Part shown: positions 1 to 64,000 of the stretch, piece by piece | Layout: each line of letters begins with the position of its first letter | Position numbering within the stretch: the first letter of the stretch is position 1 | Assembly (NCBI GenBank): GCA_046092445.1 | Contig: JBJTDR010000101.1 | Coordinates: 1,726-65,725, forward strand | DNA: 64,000 nt | Source: Hyphomicrobiales bacterium | GTDB lineage: Bacteria; Pseudomonadota; Alphaproteobacteria; Rhizobiales; Beijerinckiaceae | Reading direction: 5' to 3' | The notes under the pieces: generated by a model | Seen by the model: the letters and a program-made list of their open reading frames with translations, nothing else | Told to the model about the DNA's origin: nothing | The model's database searches: none | Translations under genes and position numbers: made by a program

Positions 1-175
1 CGAGAAGTTGCTCGGCCTTTGCAAAACTCATCTCTCATGTTCCCCGTCACACCGGCAAATTCCTGTTATGATACACAGCTGACAAATTTTGTCATGGAAG
101 GGATGAGGCCTGCTCTGCATTCGTCCGGCACTCATCGGGGAAACGACCCGCTCCGGTCCATACGCCTTCTCGAAG

Positions 176-1294
176 TCAATCTGCCGATGTTCCGGCTTGC
201 ACGATCCGGTAGAGACCGCCATAGGGTCGCGCATTGTCGGTCAGCGCATAGATCCATCCGTCCGGTGCCTGGGCAAGCGATCGGAAACGCGCAAATGCCT
301 CGAACAGCCGCTCTTCTTTGACAATCTTTGCCTTGTCGAGCCTTAGCCGCGCAATATGTTCGCCCGCCAAAGCGCCCACCAACAAATCGCCGGTCCATGA
401 AGGATAGCGGTTTCCGGTCACGAAGATCATGCCGGACGGAGCAATCGAAGGGTCCCAATAATGAACAGGCTGCTCAAGTCCGGAAGCCGACGTGCCTTCG
501 CCGATCTTTGCACCCGAGTAATCGCGGCCATAAGTGATCTTCGGCCAGCCATAGTTCTTTCCGGCTTTCGGAAGGTTAAGTTCGTCACCGCCGCGCGCGC
601 CATGTTCGACCGTCCAGAGCTCTTGTGTTTTCGGGTGCAGAGCGGCACCTTGAATATTGCGGTGACCAAGTGACCAGACCTCCGCTGCCCAGTCGGGCAG
701 CATCGGATTGCCCGGCGCTGCCGTTCCCTGACGTGTGATCCGCAAGACTTTACCAATATGGCTCTTGGGATTCTGCGCTTCCTCGGACATCGTGCCGCGA
801 TCACCGGTCGTCACAAAAAGATGTCCGTAGCGGTCAAACACAAGCCGTGACCCGAAATGGCGCCCACCTCCTGCAGTCATGTTTTGCCGGAAGATAACTT
901 GACCATTTTCGAGACGCGTCAGATCGACCGACACTCTGGCTTTAAAGACGGACGTGCCGATACCCTTATTGTACCGCTCGGAAAAAGAGAGGAAGATCTC
1001 GCGCGTTTTTGTAAAATCCGGCGCGATCGCAATATCGAGCAGTCCTCCCTGTCCCTCGCTATACATATCCGGCAATCCGGCAATCGGAGAACTGATTTTT
1101 CCGGCGTCAATCGATATCGTGCGCAAGGTGCCGGAACGCTCGCTCACCAAGGCAAGATTATTGGCAAGGAATGCAAGCCCCCAGGGATGATCCAGCCCTT
1201 CTGCAACGGGTTGCAACGTCGGAGTTTGTGCAAAGACAGGATGCGGGAAAAGGCTGGCGGCACATGCTGATGCCATAAACTGTCGTCTGTTCAT
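176..1294 (-). CDS. PQQ-dependent soluble sugar (glucose/sorbosone) dehydrogenase, exported
   Basis: ORF 176..1414 trimmed to the ATG at 1294, which is preceded by AGGAG. N-terminus MNRRQFMASACAASLFPHPVFAQ looks like a Tat-type signal. GHRNIQG, HGARGGDELN and GKNYGWP motifs are typical of the YliI/GSDH family. Confidence 0.8.
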   Translation of the reverse strand: MNRRQFMASACAASLFPHPVFAQTPTLQPVAEGLDHPWGLAFLANNLALVSERSGTLRTISIDAGKISSPIAGLPDMYSEGQGGLLDIAIAPDFTKTREIFLSFSERYNKGIGTSVFKARVSVDLTRLENGQVIFRQNMTAGGGRHFGSRLVFDRYGHLFVTTGDRGTMSEEAQNPKSHIGKVLRITRQGTAAPGNPMLPDWAAEVWSLGHRNIQGAALHPKTQELWTVEHGARGGDELNLPKAGKNYGWPKITYGRDYSGAKIGEGTSASGLEQPVHYWDPSIAPSGMIFVTGNRYPSWTGDLLVGALAGEHIARLRLDKAKIVKEERLFEAFARFRSLAQAPDGWIYALTDNARPYGGLYRIVQAGTSAD

Positions 1295-1457
1295 AACTAC
1301 TCCTGTTTGCCCTATCATCCTGCGATATTCCGAAGCCGCTTCGAATGTCTTATGAAAGCAAAAGAACGCCCGAATTGCGGCCAGATGTCGATACCGTATG
1401 AAGGAGGCTATCATCTTCTCTTTCGGTCTTCATGCGGCTCGCCGGGCTGAATGGCCG

Positions 1458-2200
1458 CTAGGTCGCAGATGCCCGGAGAATCACCGCCTGCTTCAGCTCG
1501 GCGATCGATGCGCTACCCGTACAAAAGGCAGCAATCCTCAATTCCGTCATCAATTTGCTGATCGCCGCGTTCAGGCTTTCAGCACCCTCGACCGCCGCGG
1601 GCAATAACTGCGCTGCAAACCCCGCGAGAGAAGCCCCCAACCTGATCGCCTGCGCGGCTTCAAGGCCCGTTCGCAAAACTCCCGAGGCGATAATCTGGAT
1701 CCCGCACTGCAATTCGTCGATCATTTTGATCGACTGTGCCGTCGATATTCCCCAATCCCTGAACGTCTCCGCCACCTCCCGCGTGAGGTCGCTCGGTGCC
1801 CGCGCGGCCTCAACCACGGCCCAGCTCGTCCCCCGCTCCCGGCCACATCAATGATCTTGACACCGACATTCCATAATTGCTTCGCAATCCGTGCCGAAAT
1901 CCCGAACCCGACATTTTTCACAATCACCGGCGTCGCAAGGCTGCGGGCGGCAATGTCGATCTGGTTCAGAACACCCGACCAGTCCTTGTCACCACCCGTC
2001 ATCGAACTCACGAGAAACGGCGCCTGAAGCGTGTAGCCTAAAAATGGACATGTCAGATCGATTTTCTCAAAATCCAATTCTGGCAAAGCCACGTGCTCGA
2101 AAACAACCGTCTCGAGCCCGGTCGTGTTTCGGGATCGGACATCGCTTTTCAGAACGGCATTGATATGGTCATTCCTGCGGTGTCCGATCTCAGACATCAT
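1458..2200 (-). pseudogene. idi: type 2 (FMN-dependent) isopentenyl-diphosphate isomerase, frameshifted and internally shortened
   Basis: ORFs 1721..2200 and 1458..1817 carry the N- and C-terminal halves (RRNDHI, SSMTGG, PVIVKNVGFG, AGSGG / WGISTA, IASGV, LGAS). The frames rejoin as GSGGTSWAVVEAAR if the C5 run at 1830-1834 were 6 nt. Only about 22 residues separate MTGG from PVIVK. Confidence 0.7.
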
Positions 2201-3083
2201 TCATGTCACCCCGGACGCGGCTGTCCCATTTCATCCGTTCTATGATCACCATATGTGGAACAGTCAGGGCCGCCAGTCCCAGAAAAACGATCTGAATAAT
2301 CCGCTGGTCAATCGATTGATCTTTCAACAGGAACCAGCTGATCAAGACGGCAAAAAACACGCCCGCCATCGGCAGAACCACCATTTTCACATGATAGGCC
2401 GCGCTGAACTGCTTTGTTATCTGAACAGACTGAAAAATATGGCGCACACTGTGCATGAAACAGAAATAGAGCGTGAACGATACCAATGGTGGCACCAAAA
2501 GCGCCAGCATTGCCACTGCCAACATCTCGATCGCAACATAGATGTCGGATTTGATTTGATAGAGTGCCGCGCCAACCAAAAGCACGAGCCACGGCACCGA
2601 GACTGATTTAATTGGATAGATGATGGTCTCGGCCACATCCGGTCCGCTCAGCAATCCGAACAGCCGAACCATCTCGTCTGAATAATAAACCGCAGAGACA
2701 AAAATAATCGCCCCGCCATAGAGCAGCCTCGAAACAAAAGGCACGTTCGGCGTGAGATCCGTCGAAAAATGAAAGACCGAGATCACGAGAAAACCAACAA
2801 GAAACACCAAAGGCAAATAGAACGCGATAACCACAATGAGCGCGGCCAGGAGGCAGTATTGAACGAGAAACAACGCCCAATCCAGATACCCTTTTATGTT
2901 GAACGATTTCTCGGCCAAAACAGCATCCAGAGCGCCGTGCGGAACCCCCAAAAACAAAATCAGGATGGACGCAACAATGATTTGGGTTTGGTCACTGATC
3001 GTCTGAACTTGCGACCAGCCCAACACAACGCAGAGCGTTAAAATGGCAAAAATCACGCCCTGAATTTTCAAGAGTCTCGTCAT
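2190..3083 (-). CDS. blh: beta-carotene 15,15'-dioxygenase, Brp/Blh family (retinal synthesis)
   Basis: Polytopic membrane protein with four His-containing segments (GVPHGALD, VFHFSTD, FMHSVRH, LTVPHMV) as in Blh. The ATG at 3083 overlaps the crtY stop (ATGA). It sits between crtY and idi, as in known proteorhodopsin clusters. Confidence 0.8.
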   Translation of the reverse strand: MTRLLKIQGVIFAILTLCVVLGWSQVQTISDQTQIIVASILILFLGVPHGALDAVLAEKSFNIKGYLDWALFLVQYCLLAALIVVIAFYLPLVFLVGFLVISVFHFSTDLTPNVPFVSRLLYGGAIIFVSAVYYSDEMVRLFGLLSGPDVAETIIYPIKSVSVPWLVLLVGAALYQIKSDIYVAIEMLAVAMLALLVPPLVSFTLYFCFMHSVRHIFQSVQITKQFSAAYHVKMVVLPMAGVFFAVLISWFLLKDQSIDQRIIQIVFLGLAALTVPHMVIIERMKWDSRVRGDMNDV

Positions 3084-4237
3084 ATTCGGGCACCTTTGAT
3101 CAGGTCTGTCACGCTTTTCCCAAGAATCCGCAAAAACGGGTAAGATGGCAATGCAAAAATAACCGCTAAACAATCGTCCAGTTTGCCGTGATCACTTAGA
3201 AACCGGATCACTTTATCGGGCCGGACATTTTTGAATATTCTACAGAACAGCTTCGCCCCGAGCTGCGGCGCACCGCGCATCACTTTCAAAAACAGATCAT
3301 CCATCATCCGGATCGGCCAAGGGTCCGGCGCATGACCGATCGGGCCTGATCCCTTCCGGATGCTGATCGCACACGCCTCGGCCCATCGTTGAATTCTCTG
3401 GAAGGCATATCCCGTACTCGGGCGAAGGCTGCCCGCCATGATACCAACCTTGAAATGGGAGTCCGCCCCGATTTGGGTACGCACCGCGCCCATTGGCAAG
3501 GCCCCATATTCGGACCGGCGCACATCAAATCGGCGCCCCTTTGTGATCCGGCTGACGAGACGATTTTGCCGCTCCGCCAGATCATCAATCGTCAATATAT
3601 CCGGGCCAAAAACAGTGGTTTCAAGCAAACCTTCGGTTTCGGAAAACGGCAAAATATAGGAAAACGCCACGCCATCATCGTGCGTCGGCAGAAAGTTCAT
3701 CAAGTCCGGGACAGCGGCCTCAAAGACCCCAGCCTCACAGATGATTTCCTGCCCGAAAAACGATTGCCATAAAATGGGCCGCGTGTCCTCCGGCGCATCC
3801 GGCCTCGTATCAATCACCACCGAACCTGAAAATGAACCGCGATCCGTCTCGATCACCCAGCCATCTTGCGATGTTTTGACGATATTCTTGATTGCATGTC
3901 CGAGATGCAGTTCAATCTTGGGTGATCGCTTGATCGCGGTAAGCGCAAATTCATAGAAATCACCGGACCGGATCATCTGATACGGAGTTGCCGCGCAGTC
4001 CACAATTGTTTCCGACTGACCGTCAGCGATCCTGAATGCCCTCCATTCGCACGCCGCCAACTGCGAAAAATGCGCATCATCGAGTTTCCAGAAGCACCAT
4101 GTGCGGTCGTTCCGGTAAACGTCGCGTTTTTCGATCATGATCAACTTATCGTAAGGCATCGGACCATCGGCCAGCCTCATGGCCAAACTCAGACCTGCAC
4201 AACCGCCCCCCAAAATGAGTAAAACGTTCGGTGTCAT
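3080..4237 (-). CDS. crtY: lycopene beta-cyclase
   Basis: N-terminal LILGGGCAGLSLA dinucleotide fold, CrtY-like length of 385 aa, position after crtB. ATGA overlap with the crtB stop at 4234-4237. Confidence 0.85.
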   Translation of the reverse strand: MTPNVLLILGGGCAGLSLAMRLADGPMPYDKLIMIEKRDVYRNDRTWCFWKLDDAHFSQLAACEWRAFRIADGQSETIVDCAATPYQMIRSGDFYEFALTAIKRSPKIELHLGHAIKNIVKTSQDGWVIETDRGSFSGSVVIDTRPDAPEDTRPILWQSFFGQEIICEAGVFEAAVPDLMNFLPTHDDGVAFSYILPFSETEGLLETTVFGPDILTIDDLAERQNRLVSRITKGRRFDVRRSEYGALPMGAVRTQIGADSHFKVGIMAGSLRPSTGYAFQRIQRWAEACAISIRKGSGPIGHAPDPWPIRMMDDLFLKVMRGAPQLGAKLFCRIFKNVRPDKVIRFLSDHGKLDDCLAVIFALPSYPFLRILGKSVTDLIKGARI

Positions 4238-5169
4238 ACAGCCTCTGAATCCGTAAAGGGAAGATCCGTCAAATGCGCGTGAAGTCGCGCATCATGAACG
4301 CTCCGATATCGCCAGAAAGCAAACCGGAACGGCAAGGAAAGCAGAATAAGGAGGGACACAATCGCCTTCGTCCGCAACGGAACCATCGTGCGCTGTGACC
4401 ACACATCGAAACGGTTTCTGGCGATTTTCAATCCAATCTCGCGATAAACCCGGCCTGCAATGAAGATCGCCGTTCGTGCGCCGAGCGGCAGAAATGGTAG
4501 ACCCGCATTGCCACTCCGATAATACCTGTCTGCAAGAAGAAGCAAGTGTTCAACCGATCGAGCAAGCTTGCCCTTGACCTCATCGGTTGGGTCCATCAGC
4601 AATGCCGGCTCAACGGCCCCGATCGAGTCCGCCGGAACATACCGGCGATCCATCGTGGCATCTTCCCTGACATCACGCGCAATATTGGTCAGTTGCATCG
4701 CAATGCCGAGATCAATCGCATGAAACAGTGCGGTCGGGCTCTTCACATCCAAAGCCGCGCTCATCATCAACCCGACCGTGCCAGCAACCCTGTAACAATA
4801 GCGCAGCAAATGCGCCTGGCTATCAATACGAACCCGGTCCAGATCGCTCAAAACACCCGCGATGAGTTCCAACGGGATCACGAGGTCGATCCGGCATTCA
4901 TGAAAGAGCGCCAGCGCATCAAGAACACGCGGATCATCTGATGTGTTGGCCTTCAAATCCCGGAAAATCCTCGCCAATTCAGCGCGCGCCCCGGCAATAG
5001 TCGGCGAATCGTCGGCGACATCGTCAATATATCGGCAAAAGCCATAGAGCCGTGTAGCACGCACCGCATATTTTCTGATCAGGAAAAACCGCGCCCAATA
5101 AAAACTCTTGCCCTTCGCCTGAAGCAATTGGTCGGATCGCTCATACTCATCTTCACGAGAACCCGTCAT
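4234..5169 (-). CDS. crtB: phytoene synthase
   Basis: Squalene/phytoene synthase signatures (YGFCRYIDDVADD, YCYRVAGTVGLM, NIARDVREDA). Confidence 0.9.
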   Translation of the reverse strand: MTGSREDEYERSDQLLQAKGKSFYWARFFLIRKYAVRATRLYGFCRYIDDVADDSPTIAGARAELARIFRDLKANTSDDPRVLDALALFHECRIDLVIPLELIAGVLSDLDRVRIDSQAHLLRYCYRVAGTVGLMMSAALDVKSPTALFHAIDLGIAMQLTNIARDVREDATMDRRYVPADSIGAVEPALLMDPTDEVKGKLARSVEHLLLLADRYYRSGNAGLPFLPLGARTAIFIAGRVYREIGLKIARNRFDVWSQRTMVPLRTKAIVSLLILLSLPFRFAFWRYRSVHDARLHAHLTDLPFTDSEAV

Positions 5170-5306
5170 GATTGTCCAAGCGCTAAAGCGTTTTCAAGTT
5201 CCGGAAACAAGTTCCTGTCAAAGTGCCGGACAAAGGGCGAAGGAGCGTTAAGAGCACATCGAAGCCGCCTCGAACACCATCTGCGATCCAACCGCCTCAT
5301 CCCCTG

Positions 5307-6776
5307 TTAATTACATCGCTCCACCAGAGCGTCCACGACTTTCGCAGATGAGAGAACGCCCGGCAGCCCCGCCCCCGGATGCGTTCCTGCACCTACCAGA
5401 TAAAGATTTTTCACACCCTCCGCTTTGTTATGGAAGCGGAACCAGGCCGACTGGCGGAACAAGGGCGCAATCGAAAAACCCGCCCCGAACATGCTGCGAT
5501 AATCATCTTTGAAGTCCGCAGGTGTCATGAAAAAGTTGGACACAATGGTCTGTTCGAGCCCCGGCAAAACGGTTCTGCCGAGCGTCGCGATAATCTGGTT
5601 TTGCAGCTTCTCGCCCTCTTGCTGCCAGTCAATGTCAGCCTTCAAATTCGGCACGGGGCACAGCACATAAAAGGAATCACAGCCTGGTGGCGCAAAACTC
5701 GCGTCCGTCGCGGTCGGGCGATGGAGATAGAGCGAAACATCCTCGTTCAATACTTTTCGATGGAAAATATCCGTCAGCAACTCCTGATAACTATCCCCCA
5801 TAATGATCGTATGGTGCGCGACCTCGTCATAGGTTCGCTTCGTGCCGAAATATAAAACAAACAAACCCATCGAATAATGGGCTTGAGCCAATTTGGCCCG
5901 TGTCATGACGGGAAGTTTCACGTCCGGCAACATCGCTGTGAAGAGATAGGGCGCATCGGCATTGGAGACAATCATATCCGCTTTGATATAATTTCCATCT
6001 TCAAGATGGACACCGACCGCCGCGCCGTTCTCGATATGCAGAGACGAGACAGTCTGCCCCGTCATCAAGCGAACCCCGTGCCGCTCCATCAAGCCAACCA
6101 GAGCGTCAACAATGGCACCCGTCCCGCCTTTGGCAAAGAACACGCCGAACGAGTATTCGAGAAAATGGATCAGACTGTAAATACTTGTCGTATCGAACGG
6201 ATTCCCGCCAACCAGAAGAGGCTGGATGGAAAAGGCCCGTCTCAACTTGTCATGCTTGAGATGGGCGGAAACAAATTGCCAGACAGTCCGATAGGCTTTG
6301 AGCCTGAGCAAAGTCGGCACCTGTTTCAGCATCAGAAGAAAACTGTCAAACGGCCGCGCGGAGAGCCTGGTAAACCCGATGTCAAACAGTCGCTTCGAAT
6401 GCGCTAAGAGCCGCTTATACCCCGCGACATCATCCGGTGCGATCCGCCGGATTTCAGACACCGTATCCTCCGGATTCCCGCCATAATCAAAATGCTCACC
6501 ATCCGAAAAAACAAAACGATACCATGGCTTTAACGCAATGAGCTTGATATGGTCGCTCATCTTCTCGCCGAACAATTCGAACAATTCTTCAATCAGAAAA
6601 GGCGCCGTTATGACGGTCGGTCCGGCGTCGTGGCGAAATCCGTCTTTCTCGAAAACCTGCGCCCGGCCGCCGGGACGGTCACACCGGTCAATGAGTGTGA
6701 CCGAACATCCCTTCGCACGCATACGCAGGGCTGATGCCAATCCGCCAAATCCTGCGCCGATGACAACAACGTGCAC
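5307..6776 (-). CDS. crtI: phytoene desaturase
   Basis: MHVVVIGAGFGGLA FAD fold at the N-terminus, GTHPGAGLPGV near the C-terminus, 489 aa, located between crtE and crtB. Confidence 0.9.
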   Translation of the reverse strand: MHVVVIGAGFGGLASALRMRAKGCSVTLIDRCDRPGGRAQVFEKDGFRHDAGPTVITAPFLIEELFELFGEKMSDHIKLIALKPWYRFVFSDGEHFDYGGNPEDTVSEIRRIAPDDVAGYKRLLAHSKRLFDIGFTRLSARPFDSFLLMLKQVPTLLRLKAYRTVWQFVSAHLKHDKLRRAFSIQPLLVGGNPFDTTSIYSLIHFLEYSFGVFFAKGGTGAIVDALVGLMERHGVRLMTGQTVSSLHIENGAAVGVHLEDGNYIKADMIVSNADAPYLFTAMLPDVKLPVMTRAKLAQAHYSMGLFVLYFGTKRTYDEVAHHTIIMGDSYQELLTDIFHRKVLNEDVSLYLHRPTATDASFAPPGCDSFYVLCPVPNLKADIDWQQEGEKLQNQIIATLGRTVLPGLEQTIVSNFFMTPADFKDDYRSMFGAGFSIAPLFRQSAWFRFHNKAEGVKNLYLVGAGTHPGAGLPGVLSSAKVVDALVERCN

Positions 6777-6791
6777 ACCATTCTCCGGTTG

Positions 6792-7712
6792 TCAGACTTG
6801 ATCTGCCAGATGCCGAGCGAGTTCCGCGAATTGGCGCCCCAGATTCCTGGGCAACATGCCGGCGCTCGTCGCGGCCTCTTGAAATTTCTGGCGCGCGAGG
6901 TACCGGGCCGCCATGACCGGATCGCCACTCCGATGCTTCTGTTCCAGCACGAGGATCGCATTGAGCGATCGCTGTTTGAGGTCGCTCGCGGCGTCTTCTT
7001 TCAAATCGTTGAGGTCATCCAGAATTTGATATCCGATCGAGAACGGTTCGACGACAGATGCCGTTTTGGGCAGCCACTCCGACATTTGGGCCGAGATCAG
7101 ACATAGTTCCAGCGGCAACCCGATCAGTGCCCCGGATTTCGCGACGACAATCTGCTCGTAAAGTCCGATATCATTGAACAATATGTCCTTCAGAGCGAGG
7201 TCTGCGCTCTGCCCCTGAATCACATGGGCGACACGCTCGTGAATTTTCCGGATCAGCTTGCCAATCAATTCCGGTCGATCGACGTTCGCGAGCGACACAT
7301 AGGCTGCTGACAGGTAAAGATCACCGGCACAAATTGCAACGCTTTCCCCGTATAAAGCCCAGACGGTTTTCTTGCCGCGGCGATACATGTCGCGATCCTG
7401 GATATCGTCATGAATGAGCGACGCGTTATGGATCAGTTCGCACGCGGCACCAAGGCAGACGATCGTCGCGGTTGACAGGCCGAGAGCGAGCCCCGCGTGA
7501 ATGCACAGCTTGACCCGCATCCGTTGTCCGCCTGTTTGCAGGTGATATGCCGCAGCCTCTGCGACCTTCGATGGTCCGGTTTCAAGGGAGGAACGCCGCG
7601 TCGATGCCCTTTCGGGGGCTACCAGCTCCGACATCTGCTGTTCGACCATCGACAACAGGGTGTCGGGCGACTCCTGTCGGCTGTCATCTGGCGAACGCGA
7701 TATGTTTCTCAT
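6792..7712 (-). CDS. crtE: geranylgeranyl diphosphate synthase (polyprenyl synthetase family)
   Basis: Both aspartate-rich motifs are present (LIHDDIQD and YQILDDLNDL). It is the first gene of the crt operon. The exact start is uncertain (alternative MVEQQM). Confidence 0.85.
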   Translation of the reverse strand: MRNISRSPDDSRQESPDTLLSMVEQQMSELVAPERASTRRSSLETGPSKVAEAAAYHLQTGGQRMRVKLCIHAGLALGLSTATIVCLGAACELIHNASLIHDDIQDRDMYRRGKKTVWALYGESVAICAGDLYLSAAYVSLANVDRPELIGKLIRKIHERVAHVIQGQSADLALKDILFNDIGLYEQIVVAKSGALIGLPLELCLISAQMSEWLPKTASVVEPFSIGYQILDDLNDLKEDAASDLKQRSLNAILVLEQKHRSGDPVMAARYLARQKFQEAATSAGMLPRNLGRQFAELARHLADQV

Positions 7713-7816
7713 GTCACTCGTCGGCTCAAGATCATTGATAACATTATCCAGTCAAGGCTTCTAACGAAAGCGACTCCACCTCGGTCTATCACGCGCCAAT
7801 TGGGTCAAAAAATCCG

Positions 7817-7866
7817 CAAAAAACGAAAAAGACGGCCTTCGACGCAAGACACTGCATTGAAGGCCG
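7817..7866 (-). terminator. intrinsic terminator downstream of the proteorhodopsin gene
   Basis: The 8-bp stem cggccttc (7833-7840) / gaaggccg (7859-7866) has further inner pairing. On the minus strand it is followed by UCUUUUUCGUUUUUU (plus-strand A tracts at 7818-7832). It lies 16 nt after the opsin stop. Confidence 0.6.
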
Positions 7867-7881
7867 CCCCGTTCAGATCAA

Positions 7882-8673
7882 TTACTTCGTGGCCTTGTCC
7901 GTTTCACTCACGGCAACCGACCAGATGATCACACCGAAGGCGATCTTGTTGAGAACGTCGGCGAGATTGTAGATGACATTCAGCGCCTTCATGCTGCTTG
8001 CCGGATCGCTGCCTGTCAGGTAACCGAAGAAATAGCCGATCGGATAGATCGCCCAGCCGAAGGTCACAATCAGACGCATCAGGCTGAAAGCGGACTGCAC
8101 CGATGCTGGTGCCTGGCTGGCATTGATCTTGCCGGCTTCGCCGAGGAAGATTTCGTAGAGAATGTACGCCCAGCCAATCATACCAACGATGAAGGCTGGC
8201 CATACGCCGACATAGCCTGCTTCGCCGACATAACCGGCAACCAGCATGACAAGCGTACCGATCATCAGACGCCAGAACACGCCCACTGGCACTTTCGTGA
8301 TTGCCGAGAGGATCAAGTAGAACTCGACCATCAACAATGGCACAGTGATCAGCCAGTCAATGTAGCGATACACGGTCGGCGTCGAGCCTGTCGCGACCCA
8401 AACATCGCGCATGTAGAAATAGTGCACGGCGGCAATCAACGTCACCAGACCCGAAACGGTCAGCGAGGTTTTCCACTTTCCTGCAACGCGCTGCGTTTCC
8501 AGAAAGAAGAAAGCCGTCGACGCGATGAGGGCCATCGAGATCAGCCAGAAGGAGATACCGACGAAATCATCTGGCTTCAGTTCAGATGAAGCGAAGGCCT
8601 CGCTCCCAAATGCCAACAACATGGCAGAACTTGCGACCCCGAGGCGGGTCAAAGGATTATTGAGTGTGATCAT
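7882..8673 (-). CDS. proteorhodopsin, proton-pump type (DTE motif), Leu at the spectral tuning site
   Basis: RYIDWLITVPLLMVEF gives D97/T101/E108 equivalents and Leu at the position-105 equivalent. AAVHYFYM contains the His75 equivalent. NLADVLNKIAFG contains the Schiff-base Lys. The start was moved to the ATG at 8673 (GGAGA 8 nt upstream), giving a signal-like N-terminus MITLNNPLTRLGVASSAMLLAFGSEAFA. Confidence 0.92.
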   Translation of the reverse strand: MITLNNPLTRLGVASSAMLLAFGSEAFASSELKPDDFVGISFWLISMALIASTAFFFLETQRVAGKWKTSLTVSGLVTLIAAVHYFYMRDVWVATGSTPTVYRYIDWLITVPLLMVEFYLILSAITKVPVGVFWRLMIGTLVMLVAGYVGEAGYVGVWPAFIVGMIGWAYILYEIFLGEAGKINASQAPASVQSAFSLMRLIVTFGWAIYPIGYFFGYLTGSDPASSMKALNVIYNLADVLNKIAFGVIIWSVAVSETDKATK

Positions 8674-8873
8674 TCTGAGCGTCTCCTGTTCCATAGTGTG
8701 TTAATTATCGTTCGAAGCAATCGTCAGTTTAGCATTAAATTAAAAGTAATCAACAACACGGATCAAAAATCCGGCGACGGCGCCGATCGCGTCCGGGCAT
8801 TATTGCTTCCCGTATCAGCGATTATCACGATGGAGGACGCATGCCCGCGTCCGAGCTTTGCGAAGCAATCGGC

Positions 8874-8908
8874 GACAGCGGTGTCAGGAGAGACAGCGGT
8901 GTCAGGAG
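8874..8908. repeat. perfect tandem direct repeat, 2 x gacagcggtgtcaggag separated by 1 nt
   Basis: Units lie at 8874-8890 and 8892-8908 and were read directly. The repeat is about 200 nt upstream of the opsin start codon. Confidence 0.9.
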
Positions 8909-9218
8909 GATGTCTCAAACCCACCCGCCTCATGAAAAAATAGTGATCTCAATAACTTGAATAAGGGCCTCCCGACAGGGCAGGTTCCGGCACGTTCGGA
9001 ATGCAAACGCCCGTTCCTGCGCAATTATCGGGTACACGTCGCCCCGTTCCGGTTCTTCGGACCCTCGTGCCGCCTCCCTTTCAGATGCGGCTTTCCGCCC
9101 TGTCGCACGACTTGCGGGGCGCGACAGGGCGGATCATGCTCGCCGCCGTCGGGCATTTTGCATCGCCGGGAAGCATTCCTGCCGAATCAGGTCGGACGAT
9201 CTTTTCCGGCCCGGAAAG

Positions 9219-10610
9219 TCAGTCCCGACGTGTCGTTGGCAGCAATGCGTCCGACCCGTTCAGTACCCGCTCTAACGCGTGATGCAACGGCAGCGGGTCG
9301 GTCACCTTTCTGCCGCGGCAGAGTACGATCCGGTCGGCTTGATCCCGACACAGGAGCGTATTCACGCTGCGGGCGGAAAAGATCACCAGATTCGCCGGAA
9401 GCCCGACGCCGATGCGCCCGAGATCCGGCCGCCCGATCAGATCAGCCGGCACGCGGGAGGCCATTGCGAGGCTTCCGGTCAACGGCTCGTCAGCCTGAAA
9501 GATGCGGATCGCCTGCTTCAACGTATCCAGCATGTCATGGTCGCCATAGGCGTACCAGGCATCGCGGCAGTTGTCACCGCCGATCGCAAGCGGCAGGCCC
9601 GCCGCACGGATCTCGTTCGCCGCAGTCACCCCCCGCCAGCGCGGCGTTCGGCCCGCTTTGCGATCCATCAGATACATCATCGGTGTCGGCATGGACACAA
9701 AGGCGAGGTCCGCCTCCTTGGCAAGGCTGAGTGTATTCTCGATCACCTCTGGCGGCTGAAGCGCGAGATTGACGCAATGGCCGAGCACAACCCGCCCTTG
9801 AAAGCCGCTGCGCAGGCGCGACCGGGCGATCTCCGGAATGGTGAACACCGAAACATCCTCGGTCTGGTCGACATGCAGGTCCACGTCGAGGCTGCGCTCC
9901 TTGGCCAGAGCAAAGAGGCGATCAAGTGCTTCCCCCAACGTGTCATAAGTGCCATTCTCGCCGCGCTCCAGCGTGTCGGTGACCCCGCCAAGGATGCCGC
10001 CCATCGATGCCGCCAGATCTGCAAGATCACGGGCCTCGTCGCCGGTCCAGGCCTCCATCGCGGCGATCGTGACGCCTTGAAGGTCGACGCGGCCCGCCCA
10101 TTTGCCGCGTAACCGATCGAAAACGCGATATCCGCGCCGGGAAAGAGCCAGGGTCTCGCTGTCCACATGCGTCCGGATAGCGGACACGCCATGGACATGG
10201 GCGCATTGGAGGCCGAATTCCATGCGGAGGGTCATGTCTTCGTCTGTCCAACGGTCCCAGTCCATGGCGGTCAGGGAGAATCCGCCATGGATCGTCCCGT
10301 CCGGTCGCACACGGGGGATTGCCTGTCCGCAATCCAGATGCGTGTGCATGTCGATAAAGGCAGGCCAGACATGTCGGCCATCTAGGCATACGGGAGCTCC
10401 GTTCTCCGGCCCCGAGCCCGCTGGAAAAAGCGCCGCAATCATGCCCTGATCAACCAGCACATCTAGCTGCAACGCACCTTCAGCGTCTGAAACGGCGGCT
10501 GGAGGCGGATCGAGAACAAGTTCCGCAGGTATCCTCGCGTTCGACAACATCAGCCTGCTGTCCGGCGGTATCATCAGCGCCGGTTCAATCTGCGTCCACC
10601 ACCTTTTCAT
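9219..10610 (-). CDS. amidohydrolase of the cytosine deaminase / creatinine deaminase-like group
   Basis: AFIDMHTHLD metal-binding HxH motif and CodA-like length and layout. It is the last gene of the operon. The start is ambiguous (ATG at 10610 or 10574). Confidence 0.7.
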   Translation of the reverse strand: MKRWWTQIEPALMIPPDSRLMLSNARIPAELVLDPPPAAVSDAEGALQLDVLVDQGMIAALFPAGSGPENGAPVCLDGRHVWPAFIDMHTHLDCGQAIPRVRPDGTIHGGFSLTAMDWDRWTDEDMTLRMEFGLQCAHVHGVSAIRTHVDSETLALSRRGYRVFDRLRGKWAGRVDLQGVTIAAMEAWTGDEARDLADLAASMGGILGGVTDTLERGENGTYDTLGEALDRLFALAKERSLDVDLHVDQTEDVSVFTIPEIARSRLRSGFQGRVVLGHCVNLALQPPEVIENTLSLAKEADLAFVSMPTPMMYLMDRKAGRTPRWRGVTAANEIRAAGLPLAIGGDNCRDAWYAYGDHDMLDTLKQAIRIFQADEPLTGSLAMASRVPADLIGRPDLGRIGVGLPANLVIFSARSVNTLLCRDQADRIVLCRGRKVTDPLPLHHALERVLNGSDALLPTTRRD

Positions 10611-10641
10611 CGCGGTTCGCACCGGGGTTCGGAGCGGTCGG

Positions 10642-11691
10642 TCAGAAACCTGCCTTGATTTTTTCGAACTCTGCGACCTGACGGTCCCTGAGCGCGAGAT
10701 CAAAGGGCAATTGCGCAAGCGTCGGTCCGTTGATCGGGCTCAGTCCGCTATCATCGAGAAGTTTCGCATCCAGCTTTTTCATGCCTTCCGAATTGGCATG
10801 CCCGTACCCGATCGCGTTGACCAAAGCCGGTGCGCCATCAGGGCGAATCCACGAATTCACGTAATCGTAAGCCTTGTCCTCCTTGCCTTTGCCATTTTTC
10901 AGATTGACCAGACCGCAAAACCAGGTGGTCACCCCTTCCTTGGGCGTGCGCTGATACCCGACCGGGAAATTCTCTTTCCGCAGAAGAGACACGCCGTCAG
11001 GCCATGACCACGCCACCAGCACCTCGCCGGATTTCATGAGCTGCACCAATTCGGATCCCGAATTCACATAGGCACGAACCCCGGGATGGATCTTTCGCAA
11101 CCAGTCCTTGGCCGCGTTGAACTGTTGGTCAGTCACTTTGGTCCAGTCGGTGACGCCCGTCGCAAGATAGGCCAGCGCCCAGACATCATCCGCGGCATTG
11201 GGTAACGTGATGCGGTTGGCATATTTCGGATCGGTGAACACCTGCAGTGTCGCAACATCCGATGTAGGAACCTTTTCAGTATTATAGGCAATCGCCGTTA
11301 CGCCCCAATCCGCCGGGATGATCCAGACACCCTTATCATCCTGAACCACGCTGGATTTCAGAAACTCGGGCATGATATTCTTGAATTCGGGAATTTTCGA
11401 GACGTCCCATGGTTCGATCAAGTTCGCTTCGCGGTATTTCGGAACCATTTGTGCGCAAGGATGCGAAACATCCGCCGCAAAGCCCGTCATTGCCTTTTGA
11501 AATGTATCATCGTCCGAATTGACAAAGGCATAGGTCGGCCTGACACCCCACTTTTCCTTGTAGGCTGCGTATAAACCTTCAACGTCGAACCCCGGCCAAT
11601 CCGTCACGACAAGCTCCGGATCGTCGGCATGGGCTGGAATTAGAAACGCCAGAAAAAATGCACCACACAGAAATTGACGTGCCTTTTTCAT
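10642..11691 (-). CDS. ABC transporter periplasmic substrate-binding protein, PotD/PotF-like
   Basis: Signal peptide MKKARQFLCGAFFLAFLIPAHA, about 350 aa, polyamine-type binding-protein look. It is adjacent to PotABC-like genes. Confidence 0.8.
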   Translation of the reverse strand: MKKARQFLCGAFFLAFLIPAHADDPELVVTDWPGFDVEGLYAAYKEKWGVRPTYAFVNSDDDTFQKAMTGFAADVSHPCAQMVPKYREANLIEPWDVSKIPEFKNIMPEFLKSSVVQDDKGVWIIPADWGVTAIAYNTEKVPTSDVATLQVFTDPKYANRITLPNAADDVWALAYLATGVTDWTKVTDQQFNAAKDWLRKIHPGVRAYVNSGSELVQLMKSGEVLVAWSWPDGVSLLRKENFPVGYQRTPKEGVTTWFCGLVNLKNGKGKEDKAYDYVNSWIRPDGAPALVNAIGYGHANSEGMKKLDAKLLDDSGLSPINGPTLAQLPFDLALRDRQVAEFEKIKAGF

Positions 11692-11891
11692 CTCGTGTCC
11701 CTCCGATCATTGCGATAAAACGCGGATCAGGTTAACGGCCTGCACGTCTGTCGCACGCAAAAAAATCGAACCTCGCAACATGGTTTTTCTTTTGCAGGAT
11801 CAGCGCCGTGCCGAGCACTGCGAAAGCCGGAACGGTGCCATCCGGCAGGCTGGTTTGCCCCAGCGGCCAACGGCCGCCTTGCACCGTAGGC

Positions 11892-12989
11892 CTAACGAAA
11901 CAAGACCATCGCGTCCGCGCTCCACGCCACTCTCGCTTTCGCACCGATGCCGAGAACAGGTCGGCCAAACTCGTTGCGCATGGAGAGCCGAACGGGTCGG
12001 TCCGAACCATCCAGCTTGATTTCATAATGGGTGAGGTCACCCAAATAGGTCACATTGCCGATTGTCGCCATGCTCTCCCGATCAGGCGTTGTTTGGCCGT
12101 CAAACAAGATCGTCAGCGCCTCCGGCCGGAAGCCTAAACTGGCCTCGCCTTCGGATGGAATACCCGCAATCTGGTCCGCTCTGAGTGTGAACCGTCCAAG
12201 GCCTTCAGCACTTACTTGCGCAACATGATCCGATTCAATCGTGATCGTTGCGGGCAGAAAACTCATTGTGCCGATAAAGTCCGCAACACGACGGCAGTTT
12301 GGTCGGCGATAGAGCGCCTGCGGATCGGCCAGTTGCGTGATCTCTCCTTCGAACATGACGGCGATCCGGTCCGACATCACCAGCGCCTCTTCTTGATCAT
12401 GTGTCACTAAAACAAACGTGATCCCCACCTGCCGCTGGAGCCTGATCAGTTCGAACTGCATCTGCTCGCGTAGCTTCCTGTCTAAAGCCGATAGGGGCTC
12501 ATCCAGGAGCAACACCTTGGGCTTCAGGATCAGGGCCCGGGCCAGCGCAACCCGTTGCCGTTGCCCACCGGACAAAGCATGCGAGGCACGCGCGCCGAAC
12601 CCCGCCAAACCCACCATATCGAGCGCCTCAGCGATCGCACGCGCCTTCTCGGTCGGTGATCTCGGGTCACGGCGTAGTCCGAAGCCGACATTCTGCTCGA
12701 CTGTCAAATGGGGAAAAATCGCATAATTCTGAAATACCATATTGGTCGGCCGCAAATTTGCGGGAACTGCCACCATGTTCCCGCCATCGATCAGAACTGA
12801 GCCCGATGATATCTCTTCAAATCCGGCAATCGTGCGAAGCAGCGTGGTCTTTCCGCAACCGGACGGTCCCAGCAGCGAAAAGAATTCGCCTGCTTTGATC
12901 GAGGCTGTAATGCCGCGGAGCGCATGATACGTGCCATAGTGCTTGTGGACATCTCGAAGCTCGATCATTGCGGATTTCTCTGAAGTCAC
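11892..12989 (-). CDS. ABC transporter ATP-binding protein, PotA-like
   Basis: Walker A GPSGCGKTT, signature LSGGQRQR, Walker B LLLDEPLSALD, plus a C-terminal TOBE-like extension. The GTG start overlaps the upstream stop (GTGA). Confidence 0.9.
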   Translation of the reverse strand: MTSEKSAMIELRDVHKHYGTYHALRGITASIKAGEFFSLLGPSGCGKTTLLRTIAGFEEISSGSVLIDGGNMVAVPANLRPTNMVFQNYAIFPHLTVEQNVGFGLRRDPRSPTEKARAIAEALDMVGLAGFGARASHALSGGQRQRVALARALILKPKVLLLDEPLSALDRKLREQMQFELIRLQRQVGITFVLVTHDQEEALVMSDRIAVMFEGEITQLADPQALYRRPNCRRVADFIGTMSFLPATITIESDHVAQVSAEGLGRFTLRADQIAGIPSEGEASLGFRPEALTILFDGQTTPDRESMATIGNVTYLGDLTHYEIKLDGSDRPVRLSMRNEFGRPVLGIGAKARVAWSADAMVLFR

Positions 12990-13795
12990 GAGATGCCTCC
13001 AGAAAGAGTGCTTCCGACCCGCGCGAGCCCGCGGCGCCGGAAATATTCCGCCAACCCGAGCAGGATGATCGAGACGAGCACCAGGATTGATCCGAGCGCC
13101 AGCATTGACGGCACCCGCGCCGGAAAGCGGAACTGACCGTAAATATAGGCGGCAAGCGGCGTATTCGTACCGCCGAGGAAGAAAGCGATGACGAATTCGT
13201 CAAGCGAAATCGTGAAACACATCAGGAGCGACGAGATGATGCCGGGTGTAACCAGCGGCAGAATGACAAGGCGGAACGCCGAAGCCGGCGTCTCGCCGAG
13301 ATCGTAAGCCGCTTCTTCCAGCGATCGGTCCAGCGCGTGGAATGCAGTTGACATGATCGCTACCGCAAAGGGAATACAAATCAGGACGTGGCCAAGAATG
13401 ATCGTCCACAGCGAGAGCGGAATACCGATTGCGAGCAACACGACCAAAATCGACATCGCAATGATCATATTGGGCAAAACCATCGGCAGCATGATCATGC
13501 CCATAATCCCGCCCTTGAGCGGAAACGCGTATCGGGTGCTGGCACGCGCAGCGAGAATGCCGAAGCAGGTGGAAATCACAGCCGTTGAGCCCGAGACGAT
13601 CAATGAATTCTGCAAGGCGCGTAACAGTTGCGTGTCATTCCACATCGCCGAAAACCATTTGGACGAGAAGCCCGAGAGCGGGAACGCGATCACGCTTGAC
13701 TCGTTGAACGCAAACAAGGGGAGTAATGCAATGGGAGCATAAAGGAAGATCAGATAGATGATCGTATAGGCGCGAAGGCTGTTTGCTCGGGTCAT
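12986..13795 (-). CDS. ABC transporter permease, PotC-like
   Basis: ORF 12986..14071 trimmed to the ATG at 13795 (MTRANSLRAY...), which overlaps the upstream stop as ATGA. Multi-pass membrane protein with an EAA-like loop (SLEEAAYDLG). Confidence 0.85.
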   Translation of the reverse strand: MTRANSLRAYTIIYLIFLYAPIALLPLFAFNESSVIAFPLSGFSSKWFSAMWNDTQLLRALQNSLIVSGSTAVISTCFGILAARASTRYAFPLKGGIMGMIMLPMVLPNMIIAMSILVVLLAIGIPLSLWTIILGHVLICIPFAVAIMSTAFHALDRSLEEAAYDLGETPASAFRLVILPLVTPGIISSLLMCFTISLDEFVIAFFLGGTNTPLAAYIYGQFRFPARVPSMLALGSILVLVSIILLGLAEYFRRRGLARVGSTLSGGIS

Positions 13796-14655
13796 GGCAC
13801 CCGCCTCAGAAAACGCCGGTTCAAAAACAAAAACAAGAGGCCGGCAAGCGAGACGACGGCCATGGCGACCACCGCCATTGCCGAACCCGAGGCTCTGTTG
13901 TTGAGCTTTAATAATTGCACTTCCACCAGATTGGCGATCATCGGGGATTTGCCGCTGCCGATCAGGTCGGGCGTCACATAATCGCCAACAGTCGGAATGA
14001 ACACAATCAGAACTGCAGCAGCGACGCCCGGCATGGAAAGCGGCAGAGTGACACGCCGGAACGTGCCCCAATAGGTCTCGCCGAGATCCTGCCCGGCTTC
14101 CAGCAGCGAACGGTCAATTCTTTCCAGAGCGACAAAAATCGGCAGAATGGCGAAGGGTGCATAGGCATGTGCCAGGGTGACAATCATCGCCGCCGTCGCA
14201 TTGGTCATGAACGACATCGGGCCTGATGTCACCCCGATCGTGTCCAATGTCGAGGAGATGATACCGCCATAACCGAGGATCACCTTCCACAAAAAGACCC
14301 TGATGATATAGCTCGTCCAGAACGGAATTGTGATCAGGAACAGCCAGAGGGATTTCTTCGGTTCACGCACATAGAAACTGACGAAATAGGCGATAGGATA
14401 GGCCACAATGACGGTTGCGATAGTTACCGTGATTGACACGATCAAGGTCCGTAACATGATCGCGCGATAAATCGGGTCCGTCAAAGTATCGGCGTAGTTT
14501 CTGAAGGTAAAACCAGCTTCGAACCCCCTCGGTCCGCCGGAAGCGAGCGAGTGCAGGAAGAGGGCTGCCATGGGTGCAGCCAGCAGAAGCAATGCGAACA
14601 CGGCCGTCGGGCTGATCAGGAGAAGTCCACCTCGTGCCTCTGAATGCCTGCTCAC
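13792..14655 (-). CDS. ABC transporter permease, PotB-like
   Basis: Multi-pass membrane protein with an EAA-like loop (LLEAGQDLG). The GTG start overlaps the DMGDH-like stop (GTGA). Confidence 0.85.
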   Translation of the reverse strand: MSRHSEARGGLLLISPTAVFALLLLAAPMAALFLHSLASGGPRGFEAGFTFRNYADTLTDPIYRAIMLRTLIVSITVTIATVIVAYPIAYFVSFYVREPKKSLWLFLITIPFWTSYIIRVFLWKVILGYGGIISSTLDTIGVTSGPMSFMTNATAAMIVTLAHAYAPFAILPIFVALERIDRSLLEAGQDLGETYWGTFRRVTLPLSMPGVAAAVLIVFIPTVGDYVTPDLIGSGKSPMIANLVEVQLLKLNNRASGSAMAVVAMAVVSLAGLLFLFLNRRFLRRVP

Positions 14656-17069
14656 CCCCGCAACCTCGCACCGGCTGGATCAAACGGCGGCTCGACCAGA
14701 ATTTTAGCCTGATGCGGGCGACCCAGAATGGCGACGTGAACCATTGTCCCCGGCTGCGCATGCTCCGCTTTCACATAAGCTATGGCGAGAGACTTTTGCA
14801 CAAAATAGCCATAGGTTCCTGAACTTACTTGGCCTGCCGGCGTTCCGTCAGGCAGGAATACAGGTTCTCCCCCCGTCGCATCGGCCTCCTCCGCGTCAAT
14901 TTCCAGCATCACCATCACATCACGGGGTGGCTTTGTCGCGATATTCTGCCACGCCTCCTTGTTGAGAAAGTCCTTGTCCGACTTAACCAGCTTGTCGAGC
15001 CCGCATTCCTGCGGCCAATATTCGGGACTATAATCACGGCCCCAGCTGCCATAGCCCTTTTCAACCCGCAGACTCATCAAGGCACGCGAGCCGACAGGTC
15101 CGGCCCCAAGCGGCTGGCCTGCCGCGAGCAGGGCCTCATAAAGCGCCACCTGATCTTTCTCGGCGCAGTGAAGCTCCCACCCGAGATCGCCCGTGAAAGA
15201 AACGCGAATGGCGACAACGGAAATCCCGGCCACGACAATGCGTTGCGAGCGCATGAAGGGAGAGGCGCCATTTGAGAGGTCGGCATTGGTTAAACGCTGC
15301 AATAATTCCCGGGACTTCGGCCCCGCAACATTGAAGCCGCAGACAGTCTCGGTAAGCGAGCGGAAAATTGTTGCTTCTGGTAATTCGACATCACGGAAGA
15401 AGCGCTGGTGAAAACGCTCGGCCATGCCTGAGCCCACAATCATGAATTCATCATCGCTCAGGCGTGTCACCGTGAAATCGCCTGCAATCCCGCCGCGCTT
15501 GCCGATCAACGGGGTGAGACAGGAGCGACCCACCTCGCGCGGCATGCGGTTGGCAAAAAGCATATTGAGCCATTTCTCGGCATCCGGACCCTTCACATCG
15601 TATTTCGCGAAATTGGAAATGTCGATAATGCCCGCATGCTCGCGCAGCATGAGTGCCTCGCGCCCGACAGGTCCCCACCAATTCTGCCGCGTGAACCCGA
15701 GTGTTTCCGCTTTCGGCTCGCCGTCCACCGAAAACCACAGCGGATGCTCCCAGCCATAATTCAACCCGAAAATCGCACCCATTCCCCTTTGCAACTCATA
15801 GACCGGGCGGGTCCGGACCGGACGGCCCGCAGCACGCTCTTCATTCGGGAAATGGATCTTGAAGCGGTTGGCATATTGGTCACGCACCCGTGCCTTGGTA
15901 AAGTCGCGCCCGGCCCAGTGACCGTACCGGGCGAGATCCCATCCGAACATATCCAGCGACGGCTCGCCGTCGATCATCCATTCGGCAGCAAGCTTCCCAA
16001 GTCCGCCCGATTGCGAAAAGCCCGGAATAATGCCGCAGCAGCAGAAATAGTTTTTGAGCTCAGGCACCGGTCCAAACAGCGCCGCACTGTCCGGCGACCA
16101 GATCATCGGCCCGTTGATTACGCGCTTGATGCCTGTCTCGCCGATCGCAGGCACCCTCGTGATCGCCCGCATCATATTGGGCTCGATCCGTTCCAGATCA
16201 TCTGGAAACAGCTCATGGCCGAAATTGGCGGGTGTACCGTCCTCCGCCCAGAACTTCATATCCTGCTCATAGGCACCAACCAGCAGGCCCTGACCTTCCT
16301 GCCGCAAATAATATTCGCCATCGCGGTCCGCAATCGACGGCAGACGCCGACCGAGCGCGGCAATCGCCGGAATCGTCTCCGTCACGAGATATTGATGCTC
16401 CGTGGGGATCAATGGCAGGGTCAGTCCGGCCATGGCAGCCACTTCGCGCGCCCAGAGACCCGCAGCATTGATCACCCATTGGGTATGAATATCGCCCCTA
16501 GCCGTGCGTACCAGCCAGCTCCCGTCCGAGCGCTGTTCGGTTGCGGTTACGGCCGTGAAACGATGGATCTCCGCGCCGCGTTGGCGGGCGCCTGCCGCGT
16601 AAGCCGCCGTGACGCCCGAAGGATCGACATTGCCGCCATCCGGCTCGTGCATGATACACCGGATACCGTCAAAATTGGCGAGGGGATGCAGCCTCTCCGC
16701 TTCCGCCCGCGTCACCTCGAAGAAATTCATGCCATAACGTTTTGCCTTCGCCGCCTGCAAACGCAATTGGTGCTCGCGCGCCTCCGTCTGGGCAAGATAA
16801 AGCGACCCCGGCTGGAACACGCCGCAGCCCTGGCCCGTCTCCGCCTCAAGCTCCTTGTAGAGCTTCATCGTATAATGCTGCAGCCGGCTGATATTGGTCG
16901 AGTCATGCAGACCATGAATATTGGCCGCCGCATGCCAGGTCGAACCACTCGTCAGCTCGTCGCGTTCCAGAAGAACAATGTCACTCCAGCCATGCTTGGC
17001 GAGGTGGTAGAGAATGGAGCACCCGATGACGCCACCACCGATAATCACGGCCTGTGCATGGGTTTTCAT
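14652..17069 (-). CDS. FAD-dependent dimethylglycine/sarcosine dehydrogenase-like oxidoreductase with a C-terminal GcvT-type folate-binding domain
   Basis: VIIGGGVIGCS FAD fold and GSTWHAA (covalent-flavin His context of DMGDH/SardH). About 805 aa with an aminomethyltransferase-like C-terminal half. The ATG at 17069 overlaps the MttB stop (TGATG). Confidence 0.85.
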   Translation of the reverse strand: MKTHAQAVIIGGGVIGCSILYHLAKHGWSDIVLLERDELTSGSTWHAAANIHGLHDSTNISRLQHYTMKLYKELEAETGQGCGVFQPGSLYLAQTEAREHQLRLQAAKAKRYGMNFFEVTRAEAERLHPLANFDGIRCIMHEPDGGNVDPSGVTAAYAAGARQRGAEIHRFTAVTATEQRSDGSWLVRTARGDIHTQWVINAAGLWAREVAAMAGLTLPLIPTEHQYLVTETIPAIAALGRRLPSIADRDGEYYLRQEGQGLLVGAYEQDMKFWAEDGTPANFGHELFPDDLERIEPNMMRAITRVPAIGETGIKRVINGPMIWSPDSAALFGPVPELKNYFCCCGIIPGFSQSGGLGKLAAEWMIDGEPSLDMFGWDLARYGHWAGRDFTKARVRDQYANRFKIHFPNEERAAGRPVRTRPVYELQRGMGAIFGLNYGWEHPLWFSVDGEPKAETLGFTRQNWWGPVGREALMLREHAGIIDISNFAKYDVKGPDAEKWLNMLFANRMPREVGRSCLTPLIGKRGGIAGDFTVTRLSDDEFMIVGSGMAERFHQRFFRDVELPEATIFRSLTETVCGFNVAGPKSRELLQRLTNADLSNGASPFMRSQRIVVAGISVVAIRVSFTGDLGWELHCAEKDQVALYEALLAAGQPLGAGPVGSRALMSLRVEKGYGSWGRDYSPEYWPQECGLDKLVKSDKDFLNKEAWQNIATKPPRDVMVMLEIDAEEADATGGEPVFLPDGTPAGQVSSGTYGYFVQKSLAIAYVKAEHAQPGTMVHVAILGRPHQAKILVEPPFDPAGARLRG

Positions 17070-18607
17070 CAAGGTTCTCCGGGTCCGATTTCTTCACGGC
17101 GGCGGGCGACATAGGCGTCGAGTTCCTCGCGAATTGCACGCTCAAGTGCCGGTTCTTCATAGTCTCTCAGCGCTTGCTGCCAGAGCGATGTGGCGCGTGC
17201 CAGCGCATCGCGCGACCCCGCAGCCTGCCATGCACCATGGTTCTGCCAGTCCGAAAGCAGGGGCCGGTAAAAGGCCGTCTCGTACCGCGACATCGTATGC
17301 TCCGACCCGAAGAAATGTCCTCCGGCAGGTACGGATTTCATGGCGTCGAACCCCAGATCATCTTCGGAAAAGGGCAGGGGCTTGAGAAATTCCATCATGT
17401 TCTGCAGAATTTCCACATCGAGGATGAGCTTCTCGTACGAAGCGGTCAGTCCACCCTCGAGCCACCCCGCGGCATGGTAAATCATATTGGCACCGCCGAG
17501 CACGGCACCCCATGTCGCCATGCCGGTTTCATAAGTGGCTTGCAGATCGACAGCGTTGGACGCGTTCGAGTTCGAGCTTCGGTAGGGCAGGCCATAGCGG
17601 CGCGCCAATTGTCCGCCGATCACATTCGCCTTTGTGTTTTCAGGCGTCCCGAAGGCCGGCGCGCCGGAGCGCATATCGACATTCGAGGTAAAGCCGCCAT
17701 ACATCACGGGCGCACCCGGATTGATCAGCTGTGTCATCGCCACACCGAACAGTGCCTCGGCATTCTGCTGTGCCAATGCAGCCGCAAGCGTCACGGGCGT
17801 CATGGCGCCCATCAGCGTGAACGGCGTGATTGTCACCGGTTGCCCGTGTTCCACCATCGCCGCCAGCCCGTCCGTCATCGCATCATCCAGTAATCGCGGC
17901 GAATTGACGGAGATGATGGTAATCACCCCCGGCGCAGCGCGCATCTCCTCCAGACTGGCCCCGCGTGAAATCGCCATCATCTTGATGCCGTCAAGCGCCC
18001 GCCCGCGGCCGATAGCGGTGCAGTGGAAACAGCGATCACTGAGCGTGAGGTTCGCCCGATAGGTATCGAGATGACGGGAATTCGCCGGAAGCTCCATCGG
18101 CGCCACCACCTGATTGCCGATCAGATGAATGGCATTGAAGTGCTGTGCGAGGCGGATGAAATTCTGATAGTCGCCAAGGTTTCCCGCCCGTCTTCCGTTG
18201 ATGCAATCATGGACATTGGGCGGCCCTGCAACGAGGCCGAAGGTCAGGCTGTTGCCGCCAACGCTGAGCATGCGCTGCGGGTTGCGGCTGCTCAGCGTGA
18301 AGGAACGCGGCGCCGACTTGATGGCCGCCATAATCAGGCTCTCATCGGCACGGATGATCCGTTCCGTGCGATCGACAATGGCGCCCGCGCACTCGAACAG
18401 ATCCATCGCCTTCTCGCTCATCACCTTGACGCCGAGTTCGGAGAGAATCCGCATCGAGGTCGAATGCAGCATGTCAAGCTGCTCGTCATTCAAAATCTCG
18501 AAAGGGTTGTAGTCGTTCGTGACATCGCCCCACGGGAGTTGCGGAATCCCCCCGCCTGATCTTCCCGCGCGGGCTCTCCGCCCGCCGCCGCGTCCATCGT
18601 TTGTCAT
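17069..18607 (-). CDS. MttB-superfamily (trimethylamine methyltransferase family) protein, non-pyrrolysine type
   Basis: 512-aa uninterrupted ORF with the typical family length and sequence character (e.g. TPFTLMGAMTPVT, GANMIYHAAGWLEGGL). There is no in-frame TAG. ATGA overlap with the creatininase stop. Confidence 0.8.
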   Translation of the reverse strand: MTNDGRGGGRRARAGRSGGGIPQLPWGDVTNDYNPFEILNDEQLDMLHSTSMRILSELGVKVMSEKAMDLFECAGAIVDRTERIIRADESLIMAAIKSAPRSFTLSSRNPQRMLSVGGNSLTFGLVAGPPNVHDCINGRRAGNLGDYQNFIRLAQHFNAIHLIGNQVVAPMELPANSRHLDTYRANLTLSDRCFHCTAIGRGRALDGIKMMAISRGASLEEMRAAPGVITIISVNSPRLLDDAMTDGLAAMVEHGQPVTITPFTLMGAMTPVTLAAALAQQNAEALFGVAMTQLINPGAPVMYGGFTSNVDMRSGAPAFGTPENTKANVIGGQLARRYGLPYRSSNSNASNAVDLQATYETGMATWGAVLGGANMIYHAAGWLEGGLTASYEKLILDVEILQNMMEFLKPLPFSEDDLGFDAMKSVPAGGHFFGSEHTMSRYETAFYRPLLSDWQNHGAWQAAGSRDALARATSLWQQALRDYEEPALERAIREELDAYVARRREEIGPGEP

Positions 18608-19401
18608 CTGTCTCGCAGCCTCTCCATATCGAATGCGTGCACATCGCGGAGCACGTCGATGAAACCTTTCGCCTGATGGTCAATGATTTTCCGGCCCTTG
18701 TCCGGTGTTGCTGCCGCGGCATTACCAACCGCACCCGCAGGGTTGAGATCGCCGATCTTCCAGCCGAATTGCACCGGCCCGTGCCCGCGCAGCTTGGAAA
18801 AATCTTTATCGAAGGCGTGCTGTTCCGAACAAAAATCACGCGCATGTTCCATTCTGACAAGCTCAGGGCGCAGCGCCAGCATGATGGATGTTTCCTCGTC
18901 TCCGCCGTGAATGCCGCAAGCTGTTTCAGTGTCGCTCAGCACGGCATCCGGCACACCCATACGTGCCCAACTCGTCGCGACCACCAACATCGCGTGGAGG
19001 ATACGAAGTTCACGCGCCACAATGTCCATGATTTGCACATTGCCGCCATGCGATGTGACAATAACGAGTTTGCGGATGCCTGTGCGGGCCACACTTTTCC
19101 CGACATCAAGCCAGCACGTCGTTGCGTTCTCCCACGAGAGTGTGAGTGTCCCCGGATGATCAATATGCTCGTTTGATTTTCCGATTGCTTGCACGGGTAA
19201 AAACACAGCGGGTATATTCGGTGGCAGCAACGCTGCGACACGGTCCACAAGCCCTCTTGCGATGGCCGCGTCGGTCGAGAGCGGCAAATGCGGACCATGC
19301 TGTTCAATAGCCGCGATCGGCAATACAGCGATCCATTGTGCCACGTCAGTTGCATCAAAATCTGTGGTGGTCATGTCTTCCCAGAACACACGGCGGGTCA
19401 T
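18604..19401 (-). CDS. creatininase-family amidohydrolase
   Basis: Metal-ligand motifs AAIEQHGPHLPLSTD, TSHGGN and HGGDEETS are characteristic of the creatinine amidohydrolase family. Confidence 0.85.
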   Translation of the reverse strand: MTRRVFWEDMTTTDFDATDVAQWIAVLPIAAIEQHGPHLPLSTDAAIARGLVDRVAALLPPNIPAVFLPVQAIGKSNEHIDHPGTLTLSWENATTCWLDVGKSVARTGIRKLVIVTSHGGNVQIMDIVARELRILHAMLVVATSWARMGVPDAVLSDTETACGIHGGDEETSIMLALRPELVRMEHARDFCSEQHAFDKDFSKLRGHGPVQFGWKIGDLNPAGAVGNAAAATPDKGRKIIDHQAKGFIDVLRDVHAFDMERLRDR

Positions 19402-19805
19402 TCATCCGCCTCCACACTTCCGGCACAGGCAACAACTTCAACCTCGACCTTGAATTCCGGTCGCGAAAACCCGGAGACGATCAACAAGGTCGACGCTGGC
19501 GGCTCCCGCCGGTCTTTGAAGAACTGGTCGCGAACCGCCATATACGCCGAAAGATGCGTCCGATCGGTAACATAGGCCGTCAGCTTCGCCACATGGCGGC
19601 GATCGAGGCCGGCATGTGCGAGAATGGCTTCGGCATTTTCAAAGCAGAGCAGGGTTTGCTCTTGGACAGACTCAGGGATATCCCCGTTGCGTGAAATGCC
19701 GAGTTGGCCGGAGCAGATCACAAGGCGTTCATTGGCGGCAATTTCAACGCCTTGGGAATACCGCGCCAGTGATGGCGCGGCATTAGTCGAGTGAAGGAAT
19801 TTCAT
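19398..19805 (-). CDS. RidA/YjgF-family reactive enamine/imine deaminase
   Basis: ORF trimmed to the ATG at 19805 (AGAGGA 8 nt upstream). About 135 aa with family-like segments (ICSGQLG, VEVEVVA). Confidence 0.75.
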   Translation of the reverse strand: MKFLHSTNAAPSLARYSQGVEIAANERLVICSGQLGISRNGDIPESVQEQTLLCFENAEAILAHAGLDRRHVAKLTAYVTDRTHLSAYMAVRDQFFKDRREPPASTLLIVSGFSRPEFKVEVEVVACAGSVEADE

Positions 19806-21219
19806 TGGCGAAATCCTCTTCTTTCTTGAGACCGGGAAACAGGTAGAAACCGGCCTTGTCAAAGTCATAATCGGGGTTGTCCCACGCAATCATCTTGCCC
19901 GGATTGAGCAGGCCCTTCGGGTCGACCTCGCGTTTGAAAGCGAGCTGCACCTCGTCCGTCTGCTTCATGCCGCCTTCTTCCAGCGTGAAGCGATGCGGAT
20001 TGAATACCGGACACCCGTGCTCCTCGTGAATGCGCACGATGGCGTCGAGCCGCTCCTCCGTTGTGAAGCGGACGAGCGGAATGCCGTCGCAACTGATGCG
20101 GCCTTCAAAACGCATATACTCGGCATGCCCCGGCACCTCATCGCCAAACAGCATCGACATTTCCACGATCTTCTCGACATGGACAGGATTCGGGTAAAGG
20201 GTCTGAAGATAGGTTATTGACGGGTCCATGCGGATTGCCCGCAGGGTCGTATGGTTCCACGCCAGCTCATAGGCGGGTGGCAGGGAGCGCCGCTCGTCTT
20301 CTGGCAGCGTGTCAGAACGGAAGGAGATGGTCATGCGCTCTTGCCGGCAGAGCGCTTCAAGCGACGAGACGGCATGCGGTGCCACCATCGTCACAATCAC
20401 ATGATCATCAGCCGCGAGATATTTCTGGTGGCGAAGGAAATAGCGGTGCGGCGTCGGCGCTTCGATCGTACATAATTGCTTCAGGAGCAAACCGTCCTGA
20501 CAGGCCAGCACATCCGCGAACCGGTTAAGCTGCGCCCAGTCACGACCCGTGATCAGCATATCGATCCAGTCATAGGAAGCGGTGAGCGGCATGTCGAGGC
20601 GGGTAATGATGCCGTTGGTGCCATAGGCATGGATAACCTTGTGCAGTTCAAAGCCTGTCAAGGTCAGCACGCGGGGCTCCGCCTCCATGGTGATCACGCG
20701 CGCACTGATGACATTTCCGGTATCGCGTAGCGTGCCCCAGCGGATCGACCCCACGCCGCCCGACCCTCCGGCGATGAAGCCGCCAATCGTGGCGTTCCGC
20801 GCCGTTGATGGATGCATGCGCAGCTCTTGCCCCGAATGTGCGCGCGTCGCTTCGTCGATATCGTGGATGATGGCGCCAGCTTCGACCGATACGCATCCCG
20901 GCGCAATCCCGATGACACGATCCAAATTGCGCACGTCAAGCACCACACCGCCGGAGAGTGGCATCGCCTGACCATAATTGCCGGTGCTGCCACCCCGCGG
21001 CGTCACCGGAATATCGAGCCGGTAACAGGCCGAAAGTAATGCAACAACCTCTTCCTCGCTGCGCGGACTCACAACGATATCGCCCGTCACCCCCTCAAGC
21101 TGTCGCTTCAGAACGGGAGAGTACCAGTAAAAATCACGACTGCGTTGCGCAACGACCTTCGGATTTGTCTCGCAGGGTATGCCGTTGAGTAAAGTGATGA
21201 GTTCGTCGATTTTTGCCAT
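19783..21219 (-). CDS. FAD-binding oxidoreductase (PCMH-type FAD domain, GlcD/VAO-like)
   Basis: N-terminal FAD-binding domain (PRGGSTGNYGQAMPLSGGVVLDV), 478 aa. It is the first gene of the operon. Confidence 0.8.
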   Translation of the reverse strand: MAKIDELITLLNGIPCETNPKVVAQRSRDFYWYSPVLKRQLEGVTGDIVVSPRSEEEVVALLSACYRLDIPVTPRGGSTGNYGQAMPLSGGVVLDVRNLDRVIGIAPGCVSVEAGAIIHDIDEATRAHSGQELRMHPSTARNATIGGFIAGGSGGVGSIRWGTLRDTGNVISARVITMEAEPRVLTLTGFELHKVIHAYGTNGIITRLDMPLTASYDWIDMLITGRDWAQLNRFADVLACQDGLLLKQLCTIEAPTPHRYFLRHQKYLAADDHVIVTMVAPHAVSSLEALCRQERMTISFRSDTLPEDERRSLPPAYELAWNHTTLRAIRMDPSITYLQTLYPNPVHVEKIVEMSMLFGDEVPGHAEYMRFEGRISCDGIPLVRFTTEERLDAIVRIHEEHGCPVFNPHRFTLEEGGMKQTDEVQLAFKREVDPKGLLNPGKMIAWDNPDYDFDKAGFYLFPGLKKEEDFANEIPSLD

Positions 21220-21316
21220 AGCGAACGGAATTCGGTTTGTGTGGCGCTTTTCGCCCGCGAAAGAGCGGTTTTCCGCCGGGACTATCTCAGGCTAACTCAA
21301 TTTGGTAGACGCCGGA

Positions 21317-21355
21317 CAAAAGGAAAACAATGGCGTGGGGATCAATTTTTTCGCG
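21317..21355 (+). repeat. 39-nt intergenic repeat, copy A
   Basis: caaaaggaaaacaatggcgtgg + 7 nt + ttttttcgcg. It matches copy B at 35 of 39 positions by my alignment. It lies 98 nt upstream of the FAD oxidase start. Confidence 0.85.
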
Positions 21356-21396
21356 CGGATCGTCAGACAGATCACCTGTATCGCGGGTGACCCGAA

Positions 21397-22266
21397 TCAG
21401 AATGATGCCAAAAGTAATGACTTTAACTTCTCGCTGGCTTGCGTTGGCGGCAATTCTCCGGGACGTAAATCATAACCCCATCCGCTTGGAATATCCGCCG
21501 GGAAGGGCTCGACAAGCAGGCCGCGCCGCACGTGGATTTCAACAAGCGACGCCAGTGTCACCGCGCATCCCAATCCCTTGATCGCCATTTCCAGAGCCAC
21601 GTTGGAGCTATCCGTCTTCAACCCCTGCACAAGCGGCAGGTCCGGAATGCCATGTTGGTGCGCGAAGGCTTCCCAAAGCTCCTGTCGACCAAGAATGTGG
21701 ATCAGGCCTTTGCGCCTGACATCCGCCGGCGATGTCATGGCGTCAGGTCCGGTCATGAAATCCGGCGGACAGACCATAGCCAAACGTTCCTCGCCCAGAC
21801 TTTGGCCAACGAGCGGTTGACGGACATGGCGCGGTGTGATCCGAAGGTCGACAATCTGGTCGGTTGTCTCGGCCCAGATCGTGGCATGGACAGTCACAGC
21901 GACTTCCGGGTTTTGTTCATGATACCGCAATAGTCGTTCCGGCAACCAATTTGTCGCAAGGCTTGCCGGACAAGCAATCACGACTTCCTTCCGGTGCCGG
22001 ACGGTCTGCACATGTCCCGTCGCCAGATCAAGTTGCGCAAGTGACCGTTGCACCGCAGGCAGGTAAGCGGCTCCGACTTCAGTCAATGTCATGCTTCGGG
22101 ACGCGCGGTAAAACAGAGGACGCCCGATGAACTGCTCCAGAACCCGGACATGTCCCGAGACTGCCGCCTGGGTCAGGCGAAGTTCCTCCGCCGCACGGGT
22201 AAAGCTCAGGTGCCGGGCCGAGGCTTCGAATGACCTGATGCAATTCAAAGGAGGAAGGTATTTCAT
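21397..22266 (-). CDS. LysR-family transcriptional regulator (GcvA-like)
   Basis: N-terminal wHTH (SFTRAAEELRLTQAAVSGHVRVLE) plus a LysR substrate-binding domain. The ATG at 22266 is preferred over the TTG at 22290. Confidence 0.85.
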   Translation of the reverse strand: MKYLPPLNCIRSFEASARHLSFTRAAEELRLTQAAVSGHVRVLEQFIGRPLFYRASRSMTLTEVGAAYLPAVQRSLAQLDLATGHVQTVRHRKEVVIACPASLATNWLPERLLRYHEQNPEVAVTVHATIWAETTDQIVDLRITPRHVRQPLVGQSLGEERLAMVCPPDFMTGPDAMTSPADVRRKGLIHILGRQELWEAFAHQHGIPDLPLVQGLKTDSSNVALEMAIKGLGCAVTLASLVEIHVRRGLLVEPFPADIPSGWGYDLRPGELPPTQASEKLKSLLLASF

Positions 22267-22415
22267 CGCCGCGTATTTGCCTTGGTCCAATCAATCTGTC
22301 GGAAATGGGTTCTGCTATCGAACCTGACCCGAGGTAATCTAACGTGTCTCTCGTATGACGTAAACATCCTGCCCCGCTTCGGGCAAGACTCGGGAAAACA
22401 GGGCAAATGTTCATG

Positions 22416-23012
22416 CTAAAGGGGGATTTTGGCGATGCGCGCCTTCACGCGGTCAATATAGCGGCGACGGGTGGGGTCGGTCTGATCATCCATATCATGC
22501 AGGCCTAACCAGAACGTCTTGGTGCGCGGTGATGTGCAATAGCGCATCCCGCGCAGGATGATCTTGCGGCCTGGTGCCCCCATCAGGAACGTCCAGAACC
22601 ACCAGGGAGAGCCAAAAGTGGTGATTACCCCGATGAGTCGTACATTTGTGAGTGCCCCGCGCAACGGCTCCGTGGGCGTTCGCAATGTAAACGTCACTCC
22701 GGGCCGCCAGACCCGATCGATCCAGCCCTTGAGCATGGCGGGCTGTGAATACCACCATGTCGGGTAAACCAGGATCAGTCCCTCCGCCCATTGCAGATTT
22801 TCGATATGGGGAACGAGATCCGCTGGCGTTGTGCCGTCCTCGGTGTAACCGCGGCGTTCGTCAGCACTCATGACGGGATTGAAGCCCTCGCCGTGAAGGT
22901 CGGTAATGCGGACATCATGGCCTCTGGCGCGGGCCGTTTCGACCGATACCTTCAATAAACGGGTATTGAAACTTTCGGGGACAGGATGGGCATGAATGAA
23001 CAGAAGGCGCAT
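22416..23012 (-). CDS. NAD(P)H dehydrogenase (quinone), flavodoxin-like fold family
   Basis: ORF trimmed to the ATG at 23012 (MRLLFIHAHPVPESFN...). LILVYPTWWYSQPAMLKGWIDRV is typical of the Flavodoxin_2/NQO family. Confidence 0.8.
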   Translation of the reverse strand: MRLLFIHAHPVPESFNTRLLKVSVETARARGHDVRITDLHGEGFNPVMSADERRGYTEDGTTPADLVPHIENLQWAEGLILVYPTWWYSQPAMLKGWIDRVWRPGVTFTLRTPTEPLRGALTNVRLIGVITTFGSPWWFWTFLMGAPGRKIILRGMRYCTSPRTKTFWLGLHDMDDQTDPTRRRYIDRVKARIAKIPL

Positions 23013-23120
23013 CTGGAAACGACCACGAACCCGGCCAAGTTGAGAAAAGCGATCAACACGTCTCTGAAAAACATTTTTCAACCGTATTCCGTAGCGTAAC
23101 ACCAATATGATATTCTCTGG

Positions 23121-23159
23121 CAAAAGGAAAACAATGGCGTGGACTTCGATTTTTTCGCG
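23121..23159 (+). repeat. 39-nt intergenic repeat, copy B
   Basis: Same element as 21317-21355. It lies 109 nt upstream of the quinone reductase start and 60 nt upstream of the amidotransferase start. Confidence 0.85.
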
Positions 23160-23218
23160 AAAGGGCGAATCTAAATCGAATATCATGACTTGAAATTGAG
23201 CTTCGAAAGAGGGAACCG

Positions 23219-23947
23219 ATGTCTCGCATTGTTCTGATCCGTCATGGCGATGACCCCGATGATGACCGGGTCGTCACCTACTTTCGCTCTAAGGGTCTTG
23301 AGCCGGAAATTCGCAAACCGTTCAAGGGGGAAGAGCTTGGTGACGTGGATAGCAGCGTCATCGGGTCGGTGATCTATGGTGGTCCCTTTAATGTTTTCGA
23401 GGAGGAAAAGCACACCTTTCTCTACGACGAAAACCGTTGGATCGAGCAGTGCATCAGGCAGAGTGTCCCTCTGCTCGGCATTTGTCAGGGTGGCCAGTCC
23501 ATTGCCCATGTTCTCGGGGCGCCCGTCGGCCCCAAACCGAGCGAACCGCACGAGTTCGGCTATTACGAAATCAAGCCGACCGAAGAGGGGCGCGCCTATT
23601 TCCCCGACGCACTCACGGTTGCTCAGGCGCATTTTCATGAATTTCAGATTCCGCGAGGAGCGGACAAACTCGCGGGTAGTGACCTGTTCCACCAGCAGGC
23701 TTTCAAATACGGCTCAAGCACCTTCGCCTTCCAGTTCCATGCCGAAGTTACACCCCGCTGTTTCCGTCGCTGGCAGGACAACGATTGGGCGGCCTTCGGC
23801 AAACCGGGCGCACAGACCCGTGCCGAACAGAACACCCTCATGGCCCGTCACGATCAGCGCCAGCATATCTGGTTCATGGGATTCCTTGATACACTGTTCG
23901 GCAGGGCGGTCGAAAAGGCGACGGGAAGCCGAGACCTTCATGCGTAA
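23219..23947 (+). CDS. class I glutamine amidotransferase domain protein
   Basis: GATase1 nucleophile-elbow context (LLGICQGGQ) and a later FQFHAE histidine motif. 242 aa. Confidence 0.8.
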   Translation: MSRIVLIRHGDDPDDDRVVTYFRSKGLEPEIRKPFKGEELGDVDSSVIGSVIYGGPFNVFEEEKHTFLYDENRWIEQCIRQSVPLLGICQGGQSIAHVLGAPVGPKPSEPHEFGYYEIKPTEEGRAYFPDALTVAQAHFHEFQIPRGADKLAGSDLFHQQAFKYGSSTFAFQFHAEVTPRCFRRWQDNDWAAFGKPGAQTRAEQNTLMARHDQRQHIWFMGFLDTLFGRAVEKATGSRDLHA

Positions 23948-24842
23948 CGAAACCAGGGGATTATTGATCACATTGGCTGGCGCGCTCGTTTTCACGCCGG
24001 ACGCCCTGTTGATCCGGTTGGCTGCAACCGATCCCTTCACACTCGCCGCCACGCGGGCTGTTCCTGCCGCCCTTGTGCTGCTGGCAGGAATGCTCCTGTT
24101 CCATGGCTTCGCGATCGTCTGCGAATTTCTGCGCCTTGGCCCATGGGGGTTGCTCGCAGGCCTGTTGCAGGGGCTCAGCGCCGTGCTGTTCTGCCTCGCC
24201 ATCAGCAATACCAGCGCAGCCAATGCGCTTCTGATCTTCGCCTCGATGCCCCTGATTGCAGCCCTCATCGGATGGGCCGCGCTCGGAGAGAATGTCCGCC
24301 CGGCGACGTGGGTGGCAATCCTCGTGGCCATGACCGGTATCGTGATCGTCGCAAGCGGTAGCCTCGGAAGCGGCAATATCTTCGGTGACGCAATGGCGTT
24401 GGCCAACGCCCTGTCTACAGCGCTCTTCTACGTGATCGCGCGGCATCGCAGCGATCTGAATTTCATCCCCGCCAATGTGCTCGGCTTCGTGATCGGCGGA
24501 TTGATCTCGGCTCCCTTTGTCGAACTCGCGCCGCTCGAGGCGGCACAGTGGGTTTGGCTTGCGATCGGCGGATGCATCGTGCTTCCGGGTGCCATCGCAC
24601 TATTCACACTGGGCCTGCGCTATCTGCCTGCCGCAGAAGTCGCCCTCATCGGCTTGCTCGAGGTTGTGCTCGGGCCGCTCCTGGTCTGGCTCATCCTTCG
24701 GGAAAACGTCCCGCATAACACGATCATCGGGGGCACGGTGCTGCTCTCGGCCTTGGTATTTCATTTCGGCATGAGTCTGCTGCGACCCGCAGCGCGGCTC
24801 GCGCAAGGGTTCGAAACACACGCTCCAGGTGGACGTGTCTAA
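23940..24842 (+). CDS. DMT-superfamily transporter (EamA family)
   Basis: Only the C-terminal 300 aa of ORF 23376..24842 look real (ten hydrophobic segments, two EamA-like halves). The ATG at 23940 overlaps the amidotransferase 3' end by 8 nt. Confidence 0.8.
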
Positions 24843-24862
24843 ACGCAAAGGGGGAGACTGAC

Positions 24863-26509
24863 ATGTTGTTCAAGAAAAACGGTAAGCCACTGCCGGCCGT
24901 GTTCGATACAATGGTGCGGGACGCAAGAGACGGGCGGATCGACCGCCGCGAATTTCTGACGCTCGCGAGCGTCTTCGGCGCAACAGCCGCCGCCGCTTAC
25001 GGTGCCATCGGCCTCGCATTGCCGACGCCCGCCCGAGCTGCCACCCCGAAAAAAGGTGGCGTGCTTAAAATCGAGATGCCCGTCAAGGAGCAAAAAGATC
25101 CGCGCACCTATGACTGGTCGGAAATGGCCAACGTCACCCGCCAGTTCCTTGAGCCCCTCGTAAAATATAAGCGCGACTTTACCTTCGAGGGCAAATTGCT
25201 GGAAAGCTGGGAGGTGAATGACAACGCGACCGAATACACCCTCAAGGTGCGCAAGGGCGTCACCTGGAACAATGGCGATGCCTTCAATGCTGACGATGTC
25301 GTCTTCAACATCACCCGCTGGTGTGACAAATCGGCGGAAGGCAATTCCATGGCCGGCCGCATGTCCACGCTCGTTGACCCCAAGACAGGCAAAGCGATCC
25401 CGGGGTCGATCACCAAGGTCGACGACTTCACCGTGAAGCTGAAGCTGCCAAAGCCCGACATCACAATCATTCCGGGCATGTCCGATTATCCGGCGCTGAT
25501 CGTCCATCGCAATTTTGAAGCCGATGGCAAGAACATCGTCGCCAAACCTGTCGGAACCGGCCCGTTCGAGCTCGTCTCCTACGAAACCGGCACAAAGGCG
25601 GTTCTCAAGCGCCGGACCAACGGCAAATGGTGGGGCGGCGAAGCCTATCTCGACGGCGTCGAATTCATCGATTATGGCAGCGACCCGGCGGCGATCACCA
25701 GTGCCTTCGAGTCCAAGGAAGTCCATTGCAACCAGGTCTCGGAATCAGCTTACATCGAAGTCTTCGAGAAAATGGGGCTGGTCCGGTCGGAAATCGACAC
25801 GGCGAGCACCATTCTCGCGCGCATGAACGTCAACAACAAACCCTATGACGACCAGCGCGTGCGAAAGGCCATGCAAATGGCGGTTGACAACGACACGATC
25901 TTGAAACTGGGCAATAATGGCCGCGGATCGGTTGCGGAAAATCATCACGTTGCACCGCTTCACCCGGAATATTTCCCGTTGCCGAAGCAGAAGCGCGACA
26001 TCGCGGCCGCGAAGAAGCTGATGACCGAAGCGGGAAAGATGGATTTCGAACACGATCTGATCACCGTCGATCAGGATTGGCACAAGAACACCGGCGACGC
26101 CATCGCCGCCCAATTGCGCGAGGCAGGCTTCAAGGTGAAGCGGACCGTACTCCCGGGGTCGACCTTCTGGAATGATTGGACCAAATATCCTTTCTCCATG
26201 ACCAATTGGAACCAGCGGCCGCTCGGTGTTCAGGTGCTCGCCCTTGCCTATCGCTCGGGCGAGGCTTGGAACGAATCCGCCTTCTCCAACAAGGATTTTG
26301 ACGCCAAGCTGAACGAAGCCCTTTCCATTGCCGATCCCGCCAAGCGCAAGGCGGTCATGAAGGACGTCCAGCAAATCCTGCAGGAGAGTGGTGTGCTGAT
26401 TCAGCCCTATTGGCAGAATATCAACAATCACCGCGCACCCGAGGTGATGAATTACGAGATGCACCAAACCTTCGAGATCGATCTCGGCGAGACCTGGCTG
26501 AACGTCTGA
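24863..26509 (+). CDS. ABC transporter substrate-binding protein, family 5 (peptide/opine/nickel type)
   Basis: Twin-arginine signal ([22 protein letters not shown]...ARA), about 548 aa, DppA/OppA-like. GGGGGAG lies upstream of the ATG. Confidence 0.85.
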
Positions 26510-26522
26510 TACCTGTCATAAC

Positions 26523-26558
26523 AGAGTCTGCCGGGTTGGGTTATACCCGGCAGACTCT
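26523..26558 (+). other. perfect 14-bp intercistronic stem-loop
   Basis: agagtctgccgggt (26523-26536) pairs with acccggcagactct (26545-26558) around an 8-nt loop. It lies between the binding-protein gene and the PrpD-family gene. There is no clean U tract afterwards. Confidence 0.8.
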
Positions 26559-26576
26559 CTTCATTTGAGCGGCTCG

Positions 26577-27905
26577 ATGAAAGAAATCGTCGCAAAATTT
26601 ACGACTGATCTTTCGCTTGGTAATGTCCCTGAAAAAACGCTTCAGGACACCAAGAGATGTCTGCTCGATACAATTGGCGTCGCCGCTGCGGGGTCACGCT
26701 TGCAGCTGAGTTCAATTGCCCGGAATGTGGCCCCGATGCTTTTCGGCGTATCGCCTCGGGGTGCCCGGCTCTTTTTTGCTGATGGGCATACAAGTCCTGC
26801 AGGCGCCGCCTTCGTCAATGCCTCGACAATCGACAGCTTCGATGCGCATGACGGCCATCCGCTCACCAAAGGTCATGCTGGCTGTGGGGTCCTGTCAGGT
26901 CTCATGGCGATTGCCGATGTCCATGACGATATGAGTGGTACTGAGGCATTAATAAACCTGATTGCAGGCTATGAGGTGGCGATACGGGCAGGCATTGCGC
27001 TTCACCAGACAGCGCCGGACTATCACACTTCCGGCGCGTGGGTAGGCTTGGGCATTGTTGCTGCCGGCGCGCGCGTGCTGAATCTGGATCGCTCGATGCT
27101 GCGCGAGGGGTTGGGGATCGCCGAATATAACGGGCCAAGAAGCCAGATGATGCGCTGCATTGATCATCCGACCATGCTCAAGGATGGCTCAGGCTGGGGC
27201 GCGATGGTTGGGGTATCCGCGGCCTTTCTGGCCAAGGCTGGCTTTACCGGCGCACCGGCAATCACAGTCGAGGAGCCAGCGGTTGAGACGCTCTGGAACG
27301 ATCTGGGCTCCCGCTGGCGGATTTCCGAGCAATATTTGAAGGCCTATCCTGTGTGCCGCTGGGCTCAGCCAGCCATGGAGGCCGCCATGCAGTTGAAACG
27401 GGAACACAAGTTTACTGCTACCGACATCCTGTCCATCCGCATTCGCACGTTCCACGAGGCGAGCAGGCTCAAAATCTGGAACCCGCAGACAACCGAAATT
27501 GCGCAATATAGTCTGCCATTTCCGGTGGCCGCTCTTCTGGTCAAAGGGCAGGTCGGACCGGACGAGATTGATGACGCCGCGCTCGCGGATCGTGAAATAC
27601 TATCGGTCGCAAAAAGCATCGAGGTCATTGATGATCCGGAATTCTCTGGCCGGTTTCCTGCGGAACGCTGGGCCTCGGCATCCATCACATTGCGCAACGG
27701 AACAATACTTGAGTCACGGCCTGCGGTCGCCCGCGGCAGCGCGGAAAATCCCTTTTCCGATGACGAGATCACGACCAAGTTCAAACTCCTGATGGAAAGT
27801 GCAGGCCACTCGAAAAGAGTGCAGGGAATTGTTGACTATGTGTGGGGAATCGAGAAGGAACCGTCCCTCCGACGGCTGGCCGATATGATTTACGGCGGGC
27901 GGTGA
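26577..27905 (+). CDS. MmgE/PrpD-family protein
   Basis: Full-length family look (about 440 aa; DTIGVAAAG, HPLTKGHAG, AYPVCRWAQPA segments). Confidence 0.8.
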   Translation: MKEIVAKFTTDLSLGNVPEKTLQDTKRCLLDTIGVAAAGSRLQLSSIARNVAPMLFGVSPRGARLFFADGHTSPAGAAFVNASTIDSFDAHDGHPLTKGHAGCGVLSGLMAIADVHDDMSGTEALINLIAGYEVAIRAGIALHQTAPDYHTSGAWVGLGIVAAGARVLNLDRSMLREGLGIAEYNGPRSQMMRCIDHPTMLKDGSGWGAMVGVSAAFLAKAGFTGAPAITVEEPAVETLWNDLGSRWRISEQYLKAYPVCRWAQPAMEAAMQLKREHKFTATDILSIRIRTFHEASRLKIWNPQTTEIAQYSLPFPVAALLVKGQVGPDEIDDAALADREILSVAKSIEVIDDPEFSGRFPAERWASASITLRNGTILESRPAVARGSAENPFSDDEITTKFKLLMESAGHSKRVQGIVDYVWGIEKEPSLRRLADMIYGGR

Positions 27906-27908
27906 CAC

Positions 27909-28955
27909 GTGCGCGGTATATCGGGTTTTCTCGTCCGGCGGGTCATCAGCGTACTGGGAACCGCTTTATGCCTGACGCTCGCCGTCTTCTACCTGATCAA
28001 TCTGGAACCCAATCTGCGCAAGCTGTCGATCAGCCAGACAGAAATGCGCGCCTCCGATTCCGATATTGAGAGATGGCTGGAACGCAACGGATATCGCAAG
28101 CCCTTTCTCGAGCGCTATGGTGCCTGGCTGGGTGTCGTGCCCAAGCAACCGAATATCGATCCAGAAACCGGCAAGGCACAGGCCCGTTTCAATTACTGCG
28201 CGGAGCAGTCCGTGCCGGTCTATTCCGGCGTGCTTCAGGGTGATTTTGGGTGCTCTACAAAATTCAAGGTCAAAGTCATCGATAAACTCCTGCCTGCCTT
28301 ACGCGCGACAGGTATCCTGATGTTCTGGGTCGTCATCGTCATGGTGCCTGCGGCGTTATTGATCGGTGTGCTCGCCGGTATGCGCGAAGGCTCGCGTACC
28401 GATCGATGGCTGTCGGTCCTCTCCATCACCACAACAGCAACGCCGGAATATGTCTCCGGCGTCTTGTTCGCAGTCATCTTTGCGACATGGCTCGGATGGC
28501 TCAACGGCTCGGCCGCCACCGCTACGTCGGACGGCATCACCTTCTACAATTTCACGTTGCCGGTTATCACGCCTGCCATTTACGGTATGGGCTACATCGC
28601 CCGCATGACGCGCGCATCCATGGCCGAGGTAATGACGACACAATACATCCGCACGGCGCGTCTCAAGGGCCACAGTTTCGCGGGTGTCGTGTTGAAACAC
28701 GCGCTACGTAACGCGCTCATCGCGCCTTTCACGGTGATCATGCTGCAATTTACATGGCTCCTCACCGGTGTGGTCATCGTCGAGGTCATGTTCCGTTATC
28801 AGGGCTTCGGCTATCTGCTCGTCGAGGCAGCGGGAAACAACGACATTGATCTCCTCTTGGCATGTTCGATCATGTCGGTCCTGCTGGTGCTTGTCACGCA
28901 GTTCGTATCAGATATCGGATACGCCTATCTCAATCCCCGGATCCGGGTGCAATAG
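27909..28955 (+). CDS. ABC transporter permease, DppB-like
   Basis: Six-TM BPD-type permease with the conserved loop YIRTARLKG. GTG start 3 nt after the PrpD-family stop. Confidence 0.85.
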   Translation: MRGISGFLVRRVISVLGTALCLTLAVFYLINLEPNLRKLSISQTEMRASDSDIERWLERNGYRKPFLERYGAWLGVVPKQPNIDPETGKAQARFNYCAEQSVPVYSGVLQGDFGCSTKFKVKVIDKLLPALRATGILMFWVVIVMVPAALLIGVLAGMREGSRTDRWLSVLSITTTATPEYVSGVLFAVIFATWLGWLNGSAATATSDGITFYNFTLPVITPAIYGMGYIARMTRASMAEVMTTQYIRTARLKGHSFAGVVLKHALRNALIAPFTVIMLQFTWLLTGVVIVEVMFRYQGFGYLLVEAAGNNDIDLLLACSIMSVLLVLVTQFVSDIGYAYLNPRIRVQ

Positions 28956-28962
28956 GCACAAG

Positions 28963-30114
28963 ATGGAACAGCTTTCCACCCTCGCAATCATTGTCCTCAC
29001 ATTGAAGCAGCTCTGGCCGGTCTGGGCGTGCCTCTTTCTGTTGCTTGCCGCCAGCTTCGCCTTTCGGTGGCACCTCGGCCTCTATGGCCAATTGTTCAAC
29101 TCGGCGGTCGGCATTGCCGGCGTCACCTTGATCGCATTCTGGTTTTTCACGGCTCTGCTTGCAGGCATCATTGCACCGTTCGATCCCTTGCAACAATTCG
29201 TCGCTCTGAAGCACGCGCCTCCCGGCGCAGTTGAAAGCGCGTCCGGTTTTCCGTTCCTGTTCGGCGGGGATAAACTCGCGCGCGATGTTTTCAGTCGCAT
29301 GGTTCACGGCAGCCGCATTGTTCTCATCGTGGCTCCCCTCGCAACGGCGCTCGCCCTCGCCGTCGGGATCGCGCTCGGCCTGCCCGCAGGGTATCTTGGT
29401 GGCAGGATCGACAAGGTCTTCTCGTTCCTCGCCAATCTCGTCCTCGCCTTTCCCCTCATCCTGTTGTTTTATCTGCTGGTCTCGCCCGGCATTCTCGACA
29501 CACCGATCCCTTATGTCATGGCGGCCGTGTTGTTGCTGTTTCCCATCGGTCTGCTCATTGCCCTGTTCTATTCGGGCTTCCGCGGCCGCCCGGCGCTATG
29601 TTCGGGTCTCATTGCAATGACGTTGATTGCCGGCCTGTGGCTCTTTGCAACCTTTGTCTTTGATGCCGATCCGTTGGGGGTCATGCAAGTGAGCCCCAGC
29701 ACCCTCAATATTTTCGTGGCAGTTGCCTTTGCCTCCAGTCCCAGTGTTTTCCGCATCGTCCGTGGGCTTGCCATGGATATCAAGACGCGCGAATATGTCG
29801 CGGCAGCGCAAACGCGCGGCGAGTCCGCATGGTACATCATGCTATGGGAAATCCTGCCGAACGCACGCGGCCCGCTGATCGTCGATGCGTGCCTGCGCAT
29901 CGGTTACACAACCATCTTTCTCGGCGCTTTGGGCTATTTCGGCCTCGGCATGCCGCCCGAGAGTCCCGATTGGGGAACCGCAATCAAGGACGCAAGCCGT
30001 CTGTTGCGTGTTGCCGTTCATCCGGTCATCCCGCCAGCACTTGGCCTCATGTCCTTCGTTCTGGGTCTTAATCTTCTCGCTGACTCCCTGCGCGAACAAT
30101 CTCTGAAGGATTGA
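28963..30114 (+). CDS. ABC transporter permease, DppC-like
   Basis: ORF 28768..30114 trimmed to the ATG at 28963 (MEQLSTLAII...). Contains the DppC-like loop YVAAAQTRGES. Confidence 0.85.
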   Translation: MEQLSTLAIIVLTLKQLWPVWACLFLLLAASFAFRWHLGLYGQLFNSAVGIAGVTLIAFWFFTALLAGIIAPFDPLQQFVALKHAPPGAVESASGFPFLFGGDKLARDVFSRMVHGSRIVLIVAPLATALALAVGIALGLPAGYLGGRIDKVFSFLANLVLAFPLILLFYLLVSPGILDTPIPYVMAAVLLLFPIGLLIALFYSGFRGRPALCSGLIAMTLIAGLWLFATFVFDADPLGVMQVSPSTLNIFVAVAFASSPSVFRIVRGLAMDIKTREYVAAAQTRGESAWYIMLWEILPNARGPLIVDACLRIGYTTIFLGALGYFGLGMPPESPDWGTAIKDASRLLRVAVHPVIPPALGLMSFVLGLNLLADSLREQSLKD

Positions 30115-30125
30115 CGGGAACCCCC

Positions 30126-32189
30126 ATGACCACGCCCATCCTCGAGATCGAAAATCTCCATATTTCCTTCTTCACACGACTGACCGAGATCCCGGCGGTC
30201 ATGGATTTTTCCATGAAGGTCATGCCCGGCGAGGCGATGGGTCTCGTGGGCGAGTCCGGTTGCGGCAAATCGACAGTGGCGCTGGCCATCATGCGGGATC
30301 TCCCCGGTATTGGGCGGATCACCAAAGGCACTATCCGCTTCAAGGGCCGGGATATGGCCACGATGAGCGACGCGGAACTGCGCCGCATCCGCGGCTCGCA
30401 GATCGCGATGGTTTATCAGGAACCGATGGCCAGCCTCAATCCGGCAATGCGCGTCGGTCATCAGCTGATGGAAGTGCCGGTCCTGCACGAAGGATCAACC
30501 CGACAGGAAGCAGCGCAGCGCGCGATTGAGATGCTGAAAGCCGTCCGATTGCCCGATCCCGAACGCATCATGCGCTGCTACCCGCATCAGCTCTCTGGCG
30601 GCCAACAACAGCGCATCGTCGTTGCCATGGCACTCTTGGCCAAGCCCGCTTTGCTTTTGTTGGACGAACCCACCACAGCCCTCGATGTCACGGTCGAAGC
30701 GGGCATCATTGAACTCGTCAAGGATCTCGGTCAGCGCTTCGGAACCTCGATCCTTTTCATCTCCCACAATCTCGGTCTGATCCGCGAAACATGTAACCGG
30801 ATCACGGTCATGTATTCGGGTGAAGCGATCGAGACAGGTGGGGTGGATGATGTCTTCGGCGCGATGCGGCACCCCTACACGCAGGGCTTGTTCCGCTCCA
30901 TCGCCTTGCCAAGTGCCGACAAGAACAGCCGCCCGCTGAAAGCGATACCGGGCCAGCTGCCCCTGCCGCACCAAAGGCCGAGAGGCTGCAATTTCGGCCC
31001 AAGGTGTGATTACTTCACCTCAGGCACCTGCGATGTTGACCGCGTTCCGATGAGCCCGGCGGATGTCGGTGACGGGCATGAAAGCCGGTGCCTACGCCTG
31101 GCGCAGATCGATTGGTCTGGGAGTGCCGGACTTGCAAAGCCGCGTGATGTGCTCGTACAAGGTGAAACTGTTCTTGAGATTTCCCATTTGCAGAAGCATT
31201 ATGCCGTCAAGTCCGGCGGCGTTTTTGGCGGTGTTCCGCGCACCGTGAAAGCCAATGAGGATATCAGCCTGTCGGCGCAGGAACGTGAAATTGTCGCCAT
31301 TGTTGGCGAGTCAGGGTGCGGCAAATCTACCCTCGCAAAGGTGCTTTTGGGGCTCGAATCCGCAACGTCGGGCAAAGTGTTGCTCGACGGCGTCGAAATC
31401 CAGCAACTCCCTGCCAGCGAACGGTCATCAAAGACAATATCCTCCATTCAGATGGTGTTTCAAAATCCCTTCGATACGCTAAATCCGAGCCAATCCGTCG
31501 GCACCCAGATCATCCGCACGCTGGAGAAATTCGGCATCGGGAAGAATGAAGACGAGCGTCGCGCCCGCATGCTCGAACTCCTCGATCTCGTCAAACTTCC
31601 ACGCGAATTTGCTTCGCGTATGCCGAGACAACTTTCCGGTGGCCAGAAGCAGCGCATCGGCGTAGCCCGCGCATTCGCAGGTGGTCCCAAAGTTGTCATT
31701 GCCGACGAACCCATGTCGGCACTTGACGTGTCGGTTCAGGCGGCCGTCACCGAACTGCTGATGGATATTCAACGCCAATCCCGAACCACAATGCTCTTCA
31801 TCAGCCACGATCTCGCGCTGGTGCGATATCTCGCCGACCGAGTCGTCGTCATGTATCTTGGCCACATCGTGGAACAAGGCACAACCGAGCAGGTCTTCGC
31901 GCCGCCCTACCATCCTTATACCGAAGCGCTCTTGTCGGCGATCCCGCTTGCCGATGCGACATATACCAAACGCAGGATCATTCTCGAGGGCGAAATTCCA
32001 TCCGCCACCAACCCGCCACCCGGCTGTCCGTTCCAGTCACGCTGCCAGCACAGGTCAAAGGTCGAGGCGGGACGATGCGAAACAACCCTGCCGCCATTGC
32101 GCACGATCGAAGAAGGCCACGCTATTCGCTGCCATCTGTCTGACGATATTCTCTTGGCCATGAAGCCGGTCATGAGCCGGAAGACCTAG
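30126..32189 (+). CDS. fused tandem ABC ATPase (DppD-DppF type)
   Basis: Two complete cassettes: GESGCGKST/LSGGQQQR/LLLDEPTTALD and GESGCGKST/LSGGQKQR/VIADEPMSALD. Each is followed by an oligopeptide-type C-terminal region. Confidence 0.9.
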   Translation: MTTPILEIENLHISFFTRLTEIPAVMDFSMKVMPGEAMGLVGESGCGKSTVALAIMRDLPGIGRITKGTIRFKGRDMATMSDAELRRIRGSQIAMVYQEPMASLNPAMRVGHQLMEVPVLHEGSTRQEAAQRAIEMLKAVRLPDPERIMRCYPHQLSGGQQQRIVVAMALLAKPALLLLDEPTTALDVTVEAGIIELVKDLGQRFGTSILFISHNLGLIRETCNRITVMYSGEAIETGGVDDVFGAMRHPYTQGLFRSIALPSADKNSRPLKAIPGQLPLPHQRPRGCNFGPRCDYFTSGTCDVDRVPMSPADVGDGHESRCLRLAQIDWSGSAGLAKPRDVLVQGETVLEISHLQKHYAVKSGGVFGGVPRTVKANEDISLSAQEREIVAIVGESGCGKSTLAKVLLGLESATSGKVLLDGVEIQQLPASERSSKTISSIQMVFQNPFDTLNPSQSVGTQIIRTLEKFGIGKNEDERRARMLELLDLVKLPREFASRMPRQLSGGQKQRIGVARAFAGGPKVVIADEPMSALDVSVQAAVTELLMDIQRQSRTTMLFISHDLALVRYLADRVVVMYLGHIVEQGTTEQVFAPPYHPYTEALLSAIPLADATYTKRRIILEGEIPSATNPPPGCPFQSRCQHRSKVEAGRCETTLPPLRTIEEGHAIRCHLSDDILLAMKPVMSRKT

Positions 32190-32626
32190 ACGGCGCATCC
32201 GGAGTTGATCCATGGTTGGGCCGCTCTTCACACGAACGTCTTTCGATCGTCGCTGTCCGAAGAGCCATGCTTCCTGAAGTCCTCCGTCGACACAATTGAT
32301 CGGTATTGTACCTCCGACTGACGCCCGAACGCCAACGTTCCGTACGAGCTTGGTAATTTTCCGCTCTATCGGGCGGTTATTTCCATTTTCCAGCATCGGA
32401 AATTTCCAGTTCTGTTCCGTGTGCACTGGTCATATTTTCCCCAACAAAAGGCTCATTTCAGAAGGGTCGATGCCTTTGCCCGGGCCTTGTTCGCGGCACT
32501 GGATTCAGCGGTCGACACCGGTAGATGTAAAGCGCGCGGCTATTTTTCAGCCTGAAGATGCATCATCGCTCTGGTTTTCAGGATGTGCTTGAATTAATCA
32601 TCTTCCGATCGTTGGAGAGCCCCCTC

Positions 32627-34543
32627 ATGTCACCCGTCAAGACCCTTGATCTCGTCGCCATCGGCCGCTCCTCAGTCGATTTCTACGGCCAACAGGTCGG
32701 CGGCAGGCTCGAGGACATGGCGACTTTCTCCAAGGCCGTTGGCGGCTCACCAACTAATATCGCCATCGGCACCGCCCGCCTTGGTCTCAAAAGCGGTCTG
32801 ATTACCCGCGTCGGCGACGAGCACATGGGCCGCTTCATCCGCGAGCAGTTGGAGCGCGAAGGCGTTGATATACAAGGTGTTCACACCGATAAGGAGCGGC
32901 TGACGGCGCTCGTTGTTTTGGGCATTCGCGATGACAAACAGTTTCCGCTGATTTTCTACCGCGCTGATTGTGCCGATAATGCCTTGGACCAGAGCGATAT
33001 TGACGAGGCCTATATTGCTTCCTCGCGCTCCGTCGTTGTTACAGGCACGCATTTCGCCAAGGCCAACACGGCGGCAGCACAAAAGCTCGCCATGGCATAC
33101 GCCAAAAAGCACGGTGGCAAGATTGCGATTGATATCGACTACCGCCCGAATCTTTGGGGTCTTGCTGGCCATGGCGCAGGTGAGGAGCGCTACATCAAAT
33201 CTGGCGATGTAACGGCGCATTTGCAGCCCATTCTGACCGATTGTGACCTCATTGTTGGCACCGAAGAAGAGATTATGATCGCGGGCGGCGAGGATACGCC
33301 GCTTGAGGCGCTGAAAGCGGTCCGTAGCCTCTCGGCGGGCACAATTGTGATGAAGCGCGGTCCGATGGGATGTATCGTTTTTCCGGGTACCATTCCGGAC
33401 GATATCGAAGAGGGCATCAAAGGCCCTGGCTTTCGGGTCGAAGTCTATAATGTGCTGGGCGCTGGCGATGCGTTTATGTCAGGATTTTTGAGAGGTTGGC
33501 TGCGCGACGAGCCAATCTCCACGTGCTGCGCCTATGCCAATGCCGGGGGCGCCTTTGCTGTCTCAAGGCTACTTTGCTCGGCGGAGTACCCGACTTTTGA
33601 GGAAATGCAGTATTTCATCACGAACGGTGCAGCCTCCCGCGTGGTACGCCACGATGCGGCGTTAAACCATTTGCATTGGTCGACAACACGAGATTCGATG
33701 ACATCGTATCCCAAGTCCGATCACGTCTATGCTCTGGCAATTGATCATCGCTCGCAATTGGAAGATATAGCCGATAAAGCCGGTGCTTCGCGCGAGCGGA
33801 TCAAGGATTTCAAGCGGTTAGCTGTTGAAGCTGCCGCGCAGGTTGCCAAAGGTCGGGACGGCTTCGGGATGTTGCTCGATGGAACTTATGGCCGCGAGGC
33901 GTTGTTTCGCGCAGCGGACCATAATTTCTGGATAGCTCGCCCGGTTGAGTTGCCGGATTCGCGCCCCCTTGACTTCGAGGGAGGGGGTTCGCTCGCGGCC
34001 AAACTGATCGAATGGCCGGTCAATCATATCATCAAATGTCTGTGCTTCTATCATCCGGATGACACTCATGAGATGAAGTCTCGGCAAGAGCGTGAATTGC
34101 TCAGGCTTTACGATGCCGCCCGCTCGCTCGGGCGTGAATTGCTCGTTGAGATCATTTGCGGCAAGCATGGCCCGCTGAACGAGGATACGTCGGCAATAGT
34201 CATGCAGCGGCTTTACAGCCTCGGCATAAAGCCGGATTGGTGGAAGCTCGAGCCGCAAAAAACGGCCAGGGCCTGGGCCAATATTTTGACGGAAATCGAG
34301 GTCAATGATCCCTCTTGCCGGGGCATTGTGATGCTGGGACTAGATATGCCGGCGGATGAGTTTGCGGAGGCTTTTCGGATTGCGCGGGGTACAACTCGTG
34401 TAAAGGGCTTTGCGGTTGGCCGCACGATCTTTGCAGATTCGGCGCGCGATTGGATGGCAGGGAAGATTGATGATGCCACGGCAACACAGCGAATGGCCAA
34501 GCTATTTGCCAGCTTAGTCGAGGCATGGGAAAAGGCCGTTTGA
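32627..34543 (+). CDS. iolC: bifunctional 5-dehydro-2-deoxygluconokinase / DUF2090-type aldolase fusion
   Basis: N-terminal PfkB kinase (DLVAIGRSSVDFYG, GAGDAFMSGF) fused to a roughly 300-aa C-terminal domain, as in rhizobial IolC. GGAGAG lies 7 nt upstream of the ATG at 32627. Confidence 0.75.
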   Translation: MSPVKTLDLVAIGRSSVDFYGQQVGGRLEDMATFSKAVGGSPTNIAIGTARLGLKSGLITRVGDEHMGRFIREQLEREGVDIQGVHTDKERLTALVVLGIRDDKQFPLIFYRADCADNALDQSDIDEAYIASSRSVVVTGTHFAKANTAAAQKLAMAYAKKHGGKIAIDIDYRPNLWGLAGHGAGEERYIKSGDVTAHLQPILTDCDLIVGTEEEIMIAGGEDTPLEALKAVRSLSAGTIVMKRGPMGCIVFPGTIPDDIEEGIKGPGFRVEVYNVLGAGDAFMSGFLRGWLRDEPISTCCAYANAGGAFAVSRLLCSAEYPTFEEMQYFITNGAASRVVRHDAALNHLHWSTTRDSMTSYPKSDHVYALAIDHRSQLEDIADKAGASRERIKDFKRLAVEAAAQVAKGRDGFGMLLDGTYGREALFRAADHNFWIARPVELPDSRPLDFEGGGSLAAKLIEWPVNHIIKCLCFYHPDDTHEMKSRQERELLRLYDAARSLGRELLVEIICGKHGPLNEDTSAIVMQRLYSLGIKPDWWKLEPQKTARAWANILTEIEVNDPSCRGIVMLGLDMPADEFAEAFRIARGTTRVKGFAVGRTIFADSARDWMAGKIDDATATQRMAKLFASLVEAWEKAV

Positions 34544-34636
34544 ACGTTCAATATTGTTTCATATTAATATTGTTAGCGCTTACAAGGATTTTATTCTTTG
34601 AAAGCGCTATAAAGACCTATGAAAAATAAAAGATCC

Positions 34637-34678
34637 CTGTAATTTGGGTAGTAAATAAAATTACACTGTAATTGGGTA
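34637..34678 (+). promoter_or_regulatory. two copies of a ctgtaatt(t)gggta motif with an embedded palindrome AATTACA-c-TGTAATT
   Basis: Copies at 34637-34650 and 34666-34678; palindrome at 34659-34673. They lie about 200 nt upstream of the first gene of the AT-rich block. Related copies occur at 49366-49380 and, on the other strand, 54219-54229. Confidence 0.4.
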
Positions 34679-34870
34679 ATGCCAGTTACTCGATTGACTT
34701 GAATGCAACGCCAGCGTTAGCCTAATTCATGGAGTATATGTAAAGAAAAAATTAGAGCCATCATCTTGCAAGTCTTCCCGGTTTAACGAGGGTTGATTGA
34801 GAAACACTTCTGCTGAGCATCGATGAAAAATAATATGACAAATATGAATATTTAGGGAGAATTTTCGATA

Positions 34871-35659
34871 ATGACCAATCCGAGTCTTAAGGCCATGGCA
34901 AGCTCGAAATCACCAAAATTCGGTTCTTTTGTCGTTGAATTCGCCACTCCGGGCATTGGTCATATCCTGAGGGCGTCGGGATGTGATTTCGTTCTGTTCG
35001 ACATGGAGCACTCAGGCTTCAGCATTGAGACGGTCAAGCAAAGCATTCGCTATTTTGAAGCTGCAGACGTTCGGATGATCGTGCGCGTACCGTCGAAGGA
35101 TTATGATCATATTGCCCGCGTCTGTGATATGGGTGCCGAAGGCATCATGTTGCCGATGGTGAATACCGCAGAGGAAGCCCGTCGCATTCTTGACAGCATC
35201 AAATACGTTCCGGAAGGCAAACGTGGCGTTGCACTCGGCGTTGCTCACGACAATTACCGCAATGTGGGGACAGTTGCTGAGCGGTTAACCGCTGCAAATC
35301 GGCGCACGACCTTGTTCTGCCAGATCGAGACCGTGGACGGCGTTGAAAATGCGGAAGCCATGGCAGCCATGGATGGCGTGGATTGTCTATGGGTTGGTCA
35401 TTTTGATCTTTCGGCGTCGCTCGGAATTCCGGGAGATTTTGGCAACAAGATTTTTACCGATGCAATTGCGAAGGTCGCCGCTGCAACGAAAAAACATGGC
35501 AAGGCACTTGGACGTCTTGTGCCGAATGTCGAAACCGGCATTGAATACAACAGACTCGGGTTCAACTTTATCTGTTATTCGGGCGATGTCTGGATCCTAC
35601 AGGGCGCTTTGACGGATGCGGTTGGTAAACTCCGGGAAGGCTGCATTTCACAAACATAA
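34871..35659 (+). CDS. HpcH/HpaI-family 2-keto-3-deoxy-acid aldolase
   Basis: Family-typical segments (FVLFDMEHSG, MIVRVP, GIMLPMV, QIET, LWVGHFDLSASLG). Confidence 0.85.
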   Translation: MTNPSLKAMASSKSPKFGSFVVEFATPGIGHILRASGCDFVLFDMEHSGFSIETVKQSIRYFEAADVRMIVRVPSKDYDHIARVCDMGAEGIMLPMVNTAEEARRILDSIKYVPEGKRGVALGVAHDNYRNVGTVAERLTAANRRTTLFCQIETVDGVENAEAMAAMDGVDCLWVGHFDLSASLGIPGDFGNKIFTDAIAKVAAATKKHGKALGRLVPNVETGIEYNRLGFNFICYSGDVWILQGALTDAVGKLREGCISQT

Positions 35660-35668
35660 GGTTTCGTT

Positions 35669-36718
35669 ATGAGCGCTCTTTATAGGGTTGCACTTTCGGG
35701 TGATTTCAGAAAAGCGGATGGCTCGCCCACCTTTCCTGATTTTGATACGCGCCCGCTTTTTGATGCTCCGGGGGTCGAGGTTGTTTATCTCGATATAGCA
35801 AACCCGATCCGGGCCGATCAGGTTGCCGATATCGATGCTCTCATATTGCTGACACCAAATTTCAGAGCTGAAAGCATTCATCCGAATGGTAGATTAGGAG
35901 TCGTAGCGCGCTTCGGTGTCGGATACGACAATGTTGATGTTGATGCTTGCACGAAAGCTGGTATTGCGTTGGTGATTACACCAGATGGCGTTCGGCGTCC
36001 GGTCGCAGTCTCTATCCTCGCGTTCATTCTTGCGCTTACCGGCAAGCTCATGATTAAGGACAAGCTGACCCGAGAGGGCCCTTCTGGGTTCAACCGCCGC
36101 GGCGAACACATGGGTGTTGGCCTCGTTGGGAGGACATTAGGTTCTGTGGGCATCGGCAATATAGGTGCAGAGCTATTCCGATTAGCTAAACCGCTCGATA
36201 TGCGGTTCATCGCGCATGATCCGTTTGCTGACACAGCCATCGCCCAAGAGCTTGGTATAGAGCTTGTTGGGCTTGAGGACGTATTTCGGCAGGCTGATAT
36301 TCTGACGATAAACTGTCCGCTAACTCCCCAAACGAAGCATCTCGTAAATGCCGAGCGGCTCGGATTGATGAAGCAAACGGCCTATTTTATCAACACAGCG
36401 CGCGGTCCAATAGTCGATCAGAAGGCGCTGACGAAGGTGCTTCAAGAGCATCGAATTGCCGGTGCAGGACTTGATGTGTTTGAAGTTGAACCGCCTGAGG
36501 CAGATGAGCCGATTTTGAAGCTCGATAATGTGGTGGTTGCTCCGCACGCTTTATGCTGGACGGATCAGTGTTTCGCCGGAAACGGCGCAGCTGACGTGCG
36601 CGCTGTACTCGATGTCCAACGTGGGACAGCCCCGCGTGGAGTTGTTAATTTCGCGGTTTTGGAAGACTCGCGCTTCAAGGCGCGCTTGGAAGGTTTCGCC
36701 CATCAGTTTGGATCATAA
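35669..36718 (+). CDS. D-isomer-specific 2-hydroxyacid dehydrogenase
   Basis: GVGYDNVDV, the NAD fold GSVGIGNIGAE, NTARGPIVD, GAGLDVFEVEPP and the catalytic-His context APHA. Confidence 0.85.
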   Translation: MSALYRVALSGDFRKADGSPTFPDFDTRPLFDAPGVEVVYLDIANPIRADQVADIDALILLTPNFRAESIHPNGRLGVVARFGVGYDNVDVDACTKAGIALVITPDGVRRPVAVSILAFILALTGKLMIKDKLTREGPSGFNRRGEHMGVGLVGRTLGSVGIGNIGAELFRLAKPLDMRFIAHDPFADTAIAQELGIELVGLEDVFRQADILTINCPLTPQTKHLVNAERLGLMKQTAYFINTARGPIVDQKALTKVLQEHRIAGAGLDVFEVEPPEADEPILKLDNVVVAPHALCWTDQCFAGNGAADVRAVLDVQRGTAPRGVVNFAVLEDSRFKARLEGFAHQFGS

Positions 36719-36871
36719 ATGTACGATCGGGGTTGCGCTAATTCTGACAAGCTGGGCGATCCTATCGAGTGATCCATTCGAAGCATTAATGCTGTGCTCG
36801 TCGATCCTGAGAAATGCAATCGGCCAGTAGTTGCAAAGGATCGATTACAAGTCGATGTGAGGAAAACCATC

Positions 36872-38824
36872 ATGATCAAAACCCCATCCCGCTCGGTTTG
36901 CCTGTTTGGCACCGAAGAGCCGGTTGAAGCGCCAATAATCCTGAAAGCCGGCCCGTTGTCGGCGGAGTTTGAAGCGGGAAACTTACGCTATGTCCGGTTT
37001 CATGGTGTGGAAATGATCCGGGCAGTGTCTTACATTGTGCGTGATCGTGATTGGGGCACCTATAATCCGCAGATTAGCAATCTGAAAATTATAACGGGCT
37101 CTGATCATTTCCACGTCAGTTATGATGCCGATGCGGGCGACGCGACACAAAATATGCGCTATTCAACTGTCATCAATGGTGATTCGACGGGCGCGCTAAG
37201 GTTCGAGAGCAATGCCGATGTCGTCACGGATTTTGTTACGAACCGAACCGGCTTCGTGGTGCTGCATCCGATTGAAGGTGTCGCTGGTCATCATGCCATG
37301 ATAGAGCATGTTGATGGTCGGCACGTCGAAACCCTGTTTCCTAAATTAATCGATCCTATCCAGCCAATGATGGAGTTGCGCGCGATTACGCATCATTTTG
37401 GACAGGGTGCGAAAGTACGCTGTTTGATGGAGGGCGATACCTTCGAGATGGAAGACCAGCGGAATTGGACGGATGCTTCTTACAAAACCTACGTGCGCCC
37501 CCTCGCTCTTCCGTGGCCGTACATGCTCGCTAAAGGTACAAAATTTTCACAAGCGGTGTCCCTTAGCGTTGAAGGGCAGCCATCCCACGGGGGTGCGGGA
37601 ACCGACGGTAGTAACGCCATTGTGGTAAAGCCTGGAAAATTTAAGGCTCCTGCACTTGGCTTCGGTCTCGACCCGGATGACTGCGAAAGTTTATTGAACC
37701 ATATTGATATGGCGCGCTCGTTGGCGCCGCATCACCTCATCTGCCATTATGACCCTCAACGAGGCCATTCCGCTGAAACGCTGAAGCAGCAACTTGCCAT
37801 CGCGCGTGAGCTTCGCGCAGAGCCATGGTTGGAGGCTGTCGTTGCTCGTGTCGAGGGTTGGCAGGACGAAGTATCAGCACTTGGCTCGGTTGTTGGTGTG
37901 CTCGGCAATCCTTTTCCCGTGGTGATGTTGTCGCCCGCATCGGATCTAAAATGTACGTTGCCCGGAACGACATGGCCTCCCTGTCCTCGAGCCAAAGATC
38001 TTTTCAATCATGCGCGTGTGTGCTTTCCAAAAGCAAAACTTGCTGGTGGCATGTTCAGCTACTTTACCGAATTGAACCGCAAGCGCCCGCCAGTCGACGT
38101 CATGGATTTGGTTAGCTTTACAACATCTGCGCTTGTCCATGCAGGCGATGACCGCTCCGCAACCGAGAGTCTCGAAGCACTGCCGCATATAGCCCGCAGC
38201 ATTCATGCGATCGTGGGAGATACGCCCTATGCGGTAGGCCCTAGCGCGATTGGGATGCGTGATAATCCATATGGCGCGAAGACGATGGATAATCGTGAAA
38301 GTATTCGTCAAGCAATGAACCGGAATGATCCGCGCCAGCAGAGCCTGCTCGGTGCAGCTTGGAACGTCGGGTATTTTGCCCATTTTGCGCAAGGCGGTGC
38401 CCGTTCAATCGCTCTTGGCGGAATCACCGGACCTTTTGGTCTATTGTCAACGCCCCAAAATTGGAAACAGGCTTGGTTTGATCAGAATCGCGGTCTATAT
38501 CCTGCTTATCATGTAATGCGGGTTCTTTCATCCTTCGCTGATGCAAATTTGTGCGAAGTTTCCATTGGAACACCGCGCGATGTGCAAGTGATTGCGATTG
38601 AGCGGAACGGCAGCATCGAGGCGTTAGTTGCCAATCTCACCGGTACCCACCAAAAGATCGAATTAGCGGGCTTTGACGGTTCCTTAATGAGTGCAATGCT
38701 CGATGCATCAACTTTTGCCTTAGCTTCGCAAAACTTATCTTTTATGAGCGAAACAGGGAGCAAGCTGGCCGGGCGATCGATCATGCTTGATGCATACGCT
38801 GTTATGCATCTTAAATCCGCTTGA
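36872..38824 (+). CDS. conserved-looking protein of unknown function (650 aa)
   Basis: Long uninterrupted ORF with the local codon usage. GAGGA lies 8 nt upstream of the ATG at 36872. I saw no signal peptide, TM segment or motif that I recognise. Confidence 0.6.
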   Translation: MIKTPSRSVCLFGTEEPVEAPIILKAGPLSAEFEAGNLRYVRFHGVEMIRAVSYIVRDRDWGTYNPQISNLKIITGSDHFHVSYDADAGDATQNMRYSTVINGDSTGALRFESNADVVTDFVTNRTGFVVLHPIEGVAGHHAMIEHVDGRHVETLFPKLIDPIQPMMELRAITHHFGQGAKVRCLMEGDTFEMEDQRNWTDASYKTYVRPLALPWPYMLAKGTKFSQAVSLSVEGQPSHGGAGTDGSNAIVVKPGKFKAPALGFGLDPDDCESLLNHIDMARSLAPHHLICHYDPQRGHSAETLKQQLAIARELRAEPWLEAVVARVEGWQDEVSALGSVVGVLGNPFPVVMLSPASDLKCTLPGTTWPPCPRAKDLFNHARVCFPKAKLAGGMFSYFTELNRKRPPVDVMDLVSFTTSALVHAGDDRSATESLEALPHIARSIHAIVGDTPYAVGPSAIGMRDNPYGAKTMDNRESIRQAMNRNDPRQQSLLGAAWNVGYFAHFAQGGARSIALGGITGPFGLLSTPQNWKQAWFDQNRGLYPAYHVMRVLSSFADANLCEVSIGTPRDVQVIAIERNGSIEALVANLTGTHQKIELAGFDGSLMSAMLDASTFALASQNLSFMSETGSKLAGRSIMLDAYAVMHLKSA

Positions 38825-38836
38825 GCGTTGCCAAGC

Positions 38837-39889
38837 TCAAGCCTTCGGCGACCATTTCTTCGGCTGCACGGATGCGTGCGAAGCTGCCGATTCATAAGCA
38901 GCTTCAACAAGAGCGAATGTTTTCAGATTGTCGACGCCTGAGGTTTCTGCGTCCTGTCCTGCGCGAAAAGATGCAAGCATATGAGCGTTGGTATGCAGCA
39001 CTGCTTCTTGTGACACATGCCATGGACGGCTAGTCCATGAAAGAAGCGGTCCGCCAATATTTTCTTCAAACGACAAACCCTGCGTTGTTACGACCATCTT
39101 TTCGCCCCGCGTAACAATAATGGAGCCTTGGGGACCTTCAATCTCGACAAGCGTCTCAGGAAACTGATCGGGGATACGGCGTGCCTCATATGTCGCTTCG
39201 ACGATTGAGACTGCGCCCGAGTCATGTCTAAGCATCATTGTCGCAGTGTCTTCTGCTTTAATGTTTAGGTTTCGCCGCTGTGTCTCGCATGAGAGATGTG
39301 CAACCTCGCCCATCAACCAACGCGCGAGGTCAAGTACGTGAATACCAACGTCGAGGATCACGAGACGGTCTTCCTGAGCTAAGTAAGGCTGCCCGCGATA
39401 GACATCGAAACCTGTTCGAAACGATAGCCTTGCCCAGTTGGGGTCGCCGATTGCGCCTGAGTCTAGAACCGCTTTTACGCGTCGCATCGATGTTGCAAAT
39501 CTGAAATTCTCATGGACAGCGATCCATGCGCCGTGTGCTTTGGCGTGCTCAACGATGGCGACACACTCGTTCCAGTTTGGCGCAAATGGCTTCTGGACGA
39601 TCATTGCGATTTTGCGCTCGGCTGCCATTGCGGCCAATGCGCGATGGCTCCCCATGCGGGTTGTAATATCAAGCAAATCAATCGGTATCGACTCGAGCAT
39701 TGTCGCCGCATCAGTAAACCATGCCGCATTGAAACGCTTGCCTGCAGCTTCAGCTTTCATGGGATCCTGATCGCACACGGCAACCAACTCGGCGTTTTGT
39801 GTTATTAGGTTGACCCACGCATTGAGATGATTTTGAGCGTAAAAGCCGCACCCAATCAGTCCAATCTTTGTCGTGCCACATTCAACCAT
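38837..39889 (-). CDS. Gfo/Idh/MocA-family oxidoreductase
   Basis: Trimmed to the ATG at 39889 (MVECGTTKIGLIGCGFYAQNH Rossmann start). QKPFA segment and a C-terminal alpha/beta domain. Confidence 0.8.
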   Translation of the reverse strand: MVECGTTKIGLIGCGFYAQNHLNAWVNLITQNAELVAVCDQDPMKAEAAGKRFNAAWFTDAATMLESIPIDLLDITTRMGSHRALAAMAAERKIAMIVQKPFAPNWNECVAIVEHAKAHGAWIAVHENFRFATSMRRVKAVLDSGAIGDPNWARLSFRTGFDVYRGQPYLAQEDRLVILDVGIHVLDLARWLMGEVAHLSCETQRRNLNIKAEDTATMMLRHDSGAVSIVEATYEARRIPDQFPETLVEIEGPQGSIIVTRGEKMVVTTQGLSFEENIGGPLLSWTSRPWHVSQEAVLHTNAHMLASFRAGQDAETSGVDNLKTFALVEAAYESAASHASVQPKKWSPKA

Positions 39890-40184
39890 AATTGAGAATC
39901 CTTTGAGGTGCTTTCTGTTATCGGTCAACGCTGATGATATTGTGATTGTCACTCGGTAACAAGTTGGTTTAGCTTGGCTTTTTGGTCAGAAGAAAAAAGA
40001 TTTTTAGTTCGCTTTTTACTCGCCTTTTTGGTTCAAGAGGGATTAACCGATCTCCATCGAGCCACGAAGAGATTCTGGATGTGGATGCTTCCCAACAACC
40101 TGAAAAAGAATTGCAATCAATGGATTTGCAATGGAAGGAAAGTCATATTGTTAAGTCGCAAAAGTGAACTGGGGCTGATTTGAA

Positions 40185-40928
40185 ATGTCAAGAGTATTGC
40201 TTGTCACCGGCGCCAGCCGAGGAATTGGTGCTGCAACCGCTGTCGCTGGAGCACGCGCGGGATATTCCGTCGCCGTACACTATGATACCCATGGTGAGGA
40301 GGCCGACGCCGTTTGTGCCAAGATACGCAGTGCCGGTGGGCGAGCGATAGCTATATCTGGGGATATGGCCTCCGAACCAAATATTGTCCGGATGTTTGAA
40401 GATGTCACCTCACAATTGGGCACAATTTCGGCGCTCGTTAACAATGCTGGTAGCGTCATTGCTGTCCGCGCAATTGAGGATATTGATTCATCGATTCTTG
40501 ATCGCATCTTGGCCGTGAATCTTGCTGGTCCGATCTACTGTTGCCGAGAGGCGGTTCGACGCATGTCGTCGGCGCGAGGCGGAAATGGCGGCGCGATTGT
40601 TAATATTTCGTCCATGGCAGCACTGCTGGGGGGCCTACCGAACGAGGTACCTTATGCCGCTACGAAGGGAGGTGTGGACTCGCTAACTATCGGGCTGGCC
40701 CGTGAGGTGGCAACTCAGGGAATTCGCGTTAATGCGATCAGGCCGGGCGTTATTGACACGCCAATCCATGCTTTCCATGGTGCAGGGTTCGTCGAGCGTT
40801 TTTCACCAAATTTACCGATGCAACGCGCGGGTACCGCGGATGAGGTTGCCGAAGCTGCGATTTGGTTACTTTCGGCGGCTGCTTCCTATGTTACGGGGTC
40901 AATTCTAAACGTTTCAGGCGGACGCTAG
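40185..40928 (+). CDS. SDR-family oxidoreductase
   Basis: TGASRGIG cofactor motif, NNAG, and the YAATKG catalytic Tyr-x3-Lys. Confidence 0.85.
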   Translation: MSRVLLVTGASRGIGAATAVAGARAGYSVAVHYDTHGEEADAVCAKIRSAGGRAIAISGDMASEPNIVRMFEDVTSQLGTISALVNNAGSVIAVRAIEDIDSSILDRILAVNLAGPIYCCREAVRRMSSARGGNGGAIVNISSMAALLGGLPNEVPYAATKGGVDSLTIGLAREVATQGIRVNAIRPGVIDTPIHAFHGAGFVERFSPNLPMQRAGTADEVAEAAIWLLSAAASYVTGSILNVSGGR

Positions 40929-41707
40929 GCGGGCATTTTTTTGATCTTGCTGCCGGCAATTGCAGTTGTTAGTGTATCCTTCAACAAAGATATATCCGTT
41001 CCGAGACAGAGCATTCTGAATCCTTTTGCTTGCCAAGCTCGTGCTATGTCTGAATTTCCAGCCAGAAAACCGGCGGGCTTACCTGCTTTTGTGCAGGCGG
41101 ATATGAGGTATTTTACGGCCGCTTCGAACTGGGGGTGATCAAACTGTCCGGCTATGCCCATGCTATCGGTTAGATCAAAATGCCCGAGCCAACCGACATC
41201 AATGCCTGACACGGCCATGATTGTGTCAGCATTTTCAATTCCTCTTGCCGTCTCGAGGAGGGCAATCGCCATCACGCGCTCATTGGCCTCACGCATTTTG
41301 TTAGCAACGTCACCGCCAAGATAATCATCATGCGCCATTGAAAATGCCAATCCCCTGACACCTTTCGGGCGATAACGCGTCCATGCCGCGATCTGACGGG
41401 CTTGCTCTTCGGTTTCGACCATCGGGACCATGATCCCTAGTGCGCCTGCATCCAGAACTGTTGCAATCAGATGGTAATGGCACCCCGGAACGCGAACCAT
41501 CGGCGCAATGCCTAGTCCTCGTGCAAATGCGATCTGTGCCTTGATTGTGTCAATGCCGACACCGCTGTGTTCCATATCAAGAATGACAAAACTCGCGCCC
41601 GCGGCATGCAAGATCTGGCAAAGGCCTGGAGTGAAAAACTCGAATACCATAGTGCCAAAGGCGACGTCGCCTGCTTCGAGTGCTACCTTTACCGGATTTG
41701 ATTTCAT
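40925..41707 (-). CDS. HpcH/HpaI-family aldolase, second paralog
   Basis: Same family segments as 34871..35659 (FVILDMEHSG, PMVRVP, GIMVPMV, LLET, GWLGHFDLTDSMG), but clearly diverged from it. Confidence 0.85.
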   Translation of the reverse strand: MKSNPVKVALEAGDVAFGTMVFEFFTPGLCQILHAAGASFVILDMEHSGVGIDTIKAQIAFARGLGIAPMVRVPGCHYHLIATVLDAGALGIMVPMVETEEQARQIAAWTRYRPKGVRGLAFSMAHDDYLGGDVANKMREANERVMAIALLETARGIENADTIMAVSGIDVGWLGHFDLTDSMGIAGQFDHPQFEAAVKYLISACTKAGKPAGFLAGNSDIARAWQAKGFRMLCLGTDISLLKDTLTTAIAGSKIKKMPA

Positions 41708-42373
41708 ATAACCCTACCGAGAGACACAAAACGACCGATCTAGGCATGGAGACATTAATTTTTCTGCTGACTTACGCACGTCAAAGACATGTTCATTTTA
41801 TAAAAAAGCGCACGAGACGCAAAAGTTCATTACCGATATCAACTGTTAAAACAGATAATAGATTTTTCAATGTTTTTCGTCGCGCGTTTCAACGCTATTA
41901 GTTTTTGTCACGCTCCGATCTAAATGCAGCATGAAGGCAGGGATAAAGAGGATTTAATTGAAGAGAGATATTCTCTTTACCTGTGGCGTGATAACCGCCA
42001 ACCTCTGGCGGTATGAAATTTCATTTGTCGGTAATGGTTCGACGTTTCGGTCTCTGAGTCGACTGTTTCGGAAGTTTCCTAATCATGTTTGGTTAGAGAC
42101 CGTCGAAGTTTTCGGTTGTTGGGAAATGACAATCTACTGTTACATTGTTGGATAAACAAAAAGTAGGAATATCGGACATGACTCGTCTTGGTAAAGTAAC
42201 ATAAACGGAGGATACCGCTGAATAGGGTTGCCAAATAGATTTAAATTCGTTGATCAAAAGTCGAATCGCAAGCGAGTTGAGAAAATATTTCTTGGAATTG
42301 TGTTTACTGTTTCCGTTAGACATCAGGTCGACCCAATACTTCTGTGTTGTGACATTGCAAAGAAGATACGAAG

Positions 42374-43346
42374 ATGCTGCATCTACTCGTCGCCGAAAAA
42401 ATTCATGATGCTGGATTGAAGTTGATTAGAGACGCTGAGCGCGTGACCTATGATTACGTCCCAGAGCTATCAACTGATTCTTAATACTAATCTGATCCAC
42501 AAGGCCGATGGCTTGATTGTTCGCACTCAGCGTGTCTCCGCTGACACGATCAAGAGGGCAATAGATCTCAAGATCGTCTCCCGTCATGGCGTTGGCTATG
42601 ATGCGGTCGATATCTCGGCATTGAACATACGGGGCATACCGCTTGCAATTATTGGTGATGTCAACTCTCGACCAGTTGCTGAGCACACGATAATGCCAAT
42701 TCTTGCACTCGCTAAAAAAATCCTCAATTACGATCTGGCAACGCGTGACGGAGAATGGGACTGCCGTAATCGCTTTGACTCTGCTGAACTCTATGACAAG
42801 ACATTACTAATTGTGGGTTTTGGTCGTATCGGACGCCATGTTGCACGAATGGCATTGGGCTTTGGCATGATGGTTCTTGCTTATGATCCAGGTTTACAAT
42901 CTGACGTTATTCGGTTTACTGGAGTTGAATCGGTTGAGTCGCGAATGGAGGGTCTCTGTCGTGCAGATATCATTAGCTTGCATGCACCGAGATGTGGCGA
43001 AATACCGCTTATTGGGGCCTGTCAGTTTTCCGCTATGAAGCCCTCGTCATTCATCGTAAATACTGCCCGCGGCGGTCTTATCGACGAGTAGGCACTAGTT
43101 GCTGCGCTTGATTCAGGACGTTTGGCTGGCGCAGGCATTGGTGTTTTCGCTGGCGAACCCCCGCCCTCCTACCATCCACTTTTTAGCCGTGACAACGTTA
43201 TCCTATCACCACACACTGTATCTCTAACGGCTGAAGCGGCTGCTCGAATGGCAGTCACATCGGTTCGAAACGTGCTCGACTATTTTAATGGACGACTTGA
43301 TCCTTCTTTCGTTGTTAATCGCGATGAAATAGGCTATCATAGTTGA
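42374..43346 (+). pseudogene. D-2-hydroxyacid (phosphoglycerate-type) dehydrogenase, frameshift plus in-frame TAG
   Basis: The N-terminal 36 codons (MLHLLVAEKIHDAGLKLIRD...) from 42374 end at the TAA at 42482. The homologous reading continues in another frame (ORF 42450..43091: ADGLIVRTQRVS, SRHGVGYDAVD, GFGRIGRHVA, NTARGGLIDE). It then hits TAG at 43089-43091 and resumes in frame (ALVAALDSGRLAGAGIGVFAGEPP...SPH). Confidence 0.75.
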
Positions 43347-44154
43347 GCGTCATTTTTTTAGACGGATGTGGCGAGCTTTCGTAAGCGCCCCATATAGACT
43401 GGTCGTAATTTATATTGGCGCCAGTCATCAAGCCAGACTCGCTTGAGGCGAGAAAGGCAACCGCGCGGGCTACCTCGTTTGGATCTATAAGACGACCAAA
43501 AGGCTGTTGTGGCGCAGCTCTTTCGAGCCAATCCGGCGGATTGCCGTCGCTCTGCTGAATGAGATTCTCGCCCTCCGATGCCATCCAACCAATATTCAGA
43601 CTGTTAATCCGAATACGGTTTCGCAGAACCGAGAATGCAATGTTTTCAGTGAGGGTGGCCAGCGCACCTTTCGACGCACAGTAAGCAGTCAGAAAAGGTT
43701 GCCCTGCTTTAGCGGACATTGAGCCGATGTTAACAATTGTTCCTTCAATTTGTTCACGAATCATCACCTCTAGAGTTTTTTGAGTTAAAAAAAATGGACC
43801 ACGTACATTCGTATTGAAAATAGCGTCGAATAGTTCAGGTGTTGTATTCAGAATTGTGCCACGATTTGTGATCGCGGCACAATTTACTAATGTATCAATT
43901 CGCCCAAATATTTTATCGGAAATTGAGATTACATTTTTGCAGTCTTCTATACTTGATTGCTCAAATTGTATAAAGATCGCATTTGTACCGTAAGTCTCCT
44001 TTATCTCTCGGGTTGTTGCCTCGCCACGGACCATATCTCGACCACAGATTACAATGCCTTCCGCACCACGCTCAGCGAGAATTCTAGCAACGGCCTTTCC
44101 GAGGCCTTGAGTTGATCCCGTGACAACTGCAATTTTTCCGCCGAACTGTGCCAT
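43315..44154 (-). CDS. SDR-family oxidoreductase
   Basis: Trimmed to the ATG at 44154 (GGAGAG upstream). TGSTQGLG, NCAA, and the YCASKG catalytic motif. Confidence 0.85.
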   Translation of the reverse strand: MAQFGGKIAVVTGSTQGLGKAVARILAERGAEGIVICGRDMVRGEATTREIKETYGTNAIFIQFEQSSIEDCKNVISISDKIFGRIDTLVNCAAITNRGTILNTTPELFDAIFNTNVRGPFFLTQKTLEVMIREQIEGTIVNIGSMSAKAGQPFLTAYCASKGALATLTENIAFSVLRNRIRINSLNIGWMASEGENLIQQSDGNPPDWLERAAPQQPFGRLIDPNEVARAVAFLASSESGLMTGANINYDQSIWGAYESSPHPSKKMTLNYDSLFHRD

Positions 44155-44417
44155 TTTCTCTCCTGCTGGTTCGGGTGTCAGTATGTATCGACCTACAATG
44201 CGTCTTTTATCTATCTTGTATTGGCCCATTCTTGCTAGCCGTAGGGAAGGGATTTTTGATGATAAGATTATTTACTATGCTCTACGTCTTTTCCTATGAA
44301 TCCGATCGTTAATGTGCGTCTTAGAGAAATTCTGAATTATATCCTCAATTGAGTGTGTTCTAACTTTTTAGGATAACATCATTGCATTTAAAATTAATTG
44401 CTCGGTTGTCGTTGCAA

Positions 44418-44444
44418 ATGTGATTGAACACGTTACGATCACAT
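44418..44444. promoter_or_regulatory. inverted repeat ATGTGAT-N13-ATCACAT upstream of the sugar ABC operon
   Basis: Arms at 44418-44424 and 44438-44444, 44 nt before the ATG of the binding-protein gene. Confidence 0.35.
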
Positions 44445-44487
44445 CGCCTAGGAAAAATTCGGGCTCATATATGGGGAGGATAAAAGA

Positions 44488-45534
44488 ATGAGAGTATTGA
44501 GAAATGGACTGTTGGTCGCCGCGCTAATTGAGGTCGCTTTAGTTGTGCCGGCCGCTGCGGCTGGAAAGGTTGTGATTGGCTACTCGGCGCCTGCTCTTCT
44601 TGGTGGACAGGGTCAGATCCAGGCTGGCCTTGTCAATGGCGCCAAGGCGAAGGGTTGGGAGGTTCTGACCATTACCTCAGGGGGTGATGCACAGAAGCAA
44701 ATTAACGATATAAATGATTTCATTGCGCAAAGGGTCGATGCCATTGTCGCGGTCCCTGATGACAGTGCAGGTATTTGTCAGGCGGTTAAATCGGCTAAAG
44801 CAGCAAAAATTCCGTTTTACACAATTGATCGTTCCCCATCTGGCTGTGAAATCGATATGGTTATTTTGTCGGATAATTATCTTGCCGGTAAGCAAGCTGG
44901 AGAGGCAATGGTTGCTTTCTTGATAGACCGTTACGGCTCCGCGAAGGGAAAAGTCTTGGAGATCACCGGTAATCTCGCACAGAATGTCGCTCAATTGCGC
45001 GGTGCCGGGTTCAACGACGTGATCAAGAAGAGTCCGGGGATCAAGGTGATCACAAAGGTAGGTGATTGGGACGCGCCGAAGGGCGTCGATATTGTCCGCG
45101 ACGTTGCTTCATCTGAAGCCGATCTCGATGGTATCTACATGCATTCCGATTGTGTTTATTCTGAAGGGACGGTTCAAACATTGAAGGAGCTTGGTAAGGG
45201 TGCCGAGTCGGGCCAGAATGGTCATATATTCCTCGCCAGTGTTGATGCTTGTCTCTCAGCTCTAGAATTGATGCGGGCAAACAAGTTCGATCATGCTTCG
45301 AATCAACCGATCCCGGATTTCGGAATGCTCGCTGCTGACTTTATTGAAAAGAAACTCAGGGGAGAAGTAATCGCCCCGGGCGAGGTCAAGAAAGATGGGA
45401 CACTTTGGTCACCCGCTCGAATTGAGAAGTCGGACGTTGGCATGCAGTTATTCTTGTCCACCACACCAATCAACAAGTCGAACATGAACGATGAGCGTCT
45501 TTGGGGTAATATTGAAAAGAAAAATGGCGGTTGA
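44488..45534 (+). CDS. sugar ABC transporter periplasmic binding protein (RbsB/inositol-binding type)
   Basis: Signal peptide (LLVAALIEVALVVPAAAA), type I periplasmic binding fold, about 348 aa. GGGGAGG lies upstream. Confidence 0.85.
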   Translation: MRVLRNGLLVAALIEVALVVPAAAAGKVVIGYSAPALLGGQGQIQAGLVNGAKAKGWEVLTITSGGDAQKQINDINDFIAQRVDAIVAVPDDSAGICQAVKSAKAAKIPFYTIDRSPSGCEIDMVILSDNYLAGKQAGEAMVAFLIDRYGSAKGKVLEITGNLAQNVAQLRGAGFNDVIKKSPGIKVITKVGDWDAPKGVDIVRDVASSEADLDGIYMHSDCVYSEGTVQTLKELGKGAESGQNGHIFLASVDACLSALELMRANKFDHASNQPIPDFGMLAADFIEKKLRGEVIAPGEVKKDGTLWSPARIEKSDVGMQLFLSTTPINKSNMNDERLWGNIEKKNGG

Positions 45535-45630
45535 TCAGCATAATACAAAAACTTAAACGCAGAGGTGCGGTTTTGGATTTTCGAAACCGCACCTCCAAAC
45601 TCAAAGAAGTAAACAGGACGGAGAGCAGAA

Positions 45631-47163
45631 ATGGAAGATGCTGTTCCAACGCCTGTGGTTGAAATGCTTGATATCGTCAAGGTTTTTCCTGGCGTTAGAG
45701 CCCTTGACTCAGTTTCTTTTTCTGTGAGGCATGGCGAGATACATGCGTTGCTAGGTAAGAATGGTGCGGGAAAATCAACCTTGATGCATGTTCTGACAGG
45801 GTTATACACTCCTGACTCAGGATCGATTCGCGTCAGAGATATCCAATACGAAAATTTGAATACTGCGCGGGCGAAAGAGGCTGGTATCGCACTAGTCGCG
45901 CAGCATGCAAAGTTCGTTCCGGGCCTAAGCATCGCTGAAAATTTATACAGCGGGATGCTGCCGGTAGGACAATTTGGCTTTGTGGACTGGAAGAAAATGA
46001 GACGCGATGCCAGTGATAGGCTCGGTCAGTTCGATATTGATATTGATGTCACCCGGTTAATGGAAGAGACGACTGTTGCCGAGCGGCAGATGATAGAAAT
46101 TGCGCGGGCACTGTTTGCTGATGCGAGTGTGATTATTCTCGATGAGCCCACGGCTCCTCTGCCAAAACATGATGTGGTAAAATTATTTGAATTTGTTCGA
46201 AGACAGCGTGAGCGTGGTGCGTCTTTCATCTATATTTCACACTATCTCGAGGAAATATTTGAAGTTGCTGATCACGTAACTGTAATGCGCAACGGCACTG
46301 TAGCGGGGTCCTCGCCGGTTAAAGACATTACTCAGCCAGAACTAATACGATTGATTAGTGGTGCAGATGTCGAGCGCTACAAGAGAGAAGGTAGTTCGAT
46401 TGGTGGAGCAGTTCTCGAAGTTAAGGGGCTAACGCGACCGGGGGCCTATTCCGATGTCAATTTGATGTTTCATGGTGGTGAGGTCGTAGGTCTCACGGGA
46501 CTTGAAGGCAGTGGACCCGGCGAACTTGCGCGCGGTCTTTTCGGACTGGAGACGCTCGGTGAGGGCAAGGTAACACTCAATTCCGTTTCCTATCGCAATG
46601 GAAGCCCCATTGTTGCTCTTCAGCAAGGCTTAGCTTATCTTCCGAGAGATCGTCACGGCCTTGGCATCATTGGAGTTCGGAGTGTTCGTGACAATGTCTC
46701 GCTATCGGTGCTTGAACGGCTGGAACCGCTTTTTGGGTTGATTAACAGTGCTAAAGAGAAAAAGCTTGTTCAAGATTATATCGATGTTCTGGGAATTAAG
46801 GCTCCGTCAATGAGCACAGCGGTTGAAAATCTCAGTGGCGGCAACCAGCAAAAGGTTGTTGTCGCAAAACTAGCCGCTACCGAACCAAAAATGCTTTTTC
46901 TTGATGAACCCACTCAAGGTGTGGATGTTCAGGCGAAGGTTGAGTTACTTCGGATTGTTGATGATTTGAGCAAGCGCGGTGTTGCTGTAGCTGTTGTTTC
47001 TGATGAACTTAGCGAGTTGATAGATATTTGTGATAGAATCGTTGTGTTCTATCGCGGCGCTATCATTCGAGAATTCCGAAAGGATAGTGATAAGATAACC
47101 ACTGCAATATTATTGGCTGCTATCGAAGGTGAGACCATGGAGATGGTGGATGCAAGTGTCTAA
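45631..47163 (+). CDS. sugar ABC transporter ATP-binding protein, duplicated cassette (RbsA-like)
   Basis: The first cassette has GKNGAGKST and ILDEPTA. The second has the degenerate Walker A typical of RbsA-type proteins, plus LSGGNQQK and LFLDEPTQGVD. Confidence 0.9.
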   Translation: MEDAVPTPVVEMLDIVKVFPGVRALDSVSFSVRHGEIHALLGKNGAGKSTLMHVLTGLYTPDSGSIRVRDIQYENLNTARAKEAGIALVAQHAKFVPGLSIAENLYSGMLPVGQFGFVDWKKMRRDASDRLGQFDIDIDVTRLMEETTVAERQMIEIARALFADASVIILDEPTAPLPKHDVVKLFEFVRRQRERGASFIYISHYLEEIFEVADHVTVMRNGTVAGSSPVKDITQPELIRLISGADVERYKREGSSIGGAVLEVKGLTRPGAYSDVNLMFHGGEVVGLTGLEGSGPGELARGLFGLETLGEGKVTLNSVSYRNGSPIVALQQGLAYLPRDRHGLGIIGVRSVRDNVSLSVLERLEPLFGLINSAKEKKLVQDYIDVLGIKAPSMSTAVENLSGGNQQKVVVAKLAATEPKMLFLDEPTQGVDVQAKVELLRIVDDLSKRGVAVAVVSDELSELIDICDRIVVFYRGAIIREFRKDSDKITTAILLAAIEGETMEMVDASV

Positions 47164-48208
47164 ATACATTCCGACTTTGCTAGATCATTTGATTTGGGTG
47201 ATTCTAGGTTTAGTATTTGTTTTTTTTGTATTTCAGTCACCTGTATTTCTGACATCGACAAATATCACGAATATTCTTACTGCCGCAGCCGTTCTGGGGA
47301 TCTTGGTTGTGGGGCAGACGTTTGTTCTGATAACGGGGAATTTTGATCTCTCTTCCGAGTCGACGCTGGGGGTTACAGCTCTCTTCGGTATGTTTTTGAT
47401 CGTCCCTGCAACGCCCCCTTATTGGGGTGGAGGGATAATGCTCAATCCTTACCTTGCAATTATCACGATTCTTCTAACTGGTGCGCTGATTGGTTATGTT
47501 GTCGGATTTTTGATCACGGTTGGTAAAATGAATAACTTTATTGTGACGCTCGCAATGCTGCTTATTCTAAGAGGCCTTATGATGGCTTTCACTCAGGGAA
47601 AGCCCATAAGCGGACTGAATTTTGAGCCTGCTGAAGTATACTTTTGGTTGGGTCACGAGGCGCTTTTCCAAATCCCCAATTCGGCTCGGATCCCAATAGC
47701 CGTTGTTGCAACAGCAGTAGTGTTTGGAGCCGGACATATCTTCCTTAATCACCGTCGATTTGGCCGAGAACTTTATGCAATTGGGGGCAACAAGAATGCA
47801 GCCATTGCTTCGGGTATCGACGCGGATCGCCGCATCCGCCAAGTTTATGTTATGAGCGGAATACTAGCTGCGCTCGCAGGTTGGATGCTTGCTGGTCGGG
47901 TCGGTTCAATCCAAGTCAACCTTGGTGACGGATACATATTCACGGTTATGGCGGCAGCAGTGATCGGTGGCATCAGTTTGCAGGGTGGCCGCGGAACAAT
48001 GCTGGGCGCACTCGGTGGTGTACTTTTATTATCGACAATTGATCGTGGTCTAAATCTCATGAGAGTTTCCGTGTTTTGGGTAAAGGTTATTCAAGGCCTA
48101 ATAATCATGTTTGCCATGTTTATTGACGCCCAGCGTGTTCGTTACCGCACACCCCATGTCAAGGTTGCTAGGTCAGTGGTTGCGAGATCAACGGACAAGA
48201 TGGCATAG
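47150..48208 (+). CDS. sugar ABC transporter permease (RbsC-like)
   Basis: Polytopic BPD-2 type permease. The ATG at 47150 overlaps the ATPase 3' end. Confidence 0.85.
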   Translation: MQVSKYIPTLLDHLIWVILGLVFVFFVFQSPVFLTSTNITNILTAAAVLGILVVGQTFVLITGNFDLSSESTLGVTALFGMFLIVPATPPYWGGGIMLNPYLAIITILLTGALIGYVVGFLITVGKMNNFIVTLAMLLILRGLMMAFTQGKPISGLNFEPAEVYFWLGHEALFQIPNSARIPIAVVATAVVFGAGHIFLNHRRFGRELYAIGGNKNAAIASGIDADRRIRQVYVMSGILAALAGWMLAGRVGSIQVNLGDGYIFTVMAAAVIGGISLQGGRGTMLGALGGVLLLSTIDRGLNLMRVSVFWVKVIQGLIIMFAMFIDAQRVRYRTPHVKVARSVVARSTDKMA

Positions 48209-48351
48209 GCGTTTTCTTCTCTCTTCTCCTGAGTGCGTTGCACCACGCGTCCATTAACGGCTGAGCAGTGGTTTCTTTCGGTCAAATTGTAATCGGGTCG
48301 TGTCTAAATTTGATAAGTCTTCTCATACCTAACTGAACAGGGATCATCACG

Positions 48352-49350
48352 ATGACAATTGCTTTCGGCTTACTCGGTGCGGGTCGTATCGGCAAAACAC
48401 ATGCGACAGCGATACTCGGAATTCCCGGTGCAAAGCTCGCGGCGGTCTATGATCCTATTGCCGCCGCAGCCGAGCACATTGTTGCTATATGCGGTGCGCG
48501 CCGCGCATCCGTTGAAGAAATTCTCGCTGACAAGTCGATCGATGCTGTTCTTATCTGTACACCTACTGATTTGCATGCAGACCAAATTGAACTCTCAGCG
48601 AAAGCGGGTAAAGCAATTTTCTGCGAAAAGCCTGTTGATCTTTGTGCCAAGCGCGTTCGTGCGTGTCTCAAAGTAATTGACGCCACAAAGGCCAAGCTGA
48701 TGATTGGCTTCAACCGGCGTTTCGACGTCAATTTTTCTGCGGTTCGGAAGAGTATTGACGCCGATGATATCGGTTGTGTCGAGTTGGTCCAGATTGTATC
48801 TCGTGATCCTTGCCCTCCTTCGCTAGATTACATCAAGCGCTCGGGAGGTCTTTTCCGCGATATGATGATTCATGATTTAGACTTGGCACGTTTTCTCCTC
48901 AATGGTGAGGAGATTGTATCCGTTTCGGCCACAGGTTCTGTGCTTGTTGATTATGATATTGGCGCGGCTGCCGATGTTGATACGGCTACTGCGACGTTGC
49001 GATCCAAATCAGGTAAAATCGTTGTGATAACCAATTCTCGCCGGGCAACCTATGGCTATGATCAGCGCATCGAAATTCATGGATCGAAGGGCGCTTTAAG
49101 TGCAGCCAATATTCATAAAAATACTGTAACGCTTGCCAATACTGATGGTTATCGAGAGGCTCCCCTGATGAACTTCTTCATGGAGCGTTATGCCGATGCT
49201 TATCGCTCGGAATTGCAAAGTTTTGTGGATGCAGTTCAGAACGGAACCCCCATTTCGCCATCGGGTATTGACGGGCTTAAGGCACTCGAGCTTGCGGATG
49301 CTTGTGTAATATCTATGCAGACAAAGGCTGAAGTAATCGTTTCTGTGTAA
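48352..49350 (+). CDS. iolG: myo-inositol 2-dehydrogenase-like Gfo/Idh/MocA oxidoreductase
   Basis: FGLLGAGRIGKTHA, ICTPTDLHAD, AIFCEKPVDL, GFNRRFD, IKRSGGLFRDMMIHD and SRRATYGYDQRIEIHGSKG all match my recollection of rhizobial IdhA/IolG closely. Confidence 0.75.
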   Translation: MTIAFGLLGAGRIGKTHATAILGIPGAKLAAVYDPIAAAAEHIVAICGARRASVEEILADKSIDAVLICTPTDLHADQIELSAKAGKAIFCEKPVDLCAKRVRACLKVIDATKAKLMIGFNRRFDVNFSAVRKSIDADDIGCVELVQIVSRDPCPPSLDYIKRSGGLFRDMMIHDLDLARFLLNGEEIVSVSATGSVLVDYDIGAAADVDTATATLRSKSGKIVVITNSRRATYGYDQRIEIHGSKGALSAANIHKNTVTLANTDGYREAPLMNFFMERYADAYRSELQSFVDAVQNGTPISPSGIDGLKALELADACVISMQTKAEVIVSV

Positions 49351-49506
49351 TGAACAAAAAAATTCCTGTAATTTTGGATACCGCTAGATATATGTCCCGG
49401 AGATAGAGCGTGCACTATTCCCGGGCCACGAAAAACAATTCCGATGTAAAGGGTAATTCTGCAGTTAATATCTATGCGATTTATTCTGAACCCCGCAAAA
49501 GGTAAG

Positions 49507-50337
49507 ATGATGAAGAGCCCTGTTTATTATGCCCCGCTAGGAGGCTTGCCTAACCAGACTGAACTATTAACCGATCGTGCCGTTTTCAAGGAAGCTTACG
49601 CGTTTATTCCGAGGGGCGTCTTGCGCGATACCGTGACAAGTTATCTTCCCTTCTGGGATAATACTCGAGCCTGGATTATCGCTCGCCCACTCTCCGGGTT
49701 CGCTGAGACGTTCTCGCAGTATATCATGGAAGTGGCACCGAGCGGGGGCAGTGAGAAGCCAGAACCGGACCCAAATGCAGAGGCCGTCTTGTTTGTTGTT
49801 GATGGTACCTTCAATCTAATTCTTCTTGGTGAATCTCATGAGATGAGGCCCGGAAGCTACGCGTTTATTCCACCTGGCGCCCAGTGGAGTCTGAAGAACA
49901 CGAGCACGGTTCCAATCCGTTTCCATTGGATTCGGAAGGCCTATGACGCGGTAGCTGGTATCGACCCACCTACTGCATTCGTTGTAAACGAGCAGGATAT
50001 TTTACCAATTTCCATGCCGAATACAAACGAAGTTTGGACGACGACACGGTTTGTTGAACCTATGGATGTTCGGCACGACATGCACGTGACTATTGTCTCC
50101 TTCGAGCCCGGTGGAGTTATCCCGTTTGCTGAAACCCATGTAATGGAACACGGGCTTTATGTTCTCGAAGGCAAAGCAGTTTACAAGCTTAACGAGGATT
50201 GGGTAGAAGTTGAAGCAGGCGACTTTATGTGGCTGCGCGCCTTTTGTCCCCAGGCTTGCTATGCTGGCGGACCCGGGCGTTTTCGTTATCTGCTCTACAA
50301 GGATGTCAACCGGCATATGAGGCTCTCGCTGCGATGA
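49507..50337 (+). CDS. allE: (S)-ureidoglycine aminohydrolase-like bicupin
   Basis: Colinear with E. coli YlbA/AllE as I remember it. In particular ETHVMEHGLYVLEGKAVYKLNEDWVEVEAGDFMW...YLLYKDVNRH compares with [24 protein letters not shown]...YIYSKDCNRD. Confidence 0.7.
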   Translation: MMKSPVYYAPLGGLPNQTELLTDRAVFKEAYAFIPRGVLRDTVTSYLPFWDNTRAWIIARPLSGFAETFSQYIMEVAPSGGSEKPEPDPNAEAVLFVVDGTFNLILLGESHEMRPGSYAFIPPGAQWSLKNTSTVPIRFHWIRKAYDAVAGIDPPTAFVVNEQDILPISMPNTNEVWTTTRFVEPMDVRHDMHVTIVSFEPGGVIPFAETHVMEHGLYVLEGKAVYKLNEDWVEVEAGDFMWLRAFCPQACYAGGPGRFRYLLYKDVNRHMRLSLR

Positions 50338-50852
50338 GCCACATTCTTCATGTTCTGCCGTTGACGAAATGTGCGTTCTCTCCCTTCGGTGATGTGATTG
50401 AGGCTGAGGGTGCTGAGCTTCTGTGCATCAATCAGGGGTTCGGCGCCCGTTACAATAATTTGACCGAGGTGCAGGTCACGATCGAAGGCGGCGTGACCAA
50501 TGTGAGCTTAATCGTTGGCGCTGTTCGGCCGTATCCGATCTCTATCAATGTTATGGAACGTCACCCACTTGGGAGCCAACTCTTTTATCCGTTACAGGAT
50601 CGTCCTTGGTTGGTCGTTGTTTGCACTGACCCTCGTGACGCCGAAAGCTTTTTTGCATTTCACGCGACAGGTCGTCAGGGGGTCAATTACGCACGGGGCG
50701 TCTGGCATCATCCGCTGCTTGTCCACGAGAATGATAGCCGCTTTCTAGTCATTGATCGCAAAGGACCCGGAAATAATCTTGAGGAATATTGGCGCAACGC
50801 AGGGAATATCTTTTTGGCAGTTGAACCGCTTGACTTGTTGCGAGGTGTTTGA
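50334..50852 (+). CDS. allA: ureidoglycolate lyase
   Basis: ATGA overlap with allE. LPLTKCAFSPFGDVIE, ERHPLGSQ, GVNYARGVWHHPL and FLVIDR are colinear with E. coli AllA as I remember it. Confidence 0.75.
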   Translation: MSHILHVLPLTKCAFSPFGDVIEAEGAELLCINQGFGARYNNLTEVQVTIEGGVTNVSLIVGAVRPYPISINVMERHPLGSQLFYPLQDRPWLVVVCTDPRDAESFFAFHATGRQGVNYARGVWHHPLLVHENDSRFLVIDRKGPGNNLEEYWRNAGNIFLAVEPLDLLRGV

Positions 50853-52247
50853 TCAGGGCAAGATTTTTCCGGGGTTTAGAAGATTGGTTGGATCAAATGC
50901 TGCTTTAATTAAACGCATGAATTTGAGCCGCGCTGGATCACCCCATCTCAACAGCGCTTTTTTCTTTTCAATACCAATTCCATGCTCCGCTGAAAATGAG
51001 CCACCAGAGCCTTTTATCGGTTGGTAAACACAATCAGATATTTGATCGTGAATTTCTGCAAACGATCGTTCACTTGTTATCGTGATGTGCAAGTTAGCAT
51101 CGCACAAATGACCGAGAACAAATAGTATCAGGTTCTTATTGATCTGATGGAGCGAATGCTCAAGACGATTAACATATTCATCGAGTTGCTCTTGGGGCAC
51201 GGATACATCGTACCATAATCCGCCCGGATACTGGCGGTCGACGACCCAATCTTCGCGTATCCGCCAGACATCCGCTCGTTCACGCTGTGATTTCAGAGCG
51301 AGTGCATCTACAAAACCTTCCGTTGACTCGCACTTTTCGAGAACCCTTTTTGCTGCGACTTCGAAATCTACGATGGAATCAAGTTCTACTTCTAATATGA
51401 CAAAAATCTTAGCGTTCTTTGCAAAAACTGCCAAGTGCCTAAAGTTTAGAAGTGATGCGGCCGTTTCAAAATGTGTCCGCCACATCATCTCGCTTCGCAG
51501 CACGTTTACGCCACCTGCACTTCTCAGACGGCGTAAAGCCTTTAGTGAAGCTGCCGCTGTGTTGAACGAGAGCAGAAAAGTGCCTGCCCGGGCATGGATG
51601 GCCTCAAGGCGGATCACTGCTTTGGTGATGATCCCAAGTGTACCCTCCGATCCAATTAACAAGTGTTTGATATCATAACCAATATTCGACTTCAGAATGG
51701 TCGTCATATCATCCAGCAGCGAGCCATCTGCCATAACCGCCTCAAGGCCTAGAACGCGACTACGCATACTACCGTTTCGAAATGCTTCCATGCCCCCTGC
51801 ATTGGTTGCAATCATGCCGCCAATCGTACAGCTGTCGCGCGCCGCGAGATCAATGCCTGCTGAAAGCCCGAAGGGCTCGACTGCTTTGCTGAGGGCGGCG
51901 AGTGTTACGCCACTTTCAACGATGGCGAAGCGCCCGATCGGGTCAATTTTGAGGATTTTTCCAAATTTCTTTGTCAGTAAAGAGACTTGCCCAGGGTTTG
52001 AGACGCCGCCGCCGACGAGGCCGGTTCGTCCGCCGAGTGTAACGACCGAGACATGCTCGTGAAGGCACCATTCGATAAATTTTTGAATTTGTTGTGTATT
52101 TTCAGGCGTTAAGGCAATACCGGACCCAAGATTTGCACGGTCGAAACCGGGATCGAACTTGTCGAGTCCCGAACCCAGATGCACGTTTTCGGGGCCCATT
52201 ATAACCCTCATGGCATCGATCTGTTCGGGGGTCAGTGGCGTGCTCAT
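50853..52247 (-). CDS. FAD-linked oxidase (GlcD / D-2-hydroxyacid dehydrogenase-like)
   Basis: FAD-binding PCMH domain (VTLGGRTGLVGG) and a C-terminal FAD-oxidase domain (SFSAEHGIG, DPTNLLNPGKI). The ATG at 52247 is preferred. Confidence 0.8.
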   Translation of the reverse strand: MSTPLTPEQIDAMRVIMGPENVHLGSGLDKFDPGFDRANLGSGIALTPENTQQIQKFIEWCLHEHVSVVTLGGRTGLVGGGVSNPGQVSLLTKKFGKILKIDPIGRFAIVESGVTLAALSKAVEPFGLSAGIDLAARDSCTIGGMIATNAGGMEAFRNGSMRSRVLGLEAVMADGSLLDDMTTILKSNIGYDIKHLLIGSEGTLGIITKAVIRLEAIHARAGTFLLSFNTAAASLKALRRLRSAGGVNVLRSEMMWRTHFETAASLLNFRHLAVFAKNAKIFVILEVELDSIVDFEVAAKRVLEKCESTEGFVDALALKSQRERADVWRIREDWVVDRQYPGGLWYDVSVPQEQLDEYVNRLEHSLHQINKNLILFVLGHLCDANLHITITSERSFAEIHDQISDCVYQPIKGSGGSFSAEHGIGIEKKKALLRWGDPARLKFMRLIKAAFDPTNLLNPGKILP

Positions 52248-52351
52248 GGAGTACCTGTAGCCGAGACTATAGTATTGATAGTAATTTCTGAAATACAAAA
52301 ATTTTTAAATTTCTCATATCTTTTTTTACAAAAAATTTAATTTTTCTATTT

Positions 52352-54070
52352 TTATTTCCATTTTTTATTCGATACAAGAAAATCAAAATCGCAACCGTCA
52401 TCTGCCTGCATAATATGTGTATCGTAGAGATATTGATAACCGCGCGATTTTGATTTGACCCGAATGATCAATTCCAATCGTCTCTTTGATAATTCGTTTT
52501 CACTGACCAGAACGTCGATGGAGCGATTTGCAACGCTGACTTTTATACGATCACCGTTCTTCACCAATGCCAGATTTCCGCCCGACGCGGCATCGGGGGC
52601 GACGTGCAGAATGATGGTGCCATAGGCGGTGCCACTCATGCGTGCATCGGAAATCCGCACCATGTCCTTGATTCCGGCTTTGGAGAGCTTGGACGGGATC
52701 GGAATATAGCCTGCTTCGGGCATCGCCGACTCGCTTGTCGGGCCTGCATTCTGCAAAATCAGGCAATCATTCGGGGTTACGTCGAGATCCGGGCTATCGA
52801 TACGGCTTGCAAGGTCTGCCAGCGACGAAAACACAATCGCGCGTCCTTCTGTCTCGAATAAGGCCGGATCAGCCGCGGCGCGCTTCATAATGGCGCCGCG
52901 CGGGGCTAAATTGCCGAAAAGCGCAACAAGTCCGCCCGTTTCGCGCACCGGATCGGCAAAGGGGCGGATGATTTCGCGATCAACCCAGGGATGGGCCTTC
53001 TCGATTCGCTCGCCGATGGTTTCACCTGTGATGGTCTCGCAATCGAGATGCAGGAGATGTTTCAGTTCATGCAAAACGGCCGGAATTCCGCCTGCTGCGT
53101 GCAAATCCTCCATGTAGCCGACGCCTGTGGGCTTCAAATCGACAAGAACGGGCGTTGTTTCGCTCAGTTCATTCATGTGGCGCAGGTCGATGGTGTGGCC
53201 AAGGCGGCCTGCAATTGCGGTGAGATGGATGATTGCATTGGTCGAGCCGCCAAGGGCCAAGAGGACGCGGAGCGCGTTCTCAAACGCTTTATGCGTCATG
53301 ATCTGGCTGGGTTTGCGCTCCGATCCGATGAGCGACACGGCCAAACGGCCGGTCTCTTCCGCCATGCGCAGGCGGTTGGAATCGACCGCAGGGATCGCGG
53401 CAGAACCAGATGGCATCATGCCGAGCGCCTCGGCCAGAGAGGCCATTGTACTGGCGGTGCCCATGACGGCGCAGGTGCCGGCTGTGGAGGCGAGACGCTG
53501 CTCCACCGCGGTTATTTCGTCGTTACTCACGGAACCCGCGCGATATTGGGCCCAAAACCGGCGGCAATCGGTGCAGGCGCCAAGGCGCTCGCCGCGATGT
53601 TTGCTGGTCGACATTGGCCCGGCGACAAGCTGGACGGCAGGGATATCCGCCGACGCCGCACCCATGAGCTGGGCCGGAACCGTCTTGTCACAACCGCCTA
53701 AAAGTACAACAGAATCCATGGGTTGCGCCCGGATCATCTCCTCGACGTCGATGGACATGAGGTTGCGGAATTTAAGGCTGGTTGGGTTGAGGAAGACTTC
53801 GCCGAGCGAGATGGTCGGGAATTCGACGGGCAGGGCGCCTGCCGCCAGAACGCCGCGTTTGACGGCCTCGATCAGTTCGGGGAAATGCCGATGGCAATTG
53901 TTGAAGCCGCTTGCGGAATGGGCAATGCCGACAATCGGCCTGTCGAGCATCTCGCGGCTATAACCCATTGAACTTGCGAAGGATCTTCGCAAATAAAGGC
54001 TGAAATCCCGGTCGCCATATTGGGTGAGGCCGCGGGCGAAACCTTGGCTCTTCTGGTTGTCATCAGGCAT
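52352..54070 (-). CDS. IlvD/Edd-family sugar-acid dehydratase
   Basis: Family motifs are present (CDKTVPAQLMG, GTCAVMGTASTM). The C-terminal RGYQYLYDTHIMQADDGCDFDFL is typical of the pentonate/aldonate dehydratase branch. Confidence 0.88.
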   Translation of the reverse strand: MPDDNQKSQGFARGLTQYGDRDFSLYLRRSFASSMGYSREMLDRPIVGIAHSASGFNNCHRHFPELIEAVKRGVLAAGALPVEFPTISLGEVFLNPTSLKFRNLMSIDVEEMIRAQPMDSVVLLGGCDKTVPAQLMGAASADIPAVQLVAGPMSTSKHRGERLGACTDCRRFWAQYRAGSVSNDEITAVEQRLASTAGTCAVMGTASTMASLAEALGMMPSGSAAIPAVDSNRLRMAEETGRLAVSLIGSERKPSQIMTHKAFENALRVLLALGGSTNAIIHLTAIAGRLGHTIDLRHMNELSETTPVLVDLKPTGVGYMEDLHAAGGIPAVLHELKHLLHLDCETITGETIGERIEKAHPWVDREIIRPFADPVRETGGLVALFGNLAPRGAIMKRAAADPALFETEGRAIVFSSLADLASRIDSPDLDVTPNDCLILQNAGPTSESAMPEAGYIPIPSKLSKAGIKDMVRISDARMSGTAYGTIILHVAPDAASGGNLALVKNGDRIKVSVANRSIDVLVSENELSKRRLELIIRVKSKSRGYQYLYDTHIMQADDGCDFDFLVSNKKWK

Positions 54071-54244
54071 GATGGTTCCTCCTGCCGACGGGCTTAGCTG
54101 TCGTGTGTCCTGCTCCTAAAGGTACAGTATAGATCCGAGACAGAGATGATCTCATTTCGTTTGTATAAGTATCGTTCAAGGTTTCATCCGAAATATAGAT
54201 TGCATTTTTCAGGGATTATACCCAATTCCGTGTCCCGACTAGGC

Positions 54245-54274
54245 CATCTAGAAGCGGAACAACGCTTCTAGATG
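54245..54274. other. perfect 12-bp inverted repeat with a 6-nt spacer
   Basis: catctagaagcg (54245-54256) and cgcttctagatg (54263-54274), read directly. It lies in the divergent intergenic region. Confidence 0.85.
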
Positions 54275-54294
54275 ACCGGTAAAACAGGCCGATG

Positions 54295-54324
54295 TCCATG
54301 GGAAAAATCGACGATTCCCATGGA
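54295..54324. other. perfect 10-bp inverted repeat with a 10-nt spacer
   Basis: tccatgggaa (54295-54304) and ttcccatgga (54315-54324), 20 nt after the first palindrome. Confidence 0.85.
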
Positions 54325-54461
54325 TACGAAAAATAGGAGTATTTTTCTGGCGGTGAATGTCCGTAAGTGTCACTTGGAACGCGAACAGATTTGACGCAGA
54401 ATAGGCTGAAGCCGATCCGGGCTCATGAGAGGCCCCGGGAACAAACGACAGGGAGACGAGA

Positions 54462-55439
54462 ATGCAGCCGACAGGGATGGAGTGCGTCAAGCTTGGGCGC
54501 ACAGAACTTGAGGTAACCCCGATCGGCTTCGGCACGTCGGGCATTGGCGACATGCCCGACACCTATGGCTACAGCGTGGACGAAGAGCGCGCGCGGCAGA
54601 CGTTGCGGGCGATCCTGACCGGCCCGGCGAATTTCATCGACACGTCCCGCAATTACGGTTTCGGCAGGAGCGAGGAGCGGATCGGCGCGGCGCTTCGGGA
54701 GATGGGCGGCAAGCCTGAGGGGTTTGTGCTGTCGACCAAACTTGACCGCGACTCCGAGACCAACCGGTTTGATGCCGATGTGGCGCGGCGCTCGCTCGAG
54801 ACGAGTTTGAAGGCGCTCGGGGTCGACCAGATTGATCTGCTTCATCTGCATGATCCGGAACATGCCGAGTCGATTGCGGAGATTACGGGCCCGAACGGGG
54901 CCATCGAGGCGCTGTTCAAGATGAAGGAGCAGGGGCTCGCGAAGGCGGTGGGGCTGGCGGCGGGCAAGGTGGATGTGATGCTGCCGTTGCTGAAGGCCAA
55001 TGATTTTGACGCGCTGATCACGCATAACCGCTTCACGCTTGTGAACCGTAATGCGGAGGAGATGATCGATTACGCGCATGGCAAGGGGATCGCGGTTCTG
55101 AACGCGGCGCCCTATGCGGGCGGTGTGCTGGCGAAGGGTTCGGGTTCGTATACGCGCTATGTGTATCAGGAGGCGACGGACGCCATGCTGACCCCGGTGC
55201 GGAAGGTGGAGGAGATTTGCCAGCGGCACAATGTGCCACCGGGCGCTGTGGCTTTGCAGTTCTCGATGCAGGACAAGAGGATCACATCGACGATCTGCGG
55301 CGTGACCAAGGCGCAGCGTGTTGACGAGACGATTGAATGGGCGCAATGGCCGGTGCCCGCGGCAGTCTGGACCGAGCTTGATGCCCTCTCCTTCACGCGC
55401 GATGACCCCGAGGCAACCCGGGCTTATGTTTTGGGGTGA
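54462..55439 (+). CDS. aldo/keto reductase
   Basis: AKR N-terminus (LGRTELEVTPIGFGTSGIG, FIDTSRNYGFGRSEE) and the later LHLHDPE segment. GGGAGA lies upstream. Confidence 0.85.
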   Translation: MQPTGMECVKLGRTELEVTPIGFGTSGIGDMPDTYGYSVDEERARQTLRAILTGPANFIDTSRNYGFGRSEERIGAALREMGGKPEGFVLSTKLDRDSETNRFDADVARRSLETSLKALGVDQIDLLHLHDPEHAESIAEITGPNGAIEALFKMKEQGLAKAVGLAAGKVDVMLPLLKANDFDALITHNRFTLVNRNAEEMIDYAHGKGIAVLNAAPYAGGVLAKGSGSYTRYVYQEATDAMLTPVRKVEEICQRHNVPPGAVALQFSMQDKRITSTICGVTKAQRVDETIEWAQWPVPAAVWTELDALSFTRDDPEATRAYVLG

Positions 55440-55494
55440 GGAGCGGTAGGAAGGAGCGGCGTTTAGTTTCAGGTTGTACGGTTAGGTGAAAAAA

Positions 55495-55523
55495 TTGCAA
55501 AAGTAAGAAAAATGAGATAAATT
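55495..55523 (+). promoter_or_regulatory. candidate sigma70-type promoter for vapBC-1
   Basis: TTGCAA (55495-55500), a 17-nt spacer, then TAAATT (55518-55523), about 30 nt before the vapB ATG. This rests on hexamer match only. Confidence 0.3.
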
Positions 55524-55554
55524 AAGAAAGAAATGAATTTGTAGGAGAGATTTC

Positions 55555-55830
55555 ATGTCTGCGTATGTCGCCACGCTCACGTCGAAAGGGCAAATGACAT
55601 TGCCTGTGGAGGTCCGGAGGGTGTTGAACGTCCAGCCCGGAGATGACATCGAGATTTATGCCGATCATCGCGGCGCGTTTTGTTTGCGGCCGCTGACCTC
55701 TGGACCGCTCGACTTTTTGAAGGATTTGCCCACCGCAAAGCCCTGCGCCGATCTAGCGACGGATGATGATGCGATTGCTGTGGCCGTTGCCGAGCGAAAT
55801 GTGCGCTCCCGCGCACGGAACGCGGCGTGA
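55555..55830 (+). CDS. vapB: AbrB/MazE/SpoVT-type antitoxin
   Basis: LTSKGQMTLPVEVRRVLNVQPGDDI is a SpoVT/AbrB swapped-hairpin motif. It overlaps the following PIN gene by 4 nt. Confidence 0.8.
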   Translation: MSAYVATLTSKGQMTLPVEVRRVLNVQPGDDIEIYADHRGAFCLRPLTSGPLDFLKDLPTAKPCADLATDDDAIAVAVAERNVRSRARNAA

Positions 55831-56225
55831 TGATCGGTCTTGATACCAATATTTTGGTGCGGGCGATTACGCAGGATGACCCTGTTTTAACGCCTTTGGC
55901 GCGGGCTGCATTGGGCAAACTCTCCAACGAGCATCGAGGTGTTGTAAATGCCATTGTTTTAGCTGAACTTGCCTGGACGCTGAAAACGCGATTTGCTTTT
56001 GATCGGTTGAGGATCGTTGATCTCGTTGAGGCGATGTTGCGAAGCCCGAGTTATCATTTTCCGGATCGTGACGCGATCAACGCTGCTTTGTCTCGCTGCC
56101 GGGTGGAGAATCTGCATTTTGCCGACGCCATGATCGGAGAACTGAATGTGAAAACGGGATGTAAAACCACGCTTACCTTTGACGTCGAGGCTGGCAAGCC
56201 ATCGCTGTTTACGATGGCGGGGTGA
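55827..56225 (+). CDS. vapC: PIN-domain toxin
   Basis: GLDTNILV N-terminal acidic motif, LAEL, and FADAMI. 132 aa. Confidence 0.85.
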   Translation: MMIGLDTNILVRAITQDDPVLTPLARAALGKLSNEHRGVVNAIVLAELAWTLKTRFAFDRLRIVDLVEAMLRSPSYHFPDRDAINAALSRCRVENLHFADAMIGELNVKTGCKTTLTFDVEAGKPSLFTMAG

Positions 56226-56420
56226 TGGCGCGGGAGATGCGAGGTGGCAGGCGTCGCTCAGGCCGCTTCAAGCGGGGTGCCCTCGTCTCTCCGGATCGGT
56301 TCAGCATCACGCTTTCATGACCGGAGAAATGCAGTATCAACAATTGTGGTCAGCCGGATCGCCCGTTGCGGATGCGGTTTGTGGTTTGCTGGTGATCGCG
56401 CGGGGCGTGAGGAGTGTTCG

Positions 56421-57608
56421 ATGAGTTCGGTTTCCCACCCTGTTGTGACGGGTGCCAAGCGGCCGGATTTTCCGATGGCGGAGTGGGATCGTTCGCCTTG
56501 GAACAGATGGACCTTCCAGCATATTGGCGAGATTTTGCCGACGACACCGGTGAAGGCGGGGGCGGCTCGGGCCTTCGAGACGTCTTTGCAGGATTTTTCC
56601 GCGCTGGCGTTTGACGATCATGGCCGGCGCGCAATGATCGGGGACTGGCTCGGGACGAGCTTTACCGACGGGTTCATCGCGGTTCACAACAACCGGATCG
56701 TTTGCGAGGAGTATTTCAACGGTATGGGGCCGAAGACGCTGCATCTGGCGCAGTCGGTCTCGAAATCGATTGCGACGAGTGCATTCGGGGTTCTGGCGGG
56801 GCGGGGTGTGATTGACCCGGCCCGTTTGATCACCGATTATCTGCCGGAGCTCAATGCTACGGCCTATCGCGGGGCGACCGTGCAGCATGCGCTGGACATG
56901 ACAAGCGGTGTTCGCTTTGACGAGACCTATACCGACCCGTTCTCCGATGCGGGGCGGATTGATGTGGCGAGCGGGTGGAAGCAACCCGTGAGCGAGGGCG
57001 ATTGGCCGCCGACCATGTGGGATTTGGTGCTGTCCCTGAAAACAGCCATTCGCCCGCATGGCGCGGCCTTTGAATATCGCTCGATCGAGACGGATGTTGT
57101 TGCCATGATCCTCGAGCGGGTGACGGGGAAGAAAATCGCCACCGTGGTTTCGGAGGAAATCTGGCAGCCGATCGGTGCGGAAGCGGACGGGGTGTTTACG
57201 ACCGATCCGGGCGGGTATGCGCTTGCCGATGGCGGGTTCAATGCGTGTCTGCGGGACTATGCGCGTTTCGGCCTGCTCTGGGCCAATCGCGGAATGGTGA
57301 ACGACACGCGGATTTTGCCGGAAGCGTGGGTGGAGGCGACTTTGACGGGGGATTCGTCCAAGTTCGGTGCGCCCTATACGGACGTGCTGCCGAAGGGGGC
57401 TTATAGCAACCAGTTCTGGCTGAAGGAGGGGCGCGGCTCGGTGGCGTTATGCCGTGGTGTCTTCGGCCAGTTGATCTATATTGATGTTGCGCGGAATTTT
57501 GTGGCGGTGAAGCTTTCGAGCTGGCCGGAATTTACCGACCCCGCCCGCATGCGGACGGCGCTTGCGGCGATCGAGCGGATTGCGGAAGCGGTGACGGCCG
57601 CGTTATAA
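56421..57608 (+). CDS. serine hydrolase, beta-lactamase/6-aminohexanoate-dimer hydrolase-like
   Basis: The ATG at 56421 has GAGGAG upstream. Contains the SxxK motif (SVSKS) in the expected context. Confidence 0.8.
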
Positions 57609-57633
57609 CGAGAGGCGTTCTGGAGACAAGACG

Positions 57634-58065
57634 ATGAAGATTGCAGTTGCCGGAGACAGTGCGGGCGTGCCGCTGGTCGATATTATCGAGGCGCATCTGA
57701 AAGCCAAGGGCATGCACGAAGTGGTGAACCTGAGCAAGCCGGGGTTTTATGCCGACCTCGCCGCGCATGTGGGGCGCGAGGTGGTGGCCGCAACTTATGA
57801 CCGGGCGATTTTGTGCTGCGGCACGGGCATCGGCGTGTGTATCTCGGCGAACAAGGTGCCGGGCATTCGTGCGGCGCTGACGCATGATACTTATTCCGCC
57901 GAAAGAGCTGCGAAATCCAACAATGCGCAGATCATCACGATGGGTGCGCGGGTGATCGGGCCGGAACTCGCCAAGGCGATTGTGGATATGTGGCTCGCCT
58001 CCGAATTCGACCCGAACGGCGCATCGGCAGCGAATGTCGAGGCGATCAGCAGGCTGGAAGGGTAG
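57634..58065 (+). CDS. rpiB: ribose-5-phosphate isomerase B (RpiB/LacA/LacB family)
   Basis: [11 protein letters not shown] and [16 protein letters not shown] with the catalytic Cys context. 143 aa. Confidence 0.85.
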
Positions 58066-58179
58066 GGGCCCGTCTTCGTTTGCTTTGGTGATGCCGAGGT
58101 TTTTCGATCACGCTCCTTACGAAGTCCGACCGCGTGATCGTCAGTGATTCGGAGATTCGACAAGAAACCTGCAGAAAAA

Positions 58180-58256
58180 TGGTCGGAGTGAGAGGATTCG
58201 AACCTCCGACCCCCTCGTCCCGAACGAGGTGCGCTACCTGGCTGCGCTACACTCCG
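58180..58256 (-). tRNA. tRNA-Pro (anticodon CGG)
   Basis: Folded by hand from the reverse complement. Acceptor CGGAGTG/CACTCCG, D stem GCGC/GCGC, anticodon stem CCTCG/CGAGG with loop TTCGGGA, T loop TTCGAAT, encoded CCA. 77 nt. Confidence 0.9.
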
Positions 58257-58388
58257 ATAGATCGTTTTATACTGCTGGCGGAAAGGGCTTGCAAGTCGTC
58301 AGGGGTAAAAACATGGGCAGGGCGGAGATTTCGGATTTTCGGGAGGCTGCGGGTTCCACGGAAAATCATCGGATTGGCGTACGGGCAG

Positions 58389-58417
58389 TTGCATCGTCGC
58401 GCGCGCAACGCTAATGA
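58389..58417 (+). promoter_or_regulatory. candidate sigma70-type promoter for tRNA-Gln
   Basis: TTGCAT (58389-58394), a 17-nt spacer, then TAATGA (58412-58417), about 28 nt before the mature tRNA 5' end. This rests on hexamer match only. Confidence 0.3.
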
Positions 58418-58445
58418 CATCACGGTCGGTAGAGATGCGGAGCGA

Positions 58446-58520
58446 TGGGGCGTCGCCAAGCGGTAAGGCAGTGGATTTTGATTCCACCATGCGGAGGTTC
58501 GAATCCTCCCGCCCCAGCCA
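58446..58520 (+). tRNA. tRNA-Gln (anticodon UUG)
   Basis: Folded by hand. Acceptor TGGGGCG/CGCCCCA, anticodon stem GTGGA/TCCAC with loop TTTTGAT, T arm GGAGG-TTCGAAT-CCTCC, encoded CCA. 75 nt. Confidence 0.9.
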
Positions 58521-58612
58521 TTTTCGCGATGATCATCGGGCCCGCTTTGCCCTATTTTTTCCATAATCGTTCAGCATAAGCGCGGCCATAGATCCGGGCC
58601 CCTCTGGCGAGA

Positions 58613-58660
58613 GACCCTCGTGATGTCGGATCTCTCCCGTAACCATTGGAGAGGAGGGTC
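58613..58660 (+). promoter_or_regulatory. leader hairpin that sequesters the TerC ribosome-binding site
   Basis: gaccctc (58613-58619) pairs with gagggtc (58654-58660). ctctcc (58632-58637) pairs with ggagag (58648-58653). The 3' arms form the GGAGAGGAGGG Shine-Dalgarno region just before the ATG at 58665. Confidence 0.5.
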
Positions 58661-58664
58661 CGAG

Positions 58665-59678
58665 ATGGAACTCTTATCGTATTTTATCGACGTATTGTGG
58701 CTCGGAAAGCCCGTTTGGATGTGGCTGACTTTTGTCGGCATTGTGATTGTGCTGCTTGCGCTTGATCTTGGTGTCTTGCATCGCACGCACCGGGCGATCG
58801 GTATCCGAGAAAGTCTCGTGCTGTCGGCGGGCTATATCGCGCTGGCCCTGCTATACGGCGTTTGGGTTTGGTGGGAATTGGGCGCCGAACCGGGACTGGC
58901 CTATTTCACCGGTTTTGCCATCGAGAAGGCGCTGGCGATCGACAATGTGTTCGTGATCGCCATGATTTTCAGTTTTTTTGCTGTACCGCAGAAGTATCAG
59001 CACCGCGTGCTCTTCTGGGGAATTCTGGGAGTAATCCTGCTCCGCGCGCTGATGATCGGGCTAGGTGCGGCGATTGTCTCTGAATTCGCGTGGGTTCTGT
59101 ATGTCTTCGCGGTGTTCCTGATCGGAACCGGCGTCAAGATGCTGATGTTTGCCGACAAGGAAACGGATATCAGCACGAATCCGCTGCTCAAACTGATCCG
59201 TCGCCGCTTCAACGTCACGGACGAGCATCATGGCGAGCGGTTTTTCGTCCGCAAGCCGGATCCGAAGACGGGCAAAATGGTGCGGTTCATGACGCCGCTA
59301 TTTCTGGCGTTGATCCTGATCGAGATTGCGGACGTGATTTTCGCGGTCGACTCGGTGCCGGCGATTTTCGCGATCACGACCGATCCGTTCATCGTTTACA
59401 CGTCGAATATCTTCGCGATTCTCGGGTTGCGGGCGCTGTATTTCGCATTGGCGGCGATGGTTCACCGCTTCCACTATCTCAAATACGCGCTGGCTGTGGT
59501 GCTGATCGTGATCGGGTCGAAGATCTTCGTTGCCGATCTGCTCGGGATCGACAAGGTTCCGCCCTTGCTGTCGCTCATCGTGATTTCGTCCATTCTCGCA
59601 ACCGGCGTGCTGTACAGCATTTTCAAAACGCGCGGGGACGTTGCGGGGCAGCATCCATCCGAAGGAGGTAAGGCATGA
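58665..59678 (+). CDS. TerC-family integral membrane protein
   Basis: Polytopic protein with TerC-type segments (EKALAIDNVFVI, LIEIADVIFAVDSVPAIFAIT). Confidence 0.85.
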   Translation: MELLSYFIDVLWLGKPVWMWLTFVGIVIVLLALDLGVLHRTHRAIGIRESLVLSAGYIALALLYGVWVWWELGAEPGLAYFTGFAIEKALAIDNVFVIAMIFSFFAVPQKYQHRVLFWGILGVILLRALMIGLGAAIVSEFAWVLYVFAVFLIGTGVKMLMFADKETDISTNPLLKLIRRRFNVTDEHHGERFFVRKPDPKTGKMVRFMTPLFLALILIEIADVIFAVDSVPAIFAITTDPFIVYTSNIFAILGLRALYFALAAMVHRFHYLKYALAVVLIVIGSKIFVADLLGIDKVPPLLSLIVISSILATGVLYSIFKTRGDVAGQHPSEGGKA

Positions 59679-59983
59679 TCCGGGATTTTCTGATTTTCAT
59701 CGCGAATTTCTTCATCATCGAGCCGTTCCAGGCGGAGATGTCCGAGCAGCTTGCGGCGGCGAAAGCGCCGCAGGAAATCGTGCAGCAGGTGACCGAGTGC
59801 GTCGCCAGTGCGCCCGGTGTACTGGCCGAGAAATTCTCGGCCGACATGATCGGGAGCACGATGATCGTGTTCAAGGTTGTGATCGGGATGACTTCGGCGG
59901 AGGCGGCTCTTTCGGCTGAAGCACCCGCCTGTGCGCAGGCGCTCTCCGCGGCAAAGCCGTTTCTCGAGGCGGAAGGTGCGTGA
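59675..59983 (+). CDS. small hypothetical protein coupled to TerC
   Basis: The ATG overlaps the TerC stop (ATGA). Hydrophobic N-terminus (FLIFIANFFII). No motif that I recognise. Confidence 0.4.
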   Translation: MIRDFLIFIANFFIIEPFQAEMSEQLAAAKAPQEIVQQVTECVASAPGVLAEKFSADMIGSTMIVFKVVIGMTSAEAALSAEAPACAQALSAAKPFLEAEGA

Positions 59984-60083
59984 GGGATAAGGATTGCGCC
60001 GGAGCGGCTGGTTTCGGCGTACCCGTTTGTATTGACGTATTACCATATTGTATATACACTCTGACTCATCAGGAGAGTGTAAC

Positions 60084-60320
60084 GTGACAATGAGCATCCG
60101 TGATCCGCGGGCGGCGGAATTGGCCAGACTTTTGGCGACCAAGCGCAAAACAACCATGACCCAAGCGATCATCGTTGCTTTGCAGAACGAGTTGCGGCGC
60201 GAGACTGAAAAGGACTCGCTCGAAACGCGGCTTGACCGGATGCTCGACAAGCATCTCGGCGGCCGGATATTGGGCCGTGACATGACGAAGGACGAGATCG
60301 ATGCGATGTGGGGGCACTGA
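60084..60320 (+). CDS. vapB: VapB-type antitoxin (ribbon-helix-helix-like)
   Basis: AGGAGAG lies 6 nt upstream of the GTG at 60084 (alternative ATG at 60090). Contains MSIRDPRAAELARLLATKRKTTMTQAIIVALQNEL. Its stop overlaps the PIN gene start (TGATG). Confidence 0.7.
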   Translation: MTMSIRDPRAAELARLLATKRKTTMTQAIIVALQNELRRETEKDSLETRLDRMLDKHLGGRILGRDMTKDEIDAMWGH

Positions 60321-60712
60321 TGTTTGTCGACAGCTCCGCCCTCATTGCGATCATCCGGCGCGAACCTGAAAAATCCGCGTTGGCCTCACGATTGGAAGGT
60401 GAAATTGCGCCCGTAACCTCGCCGCTTGTGGTGCTCGAAACGGTGATGCGCCTGACGACGATGCTCGGCAATGACGTCGAGACGGCTCGAGCTGTGACAT
60501 CGGCGTTTCTGGACGAAGCCGGTATTCAAGTTGTCCCCATAACCGAAGCCATGGGCGAGGCGGCGATTGATGCGTTTGCCCGTTTTGGCAAGGGAATGGG
60601 ACATGGAGCGCGGCTCAATATTGCCGATTGCCTGACCTATGCCGCCGCGCGCGAACTGGGGCAAGCCATCCTCTACAAGGGCAATGATTTTGCCGCGACA
60701 GATTTGGCATGA
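60320..60712 (+). CDS. vapC: PIN-domain toxin
   Basis: MFVDSSALIAI, LNIADCLTYAAA and GNDFAATD are PIN acidic-residue motifs. Confidence 0.85.
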   Translation: MFVDSSALIAIIRREPEKSALASRLEGEIAPVTSPLVVLETVMRLTTMLGNDVETARAVTSAFLDEAGIQVVPITEAMGEAAIDAFARFGKGMGHGARLNIADCLTYAAARELGQAILYKGNDFAATDLA

Positions 60713-60748
60713 GGTTTTGGAAACAGAAATTCCAGTAAGCCCCGCCCG

Positions 60749-61879
60749 TTACCAGACTTCCTCGAGCATGGCCAAATAATCGGCTTCGGTTGCTTTGTGG
60801 GCATTTGTGCCGTGGGTGTGGTCCAATGTTGCGGCTTTGGCGACTTCGGGCAGGATGTCGCGCGGGACGCCGAGGGCTGACAGTTTGGTTGGCAGGCCGA
60901 GCGAGGCGGTGAAGTGATCGAAGAAGGCGGCGAGGTCGGCATCGGGTGCAAGGCCGATGGCGCGCCGGAGTTTCGGATAGGTTTCGGTGCAGGCCGGTGC
61001 GTTGAAACGCAAAACGGGCGGCAGCATGATCGCGTTCAGCATGCCGTGATGGAGCTTCAGATCGCGATAGCCGCCGAGCGGATGGGAGAGGGCGTGAACC
61101 GCGCCGAGGCCTTTCTGGAAGGCGAGGGCGCCCTCCATCGCGGCGATCATCATCGCGCGCCGCGCGGCGTGATCGTGACCATCAGTGACAGCGCGGGGCA
61201 GGGCGATGATGGCGCGTTCCAGACCATCAATGGCGATGGCGGCGGCAACGGGATTATCCATGGACGAGGTGAAGCATTCGATGCAATGGCTGATCGCATC
61301 CATTCCGGTGGCGGCGGTGAGCAGGGGCGGCAGACCATAGGTGAGTTCGGGATCGCAGATCGCGCGTTTCGGGATGAGATGCGGCGAGAGGAGGCCGAGC
61401 TTGCGGCCGTCCCGGAAGCTGATAATGGCGCCGCGGCCGACTTCGCTGCCGGTGCCTGCCGTTGTAGGGATGGCGATGGTGGGCGCAGTGGCTGCGGTGA
61501 TCCGGCCCATGCCGCCATTGACGAACACGAAGGTTTCAAGCGGGCCCTCATGGGTGGCCATGACGGCGACGGCTTTGGCGAGATCCATTGGAGAGCCGCC
61601 GCCAATCGCGATCAATCCGTCGCAATGATGGGCGCGATAGAGCGCGAGGGCGGCTTCCGCCGCTTCTTCCGTCGGGTTCGAGGGCGTGCCGTCAAAGACG
61701 GGCAGAGCATCGCCCTGCGGCAGATGGGCGAGGACGCGCGCGAACAAACCTGCAGCTCTCACACCCGCATCGGTGATGATGAGGGGCTTTGCAATGCCAG
61801 CGGCCTTCATGTCGTCGGCAAGATGCGACACGGCGCCTTCCTTGAGGCGGATTGTCGTCAGATAGGAGATCATGGCCAT
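60749..61879 (-). CDS. iron-containing (group III) alcohol dehydrogenase
   Basis: GGGSPMDLAKAV and the HALSHPLG metal-binding histidines. Trimmed to the ATG at 61879 or 61873. Confidence 0.85.
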   Translation of the reverse strand: MAMISYLTTIRLKEGAVSHLADDMKAAGIAKPLIITDAGVRAAGLFARVLAHLPQGDALPVFDGTPSNPTEEAAEAALALYRAHHCDGLIAIGGGSPMDLAKAVAVMATHEGPLETFVFVNGGMGRITAATAPTIAIPTTAGTGSEVGRGAIISFRDGRKLGLLSPHLIPKRAICDPELTYGLPPLLTAATGMDAISHCIECFTSSMDNPVAAAIAIDGLERAIIALPRAVTDGHDHAARRAMMIAAMEGALAFQKGLGAVHALSHPLGGYRDLKLHHGMLNAIMLPPVLRFNAPACTETYPKLRRAIGLAPDADLAAFFDHFTASLGLPTKLSALGVPRDILPEVAKAATLDHTHGTNAHKATEADYLAMLEEVW

Positions 61880-61917
61880 GGCCGGGCACTCATTTTTAAG
61901 GGGTTTCGACGCAATGA

Positions 61918-63192
<1,275 letters not shown>

Positions 63193-63219
63193 CCGGCGCT
63201 TGACGACTGGATTGCAAGT

Positions 63220-63256
63220 CCCGGCGGGATAGGTCCGCCGGGGCTTTTCTTTTTTG
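63220..63256 (+). terminator. intrinsic terminator after the TRAP receptor gene
   Basis: cccggcgg (63220-63227) pairs with ccgccggg (63235-63242) around a 7-nt loop, followed by gcttttcttttttg. Confidence 0.8.
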
Positions 63257-63390
63257 CTGCTCGAGATTGTGTCCGCGTTGGTTTTGCGTTAGGAAACGCC
63301 TGCGTCCCCAAGACACCCTTGGAGGCAGGGACGCATGTGCACAGCCGTCGGGCATCGCTCGGGCGGCTTTACTTTTGAAGGATGAGAACA

Positions 63391-64000
63391 ATGTCAAATG
63401 CTGTAAAGCAGATCAAGGCGACGAGCCGGACGCAAGGTGGCAAGGGGGCCGCCCGAGCACTTCGTCGTACCGGTCAAATTCCTGCGGTTATCTATGGCGG
63501 CGGCGCGGCTCCTGCTCCGATCGCGCTCGATTACAATGTCGCGAGCAAGCTGATTTTTGCCGGTCATTTTCTGACGACGATTTTTGAAATCGATGTCGAC
63601 GGAACAACCACACGCGCCATTCCCCGTGATTACCAAATGGATCCGGTGAAGGATTTCCCGATGCATATCGACTTTCTGCGCCTCATGGCAGGCCAGAAGA
63701 TCAAGCTCGATGTGCCGGTTCATGTGATCAACCATGCTGCTTCGCCGGGCATCAAGCGCGGTGGCACGGTGAATCTGGTGCTCCATTCGATTGAAATGAT
63801 GGTGCCGGGCGACGCGATTCCTGACGGTGTCACGGTTGATCTGAACGGTATCGATATCGGCAAGTCGATCCATATATCGATGATTTCATTGCCAGAAAAT
63901 TGCACGCCGGTTGATCGCAGCGATTTCACGATTGCGACGGTTGTTGCTTCTGCCGGTATGAAGGAAGCACCGGCTGCTGAAGCACCTGCGGCTGCTGCTG
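63391..64000 (+). CDS. rplY: 50S ribosomal protein L25 / general stress protein Ctc, 3' end outside the window
   Basis: Translated by hand from the ATG at 63391: MSNAVKQIKATSRTQGGKGAARALRRTGQIPAVIYGG...DFLRL... The ORF is open to the window edge, which explains its absence from the ORF track. Confidence 0.88.
   Translation, partial: MSNAVKQIKATSRTQGGKGAARALRRTGQIPAVIYGGGAAPAPIALDYNVASKLIFAGHFLTTIFEIDVDGTTTRAIPRDYQMDPVKDFPMHIDFLRLMAGQKIKLDVPVHVINHAASPGIKRGGTVNLVLHSIEMMVPGDAIPDGVTVDLNGIDIGKSIHISMISLPENCTPVDRSDFTIATVVASAGMKEAPAAEAPAAAA

Follow-up and report, generated by a model that had tools for sequence, protein, structure and literature searches.

Described Systems Closest to the Locus

Gene clusters for the breakdown of pterins are widespread in bacteria and only partly characterized. 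In cluster I for pterin and lumazine utilization of Cupriavidus sp. LA-1, a pterin deaminase represents the first step, and the route leads to xanthine via a molybdenum lumazine dehydrogenase, an isomerase and a prFMN decarboxylase; a flavin oxygenase, a creatininase-family hydrolase and a Rid-like protein are not part of this cluster (PMC12391406). According to the same authors, the deaminase of the versions found in Rhizobiales and Rhodobacterales is CodA-like and belongs to the Arad3529 type (PMC12391406); Arad3529 is cited as a deaminase acting on pterins and folate (PMC9513972, PMC12391406). In the corresponding cluster of Rhizobium and Agrobacterium, the gene for this CodA-like amidohydrolase is accompanied by genes for a FAD_binding_4 flavoprotein whose C-terminal half is unique (matching the oxygenase of PDB entries 6V42/6V43), a Flavodoxin_2 reductase, a creatininase-family hydrolase, a Rid-like protein in which Ser occupies the Arg105 position, a LysR regulator and an ABC importer. 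PDB entry 6V42 is entitled ‘flavin oxygenase … involved in folate catabolism’; a literature search returned no paper on the reaction of this enzyme, and the reference to folate catabolism is that of the PDB title.

Regarding methylated amines, the demethylation of glycine betaine in aerobic marine bacteria is carried out by the MttB-family methyltransferase MtgB together with MtgC and MtgD (PMC12478193), and the exclusion of MttB from aerobic betaine routes in the original prediction is therefore out of date. In the aerobic alphaproteobacterium Ruegeria pomeroyi, MtgB is a pfam06253 methyltransferase without pyrrolysine, the partners of which are encoded elsewhere in the genome (PMC12478193). 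In the structurally characterized MtgB, residues R312 and H348 bind the carboxylate, and the Y97/F356 pair binds glycine betaine (PMC13080624). In the Hpb pathway for proline and hydroxyproline betaine, demethylation is accomplished by the Rieske system HpbBC and the flavoenzyme HpbA, not by MttB (PMC3950512). Creatinine is degraded either via creatininase and creatinase or via creatinine deaminase, N-methylhydantoinase and carbamoylsarcosine amidase.

Organization of the Operon

The analyzed window, a stretch of 64,000 nucleotides from a Hyphomicrobiales bacterium, harbors ten consecutive minus-strand genes between positions 21219 and 9219, as deduced from the ORF listing and from a direct read of the minus strand. 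Assigned by Pfam and NCBIfam, their products are, in gene order, FAD_binding_4 (19783–21219), Rid (Ribonuc_L-PSP; 19398–19805), Creatininase (18604–19401), MTTB (17069–18607), a DAO+FAO_M+GCV_T+GCV_T_C protein (14652–17069), PotB-like (13792–14655), PotC-like (12986–13795) and PotA-like (11892–12989) transporter subunits, a PotD/F-like binding protein (10642–11691) and an amidohydrolase (PRK07583; 9219–10574). This layout and the family-level labels agree with the original prediction. Seven of the nine junctions overlap, with shared stop/start nucleotides ATGA at 19398–19401, 18604–18607 and 13792–13795, GTGA at 14652–14655 and 12986–12989, TGATG at 17067–17071, and a 23-nt overlap of the FAD and Rid genes at 19783–19805. 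The description as an overlapped ten-gene operon holds for these junctions but not for the two around the binding-protein gene, which is separated by 200 nt from the PotA-like gene and by 67 nt (31 nt with an alternative start) from the amidohydrolase gene. Overlaps of four nucleotides are the usual operon signature and indicate co-translation, nothing rarer. The operon is genuine, and its genes are translationally coupled.

Directly upstream on the same strand, as predicted, a LysR-family regulator gene (21397–22266; Pfam HTH_1 and LysR_substrate) follows after a gap of 177 nt. A further 149 nt upstream, also on the minus strand, a Flavodoxin_2/NAD(P)H-dependent oxidoreductase is encoded at 22416–23012 (PF02525 and PF03358; NCBIfam PRK09739 below cut-off). 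Its start codon ATG at 23012 yields a protein of 198 aa, equal in length to the homologue of the related locus L015. The ten predicted genes are real, but this member of the same conserved set, lying beyond the coordinates first considered, had been missed.

Searching the literature yielded no described pathway with exactly this gene set, in line with the earlier statement that it matches no canonical route. The neighbourhood conservation proposed as a check, however, split the operon into two independently conserved units instead of one pathway. With slightly better than even probability, the operon is therefore explained as two evolutionarily separate units, a pterin-type unit P (Flavodoxin_2 reductase, 6V42-type oxygenase, Rid-like protein, creatininase-family hydrolase, ABC importer and Arad3529-type amidohydrolase) and a betaine-demethylase unit B (MttB and the dimethylglycine-dehydrogenase-type enzyme). 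In this explanation, a betaine demethylase pair would have been inserted into an atypical version of the widespread pterin-catabolism cluster.

A Proposed Pterin-Type Unit

Screening of one genome per species revealed at least 584 confirmed relatives. Among 64 species loci of at least 19 kb around an orthologue of the FAD oxygenase gene, the amidohydrolase and the adjoining Flavodoxin_2 gene were present in all 64, Rid in 62, and creatininase-family orthologues (45–65% identity), located within about 6 kb of the oxygenase gene, in 56. Metagenome loci anchored on the creatininase-family gene show the same core set. Judged by homology and co-occurrence, the FAD, Rid-like, creatininase-family, amidohydrolase and Flavodoxin_2 genes of the window represent the local version of a cluster that is conserved throughout Hyphomicrobiales, and the Flavodoxin_2 protein probably serves the oxygenase as its flavin or quinone reductase.

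The flavoprotein (19783–21219, minus strand) matched 6v42 across residues 4–466 (phmmer, E 1e-183), and 6v42_A was also its top Foldseek match (TM 0.84); the Pfam match is limited to the N-terminal FAD domain. Its identity to the standard-cluster orthologues amounts to 58–65%. The Rid/YjgF-family protein (19398–19805, minus strand; PF01042) scored 64.3 on TIGR00004 (cut-off 106.25) and features Ser at the position of the catalytic Arg105 of RidA, as do approximately 130 cluster orthologues. Based on these features it is not of the archetypal RidA type, and the imine-quenching role originally ascribed to it is doubtful here.

The creatininase-family metal-dependent amide hydrolase (18604–19401, minus strand) matched PF02633 with 237 bits and resembles solved creatininases over residues 1–190 (E about 1e-17). 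The original prediction had proposed an uncharacterized pathway for a methylated amine or cyclic guanidino/amidine osmolyte with a polyamine-type importer; read as a pathway for creatinine, creatine or another such osmolyte, it would rely on creatininase and creatinine (cytosine) deaminase activities and on oxidation of sarcosine or dimethylglycine. Besides the creatininase domain, the locus shares with the known creatinine routes a CodA-like amidohydrolase, which passes the cut-off of a model named ‘cytosine deaminase’, and a sarcosine/dimethylglycine-type flavoenzyme that could oxidize sarcosine-like products. Identity as a creatininase equivalog was nevertheless rejected, since the protein reached 87.5 bits on the equivalog TIGR04448 against a cut-off of 235 and was scored higher by the MftE model. 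The ‘cytosine deaminase’ model name provides no evidence for cytosine or creatinine as substrate because an orthologue of the Arad3529-type pterin deaminase obtains 696 bits on it. Moreover, the scanned window ORFs included neither creatinase nor N-methylhydantoinase, carbamoylsarcosine amidase is likewise missing from the operon, and in the tabulated loci both hydrolases travel with the 6V42-type oxygenase in more than 50 species, never with creatinase or sarcosine oxidase. The hydrolases, the FAD protein and the Rid protein being orthologues of those of the pterin-deaminase/6V42 cluster, the creatinine reading is highly improbable.

The amidohydrolase (9219–10574, minus strand) is a full-length homologue of Arad3529 (P0383; 42% identity, E 2e-107). 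The homologue encoded in the Rhizobium cluster falls into a 90% cluster with ACM27458.1 of R. rhizogenes K84, annotated as ‘Pterin deaminase’. The window protein retains the metal ligands, and its HxxE motif reads HVDQ, with Gln replacing the catalytic Glu. This variant is confined to the window, L015 and the Aestuariivirga loci L016 and L020, Glu being present in the other 81 sequences. Because Gln occupies the catalytic position, the enzyme may lack deaminase activity altogether. Among solved structures it is closest, by a narrow margin, to AtzC, an enzyme that liberates an alkylamine instead of ammonia.

The importer also departs from the standard type. The PotB-like, PotC-like and PotA-like proteins (13792–14655, 12986–13795 and 11892–12989, all on the minus strand) score below the equivalog cut-offs, and the periplasmic binding protein (10642–11691, minus strand; SBP_bac_8 and SBP_bac_6) reached 102 and 79 bits on the PotD and PotF equivalogs versus cut-offs of 582 and 636. 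In an alignment with E. coli PotD, W34, W229, W255 and Y293 are retained by this protein, and the exchanges E36→G, D168→A, D257→C and Y85→Q are seen. The predicted polyamine-type transporter therefore holds at the family level, whereas three of the four carboxylates by which PotD binds polyamines are replaced. PotD-like binding proteins occurred in none of the 64 standard loci, the importer of the standard cluster being of the NMT1 type.

These deviations argue against a standard pterin cluster. Further differences from the Rhizobium/Agrobacterium cluster are the inserted MttB and DMGDH genes, a changed gene order and a LysR of another subfamily. It is possible, though doubtful, that unit P of this lineage has shifted from pterins to another amine-bearing heterocycle unrelated to folate, its importer exchanged from NMT1-type to PotD-like and its amidohydrolase mutated, with MttB and DMGDH as co-transcribed passengers. 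The amidohydrolase is about 40% identical to the Arad3529 group (within-group identity 56–67%), its Gln is specific to this lineage, and a further arrangement, L014, couples the same FAD, Rid and creatininase genes with a different, Glu-containing amidohydrolase. Against such a shift, the flavoprotein, the Rid-like protein and the creatininase-family protein are still clear orthologues of the standard-cluster proteins, and the Flavodoxin_2 partner has been kept.

For the two-unit explanation, unit P is regarded by analogy as a putative lineage-specific version of the conserved alphaproteobacterial cluster that degrades pterins (the heterocyclic part of folate) or a closely related N-heterocycle. 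Deduced from protein families and two characterized homologues, the compound would be imported, an exocyclic C–N bond hydrolyzed by the amidohydrolase, and the ring oxygenated by the flavoprotein with reducing equivalents provided by the NAD(P)H oxidoreductase. The creatininase-family enzyme would then open a cyclic amide, and the Rid-like protein may process a labile imine or enamine. None of the three enzymes that lead to xanthine in LA-1 is encoded at this locus.

A Proposed Betaine-Demethylase Unit

The gene at 17069–18607 (minus strand) encodes a non-pyrrolysine MttB-superfamily methyltransferase of the quaternary amine:corrinoid type (PF06253, 671 bits over the full length), 78% identical to orthologues of S. 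meliloti pSymA, Labrys, Tabrizicola and M. loti. It is followed by a dimethylglycine-dehydrogenase-type FAD/tetrahydrofolate N-demethylase (14652–17069, minus strand), which matched human and rat DMGDH with E about 1e-185 and is 75–84% identical to pair partners elsewhere (79% for S. meliloti, 84% for M. loti). The related pairs are accompanied by regulators and transporters of the betaine type, with a LysR, GbdR-like regulators and OpuAC or SBP_bac_5 transporters. The pairs of S. meliloti and Labrys also have genes for a creatinase-like M24 protein and an isochorismatase-family protein next to them, a point in favor of the creatinine reading, but the S. meliloti M24 protein is nearer to DddP than to any creatinase model. 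OpuAC, MR_MLE and Ldh_2 families, known from the Hpb pathway, occur beside the S. meliloti and Tabrizicola pairs, whereas the window operon contains neither an MR_MLE nor an Ldh_2 gene; no NCBIfam equivalog cut-off was reached in this comparison.

Compared with MtgB, the window MttB keeps R312 and H348 and carries Gly at Y97 and F356, the pair that binds glycine betaine in MtgB; the loss of this pair counts against the betaine reading. The pair resembles the MtgB system combined with dimethylglycine dehydrogenase, MttB adjoining the enzyme for the next demethylation. Unlike the MtgB system, it is embedded in an unrelated catabolic operon, MtgC and MtgD are absent from the window, and no corrinoid protein was detected among the window ORFs scanned; as in R. 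pomeroyi, the partners would be encoded elsewhere. Unit B is predicted to remove N-methyl groups in two steps from a quaternary amine that bears a carboxylate (betaine). MttB would initially transfer one methyl group to a corrinoid protein, and the flavoenzyme would then oxidize a further N-methyl group onto tetrahydrofolate. As for unit P, substrates and reactions are predicted here from homology, gene order and co-occurrence.

A divergent plus-strand unit (24863–32189) encodes, according to Pfam, an SBP_bac_5 binding protein, an MmgE/PrpD-family enzyme, two permeases and a double ATPase. Its SBP_bac_5 and MmgE/PrpD proteins are 59% and 44% identical to those of M. loti genes located between DMGDH/LysR and MttB, and a 66% identical SBP_bac_5 protein is encoded immediately downstream of a paralogous DMGDH→MttB pair on a Mesorhizobium plasmid. 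The divergent unit is present beside L015 and was not found on the available sequences of L016 and L020. Based on this distribution, it probably belongs with MttB/DMGDH, and unit B probably works with it and with corrinoid/methyl-tetrahydrofolate partners encoded elsewhere.

An unlikely alternative, which nevertheless has several features of the locus in its favor, is that both units form one integrated pathway acting on a single pteridine- or purine-like heterocycle that is N-methylated and probably cationic. Its N-methyl groups, or those of a methylated amine set free from it, would be removed by MttB and DMGDH, and the heterocycle would then be degraded by the Gln-variant amidohydrolase, the oxygenase and the creatininase-family hydrolase. 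In accordance with this, the amidohydrolase of exactly this lineage lacks the catalytic Glu and is related to the alkylamine-releasing AtzC, and the binding protein has lost polyamine-binding carboxylates while retaining the aromatic cage. However, the 78–84% identical rhizobial pairs occur without any unit P gene, which argues for the same substrate in both settings, and MttB was absent from all 64 FAD-oxygenase loci of at least 19 kb. Moreover, L016 and L020, from the closest Aestuariivirga genomes, represent the same operon at 67–83% identity; the pot genes (69–78% identical), the PotD-like binding protein, the type of LysR and the Gln variant are all shared, yet MttB/DMGDH is missing. Conversely, MttB/DMGDH is present in the otherwise near-identical L015 operon, from which the pot genes are missing, and the adjacent SBP_bac_5/MmgE-PrpD unit, which travels with MttB/DMGDH elsewhere, offers a separate importer.

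Gene coupling and regulation, on the other hand, speak for the integrated pathway and against the two-unit explanation. MttB and DMGDH overlap their neighbors and each other by 4, 1 and 4 nt, and the pair is coupled directly after the creatininase gene in three different arrangements (the window, L015 and L014). Furthermore, the operon LysR is 46–48% identical over its full length to the MttB-adjacent LysR of S. meliloti and Tabrizicola, versus just 24% to that of the Rhizobium pterin cluster. By sequence it is kin to the MttB-trio regulator and not to the pterin-cluster regulator, and this subfamily is found even in relatives without MttB. Both observations favor functional integration over an accidental chimera.

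Organization of the operon

Ten consecutive genes on the minus strand, extending from position 21219 down to 9219, were confirmed by the ORF table and by direct reading of the minus strand. The stop/start overlaps named in the original prediction were likewise recovered, namely ATGA at 19398-19401, 18604-18607 and 13792-13795, GTGA at 14652-14655 and 12986-12989, and TGATG at 17067-17071, as was the 23-nt overlap at 19783-19805. Overlaps of this kind represent a normal operon signature. Two junctions are without overlap, showing gaps of 200 nt between the PotA-like and the binding protein gene and of 67 nt between the latter and the amidohydrolase gene. A LysR gene (21397-22266) is located on the same strand 177 nt upstream of the operon, and just upstream of it a Flavodoxin_2 gene (22416-23012) was found, which lies outside the originally described gene set. 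A scan for promoters and terminators yielded counts not above those obtained in shuffled sequence.

Based on Pfam and NCBIfam searches, the operon encodes, in transcription order, a FAD_binding_4 flavoprotein, a Rid family protein, a creatininase-family hydrolase, an MttB-family methyltransferase and a flavoenzyme in which the DAO, FAO_M, GCV_T and GCV_T_C domains are all present. These are followed by PotB-, PotC- and PotA-like importer components, a PotD/F-like binding protein and an amidohydrolase. The sequence observations of the original prediction were borne out, while its interpretation as an uncharacterised pathway for a methylated amine or cyclic guanidino/amidine osmolyte was supported in part.

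Conserved core cluster and its predicted role in pterin catabolism

A scan anchored on an alignment of the FAD protein, with one genome per species, yielded at least 584 confirmed relatives, and 80 loci were fetched. The window's twelve proteins were tabulated against these loci by tblastn, and the following counts refer to those 64 loci that span 19 kb or more. Homologues of the amidohydrolase and of the Flavodoxin_2 NAD(P)H oxidoreductase were detected in all 64 loci, those of the Rid-like protein in 62, and those of the creatininase-family protein in 56, the latter at a median distance of 6 kb. According to Pfam, the window holds the Flavodoxin_2 reductase, the Rid-like protein and the creatininase-family hydrolase just as the standard cluster does. 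The PotD-like binding protein had a homologue in none of the 64 loci. Neighbourhood conservation, which the original prediction had put forward for checking, was found for the core enzymes, whereas MttB and close DMGDH homologues were separate (0/64 core loci each), which divides the operon into two units.

In a Rhizobium example, the standard order is creatininase / LysR / NMT1-type binding protein, ATPase, permease, amidohydrolase, FAD protein, Flavodoxin_2 and Rid. In a Pannonibacter locus, genes for a FAD_binding_4 protein, an amidohydrolase of 450 aa with 41% identity to that of the window, an ABC transporter and a Rid protein (49% identical) lie a few kilobases from a creatininase gene. 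Metagenome contigs anchored on the creatininase gene featured the same core and no MttB among the matches listed, all of which showed at most 63% identity. Used as the lone query, the creatininase-family protein at first seemed to occur singly and in unrelated gene neighbourhoods, and a first scan of the genome collection with this protein alone returned no matches, the patterns being too specific.

The FAD protein was found to match PDB entries 6V42/6V43, entitled 'flavin oxygenase … involved in folate catabolism', over its full length (phmmer, E 1e-183, residues 4-466). Foldseek with the AlphaFold model of this protein, whose mean pLDDT is only 74, also ranked 6v42_A first (TM 0.84/0.86). 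Moreover, by exact-sequence look-up, the amidohydrolase encoded directly upstream of the FAD gene in the Rhizobium cluster (locus L057, 8656-9969) falls into the same 90% cluster as ACM27458.1, which is Arad3529 from Rhizobium rhizogenes K84, named 'Pterin deaminase' in UniProt. Genomic analysis in the original Arad3529 study is said to point to an undescribed pterin degradation pathway. In other publications, Arad3529 is cited as a CodA-like enzyme deaminating pterins and folate (PMC9513972, PMC12391406, PMC13197243).

Since the FAD protein matches 6V42 and the cluster amidohydrolase is Arad3529, the conserved core is best read as a putative pterin (folate-fragment) catabolic cluster, and the operon, judged by homology, as a divergent member of this widespread, incompletely characterised cluster. 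The deaminase of the core cluster is known biochemically and the oxygenase structurally; for the remaining steps no description was present in the literature searched, in which only the deaminase and the crystal-structure title are public. Pterin degradation was still called largely uncharacterised in 2025, when a different, molybdenum-dependent route was described (PMC12391406).

Assessment of the creatinine route

The original prediction had proposed a methylated amine or a cyclic guanidino/amidine osmolyte as substrate of an operon with creatininase, cytosine deaminase-type and RidA-like proteins. The creatininase-family protein matched PF02633 with 237 bits. Against the creatininase equivalog TIGR04448 it reached 87.5 bits (cut-off 235), and the MftE model scored higher (109.8 bits). 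The window amidohydrolase exceeded the cut-off of NCBIfam model NF005759 (PRK07583, 'cytosine deaminase') with 468.8 versus 403 bits. The same model scores an Arad3529-type pterin deaminase orthologue even higher (695.8 bits), so its name does not identify the substrate.

Furthermore, the Rid-like protein (19398-19805) remained below the cut-off of TIGR00004 (64.3 versus 106.25 bits). In an alignment to E. coli RidA, whose catalytic residue is Arg105, the window protein features Ser at this position ('PPAST'), as do approximately 130 orthologues of the conserved cluster (loci L012-L179). Because Ser ('PASTL') stands at the Arg105 position across the cluster, the automatic 'RidA' annotation of its Rid genes is probably wrong, and the originally assumed RidA role is doubtful here. 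Neither a creatinase (Creatinase_N + M24) nor another downstream creatine enzyme was detected among the scanned ORFs of the 64 kb window, and these also included no hydantoinase or carbamoylsarcosine amidase. Creatinine routes were rejected on the equivalog scores, the absent partner enzymes and the co-occurrence pattern, and a creatinine or guanidino pathway is considered very improbable.

'Cytosine deaminase', 'creatininase' and 'RidA' are automatic names in hundreds of Hyphomicrobiales genomes, in which a conserved cluster is systematically mis-named. The co-occurrence data tie such genes to pterin/folate-fragment catabolism instead.

The MttB/DMGDH pair

The MttB-family protein (17069-18607) matched PF06253 along the entire profile (671 bits, positions 1-500 of 500). 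It is encoded by a continuous 512-aa ORF without in-frame UAG and represents a non-pyrrolysine member of the superfamily. The adjoining flavoenzyme (14652-17069) aligned with human and rat DMGDH over residues 2-796 (E 1e-183 to 1e-185); no NCBIfam equivalog was reached. This flavoenzyme is thus closely related to mammalian dimethylglycine dehydrogenase. Both genes are joined into the operon by overlaps of 4, 1 and 4 nt, and GC and GC3 values determined by gene revealed no clear compositional break setting them apart as foreign.

In an alignment to 9yce, the glycine-betaine-bound MtgB (phmmer, with an inferred +2 offset between chain and paper numbering), the window MttB keeps Arg312 and His348 and has Gly at both positions matching Tyr97/Phe356. 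In MtgB, Arg312 and His348 bind the carboxylate and Tyr97/Phe356 form the cation-pi pair for glycine betaine; conservation of the latter pair does not extend to MttB members that use different substrates (PMC13080624). The substrate of the window MttB is therefore probably an acidic quaternary amine, bound otherwise than glycine betaine in MtgB.

MttB-family enzymes work in aerobic marine Alphaproteobacteria together with the corrinoid protein MtgC and the methyl-tetrahydrofolate-forming MtgD, whose genes often lie at other sites in the genome (PMC12478193). The scanned window ORFs included neither a corrinoid (B12-binding) nor a pterin-binding methyltransferase partner. This absence is compatible with MttB function, since the corresponding partners of R. 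pomeroyi are also encoded away from mtgB (PMC12478193).

Orthologues of MttB with 77-79% identity occur across Mesorhizobium, Sinorhizobium, Labrys and Tabrizicola. On S. meliloti pSymA and in Tabrizicola and Labrys, MttB adjoins a LysR gene and a DMGDH-type gene (75-79% identical to that of the window), and these loci also hold an OpuAC-type ABC transporter, a GbdR-like regulator, a creatinase-like M24 protein, isochorismatase, MR_MLE and Ldh_2. None of the other operon enzymes of the window was found at these loci.

Based on these observations of homology, gene order and co-occurrence, our preferred explanation, held with moderate confidence, is that two units have been joined into a chimeric operon, and the following chemistry is predicted for them. 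In the pterin-type unit, a pterin-type heterocycle would be imported and an exocyclic C-N bond attacked by the amidohydrolase. With reducing equivalents from the NAD(P)H oxidoreductase, the flavin oxygenase would then attack the ring, the creatininase-family enzyme would open a cyclic amide, and the Rid-like protein would handle a labile intermediate. The betaine-type unit would take two N-methyl groups off a betaine-type compound and pass them to the folate C1 pool. This pair may have been either acquired or ancestrally held by the operon.

A literature search for MttB together with creatininase retrieved nothing. Two described pathways were rejected as counterparts. The hydroxyproline/proline betaine pathway relies on Rieske and HpbA demethylases and not on MttB, and offers no more than an analogy of context for the rhizobial MttB loci. 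In the case of the homarine operon (homABCDER), a newly described marine route for an N-methyl heterocycle, the HomAB pair, the peptidase and the aldehyde dehydrogenase do not match the window operon.

The rhizobial locus is represented by L005/L008 (S. meliloti pSymA, ~800-826 kb) and L181 (Labrys neptuniae), with the order DMGDH-like / LysR / MttB and a regulator of GlxA/GbdR-like type. The closest model for its creatinase-like M24 protein was DddP, below cut-off, and no NCBIfam equivalog was reached among the rhizobial MttB neighbours. The S. meliloti locus adjoins a Fer2 / molybdopterin / cytochrome c dehydrogenase resembling nicotinate hydroxylase; a description of the substrate of the DMGDH/LysR/MttB locus was not found. 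A further region, L183 on a Fuscovulum ytuae plasmid (NZ_CP124537.1, 10744-40333), carries a LysR / SBP_bac_5, MR_MLE and Ldh-family operon next to xanthine-dehydrogenase-family genes and a '6-hydroxynicotinate reductase', with an MttB-family gene and a FAD-dependent oxidoreductase located 11 kb away. It is another uncharacterised N-heterocycle/betaine island.

Divergence of the window lineage from the standard cluster

The window amidohydrolase (9219-10574) shares 42% identity with Arad3529 (P0383) over 443 aligned positions and its full length (E 2e-107). Its identity to the Arad3529 group as a whole is approximately 40%, compared with 56-67% inside that group. Alignment to E. coli cytosine deaminase showed the metal ligands (HxH, His, His, Asp) to be conserved. 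The motif HVDQ, however, carries Gln in place of the catalytic Glu of HxxE (E. coli CodA Glu217). This Gln variant was observed only in the window and in the Aestuariivirga loci L015, L016 and L020, whereas the other 81 sequences, including the Arad3529 group and the related locus L014, feature Glu.

The operon binding protein belongs to the PotD/F-like SBP_bac_8 family (Pfam), whereas the standard cluster encodes an NMT1/SsuA-type protein. Its scores against the NCBIfam equivalogs were 102 versus 582 bits for PotD and 79 versus 636 bits for PotF. In an alignment to E. coli PotD, at the ligand residues of the PotD structure, the replacements E36→G, D168→A, D257→C and Y85→Q were observed along with the conservative exchange E171→D; the aromatic residues W34, W229, W255 and Y293 are retained. 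Because the polyamine-binding acidic residues E36, D168 and D257 are replaced, spermidine or putrescine binding appears unlikely. Of the polyamine-type transport proposed earlier, what remains is membership of the PotD/F family.

Compared along its entire length, the operon LysR shows 46-48% identity to the LysR proteins encoded beside MttB in S. meliloti and Tabrizicola, against only 24% to its counterpart in the Rhizobium pterin cluster. The LysR of L016 shares this affinity to the MttB-type regulators, although that locus is without MttB.

The genomes nearest to the window are Aestuariivirga MAGs, and their loci show different arrangements. L015, the closer relative (88-98% identity), has MttB and DMGDH; pot genes are absent from it and the amidohydrolase directly follows DMGDH. 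L016 and L020 (67-83% identity) contain Flavodoxin_2, LysR, FAD, Rid, creatininase, PotB, PotC, PotA, binding protein and amidohydrolase genes without MttB and DMGDH. L014 comprises Flavodoxin_2, a different amidohydrolase, FAD, Rid, creatininase, MttB and DMGDH. Compared with the 64 standard loci, the window lineage features a distinct amidohydrolase, binding protein and LysR as well as the inserted MttB/DMGDH pair.

Tentatively, the pterin-type unit of this lineage may have changed its substrate away from pterins, a possibility that overlaps with the other readings. A less probable explanation is that the operon encodes one integrated pathway, not described before, whose substrate would be a pteridine- or purine-like metabolite with N-methylation and a positive charge. 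The PotD-derived binding protein, with its aromatic cage lacking carboxylates, would capture this compound, and the cobalamin-dependent MttB and the folate-dependent DMGDH-type enzyme would move its methyl groups to the C1 pool. The Glu→Gln descendant of a pterin deaminase would act on an N-substituted ring or free an alkylamine, and the ring would then be opened by the 6V42-type flavin oxygenase and the creatininase-family hydrolase. The tight gene coupling kept in three arrangements, the LysR of MttB-trio type, the loss of the catalytic Glu in the amidohydrolase and the remodelled binding site argue for such a pathway. However, near-identical MttB/DMGDH pairs are located in loci without any gene of the pterin-type unit, and L016 and L020 show the Gln, PotD and LysR features yet no MttB, so that we regard integration as unlikely. 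If true, it would represent the first MttB-family enzyme linked to heterocycle catabolism, beyond simple betaines.

The window lineage is a natural experiment in which the importer was exchanged, the deaminase Glu replaced and MttB/DMGDH wired into the same transcript. Its proteins bear on the substrates of many uncharacterised MttB paralogues in aerobic Alphaproteobacteria and on the way in which catabolic operons switch from one substrate to another. Sharply testable objects are the embedded MttB, the amidohydrolase with Gln and the PotD-like binding protein devoid of the carboxylates.

A divergent unit encoding a candidate importer for the MttB/DMGDH substrate

On the plus strand, Pfam searches identified a unit at 24863-32189 encoding an SBP_bac_5 protein (24863-26509), an MmgE/PrpD protein (26565-27905), two permeases and a double ATPase. 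In M. loti, orthologues of MttB (78%) and DMGDH (84%) sit with SBP_bac_5 and MmgE/PrpD genes that are 59% and 44% identical to those of the window and embedded in the MttB-DMGDH-LysR locus. On a Mesorhizobium plasmid, an SBP_bac_5 gene (66% identical) directly follows a paralogous DMGDH→MttB pair. The unit was also found beside L015; it was not found for L016 and L020 within the sequence available. Since its homologues accompany MttB/DMGDH in Mesorhizobium and the unit lies beside L015, uptake of the MttB/DMGDH substrate is more likely to proceed through this unit, and its SBP_bac_5 subfamily may bind quaternary amines.

Between the operon and this unit, a class-I glutamine amidotransferase-like gene and an EamA-family transporter gene are located at 23219-24842 (plus strand). 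In L001-L003 and L015, the closest relatives, this gene pair accompanies the operon; next to L016 it was not found.

Genomic surroundings

Directly downstream of the operon, a complete rhodopsin photosystem was identified on the minus strand (2190-8694). It comprises genes for a bacteriorhodopsin-like protein (7882-8694), polyprenyl synthase (6792-7712), phytoene desaturase (5307-6776), phytoene synthase (4234-5169), lycopene cyclase (3080-4237) and beta-carotene 15,15'-dioxygenase (2190-3173). This photosystem indicates that the organism is a photoheterotroph, related to lake Aestuariivirga MAGs. For a rhodopsin-bearing relative of these MAGs, the operon compound is likely an aquatic dissolved organic nitrogen species.

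The stretch from 34000 to 52000 shows a lower G+C content (0.46-0.51 versus ~0.57 elsewhere in the window). It encodes two HpcH/HpaI aldolases, 2-hydroxyacid dehydrogenases, SDRs, GFO/IDH/MocA oxidoreductases, a sugar-type ABC transporter and a cupin protein, as well as a 676-aa ORF without Pfam match (36794-38824). Just upstream of this stretch, a gene encoding a PfkB+DUF2090 fusion is located at 32558-34543.

Follow-up and report, generated by a model that had tools for sequence, protein, structure and literature searches.

The 512-amino-acid (512-aa) MttB-superfamily protein and the dehydrogenase encoded directly after it probably carry out two sequential N-demethylations of a betaine-type compound, the first B12 dependent and served by an unlinked, common corrinoid carrier and the second FAD and folate dependent. 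The operon that contains them, within the window (the whole 64-kb stretch of DNA analyzed), appears to be a LysR-controlled system for the catabolism of an N-methylated, carboxylate-bearing cationic compound, i.e., a betaine-type quaternary amine (Table 1). That the MttB-family gene stands alone is not surprising, because there is a published answer: an unlinked, common MtgC/MtgD pair that additionally works as a split methionine synthase. Naming the substrate of the orthogroup would add a B12-dependent route by which bacteria of soil and water break down methylated nitrogen osmolytes, and it would also widen the known cobalamin demand of aerobic heterotrophs. The cassette of co-diverging MttB and dehydrogenase genes offers a practical handle for substrate discovery.

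Table 1. Features of the MttB/dehydrogenase operon and its neighborhood in the window
Feature	Position	Strand	Evidence and remarks
LysR-family regulator, heads the cluster	21397..22290	-	Pfam HTH_1 + LysR_substrate
FAD-linked oxidase (N-terminal FAD_binding_4), operon gene 1	19783..21219	-	PF01565, E 6e-28
RidA/YjgF-family protein	19398..19805	-	Ribonuc_L-PSP 1e-23; mechanical ORF reaches 19889
Creatininase-family (PF02633) metal amidohydrolase	18604..19401	-	Pfam 2.6e-70; stop overlaps MttB start (ATGA)
MttB-superfamily methyltransferase, non-pyrrolysine	17069..18607	-	PF06253 full length; predicted substrate:corrinoid (MT1) component
Dimethylglycine-dehydrogenase-like FAD + tetrahydrofolate enzyme, 805 aa	14652..17069	-	DAO + FAO_M + GCV_T + GCV_T_C
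PotB-like ABC permease	13792..14655	-	BPD_transp_1; NCBIfam PotB 1e-51, below cutoff
PotC-like ABC permease	12986..14071 (mechanical ORF)	-	BPD_transp_1; NCBIfam PotC 1.7e-48 from residue 101
PotA-like ABC ATPase	11892..12989	-	ABC_tran + TOBE_2; TIGR01187 348 bits vs cutoff 356
PotD/PotF-like periplasmic solute-binding protein	10642..11691	-	SBP_bac_8 + SBP_bac_6
Amidohydrolase-superfamily deaminase, ends the run	9219..10718	-	NF005759 "cytosine deaminase" 470 bits > cutoff 403
Family-5 (Dpp/Opp-type) solute-binding protein, synteny-linked	24863..26509	+	SBP_bac_5, 5e-71
MmgE/PrpD-family protein	26565..27905	+	MmgE_PrpD_N + MmgE_PrpD_C

The MttB-superfamily protein and its active site

In a Pfam scan, residues 6 to 508 of the 512-aa protein match the MTTB profile from end to end (PF06253, positions 1-500 of 500; E = 8.3e-202). 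Its ORF is translated without internal stop codons and therefore has no in-frame TAG, as the original prediction had stated. Identification as the pyrrolysine (Pyl) trimethylamine methyltransferase (MttB sensu stricto) was rejected on the missing in-frame UAG and on a score of 287.5 bits against the corresponding equivalog, TIGR02369, which has a cutoff of 525. The Pyl-MttB of methanogens (TIGR02369; PDB 7XCL-7XCN) belongs to the same superfamily and has the same TIM-barrel fold, but the 512-aa protein lacks the UAG/Pyl codon, and the alignment between the two covers only the C-terminal 290 residues (E = 2e-41).

The fold is also that of the glycine betaine:corrinoid methyltransferase MtgB of Desulfitobacterium hafniense (PDB 2QNE, 9YCE), which matches residues 36-508 (E = 5e-94) at an identity of only 36%; the 512-aa protein differs in having a 35-residue Gly/Arg-rich N-terminal extension. 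In MtgB, R312 and H348 hold the substrate carboxylate and are required for the methylation of cob(I)alamin (PMC13080624). The corresponding residues, R343 and H378, are invariant in an alignment of 89 relatives and provide the conserved Arg and His of quaternary-amine:corrinoid methyltransferases of the MtgB, MtpB, MtcB, and MtyB type.

The aromatic cage is altered. Residues Y97 and F356 of MtgB are replaced by A127 and G386, both invariant across the orthogroup, and W382, close to the altered site, is invariant as well. With Ala and Gly at these positions, the geometry of cation binding is expected to be unlike that in the one solved complex, and a glycine-betaine pocket of the D. hafniense type is ruled out. 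However, a proteobacterial MttB protein encoded within a bmt/sox/MtgC cluster likewise lacks equivalents of Y97 and F356, and loss of the cage therefore does not exclude glycine betaine as a substrate. The best match among solved structures is a putative trimethylamine methyltransferase (PDB 4YYC; E = 8e-103), which we take to be a Sinorhizobium meliloti protein. It has the Gly/Arg-rich N terminus and the HAAGWLEGGL motif in common with the 512-aa protein but keeps a Tyr at the Y97 position, and its identity of 36% marks it as a different paralog.

The coupled dehydrogenase and conservation of the pair

All four domains of the 805-aa dehydrogenase (DAO, FAO_M, GCV_T, and GCV_T_C) score above the Pfam cutoffs, and the protein aligns over its full length with the human and rat dimethylglycine dehydrogenase (DMGDH) structures (620 bits; E = 4e-185). 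The FAD and folate four-domain architecture is that of mammalian DMGDH (PDB 4PAA, 5L46), and we presume that HpbA, the flavoenzyme of proline betaine degradation considered below, shares it. The sequence contains a GGGVIG (GxGxxG) motif and a STWHAAA motif, the His of which we take to be the flavinylation site by comparison with rat DMGDH. These four domains, the FAD dinucleotide motif, and the flavinylation-type His place the protein in the dimethylglycine/sarcosine dehydrogenase family. No NCBIfam equivalog scored above its cutoff against the protein, and the context is ambiguous as to dimethylglycine specificity.

The junction between the MttB and dehydrogenase genes reads ...GGAGAACCTTGATGAAAACC. 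The dehydrogenase ORF is listed as 14652-17072 with a TTG start, which would give a 4-nt overlap with the MttB gene. The start is likely the ATG at 17069, which has a GGAG Shine-Dalgarno sequence 7 nt upstream; with this start, the TGA of the MttB gene and the ATG of the dehydrogenase gene share one base (TGATG), in keeping with the earlier claim that the MttB stop overlaps the start of an FAD and folate dehydrogenase gene. Since the creatininase-family gene in turn runs into the MttB start, the coupling spans at least three genes. Overlaps of 4 nt also join the RidA-family stop to the creatininase-family start and the dehydrogenase stop to the PotB-like start.

The MttB orthogroup is widespread in Alphaproteobacteria (Mesorhizobium, Sinorhizobium pSymA, Shinella, Leisingera, and others; 70-80% identity) and is found in both rhizobia and roseobacters, including on symbiosis megaplasmids and large plasmids. 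The closest species representative is 79% identical, and full identity is seen only with copies on short metagenome contigs. We compared the loci of the best 80 species representatives with an MttB relative (62-79% identity); counts for orthologs refer to 55 species representatives. Ruegeria pomeroyi falls outside the 80. At 37 of the 55 ortholog loci, no more than 10 kb separates the MttB gene from a dehydrogenase ortholog, which follows directly downstream at 16. At 21 of the 37, the two genes are either separated by more than 1 kb or placed on opposite strands. Furthermore, three diverged MttB lineages each have their own diverged dehydrogenase partner.

Search for a corrinoid partner

Pfam scans of the approximately 60 window ORFs with a length of 90 aa or more found no B12-binding (PF02310, PF02607), RamA, pterin-binding, or S-methyltransferase domain. 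Nor did the window yield a tblastn match to the B12, pterin, and Hcy domains of Escherichia coli MetH or to two alphaproteobacterial MtgC proteins, DUF1638, and a RamA-like activase. Over the six reading frames, the DxHxxG string turns up eight times, never with the SxL...GG continuation, and no cobalamin riboswitch is present in the window. As positive controls, the MetH B12 query recovered plasmid-borne CmuA and stand-alone B12 proteins and matched the MtgC of Terrarubrum (1e-28). The Pfam, tblastn, and motif scans thus agree with the original prediction that the 64 kb holds no recognizable B12-binding domain of the DxHxxG type.

The related loci are similar: at none of the 80 does a gene for a corrinoid protein, an activase, or a pterin-binding protein lie 10 kb or less from the MttB relative. 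Around the pSymA ortholog of S. meliloti 1021 (L016), no gene for a B12-binding, DUF1638, RamA-like, or MetH-domain protein is found for about 14 kb on either side, and mtgBCDE of this species is reported to be grouped with activase and cob genes in a separate cluster (PMC12478193). MtgC-type proteins are common, with 87-97% conservation, in genera that also have relatives of the 512-aa protein (Mesorhizobium, Hoeflea, Paracoccus, and others). In two loci (L032 and L080), the MttB relative adjoins a gene for a MetH-type homocysteine-binding (MtgE/Bmt-like) protein, linking the family to the MtgC network.

The premise that MttB-superfamily genes are usually encoded beside their corrinoid protein proved overstated, as the carriers are unlinked in Eubacterium limosum, R. 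pomeroyi, and Phaeobacter inhibens (PMC8604678, PMC12478193). A missing carrier gene is what would be expected, because related bacteria hold one common carrier elsewhere. The published unlinked carriers and the 80 loci together give good support to the suggestion that the methyl acceptor is encoded elsewhere in the genome.

The original prediction had also suggested that the MttB protein might work differently, for example by using tetrahydrofolate chemistry. The alphaproteobacterial clade would then form a two-enzyme complex with the flavoenzyme and, in place of a corrinoid protein, would methylate tetrahydrofolate directly, pass the methyl group to the folate domain of the dehydrogenase, or use free cobalamin; if true, aerobes would have a mechanism new to the superfamily. 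We consider it hardly probable at all. The close coupling of translation with that of a folate-binding enzyme would suit such a complex, but the overlap is not conserved, given the separated or oppositely oriented genes at 21 of 37 loci. The replaced cage residues fit it too, although the MttB fold is full length and the Arg and His of MtgB are retained, so that this branch of the prediction found no support. The lack of corrinoid genes in the 64 kb and the 80 loci is negative support that carries no weight, because unlinked common carriers are the documented rule (PMC8604678, PMC12478193), and the genera that carry the family have MtgC. The suggestion that the demethylated product is fed to the DMGDH-like enzyme is probably right as a pathway, but it is no alternative to a corrinoid acceptor. 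Demethylation of a quaternary nitrogen requires a supernucleophile, e.g., Co(I); to our knowledge, no MttB-superfamily member works without cobalamin, and all of the characterized non-Pyl members methylate a corrinoid protein.

Flanking genes and candidate substrates

Of the 55 ortholog loci, 44 include a LysR gene, and the regulator of the present cluster is 83% identical in three Rhodobacteraceae MAGs (L066, L067, and L072). One of these, L067, also has counterparts of the FAD-linked oxidase (41% identity, compared with 84% in L013, the closest relative) and of the deaminase (81%), and there the genes for a PotD/PotF-like protein (76%) and a family-5 solute-binding protein (61%) adjoin the MttB/dehydrogenase pair. 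The family-5 gene also adjoins the pair in several Mesorhizobium loci (58-66%). The commonest accessory neighbor of the orthogroup is MmgE/PrpD (32 of 55 ortholog loci), which is annotated as adjoining the MttB ortholog in Leisingera and Mesorhizobium. Several gene boundaries differ from the mechanical ORFs. The 135-aa form of RidA is the gene call on identical metagenome contigs (L004-L008), the PotC-like gene probably starts near 13800 because its ORF overlaps the preceding gene, and the deaminase probably starts downstream of 10640, its NF005759 alignment beginning at residue 48.

Betaines are usually carried by OpuA or BCCT transporters, neither of which is encoded in the 64-kb window; the systems found here are of the polyamine and peptide types. 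This counts against a betaine-type substrate and likewise against a second glycine betaine route, in which the MttB protein would be an isofunctional MtgB working through the common MtgC and its partner a true dimethylglycine dehydrogenase. The diverse genes on the flanks would then supply this hub with different precursors. Such a route is the main model narrowed to one named substrate, and we judge it unlikely although far from negligible. The full-length DMGDH match is consistent with it, and a constant MttB/dehydrogenase core with variable flanks would fit a hub metabolite. However, the creatininase-like, deaminase-like, RidA, and MmgE/PrpD genes play no part in glycine betaine catabolism. 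In P. inhibens, the dehydrogenase ortholog (72%) is found with a Rieske oxygenase and a VanB reductase in place of the MttB protein, as expected if either enzyme can do step one, and the same locus contains BCCT transporter, aldehyde dehydrogenase, and sarcosine oxidase genes, but it lacks a cobalamin riboswitch of the kind reported for gbcAB. Although glycine betaine induces several mtgB paralogs of P. inhibens (bioRxiv 10.64898/2025.12.19.695462), it is a distinct MttB paralog, 47% identical, that is found among bmt, sox, MtgC, DUF1638, and RamA genes in Terrarubrum. Likewise, mtgB of S. meliloti is reported to adjoin mtgCDE (PMC12478193), whereas the pSymA ortholog has no corrinoid, activase, or MetH-domain gene nearby.

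The amidohydrolases raise the question of whether the substrate is instead an N-methyl compound of the creatinine, hydantoin, or another cyclic-amidine type. The dehydrogenase would then be of the sarcosine type, acting on a secondary amine, and the MttB protein would act on a nonquaternary or otherwise atypical methyl donor, such as an N-methylguanidinium or an N-methyl heterocycle. Enzyme families from both known routes of creatinine breakdown are found repeatedly beside the pair in unrelated genomes. Creatininase-family and cytosine/creatinine-deaminase-like proteins are encoded in the window, Creatinase_N/M24 and isochorismatase proteins in S. meliloti and Shinella, hydantoinase A/B in Leisingera, and dihydropyrimidinase and carbamoylase in Mesorhizobium. 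However, several such neighbors are transcribed in the opposite direction, perhaps as parts of other operons, and the creatininase-family protein is far under the TIGR04448 cutoff (87.5 bits versus 235); it was rejected as a true creatininase, the PF02633 match being at the family level only. Moreover, neutral guanidine is a poor leaving group, and all characterized non-pyrrolysine MttB-family members known to us use quaternary amines. We give this reading only a slim chance. Overall, the accessory enzymes beside MttB orthologs vary greatly between genomes, and hence neither the substrate nor a single substrate for the whole orthogroup is secure.

Proposed pathway

In the preferred reading, two sequential demethylations of a betaine-type compound, the compound would be imported by the Pot-type ABC system, possibly helped by the nearby Dpp-type system, and bound in the TIM-barrel pocket of the MttB-family protein. 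The acceptor of one methyl group would be the Co(I) corrinoid on a small carrier of the MtgC type, whose gene would lie at another site in the genome and which would also serve other MttB paralogs and a split methionine synthase. An MtgD-type methyltransferase would unload the carrier onto tetrahydrofolate, and RamA/DUF1638-type activases would keep it active. The resulting tertiary amine would then be oxidatively demethylated by the cotranslated dehydrogenase, with transfer of the C1 unit to tetrahydrofolate. The adjacency of the two genes may thus reflect the order of the pathway, from quaternary to tertiary amine (MttB) and on to secondary amine (flavoenzyme), in parallel with the conversion of glycine betaine to dimethylglycine and sarcosine. 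Before or after the demethylations, the FAD oxidase, RidA, creatininase-family hydrolase, and deaminase-type amidohydrolase may process the carbon skeleton.

Comparison with known systems

In D. hafniense, mtgB is co-induced with mtgC, encoding the corrinoid protein, and mtgA, encoding the methyl-cobalamin:tetrahydrofolate methyltransferase (PMC12478193). E. limosum encodes MtpB, MtcB, and MtyB in clusters separate from the single common MtqC/MtqA/RamQ (PMC8604678), the same genetic logic as that proposed here. However, E. limosum is an anaerobic Gram-positive acetogen in which the products enter the Wood-Ljungdahl pathway, and its system has no coupled flavoprotein for a second demethylation.

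The closest parallels are in aerobic Alphaproteobacteria, where MtgC and MtgD are genetically required for glycine betaine use and a genome can encode up to 7 PF06253 paralogs (PMC12478193). MttB-family proteins of R. pomeroyi and P. inhibens use unlinked MtgC/MtgD, which also serve as a split methionine synthase (PMC12478193; bioRxiv 10.64898/2025.12.19.695462), and three of the four P. inhibens paralogs mtgB1-4 are uncharacterized (bioRxiv 10.64898/2025.12.19.695462). Like the 512-aa protein, these paralogs and SPO2108/SPO2134 of R. pomeroyi are non-pyrrolysine PF06253 proteins with an unlinked corrinoid protein and nearby genes for downstream demethylation, and the multiple paralogs of a genome presumably share one MtgC/MtgD, as in our model. 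In place of glycine betaine genes, however, the operon in the window carries Pot-type transport and cyclic-amide hydrolase genes.

For the second step, proline betaine degradation offers a precedent: in Paracoccus, the Rieske enzyme HpbBC acts first and the flavoenzyme HpbA next, an order that is genetically proven (PMC3950512). As in the MttB operon, the flavoenzyme directly follows the first-step demethylase and a LysR regulator is present, but the first step falls to a Rieske oxygenase (HpbBC) or BHMT in the known pathways and to an MttB-type protein in the window.

Organization of the MttB operon and its surroundings

The window MttB homolog lies within a run of minus-strand genes extending from ~9.2 to 22.3 kb, many of which are joined by overlaps of 1 to 4 nt (see the table). 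Its translated ORF is 512 aa long with no internal stops, in keeping with the original prediction that it lacks an in-frame TAG. The protein covers the entire PF06253 profile (E = 8e-202) and scores 287 bits against the pyrrolysine MttB equivalog, well under its cutoff of 525 bits. Matches of its sequence to family members of solved structure settle its fold and family. The predicted overlap with the dehydrogenase gene is also present: at the junction, GGAGAACCTTGATGAAAACC, the TGA of the MttB gene and the most plausible ATG of the dehydrogenase gene have one base in common, and this ATG is preceded by a GGAG ribosome-binding site. At the other end, the creatininase-family gene terminates in the ATGA that begins MttB. 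Residues 1 to 30 of the protein (positions 18520 to 18607) form a Gly/Arg-rich N-terminal extension (MTNDGRGGGRRARAGRSGGGIPQLPW), which is common to proteobacterial relatives and PDB 4YYC but lacking in the glycine betaine methyltransferase MtgB of D. hafniense, where the alignment begins at residue 36. This extension could be a docking segment.

Coordinates of the MttB operon and rhodopsin gene set in the window and of the Terrarubrum cluster
Feature	Coordinates	Strand	Source or replicon
LysR regulator	21397-22290	-	Pfam/NCBIfam scans
FAD_binding_4 oxidase	19783-21219	-	Pfam/NCBIfam scans
RidA-family protein	19398-19805	-	Pfam/NCBIfam scans
Creatininase-family hydrolase	18604-19401	-	Pfam/NCBIfam scans
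MttB homolog	17069-18607	-	Pfam/NCBIfam scans
Dimethylglycine-dehydrogenase-like enzyme	14652-17069	-	Pfam/NCBIfam scans
PotB-, PotC-, PotA-, and PotD-like ABC transporter components	10642-14655	-	Pfam/NCBIfam scans
Amidohydrolase passing NCBI "cytosine deaminase" model NF005759	9219-10718	-	NCBIfam scan
Bac_rhodopsin	7882-8694	-	Pfam
Polyprenyl synthase	6792-7712	-	Pfam
Phytoene-desaturase-like gene	5307-6776	-	Pfam
Phytoene synthase	4234-5169	-	Pfam
Lycopene cyclase	3080-4237	-	Pfam
Beta-carotene 15,15'-dioxygenase	2190-3173	-	Pfam
Terrarubrum cluster (compared loci L101 and L099)	L101 35564-49704; L099 8695-12275		Plasmid NZ_CP091854.1

A complete set of rhodopsin and retinal-synthesis genes, identified by Pfam, directly adjoins the operon (2190 to 8694, minus strand). 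The host is likely to be an aerobic alphaproteobacterium that uses light. Elsewhere in the window, positions 34000 to 52000 have a GC content of 46 to 51%, compared to about 57% for the remainder, and carry a sugar/inositol-type gene set (HpcH aldolases, GFO/IDH/MocA oxidoreductases, SDRs, and a ribose-type ABC system) along with a 676-aa ORF (36794 to 38824) that has no Pfam match. A 661-aa PfkB kinase-DUF2090 fusion (32558 to 34543, plus strand) adjoins this island. The region from 58180 to 58638 contains tRNA-Pro(CGG) on the minus strand, tRNA-Gln(TTG) on the plus strand, and, directly upstream of a TerC-family gene (58620 to 59678), a terC cis-regulatory RNA (RF03067; 55 bits). Pfam also identified two toxin-antitoxin pairs (55555 to 56225 and 60048 to 60712, plus strand), one made up of a MazE-type antitoxin and a PIN toxin and the other of an Rv0623-like (PSK_trans_fac) antitoxin and a PIN toxin.

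Search for a corrinoid partner

Approximately 60 ORFs of at least 90 aa were called over the 64 kb, and none of them contains a B12-binding domain (PF02310 or PF02607) or a RamA-type activase, pterin-binding, or homocysteine S-methyltransferase domain according to Pfam. Likewise, tblastn searches of the window found no match to any of the four MetH modules of E. coli or to a set of proteins from plasmid records, namely, two genuine alphaproteobacterial MtgC corrinoid carriers, a DUF1638 protein, and a RamA-like activase. Neither the classical DxHxxG...SxL...GG motif nor a cobalamin riboswitch was detected in the window. The sensitivity of these searches is sufficient: with the MetH B12 query, CmuA and stand-alone B12 proteins are recovered from plasmids, and so is the MtgC of Terrarubrum, at 1e-28. 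Pfam, tblastn, motif, and riboswitch scans thus rule out a hidden corrinoid protein in the window. The three observations on which the original prediction was built are confirmed.

Distribution and pairing with the dehydrogenase

The exact window MttB was found only on Logan metagenome contigs of up to 10 kb, with the same gene order, and its best match among GTDB species representatives is 79% identical. Many relatives at 76 to 81% identity come from Mesorhizobium, Sinorhizobium, Labrys, Phyllobacterium, Aestuariivirga, and Tabrizicola. Plasmids of Sinorhizobium, Leisingera, Shinella, and Mesorhizobium also carry relatives, one of them on pSymA of S. meliloti 1021 (812,258 to 813,733). In a collection with a single genome for each species, which does not include the source genome, the 80 best loci are at 62 to 79% identity. 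Among the 55 loci with an MttB at least 70% identical, 37 have a dehydrogenase ortholog (65 to 81% identity) within 10 kb; in 16 of these 37 it immediately follows MttB on the same strand, and in the remainder it is either divergent, with a LysR gene in between, or a few kilobases off. LysR genes are present in 44 of the 55 loci and MmgE/PrpD-family genes in 32.

The pairing recurs when both partners are more distant. Where MttB is 62 to 65% identical, the dehydrogenase directly downstream is only 42 to 44% identical, and on the Terrarubrum plasmid, an MttB of 47% identity adjoins a dehydrogenase of 43% identity. This indicates that the two genes codiverge, as would be expected for consecutive enzymes tracking the same substrate. 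On Leisingera plasmids, a MazE/Doc pair sits between the two genes.

Genes for a corrinoid protein, DUF1638, a RamA-like activase, or a pterin-binding protein were found in 0 of the 80 loci. Mesorhizobium, Hoeflea, Nitratireductor, and Paracoccus commonly carry MtgC-type proteins, which are extremely conserved (87 to 97% identity); among the matches listed, MttB and MtgC have no contig in common. A gene for a MetH-type homocysteine-binding (MtgE/Bmt-like) protein is found directly upstream of an MttB relative or ~4 kb away at two compared loci, L080 (8881 to 9852) and L032 (4892 to 5755), from a gammaproteobacterial MAG and Shinella sp. BYT-45.

Active site and candidate substrates

In D. hafniense MtgB, the substrate carboxylate is bound by R312 and H348, residues required for methylation of cob(I)alamin, and the aromatic pair Y97 and F356 holds the quaternary nitrogen (PMC13080624). 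By alignment, the counterparts of R312 and H348 are R343 and H378 of the window MttB, which are invariant in 89 relatives. The aromatic pair is replaced by A127 and G386, both invariant, with an invariant W382 nearby. This residue pattern supports an acidic, cationic methyl donor without naming it. The aromatic pair is likewise not conserved in MtcB, MtpB, MthB, and MtyB (PMC13080624). Its loss might be read as an argument against glycine betaine; however, it is also missing from the Terrarubrum MttB, a member of a betaine-type bmt/sox/MtgC cluster, which weakens that argument.

Gene contexts vary from genome to genome. In Sinorhizobium, Shinella, and Tabrizicola, the neighborhood includes a betaine ABC transporter of the OpuAC type, a gene of the enolase superfamily, an Ldh_2 oxidoreductase, a creatinase-like M24 protein, and an isochorismatase, a context that resembles proline or hydroxyproline betaine clusters. 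Mesorhizobium loci add MmgE/PrpD, DHDPS, a 2-hydroxyacid dehydrogenase, a sarcosine-oxidase-like set, dihydropyrimidinase, and carbamoylase, and Leisingera loci add hydantoinase A/B, a transaminase, and a racemase. The additional genes of the window and of the relatives nearest to it, L013 and L067, encode a creatininase-family protein, RidA, an FAD oxidase, a deaminase-type amidohydrolase, Pot-type and family-5 binding proteins, and MmgE/PrpD. Hydrolases of cyclic amides, ureides, and amidines are a recurring theme, and none of them reaches a creatinine- or ergothioneine-pathway equivalog cutoff. Since the hydantoinase and carbamoylase neighbors fall under the ErtD and ErtE cutoffs, ergothioneine or hercynine is a loose lead only. 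Our literature search found no paper specific to the window MttB orthogroup (relatives of at least 70% identity) or reporting its substrate. Glycine betaine itself is a possible but fairly improbable substrate, and another amino-acid-type betaine is the more likely one.

A dehydrogenase ortholog 72% identical to that of the window is found without MttB on plasmid pP54_a of Phaeobacter inhibens (compared locus L015, 11251 to 18734), where it adjoins a Rieske oxygenase alpha subunit and a PDR/VanB reductase. Also encoded at the locus are aldehyde dehydrogenases, a BCCT transporter, an oxidoreductase of the Ldh family, and sarcosine oxidase. A search of the locus for a cobalamin riboswitch was negative, so an identification of the Rieske/VanB pair with the published riboswitch-controlled gbcAB is not supported. 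The locus fits a scheme in which the first demethylation can be done by either an oxygenase or a B12 system; for proline betaine, the order of Rieske enzyme and then flavoenzyme is genetically proven (PMC3950512).

Proposed pathway and comparison with known systems

The best-supported mechanism, which we consider reasonably probable, is a two-step demethylation cassette. MttB would first transfer a methyl group in a B12-dependent manner to an MtgC-type carrier that is shared and whose gene lies elsewhere, and the coupled dehydrogenase would then carry out an FAD- and folate-dependent oxidative demethylation. The original prediction had also allowed for other chemistry, given the lack of a nearby corrinoid protein. 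Nothing that we found gives positive support to a corrinoid-free mechanism, which we regard as very improbable.

That lack is real, but too much weight was placed on it, since the underlying premise is outdated: the best-studied cases contradict the idea that MttB-family enzymes are usually encoded beside their corrinoid protein (PMC8604678, PMC12478193). In Eubacterium limosum, whose genome has 42 MttB paralogs, MtpB, MtcB, and MtyB are each in their own cluster and all rely on one MtqC, MtqA, and RamQ, the genes for which lie elsewhere (PMC8604678). In Ruegeria pomeroyi, of the aerobic marine Alphaproteobacteria, Mausz et al. found that the MttB-family proteins SPO2108 and SPO2134 need the corrinoid protein MtgC (SPO2160) and the pterin-binding protein MtgD (SPO1863), both of which are unlinked and double as the core of a split methionine synthase; the activases RamA and DUF1638 are likewise encoded apart (PMC12478193). 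PF06253 genes number up to seven per genome and were proposed to serve other methylated compounds via the same carrier (PMC12478193). A 2025 preprint confirmed mtgB1 and mtgC phenotypes in P. inhibens, termed mtgB2-4 uncharacterized, and named S. meliloti as an mtgBCD carrier (10.64898/2025.12.19.695462). By analogy with these systems, the absence of a corrinoid gene near the window MttB is no surprise. The part worth following is the widespread MttB/dehydrogenase cassette.

A linked arrangement is exemplified by Terrarubrum flagellatum plasmid NZ_CP091854.1, which carries a near-complete cluster. LysR, soxBDAG, a dehydrogenase-like gene, DUF1289, bmt, MttB, and an enolase-superfamily (MR_MLE) gene lie at 215 to 228 kb, with MtgC, DUF1638, and a RamA-like gene (annotated "virulence factor") ~13 kb further around the circle and cobN and cobO close by. 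At only 47% identity, this MttB is a different paralog, and we therefore rejected the plasmid as a linked case of the window orthogroup. It remains useful both as a positive control and as a fully clustered example in which a proteobacterial MttB, dehydrogenase, homocysteine methyltransferase, and corrinoid machinery are physically joined.

Follow-up and report, generated by a model that had tools for sequence, protein, structure and literature searches.

An AT-rich block of carbohydrate-catabolic genes with a proposed apiose-type core beside iolC in a Hyphomicrobiales genome

The window, a stretch of 64,000 nucleotides from a Hyphomicrobiales bacterium, contains an AT-rich block between a fused iolC gene and an IlvD/Edd-family dehydratase gene. 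This block is probably a resident composite of old carbohydrate-catabolic modules with an apiose-type core, and not newly foreign DNA; its modules would sit next to iolC at a locus prone to rearrangement and recombination. The genome of the window (G000) is a 2.53-Mb, 120-contig metagenome-type assembly, and its sister genome (G002) is an independent MAG from another sample. The features of the block and its flanks are the following.

32558..34543, + strand: fused iolC (5-dehydro-2-deoxygluconokinase/aldolase), left flank, GC-normal (NF047869, 720 bits, cutoff 600)
34544..34870: AT-rich spacer, 33% GC, left compositional border (segmentation and repeat family D5)
34871..35659, + strand: HpcH1, class II (HpcH/HpaI) aldolase (PF03328)
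35669..36718, + strand: HacidDH1, D-isomer-specific 2-hydroxyacid dehydrogenase (PF02826, PF00389)
36872..38824, + strand: ApnL-family lactonase, 650 aa (NF049900; PF25837/8/9 Apionate_lact)
38837..39889, - strand: GFO1, ApsD-like aldose 1-dehydrogenase of the Gfo/Idh/MocA type, 350 aa (PDB 5UHW match)
40185..40928, + strand: SDR1, short-chain dehydrogenase (PF13561, PF00106)
40925..41707, - strand: HpcH2, second class II aldolase (PF03328)
41708..42373: ORF-free stretch of 666 nt, 40% GC
42374..43346, + strand: HacidDH2 pseudogene (frameshift near 42447-42481, in-frame TAG at 43089)
43342..44154, - strand: SDR2, PRK06198-type SDR, 270 aa (NF004847, 404 bits, cutoff 240)
44155..44487: spacer, position of an RpiR-type regulator in G002
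44488..48208, + strand: CUT2 (ribose-type) ABC importer (PF13407, PF00005 twice, PF02653), with SBP (44488-45534), fused double ATPase (45631-47163) and permease (47129-48208)
48352..49350, + strand: iolG, inositol 2-dehydrogenase (TIGR04380, 409 bits, cutoff 355)
49507-50337, + strand: allE, (S)-ureidoglycine aminohydrolase (NF008376, 516 bits, cutoff 338)
50334-50852, + strand: allA, ureidoglycolate lyase family (NF009932, 153.6 bits, slightly under the cutoff of 160)
50853..52247, - strand: GlcD-like FAD-linked oxidase, 464 aa (PF01565, PF02913)
52299..52560: right border, made of a 53-nt spacer of 9% GC and the AT-rich final ~200 nt of the IlvD/Edd gene
52352..54070, - strand: IlvD/Edd-family dehydratase, right flank, GC-normal (NF004784, 810 bits, cutoff 539)
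58180..58520: tRNA-Pro(CGG) on the - strand and tRNA-Gln(TTG) on the + strand, 5.6 kb past the right AT-rich border

The AT-rich block is a genuine compositional domain. Maximum-likelihood two-breakpoint segmentation placed its borders at 34501 and 52550 (log-likelihood gain 186), and GC content was 0.568 for 1-34543, 0.487 for 34544-52550 and 0.582 for 52551-64000. The abrupt drop after iolC reported in the preliminary description is thus confirmed; its five 60-nt spot counts (34, 39, 29, 18 and 22 G+C) were all exact, and the intergenic regions that it called AT-rich are spacers of 9-46% GC. The deviation also held in the quantitative analyses: the block falls within the lowest 1% for GC among 1110 18-kb windows of G000 (mean 55.8%, sd 2.45), its GC3 is 0.41-0.54 in 14 of 14 called ORFs versus 0.62 +/- 0.08 across G000, and its composition-normalised tetranucleotide distance ranks second from the highest among 202 windows. 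The shift lies at third codon positions, GC1 and GC2 being normal. Low GC3 is common to the block and about 17 other G000 islands, some of them housekeeping (genes for LysRS, FabI, Asd, ArgF and PhoU), and is therefore no mark of foreign origin. Several of the AT-rich islands of G000 are situated at contig ends.

At the left border iolC has a GC3 of 0.62 and 92% amino acid identity to its G002 counterpart, synteny between the two genomes stopping immediately upstream of it, and the spacer which follows carries the motif CTGTAATT(T)GGGTA twice. At the right border G000-G002 identity steps sharply at 52331, from 64-72% to 97%. The IlvD/Edd protein is 98% identical to that of G002, and an orthologue-level DNA match to its gene is present only in these two genomes and in none of 11 other genus genomes. 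Among 12 genus genomes compared, the GC-normal genes between the right border and the tRNAs are common to G002 only, while tRNA-Gln is 100% conserved throughout the genus. No direct, inverted or att-like repeats were found at the block borders, and by Pfam and NCBIfam content no integrase, transposase or transcription factor is present among the block genes; from 22.3 to 64 kb there is no regulator gene, the nearest being a LysR gene at 21397-22290. The earlier statement that mobility genes, regulators and a flanking tRNA are missing is accordingly correct for the genes and has to be qualified for the tRNA by the pair past the right border. Given the metagenome-type assembly and the islands at contig ends, one might suspect contig chimerism or the misbinning of DNA from a co-occurring lower-GC organism; however, each of the two junctions is also covered by independent single-run assemblies, at 99.6-99.9% identity, and the same adjacency is found in G002. 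The block is therefore no binning or assembly chimera, the probability of such an artefact being practically negligible.

The gene content is that previously listed, except that one of the fifteen genes is a pseudogene: the intact 323-aa G002 orthologue of HacidDH2 matches in tblastn as two pieces in different frames, and the ORF is truncated. Apart from the apiose-type core, the block would consist of an inositol-linked remnant (the HacidDH2 pseudogene, SDR2 and iolG), allE-allA and the GlcD-like oxidase. SDR2 has 77% amino acid identity to a G004 gene within the series iolC-RpiR-iolD-SDR-priA, its orthologues adjoin iolD or iolG in relatives, and its GC3 is 0.41 in G000 versus 0.56 in G002. 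DNA homologues of iolG were detected in 12 of 12 genus genomes tested. A hairpin separates the SBP gene of the importer from its ATPase gene. G002 harbours an RpiR gene, a third HpcH gene, an intact HacidDH2 and an enolase-superfamily gene, which are lacking in G000. The third aldolase (288 aa) sits at the place of the ORF-free stretch 41708..42373, where tblastn found no remnant of it, and the 320-aa RpiR-type regulator (16737-17699 of the joined locus) corresponds in place to the spacer 44155..44487. No RpiR homologue is present anywhere in G000, where the gene is deleted. Other carriers have a GntR regulator, a CUT1 ABC transporter and a FAH-family hydratase. As relatives retain RpiR and GntR genes there, the missing regulator is best read as a derived loss, and the G000 lineage has probably shed the CUT1 transporter, the GntR and RpiR regulators and the third aldolase.

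Comparison of G000 with G002 gave dS values of 0.11-0.31 in the flanks. Within the block dS was 0.26-0.37 for HacidDH1, ApnL and the ATPase, 0.6-1.4 for GFO1, HpcH1, SDR1, HpcH2, SBP, permease and allA, and saturated for SDR2, iolG, allE and the GlcD-like oxidase, the last having just 65% amino acid identity between the two genomes; dN/dS was 0.02-0.18 across all compared genes. Median dS was 1.17 in the block versus 0.20 outside (p 1.5e-5). Over 42 gene pairs dS correlated negatively with GC3 (rho -0.76; outside the block -0.49, p 0.007), a correlation for which weaker constraint on the synonymous sites of AT-rich genes, and not recombination, could partly account; the specific argument for recombination is only that dS is patchy where GC3 is uniform. 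Exchange by homologous recombination within the block is supported by these data, and the block was probably overwritten repeatedly in the G000 lineage by divergent alleles, without a mobile element. Of the earlier proposal, acquisition by recombination from a lower-GC donor, the recombination without a mobile element stands, on the patchy dS and the identity step at 52331.

The part that is not supported is a recent lower-GC donor. Recent acquisition by this lineage from such a donor outside the genus, with the donor's composition kept, would account for the abrupt GC and GC3 drop, the deviating tetranucleotide signature and the patchy presence of the cassette in 8 of 18 genus genomes, but it is highly improbable. 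G002 carries the block at the same site, between iolC and the dehydratase region, and with equally low GC; the nearest homologues outside the genus belong to Rhizobiales of 60-70% GC; iolG and SDR2 are near-universal in the genus; and housekeeping genes elsewhere in G000 have equally low GC3. In the ApnL tree the genus is monophyletic (support 99), with the topology (G000,G002),((G006,G013),(G008,(G014,(G016,G009)))), congruent with the tree of PriA, the single gene used as proxy for the species tree. The cassette was probably already present in the genus ancestor. In 7 of 8 carriers its GC3 is lower than that of the host background; the equal AT-richness in relatives that would make the block an ancient feature is thus largely found, while synteny of the block is shared with the closest relative only.

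An ancient import into the genus ancestor from a low-GC donor, with amelioration slow or opposed (e.g. through silencing or low expression), would agree with this AT-richness, with a cassette GC3 of 0.42-0.50 that lies under the means of all sampled genus genomes (0.53-0.68, the relatives being represented by 8-40 kb each) and with the lack of the cassette in 23 of 23 genomes sampled from other genera within the same family and order. It is nevertheless unlikely: ApnL branches within the genus measure 0.4-0.9 substitutions per site, which is more than time enough for amelioration, high-GC Rhizobiales form the nearest outgroups, and the housekeeping islands have the same composition, therefore indicating an in-genome process. 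The genus spans about 50-59% GC, and together with the negative dS-GC3 correlation and the patchy dS this could suggest that the AT-rich islands, the block included, entered the lineage of G000 and G002 (56-57% GC) from congeners of 50-53% GC by homologous recombination. Such introgression seems quite unlikely, since the two genomes are mutually closest for 9 of 9 cassette genes and stand at equal distance from the low-GC species in the sample, DNA identity to any donor sampled is at most 73%, and the GC3 of the cassette is under the mean of any sampled congener.

Regarding function, the sugar-oxidation content proposed previously is borne out (aldose dehydrogenase, aldolases, 2-hydroxyacid dehydrogenases, GlcD-like oxidase, CUT2 importer), but the claim that no canonical lactonase is visible has to be corrected. 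With an E value of 1e-194 for NF049900, the Pfam-less 650-aa protein is a member of the family of D-apionate lactonases; its 648 bits stay under the equivalog cutoff of 750, as do the scores of 7 of 7 homologues sampled from other clades. PF25837/8/9 are recorded for an identical protein, and a search by sequence found no solved structure. GFO1 matches PDB 5UHW best (320 bits, others 74 bits or less), and its homologues at 69-77% identity carry the JGI name 'D-apiose dehydrogenase'. HacidDH1, with PGDH and glyoxylate reductases as best PDB matches, is 58-80% identical to ApnL partners in other taxa, and the trio HpcH1-HacidDH1-ApnL is conserved in 26 of 84 ApnL loci. SDR1 accompanies GFO1 and HpcH2 in G009 and G016, and in G009 and G014 the CUT2 importer likewise forms part of the cassette. 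We infer the substrate of the cassette, because ApnL is under the equivalog cutoff and no closely related protein that has been characterised was found for the SBP; the steps past the aldonate are hypothetical. The importer would take up the sugar, the ApsD-like GFO1 would oxidise it at C1 to the lactone, and the ApnL-family lactonase would open the lactone to the aldonate. As G000 has no ApnO homologue, the aldonate is tentatively assigned to the co-conserved HacidDH1 and the two intact HpcH aldolases (the catalytic His, Arg, Glu and Asp are conserved in HpcH2), by C2 oxidation and retro-aldol cleavage, or by dehydration through the adjacent IlvD/Edd enzyme and then cleavage. The resulting small 2-oxo acids and aldehydes could enter the tetronate genes found elsewhere in G000 (OtnC/OtnK, a DenD-like and an OtnI-like gene); tetronate genes, above NCBIfam cutoffs, adjoin ApnL in outgroups.

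Possible but doubtful is a reading without D-apiose, in which a linear pentose or deoxyhexose is degraded by an ordinary non-phosphorylative route of the Dahms type. This route would lead through dehydrogenase, lactonase, IlvD/Edd dehydratase and HpcH aldolase to pyruvate and glycolaldehyde or lactaldehyde, the C2/C3 product being handled by the 2-hydroxyacid dehydrogenase and the GlcD-like oxidase. The ApnL score would suit it, as would the likeness of the HpcH aldolases to YfaU and GarL, the 670 bits of the IlvD/Edd protein on the L-arabinonate dehydratase model (under the cutoff of 882) and, in G014, an unrelated IlvD/Edd gene two genes away from ApnL. Yet GFO1 is specifically ApsD-like, the characterised members of the lactonase family all act on D-apionolactone, a dehydratase within 10 kb is missing at most trio loci of other taxa, and two to three aldolase paralogues exceed the need of a linear sugar; in G000 the dehydratase lies outside the AT-rich domain, 14 kb from ApnL. 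HpcH1 compares with GarL (1DXE) in keeping the His, Arg, Glu and Asp which align with H50, R75, E153 and D179. In the favoured reading the cassette is of an apiose type devoid of ApnO, and it recurs in many Alphaproteobacteria.

The AT-rich domain at 34544-52550, between iolC and an IlvD/Edd dehydratase gene, has a GC content of 0.487, as against 0.568 upstream and 0.582 downstream (48.7% vs 57-58%), and an unconstrained two-breakpoint likelihood scan, in which log-likelihood rose by 186, set its limits at 34501 and 52550. In the assembly of the genome of the window, G000 (2.53 Mb, 120 contigs, 56.0% GC), the block falls in the lowest 1% of GC (n=1110 18-kb windows; mean 55.8%, sd 2.45) and ranks second among 202 windows for composition-normalised tetranucleotide distance. 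The compositional shift lies almost wholly in third codon positions: GC3 is 0.41-0.54 in all 14 called ORFs of the block, compared to 0.62 +/- 0.08 for 1888 crude ORFs of G000, GC1 and GC2 are ordinary, and the spacers have 9-46% GC. A recount reproduced exactly all five 60-nt spot counts of the preliminary description. The block is real and lies where that description had put it. In GC, GC3 and tetranucleotide distance it deviates from its host as a classical island does. Positions 34077-41659 were reproduced at 99.6-99.9% identity in single-run Logan assemblies of five runs and positions 46352-55191 at 99.85% in the assembly of one run; these independent assemblies thus span both junctions, which rules out an assembly chimera.

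Features of the block and the tRNAs beyond it (protein genes assigned by Pfam/NCBIfam unless otherwise stated).
34871-35659, plus strand: HpcH1, class II aldolase
35669-36718, plus strand: HacidDH1, D-2-hydroxyacid dehydrogenase
36872-38824, plus strand: ApnL-family protein, 650 aa (NCBIfam, and Pfam on record)
38837-39889, minus strand: GFO1, Gfo/Idh/MocA dehydrogenase
40185-40928, plus strand: SDR1
40925-41707, minus strand: HpcH2, class II aldolase
41708-42373: stretch of 666 nt without an ORF
42374-43346, plus strand: HacidDH2, second 2-hydroxyacid dehydrogenase, broken
43342-44154, minus strand: SDR2
44488-48208, plus strand: CUT2 importer (substrate-binding protein SBP, fused ATPase, permease)
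48352-49350, plus strand: iolG
49507-50852, plus strand: allE-allA
50853-52247, minus strand: GlcD-like FAD oxidase
58180-58520: tRNA-Pro and tRNA-Gln, 5.6 kb beyond the right border

In the CUT2 importer a strong GC-rich hairpin at 45535-45630 (GAGGTGCGGTTT...AAACCGCACCTC) separates the gene of the SBP from that of the ATPase; it is probably an intra-operon attenuator or stabiliser setting an excess of the binding protein. The allE-allA pair (49507-50852) includes a ureidoglycine aminohydrolase (516 bits, cutoff 338), no further ureide gene stands beside it within the window, and homologous pairs with 69-70% DNA identity are found in the congeners G004 and G015, on other contigs and about 7 kb from a HacidDH2-like gene. 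The exact sequence of the GlcD-like protein is absent from database records. A spacer of 53 nt (52299-52351), which has a GC content of 9% and contains the A/T palindrome AAAAATTTTT, separates the stop codon of the IlvD/Edd gene from the GlcD-like ORF when the latter is read long (481 aa); if the gene is called at 464 aa, the gap without coding sequence extends over 52248-52351. The iol locus is split: iolC and iolG, both above cutoffs, are found here, iolD is on contig C112 and iolB on C111, and a complete myo-inositol locus (iolG, iolC, iolD, iolE, iolB and the IolR repressor) is not present at this site. The congener G016 has two full-length iolC copies of equal similarity (contigs C50 and C8), due to duplication or a mixed bin.

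Neither an integrase or transposase nor a transcription factor was matched by Pfam or NCBIfam among the ORFs of the block, the search for att-like direct or inverted repeats at its borders gave only short matches at chance level, and no integrase lies between the block and the tRNAs. The closest regulator gene, a LysR, lies at 21397-22290, and from 22.3 to 64 kb there is none. The absence of mobility genes and of a regulator had been stated in the preliminary description and is borne out on both counts; the lack of a regulator is a derived state, since relatives keep RpiR or GntR genes. A motif CTGTAATT(T)GGGTA / GGAATTGGGTA occurs twice upstream of HpcH1 (34636-34650 and 34665-34678), upstream of allE (49365-49380) and in the divergent spacer between IlvD and the aldo-keto reductase gene (54219-54232, minus strand), counting only exact-like copies (repeat family D5), as fuzzy matching was too permissive to inform. 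With the local RpiR and GntR genes gone, a regulator encoded elsewhere may use it as operator.

Between the right border and the tRNAs are genes of normal GC, encoding the IlvD/Edd dehydratase, an aldo-keto reductase, a beta-lactamase-family protein and a DerI/EryI-like isomerase. Among 12 genus genomes compared these are shared only with the sister genome G002, so that the variable region exceeds the AT-rich domain. The isomerase, an RpiB-type gene at 57634-58065 adjoining tRNA-Pro, scores 241.6 on the D-erythrulose-4-phosphate isomerase (DerI/EryI) model, whose cutoff is 240; this enzyme is the last one of apionate route 3 and of the erythritol pathway. Directly after tRNA-Gln, a terC riboswitch (58586-58638) lies 5' of a TerC gene.

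Of the 18 genus genomes, 8 have an ApnL-like gene; among 23 genomes from other genera of the family and order it was absent. In G002 the entire block occupies the corresponding position, the two genomes matching from iolC to the tRNAs, and its GC is equally low. No empty site could be found, as G002, with flanks 91-97% identical, is the sole close relative, and the remaining genus members are too rearranged to reveal one. Synteny between G000 and G002 stops immediately upstream of iolC (window 14600-32597 compared to the joined locus L009+L010, 29706-40000), where G000 has a Dpp-type ABC operon with an MmgE/PrpD gene and G002 a flavin monooxygenase, a second RpiR gene and a NitT/TauT-type ABC system. 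In G004, which is without the cassette of apiose-type sugar oxidation genes, the order is iolC-RpiR-iolD-SDR-priA; in G000 iolD, iolB and priA are on other contigs. The cassette genes are reordered in G008, G009, G013, G014 and G016 (GntR, HpcH1, HacidDH1, a four-gene CUT1 ABC transporter, ApnL and an FAH-family hydratase), with the CUT2 importer adjoining the GntR gene in G009 and G014 and GFO1, SDR1 and HpcH2 grouped together in G009 and G016. Sampled genomes of the genus range from about 50 to 59% GC, and cassette GC3 is lower than the host background in seven of the eight carriers, e.g. 0.47 vs 0.61 in G008 and 0.42 vs 0.55 in G013.

In a tree of 84 ApnL sequences the eight from the genus are monophyletic (support 99), nested among high-GC Rhizobiales MAGs, the nearest outgroups having 60-70% GC. 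Their order, (G000,G002),((G006,G013),(G008,(G014,(G016,G009)))), is identical to that of the PriA tree, a single-gene species proxy. That proxy divides into (G000,G002), which sits on a long branch, and two more clades, three groups in all; the trees made cover one marker and one block gene. For nine of nine cassette genes G000 and G002 are mutually nearest relatives. With congruent ApnL and PriA trees, neither the conflict between gene and organism phylogeny nor the composition-matched donor expected of an island was found. By its sequence relationships, the cassette is old and largely vertical, with losses, and does not show the pattern of a recent import. Acquisition from a lower-GC donor, which the preliminary description had favoured, is unsupported as a recent event, given the same site in G002, the congruent trees and the high-GC outgroups. 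The contrary case named in that description was an ancient feature, syntenic and equally AT-rich in all relatives; low GC indeed recurs in G002 and in seven of eight carriers, but the gene order differs outside G002.

What the data do support is recombination as the mode in which the block changes. The flanks of G000 and G002 have 91-97% identity and the block is a mosaic of 64-93%, with a step from 64-72% to 97% at 52331. Flanking genes have dS values of 0.11-0.31, and some 28 further orthologue pairs typically fall at 0.11-0.32; within the block dS is 0.26-0.37 for HacidDH1, ApnL and the ATPase, 0.6-1.4 for GFO1, HpcH1, SDR1, HpcH2, SBP, the permease and allA, and saturated for SDR2, iolG, allE and GlcD. 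That dS is patchy while GC3 is uniformly low argues for allelic replacement via homologous recombination, and with the identity step it supports the mechanism, though not the donor, first proposed. Relative to G002, G000 has lost a 320-aa RpiR regulator in the SBP-SDR2 interval, a third HpcH aldolase, the reading frame of HacidDH2 and, at the GlcD side (52299-52351), an enolase-superfamily gene (379 aa) and a 242-aa gene. No RpiR homologue was found anywhere in G000. The GntR regulator, CUT1 transporter and hydratase of other carriers are missing at this locus in both G000 and G002. The distinguishing marks of the block are this recombination mosaic and a stepwise gene loss which includes both regulators.

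The cause of the AT-richness may be sought in several directions. Decay under relaxed selection could be ruled out, because dN/dS is 0.02-0.18 in every intact block gene, indicating purifying selection. Low GC3 is no peculiarity of the block either: about 17 runs of low-GC3 genes make up 18% of the ORFs in G000 (C111:614-16097, C21:1328-16065, C57:5079-19835, C85:7267-21843 and some 13 more). Four sampled runs encode class I lysyl-tRNA synthetase, FabI, Asd, ArgF, PhoU, IolB, SOD and a GcrA-like protein; most of these exceed NCBIfam cutoffs and several are essential housekeeping genes (LysRS, FabI, Asd, ArgF, PhoU, GcrA-like). Low GC3 in G000 is therefore not limited to accessory DNA and, taken alone, is no indicator of foreign origin. 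GC3 correlates negatively with dS (rho -0.76 for 42 pairs; rho -0.49, p 0.007, for 28 pairs outside the block). Three causes are candidates: in these segments synonymous sites may be less constrained or biased gene conversion less strong, introgression may have occurred repeatedly, or an import may have taken place long ago. Across the genome, low-GC3 islands, also those with housekeeping genes, may be places where recombination within this freshwater Rhizobiales genus maintains deeply divergent alleles.

The sugar catabolism proposed from the gene content was broadly right and can now be narrowed to an apiose type. GFO1 matches PDB 5UHW, which we take to be ApsD, with 320 bits (E 1e-94), any other structure giving at most 74 bits, and its homologues of 69-77% identity carry the JGI name 'D-apiose dehydrogenase'; on homology alone it would be a D-apiose 1-dehydrogenase (ApsD). 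The 650-aa protein is an ApnL-family lactonase (NF049900, E 1e-194; PF25837/8/9 on record), which overturns the statement that no canonical lactonase is visible. A Pfam search of the 676-aa ORF of this gene gave no match, the family being identified by NCBIfam and the recorded Pfam domains. The protein scores 648 bits on NF049900 and stays short of the equivalog cutoff (750), like all seven homologues sampled; with every one at 620-680 bits, the splitting of 'true' ApnL clades by NCBIfam score fails. Both HpcH1 and HpcH2 align over their full length to GarL and YfaU and keep the residues at GarL H50, R75, E153 and D179, catalytic positions in GarL and HpaI. By residue conservation both are predicted to be catalytically competent class II 2-oxo-acid aldolases.

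ApnO-like proteins (275 aa, 416 bits to PDB 5T57) are present at 5 of 84 ApnL loci, and used as tblastn queries (E <= 1e-3) they gave no match across the whole G000 assembly. By Pfam and NCBIfam, the block contains no OiaK, OiaC or RuBisCO-like OiaT/OiaX. The only DUF1537-type kinase found in G000 (contig C68) is paired with an OtnC-like gene and matches an outgroup kinase for which the OtnK model gives 521 bits and the OiaK model 106 bits; elsewhere G000 has OtnC/OtnK-like, DenD-like and Hyi/OtnI-like genes. The trio HpcH-HacidDH-ApnL recurs in 26 of 84 ApnL loci (Dongiaceae, Geminicoccaceae, Lichenihabitans, Aestuariivirgaceae and others), neighbourhood counts in the high-GC outgroup loci being approximate because crude ORF calling produced spurious antisense ORFs (clusters c11, c19, c25 and c26). 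In outgroups the trio is followed by D-erythronate dehydrogenase, 3-oxo-tetronate kinase and a decarboxylase, each above cutoff.

In the route which we propose the lactone would be opened to the aldonate, which would then be processed by the 2-hydroxyacid dehydrogenase and the aldolases or, alternatively, by IlvD/Edd and the aldolases; for D-apionate, retro-aldol cleavage by either chemistry would yield formaldehyde. Reactions of this kind have precedent in class II pyruvate aldolases operated in the direction of synthesis (PMC10022506, PMC10992282). No link between apionate and an aldolase was found in the literature searched, and the trio is not among the uncharacterised lactonase and dehydrogenase contexts mentioned in PMC13753588. 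The trio could represent a fifth, ApnO-independent D-apiose route, in G000 accompanied by the ApsD-like dehydrogenase and two aldolase paralogues. D-apionate would undergo C2 oxidation or dehydration and then retro-aldol trimming to formaldehyde and 2-oxo-tetronate, hydroxypyruvate or pyruvate, products which would enter the tetronate (OtnI/OtnK/OtnC) or glycerate routes. We regard this reading, together with the linked one of low-GC3 islands as recombination-kept deep allelic divergence, as unlikely.

A serious rival is a Dahms-type pathway for a linear sugar. With the Dahms and Weimberg non-phosphorylative pathways the block shares an aldose 1-dehydrogenase, a lactonase and a (2-keto) acid cut by a metal-dependent HpcH-family aldolase (YfaU/GarL/HpaI class II). 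An adjacent IlvD/Edd gene is a candidate for the dehydratase step between lactonase and aldolase, and another IlvD/Edd gene is near ApnL in G014. Unlike in those pathways, the lactonase is of the ApnL family and not of the SMP30 or amidohydrolase type, there are several aldolase paralogues, and the dehydratase adjoins the compositional block from outside and is missing from most trio loci elsewhere.

An abrupt AT-rich block without mobility genes need not be a recent import; caution is called for because the same composition recurs in the sister genome, in nearly all cassette-carrying congeners and in housekeeping islands. The ApsD/ApnL cassette with aldolases instead of ApnO is a well-documented case: its catalytic residues are intact, its genes are under purifying selection and it recurs widely across taxa, all of which makes an undescribed apiose-type route directly testable. 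D-apiose is a branched sugar of the plant wall, and such a route, if true, would bear on the use of plant-wall and duckweed-derived carbon by planktonic freshwater bacteria.

The oxidative D-apiose/D-apionate pathways were reportedly described by Carter et al. in 2018 (Nat Chem Biol 14:696) and are reviewed in PMC13753588. In common with them, the block has the first two enzymes, an ApsD-type Gfo/Idh/MocA dehydrogenase and an ApnL-family lactonase, adjoined by a ribose-type ABC importer, and tetronate-pathway genes, as noted for apionate routes 2 and 3 (PMC13753588), are nearby in ApnL outgroup loci. It differs in that its ApnL is under the equivalog cutoff and that a D-2-hydroxyacid dehydrogenase and two or three class II HpcH aldolases stand in place of ApnO, OiaK, OiaC, OiaT and OiaX. 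In common with the alphaproteobacterial iol locus with an RpiR-type IolR, iolC is at the border, iolG is inside the block and a block SDR is orthologous to the gene after iolD in relatives (iolC-RpiR-iolD-SDR in G004); unlike in that locus, iolD and iolB are on other contigs, RpiR is deleted and the apiose-type cassette interrupts the iol genes. With the non-mobile flexible metabolic islands that homologous recombination maintains in streamlined aquatic bacteria, the block shares deviating composition, a patchy presence among congeners and the lack of integrase, transposase and att sites; in both, alleles are replaced with abrupt changes of identity and the set of genes varies. In distinction to these, its gene tree matches the species proxy, so that the cassette is old and largely vertical, and comparable AT-rich segments of G000 carry essential genes, AT-richness being no divider between accessory and core here. 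The block thus joins two known kinds of locus, a non-mobile flexible metabolic island and an apiose-type cassette, the latter in an ApnO-less form.
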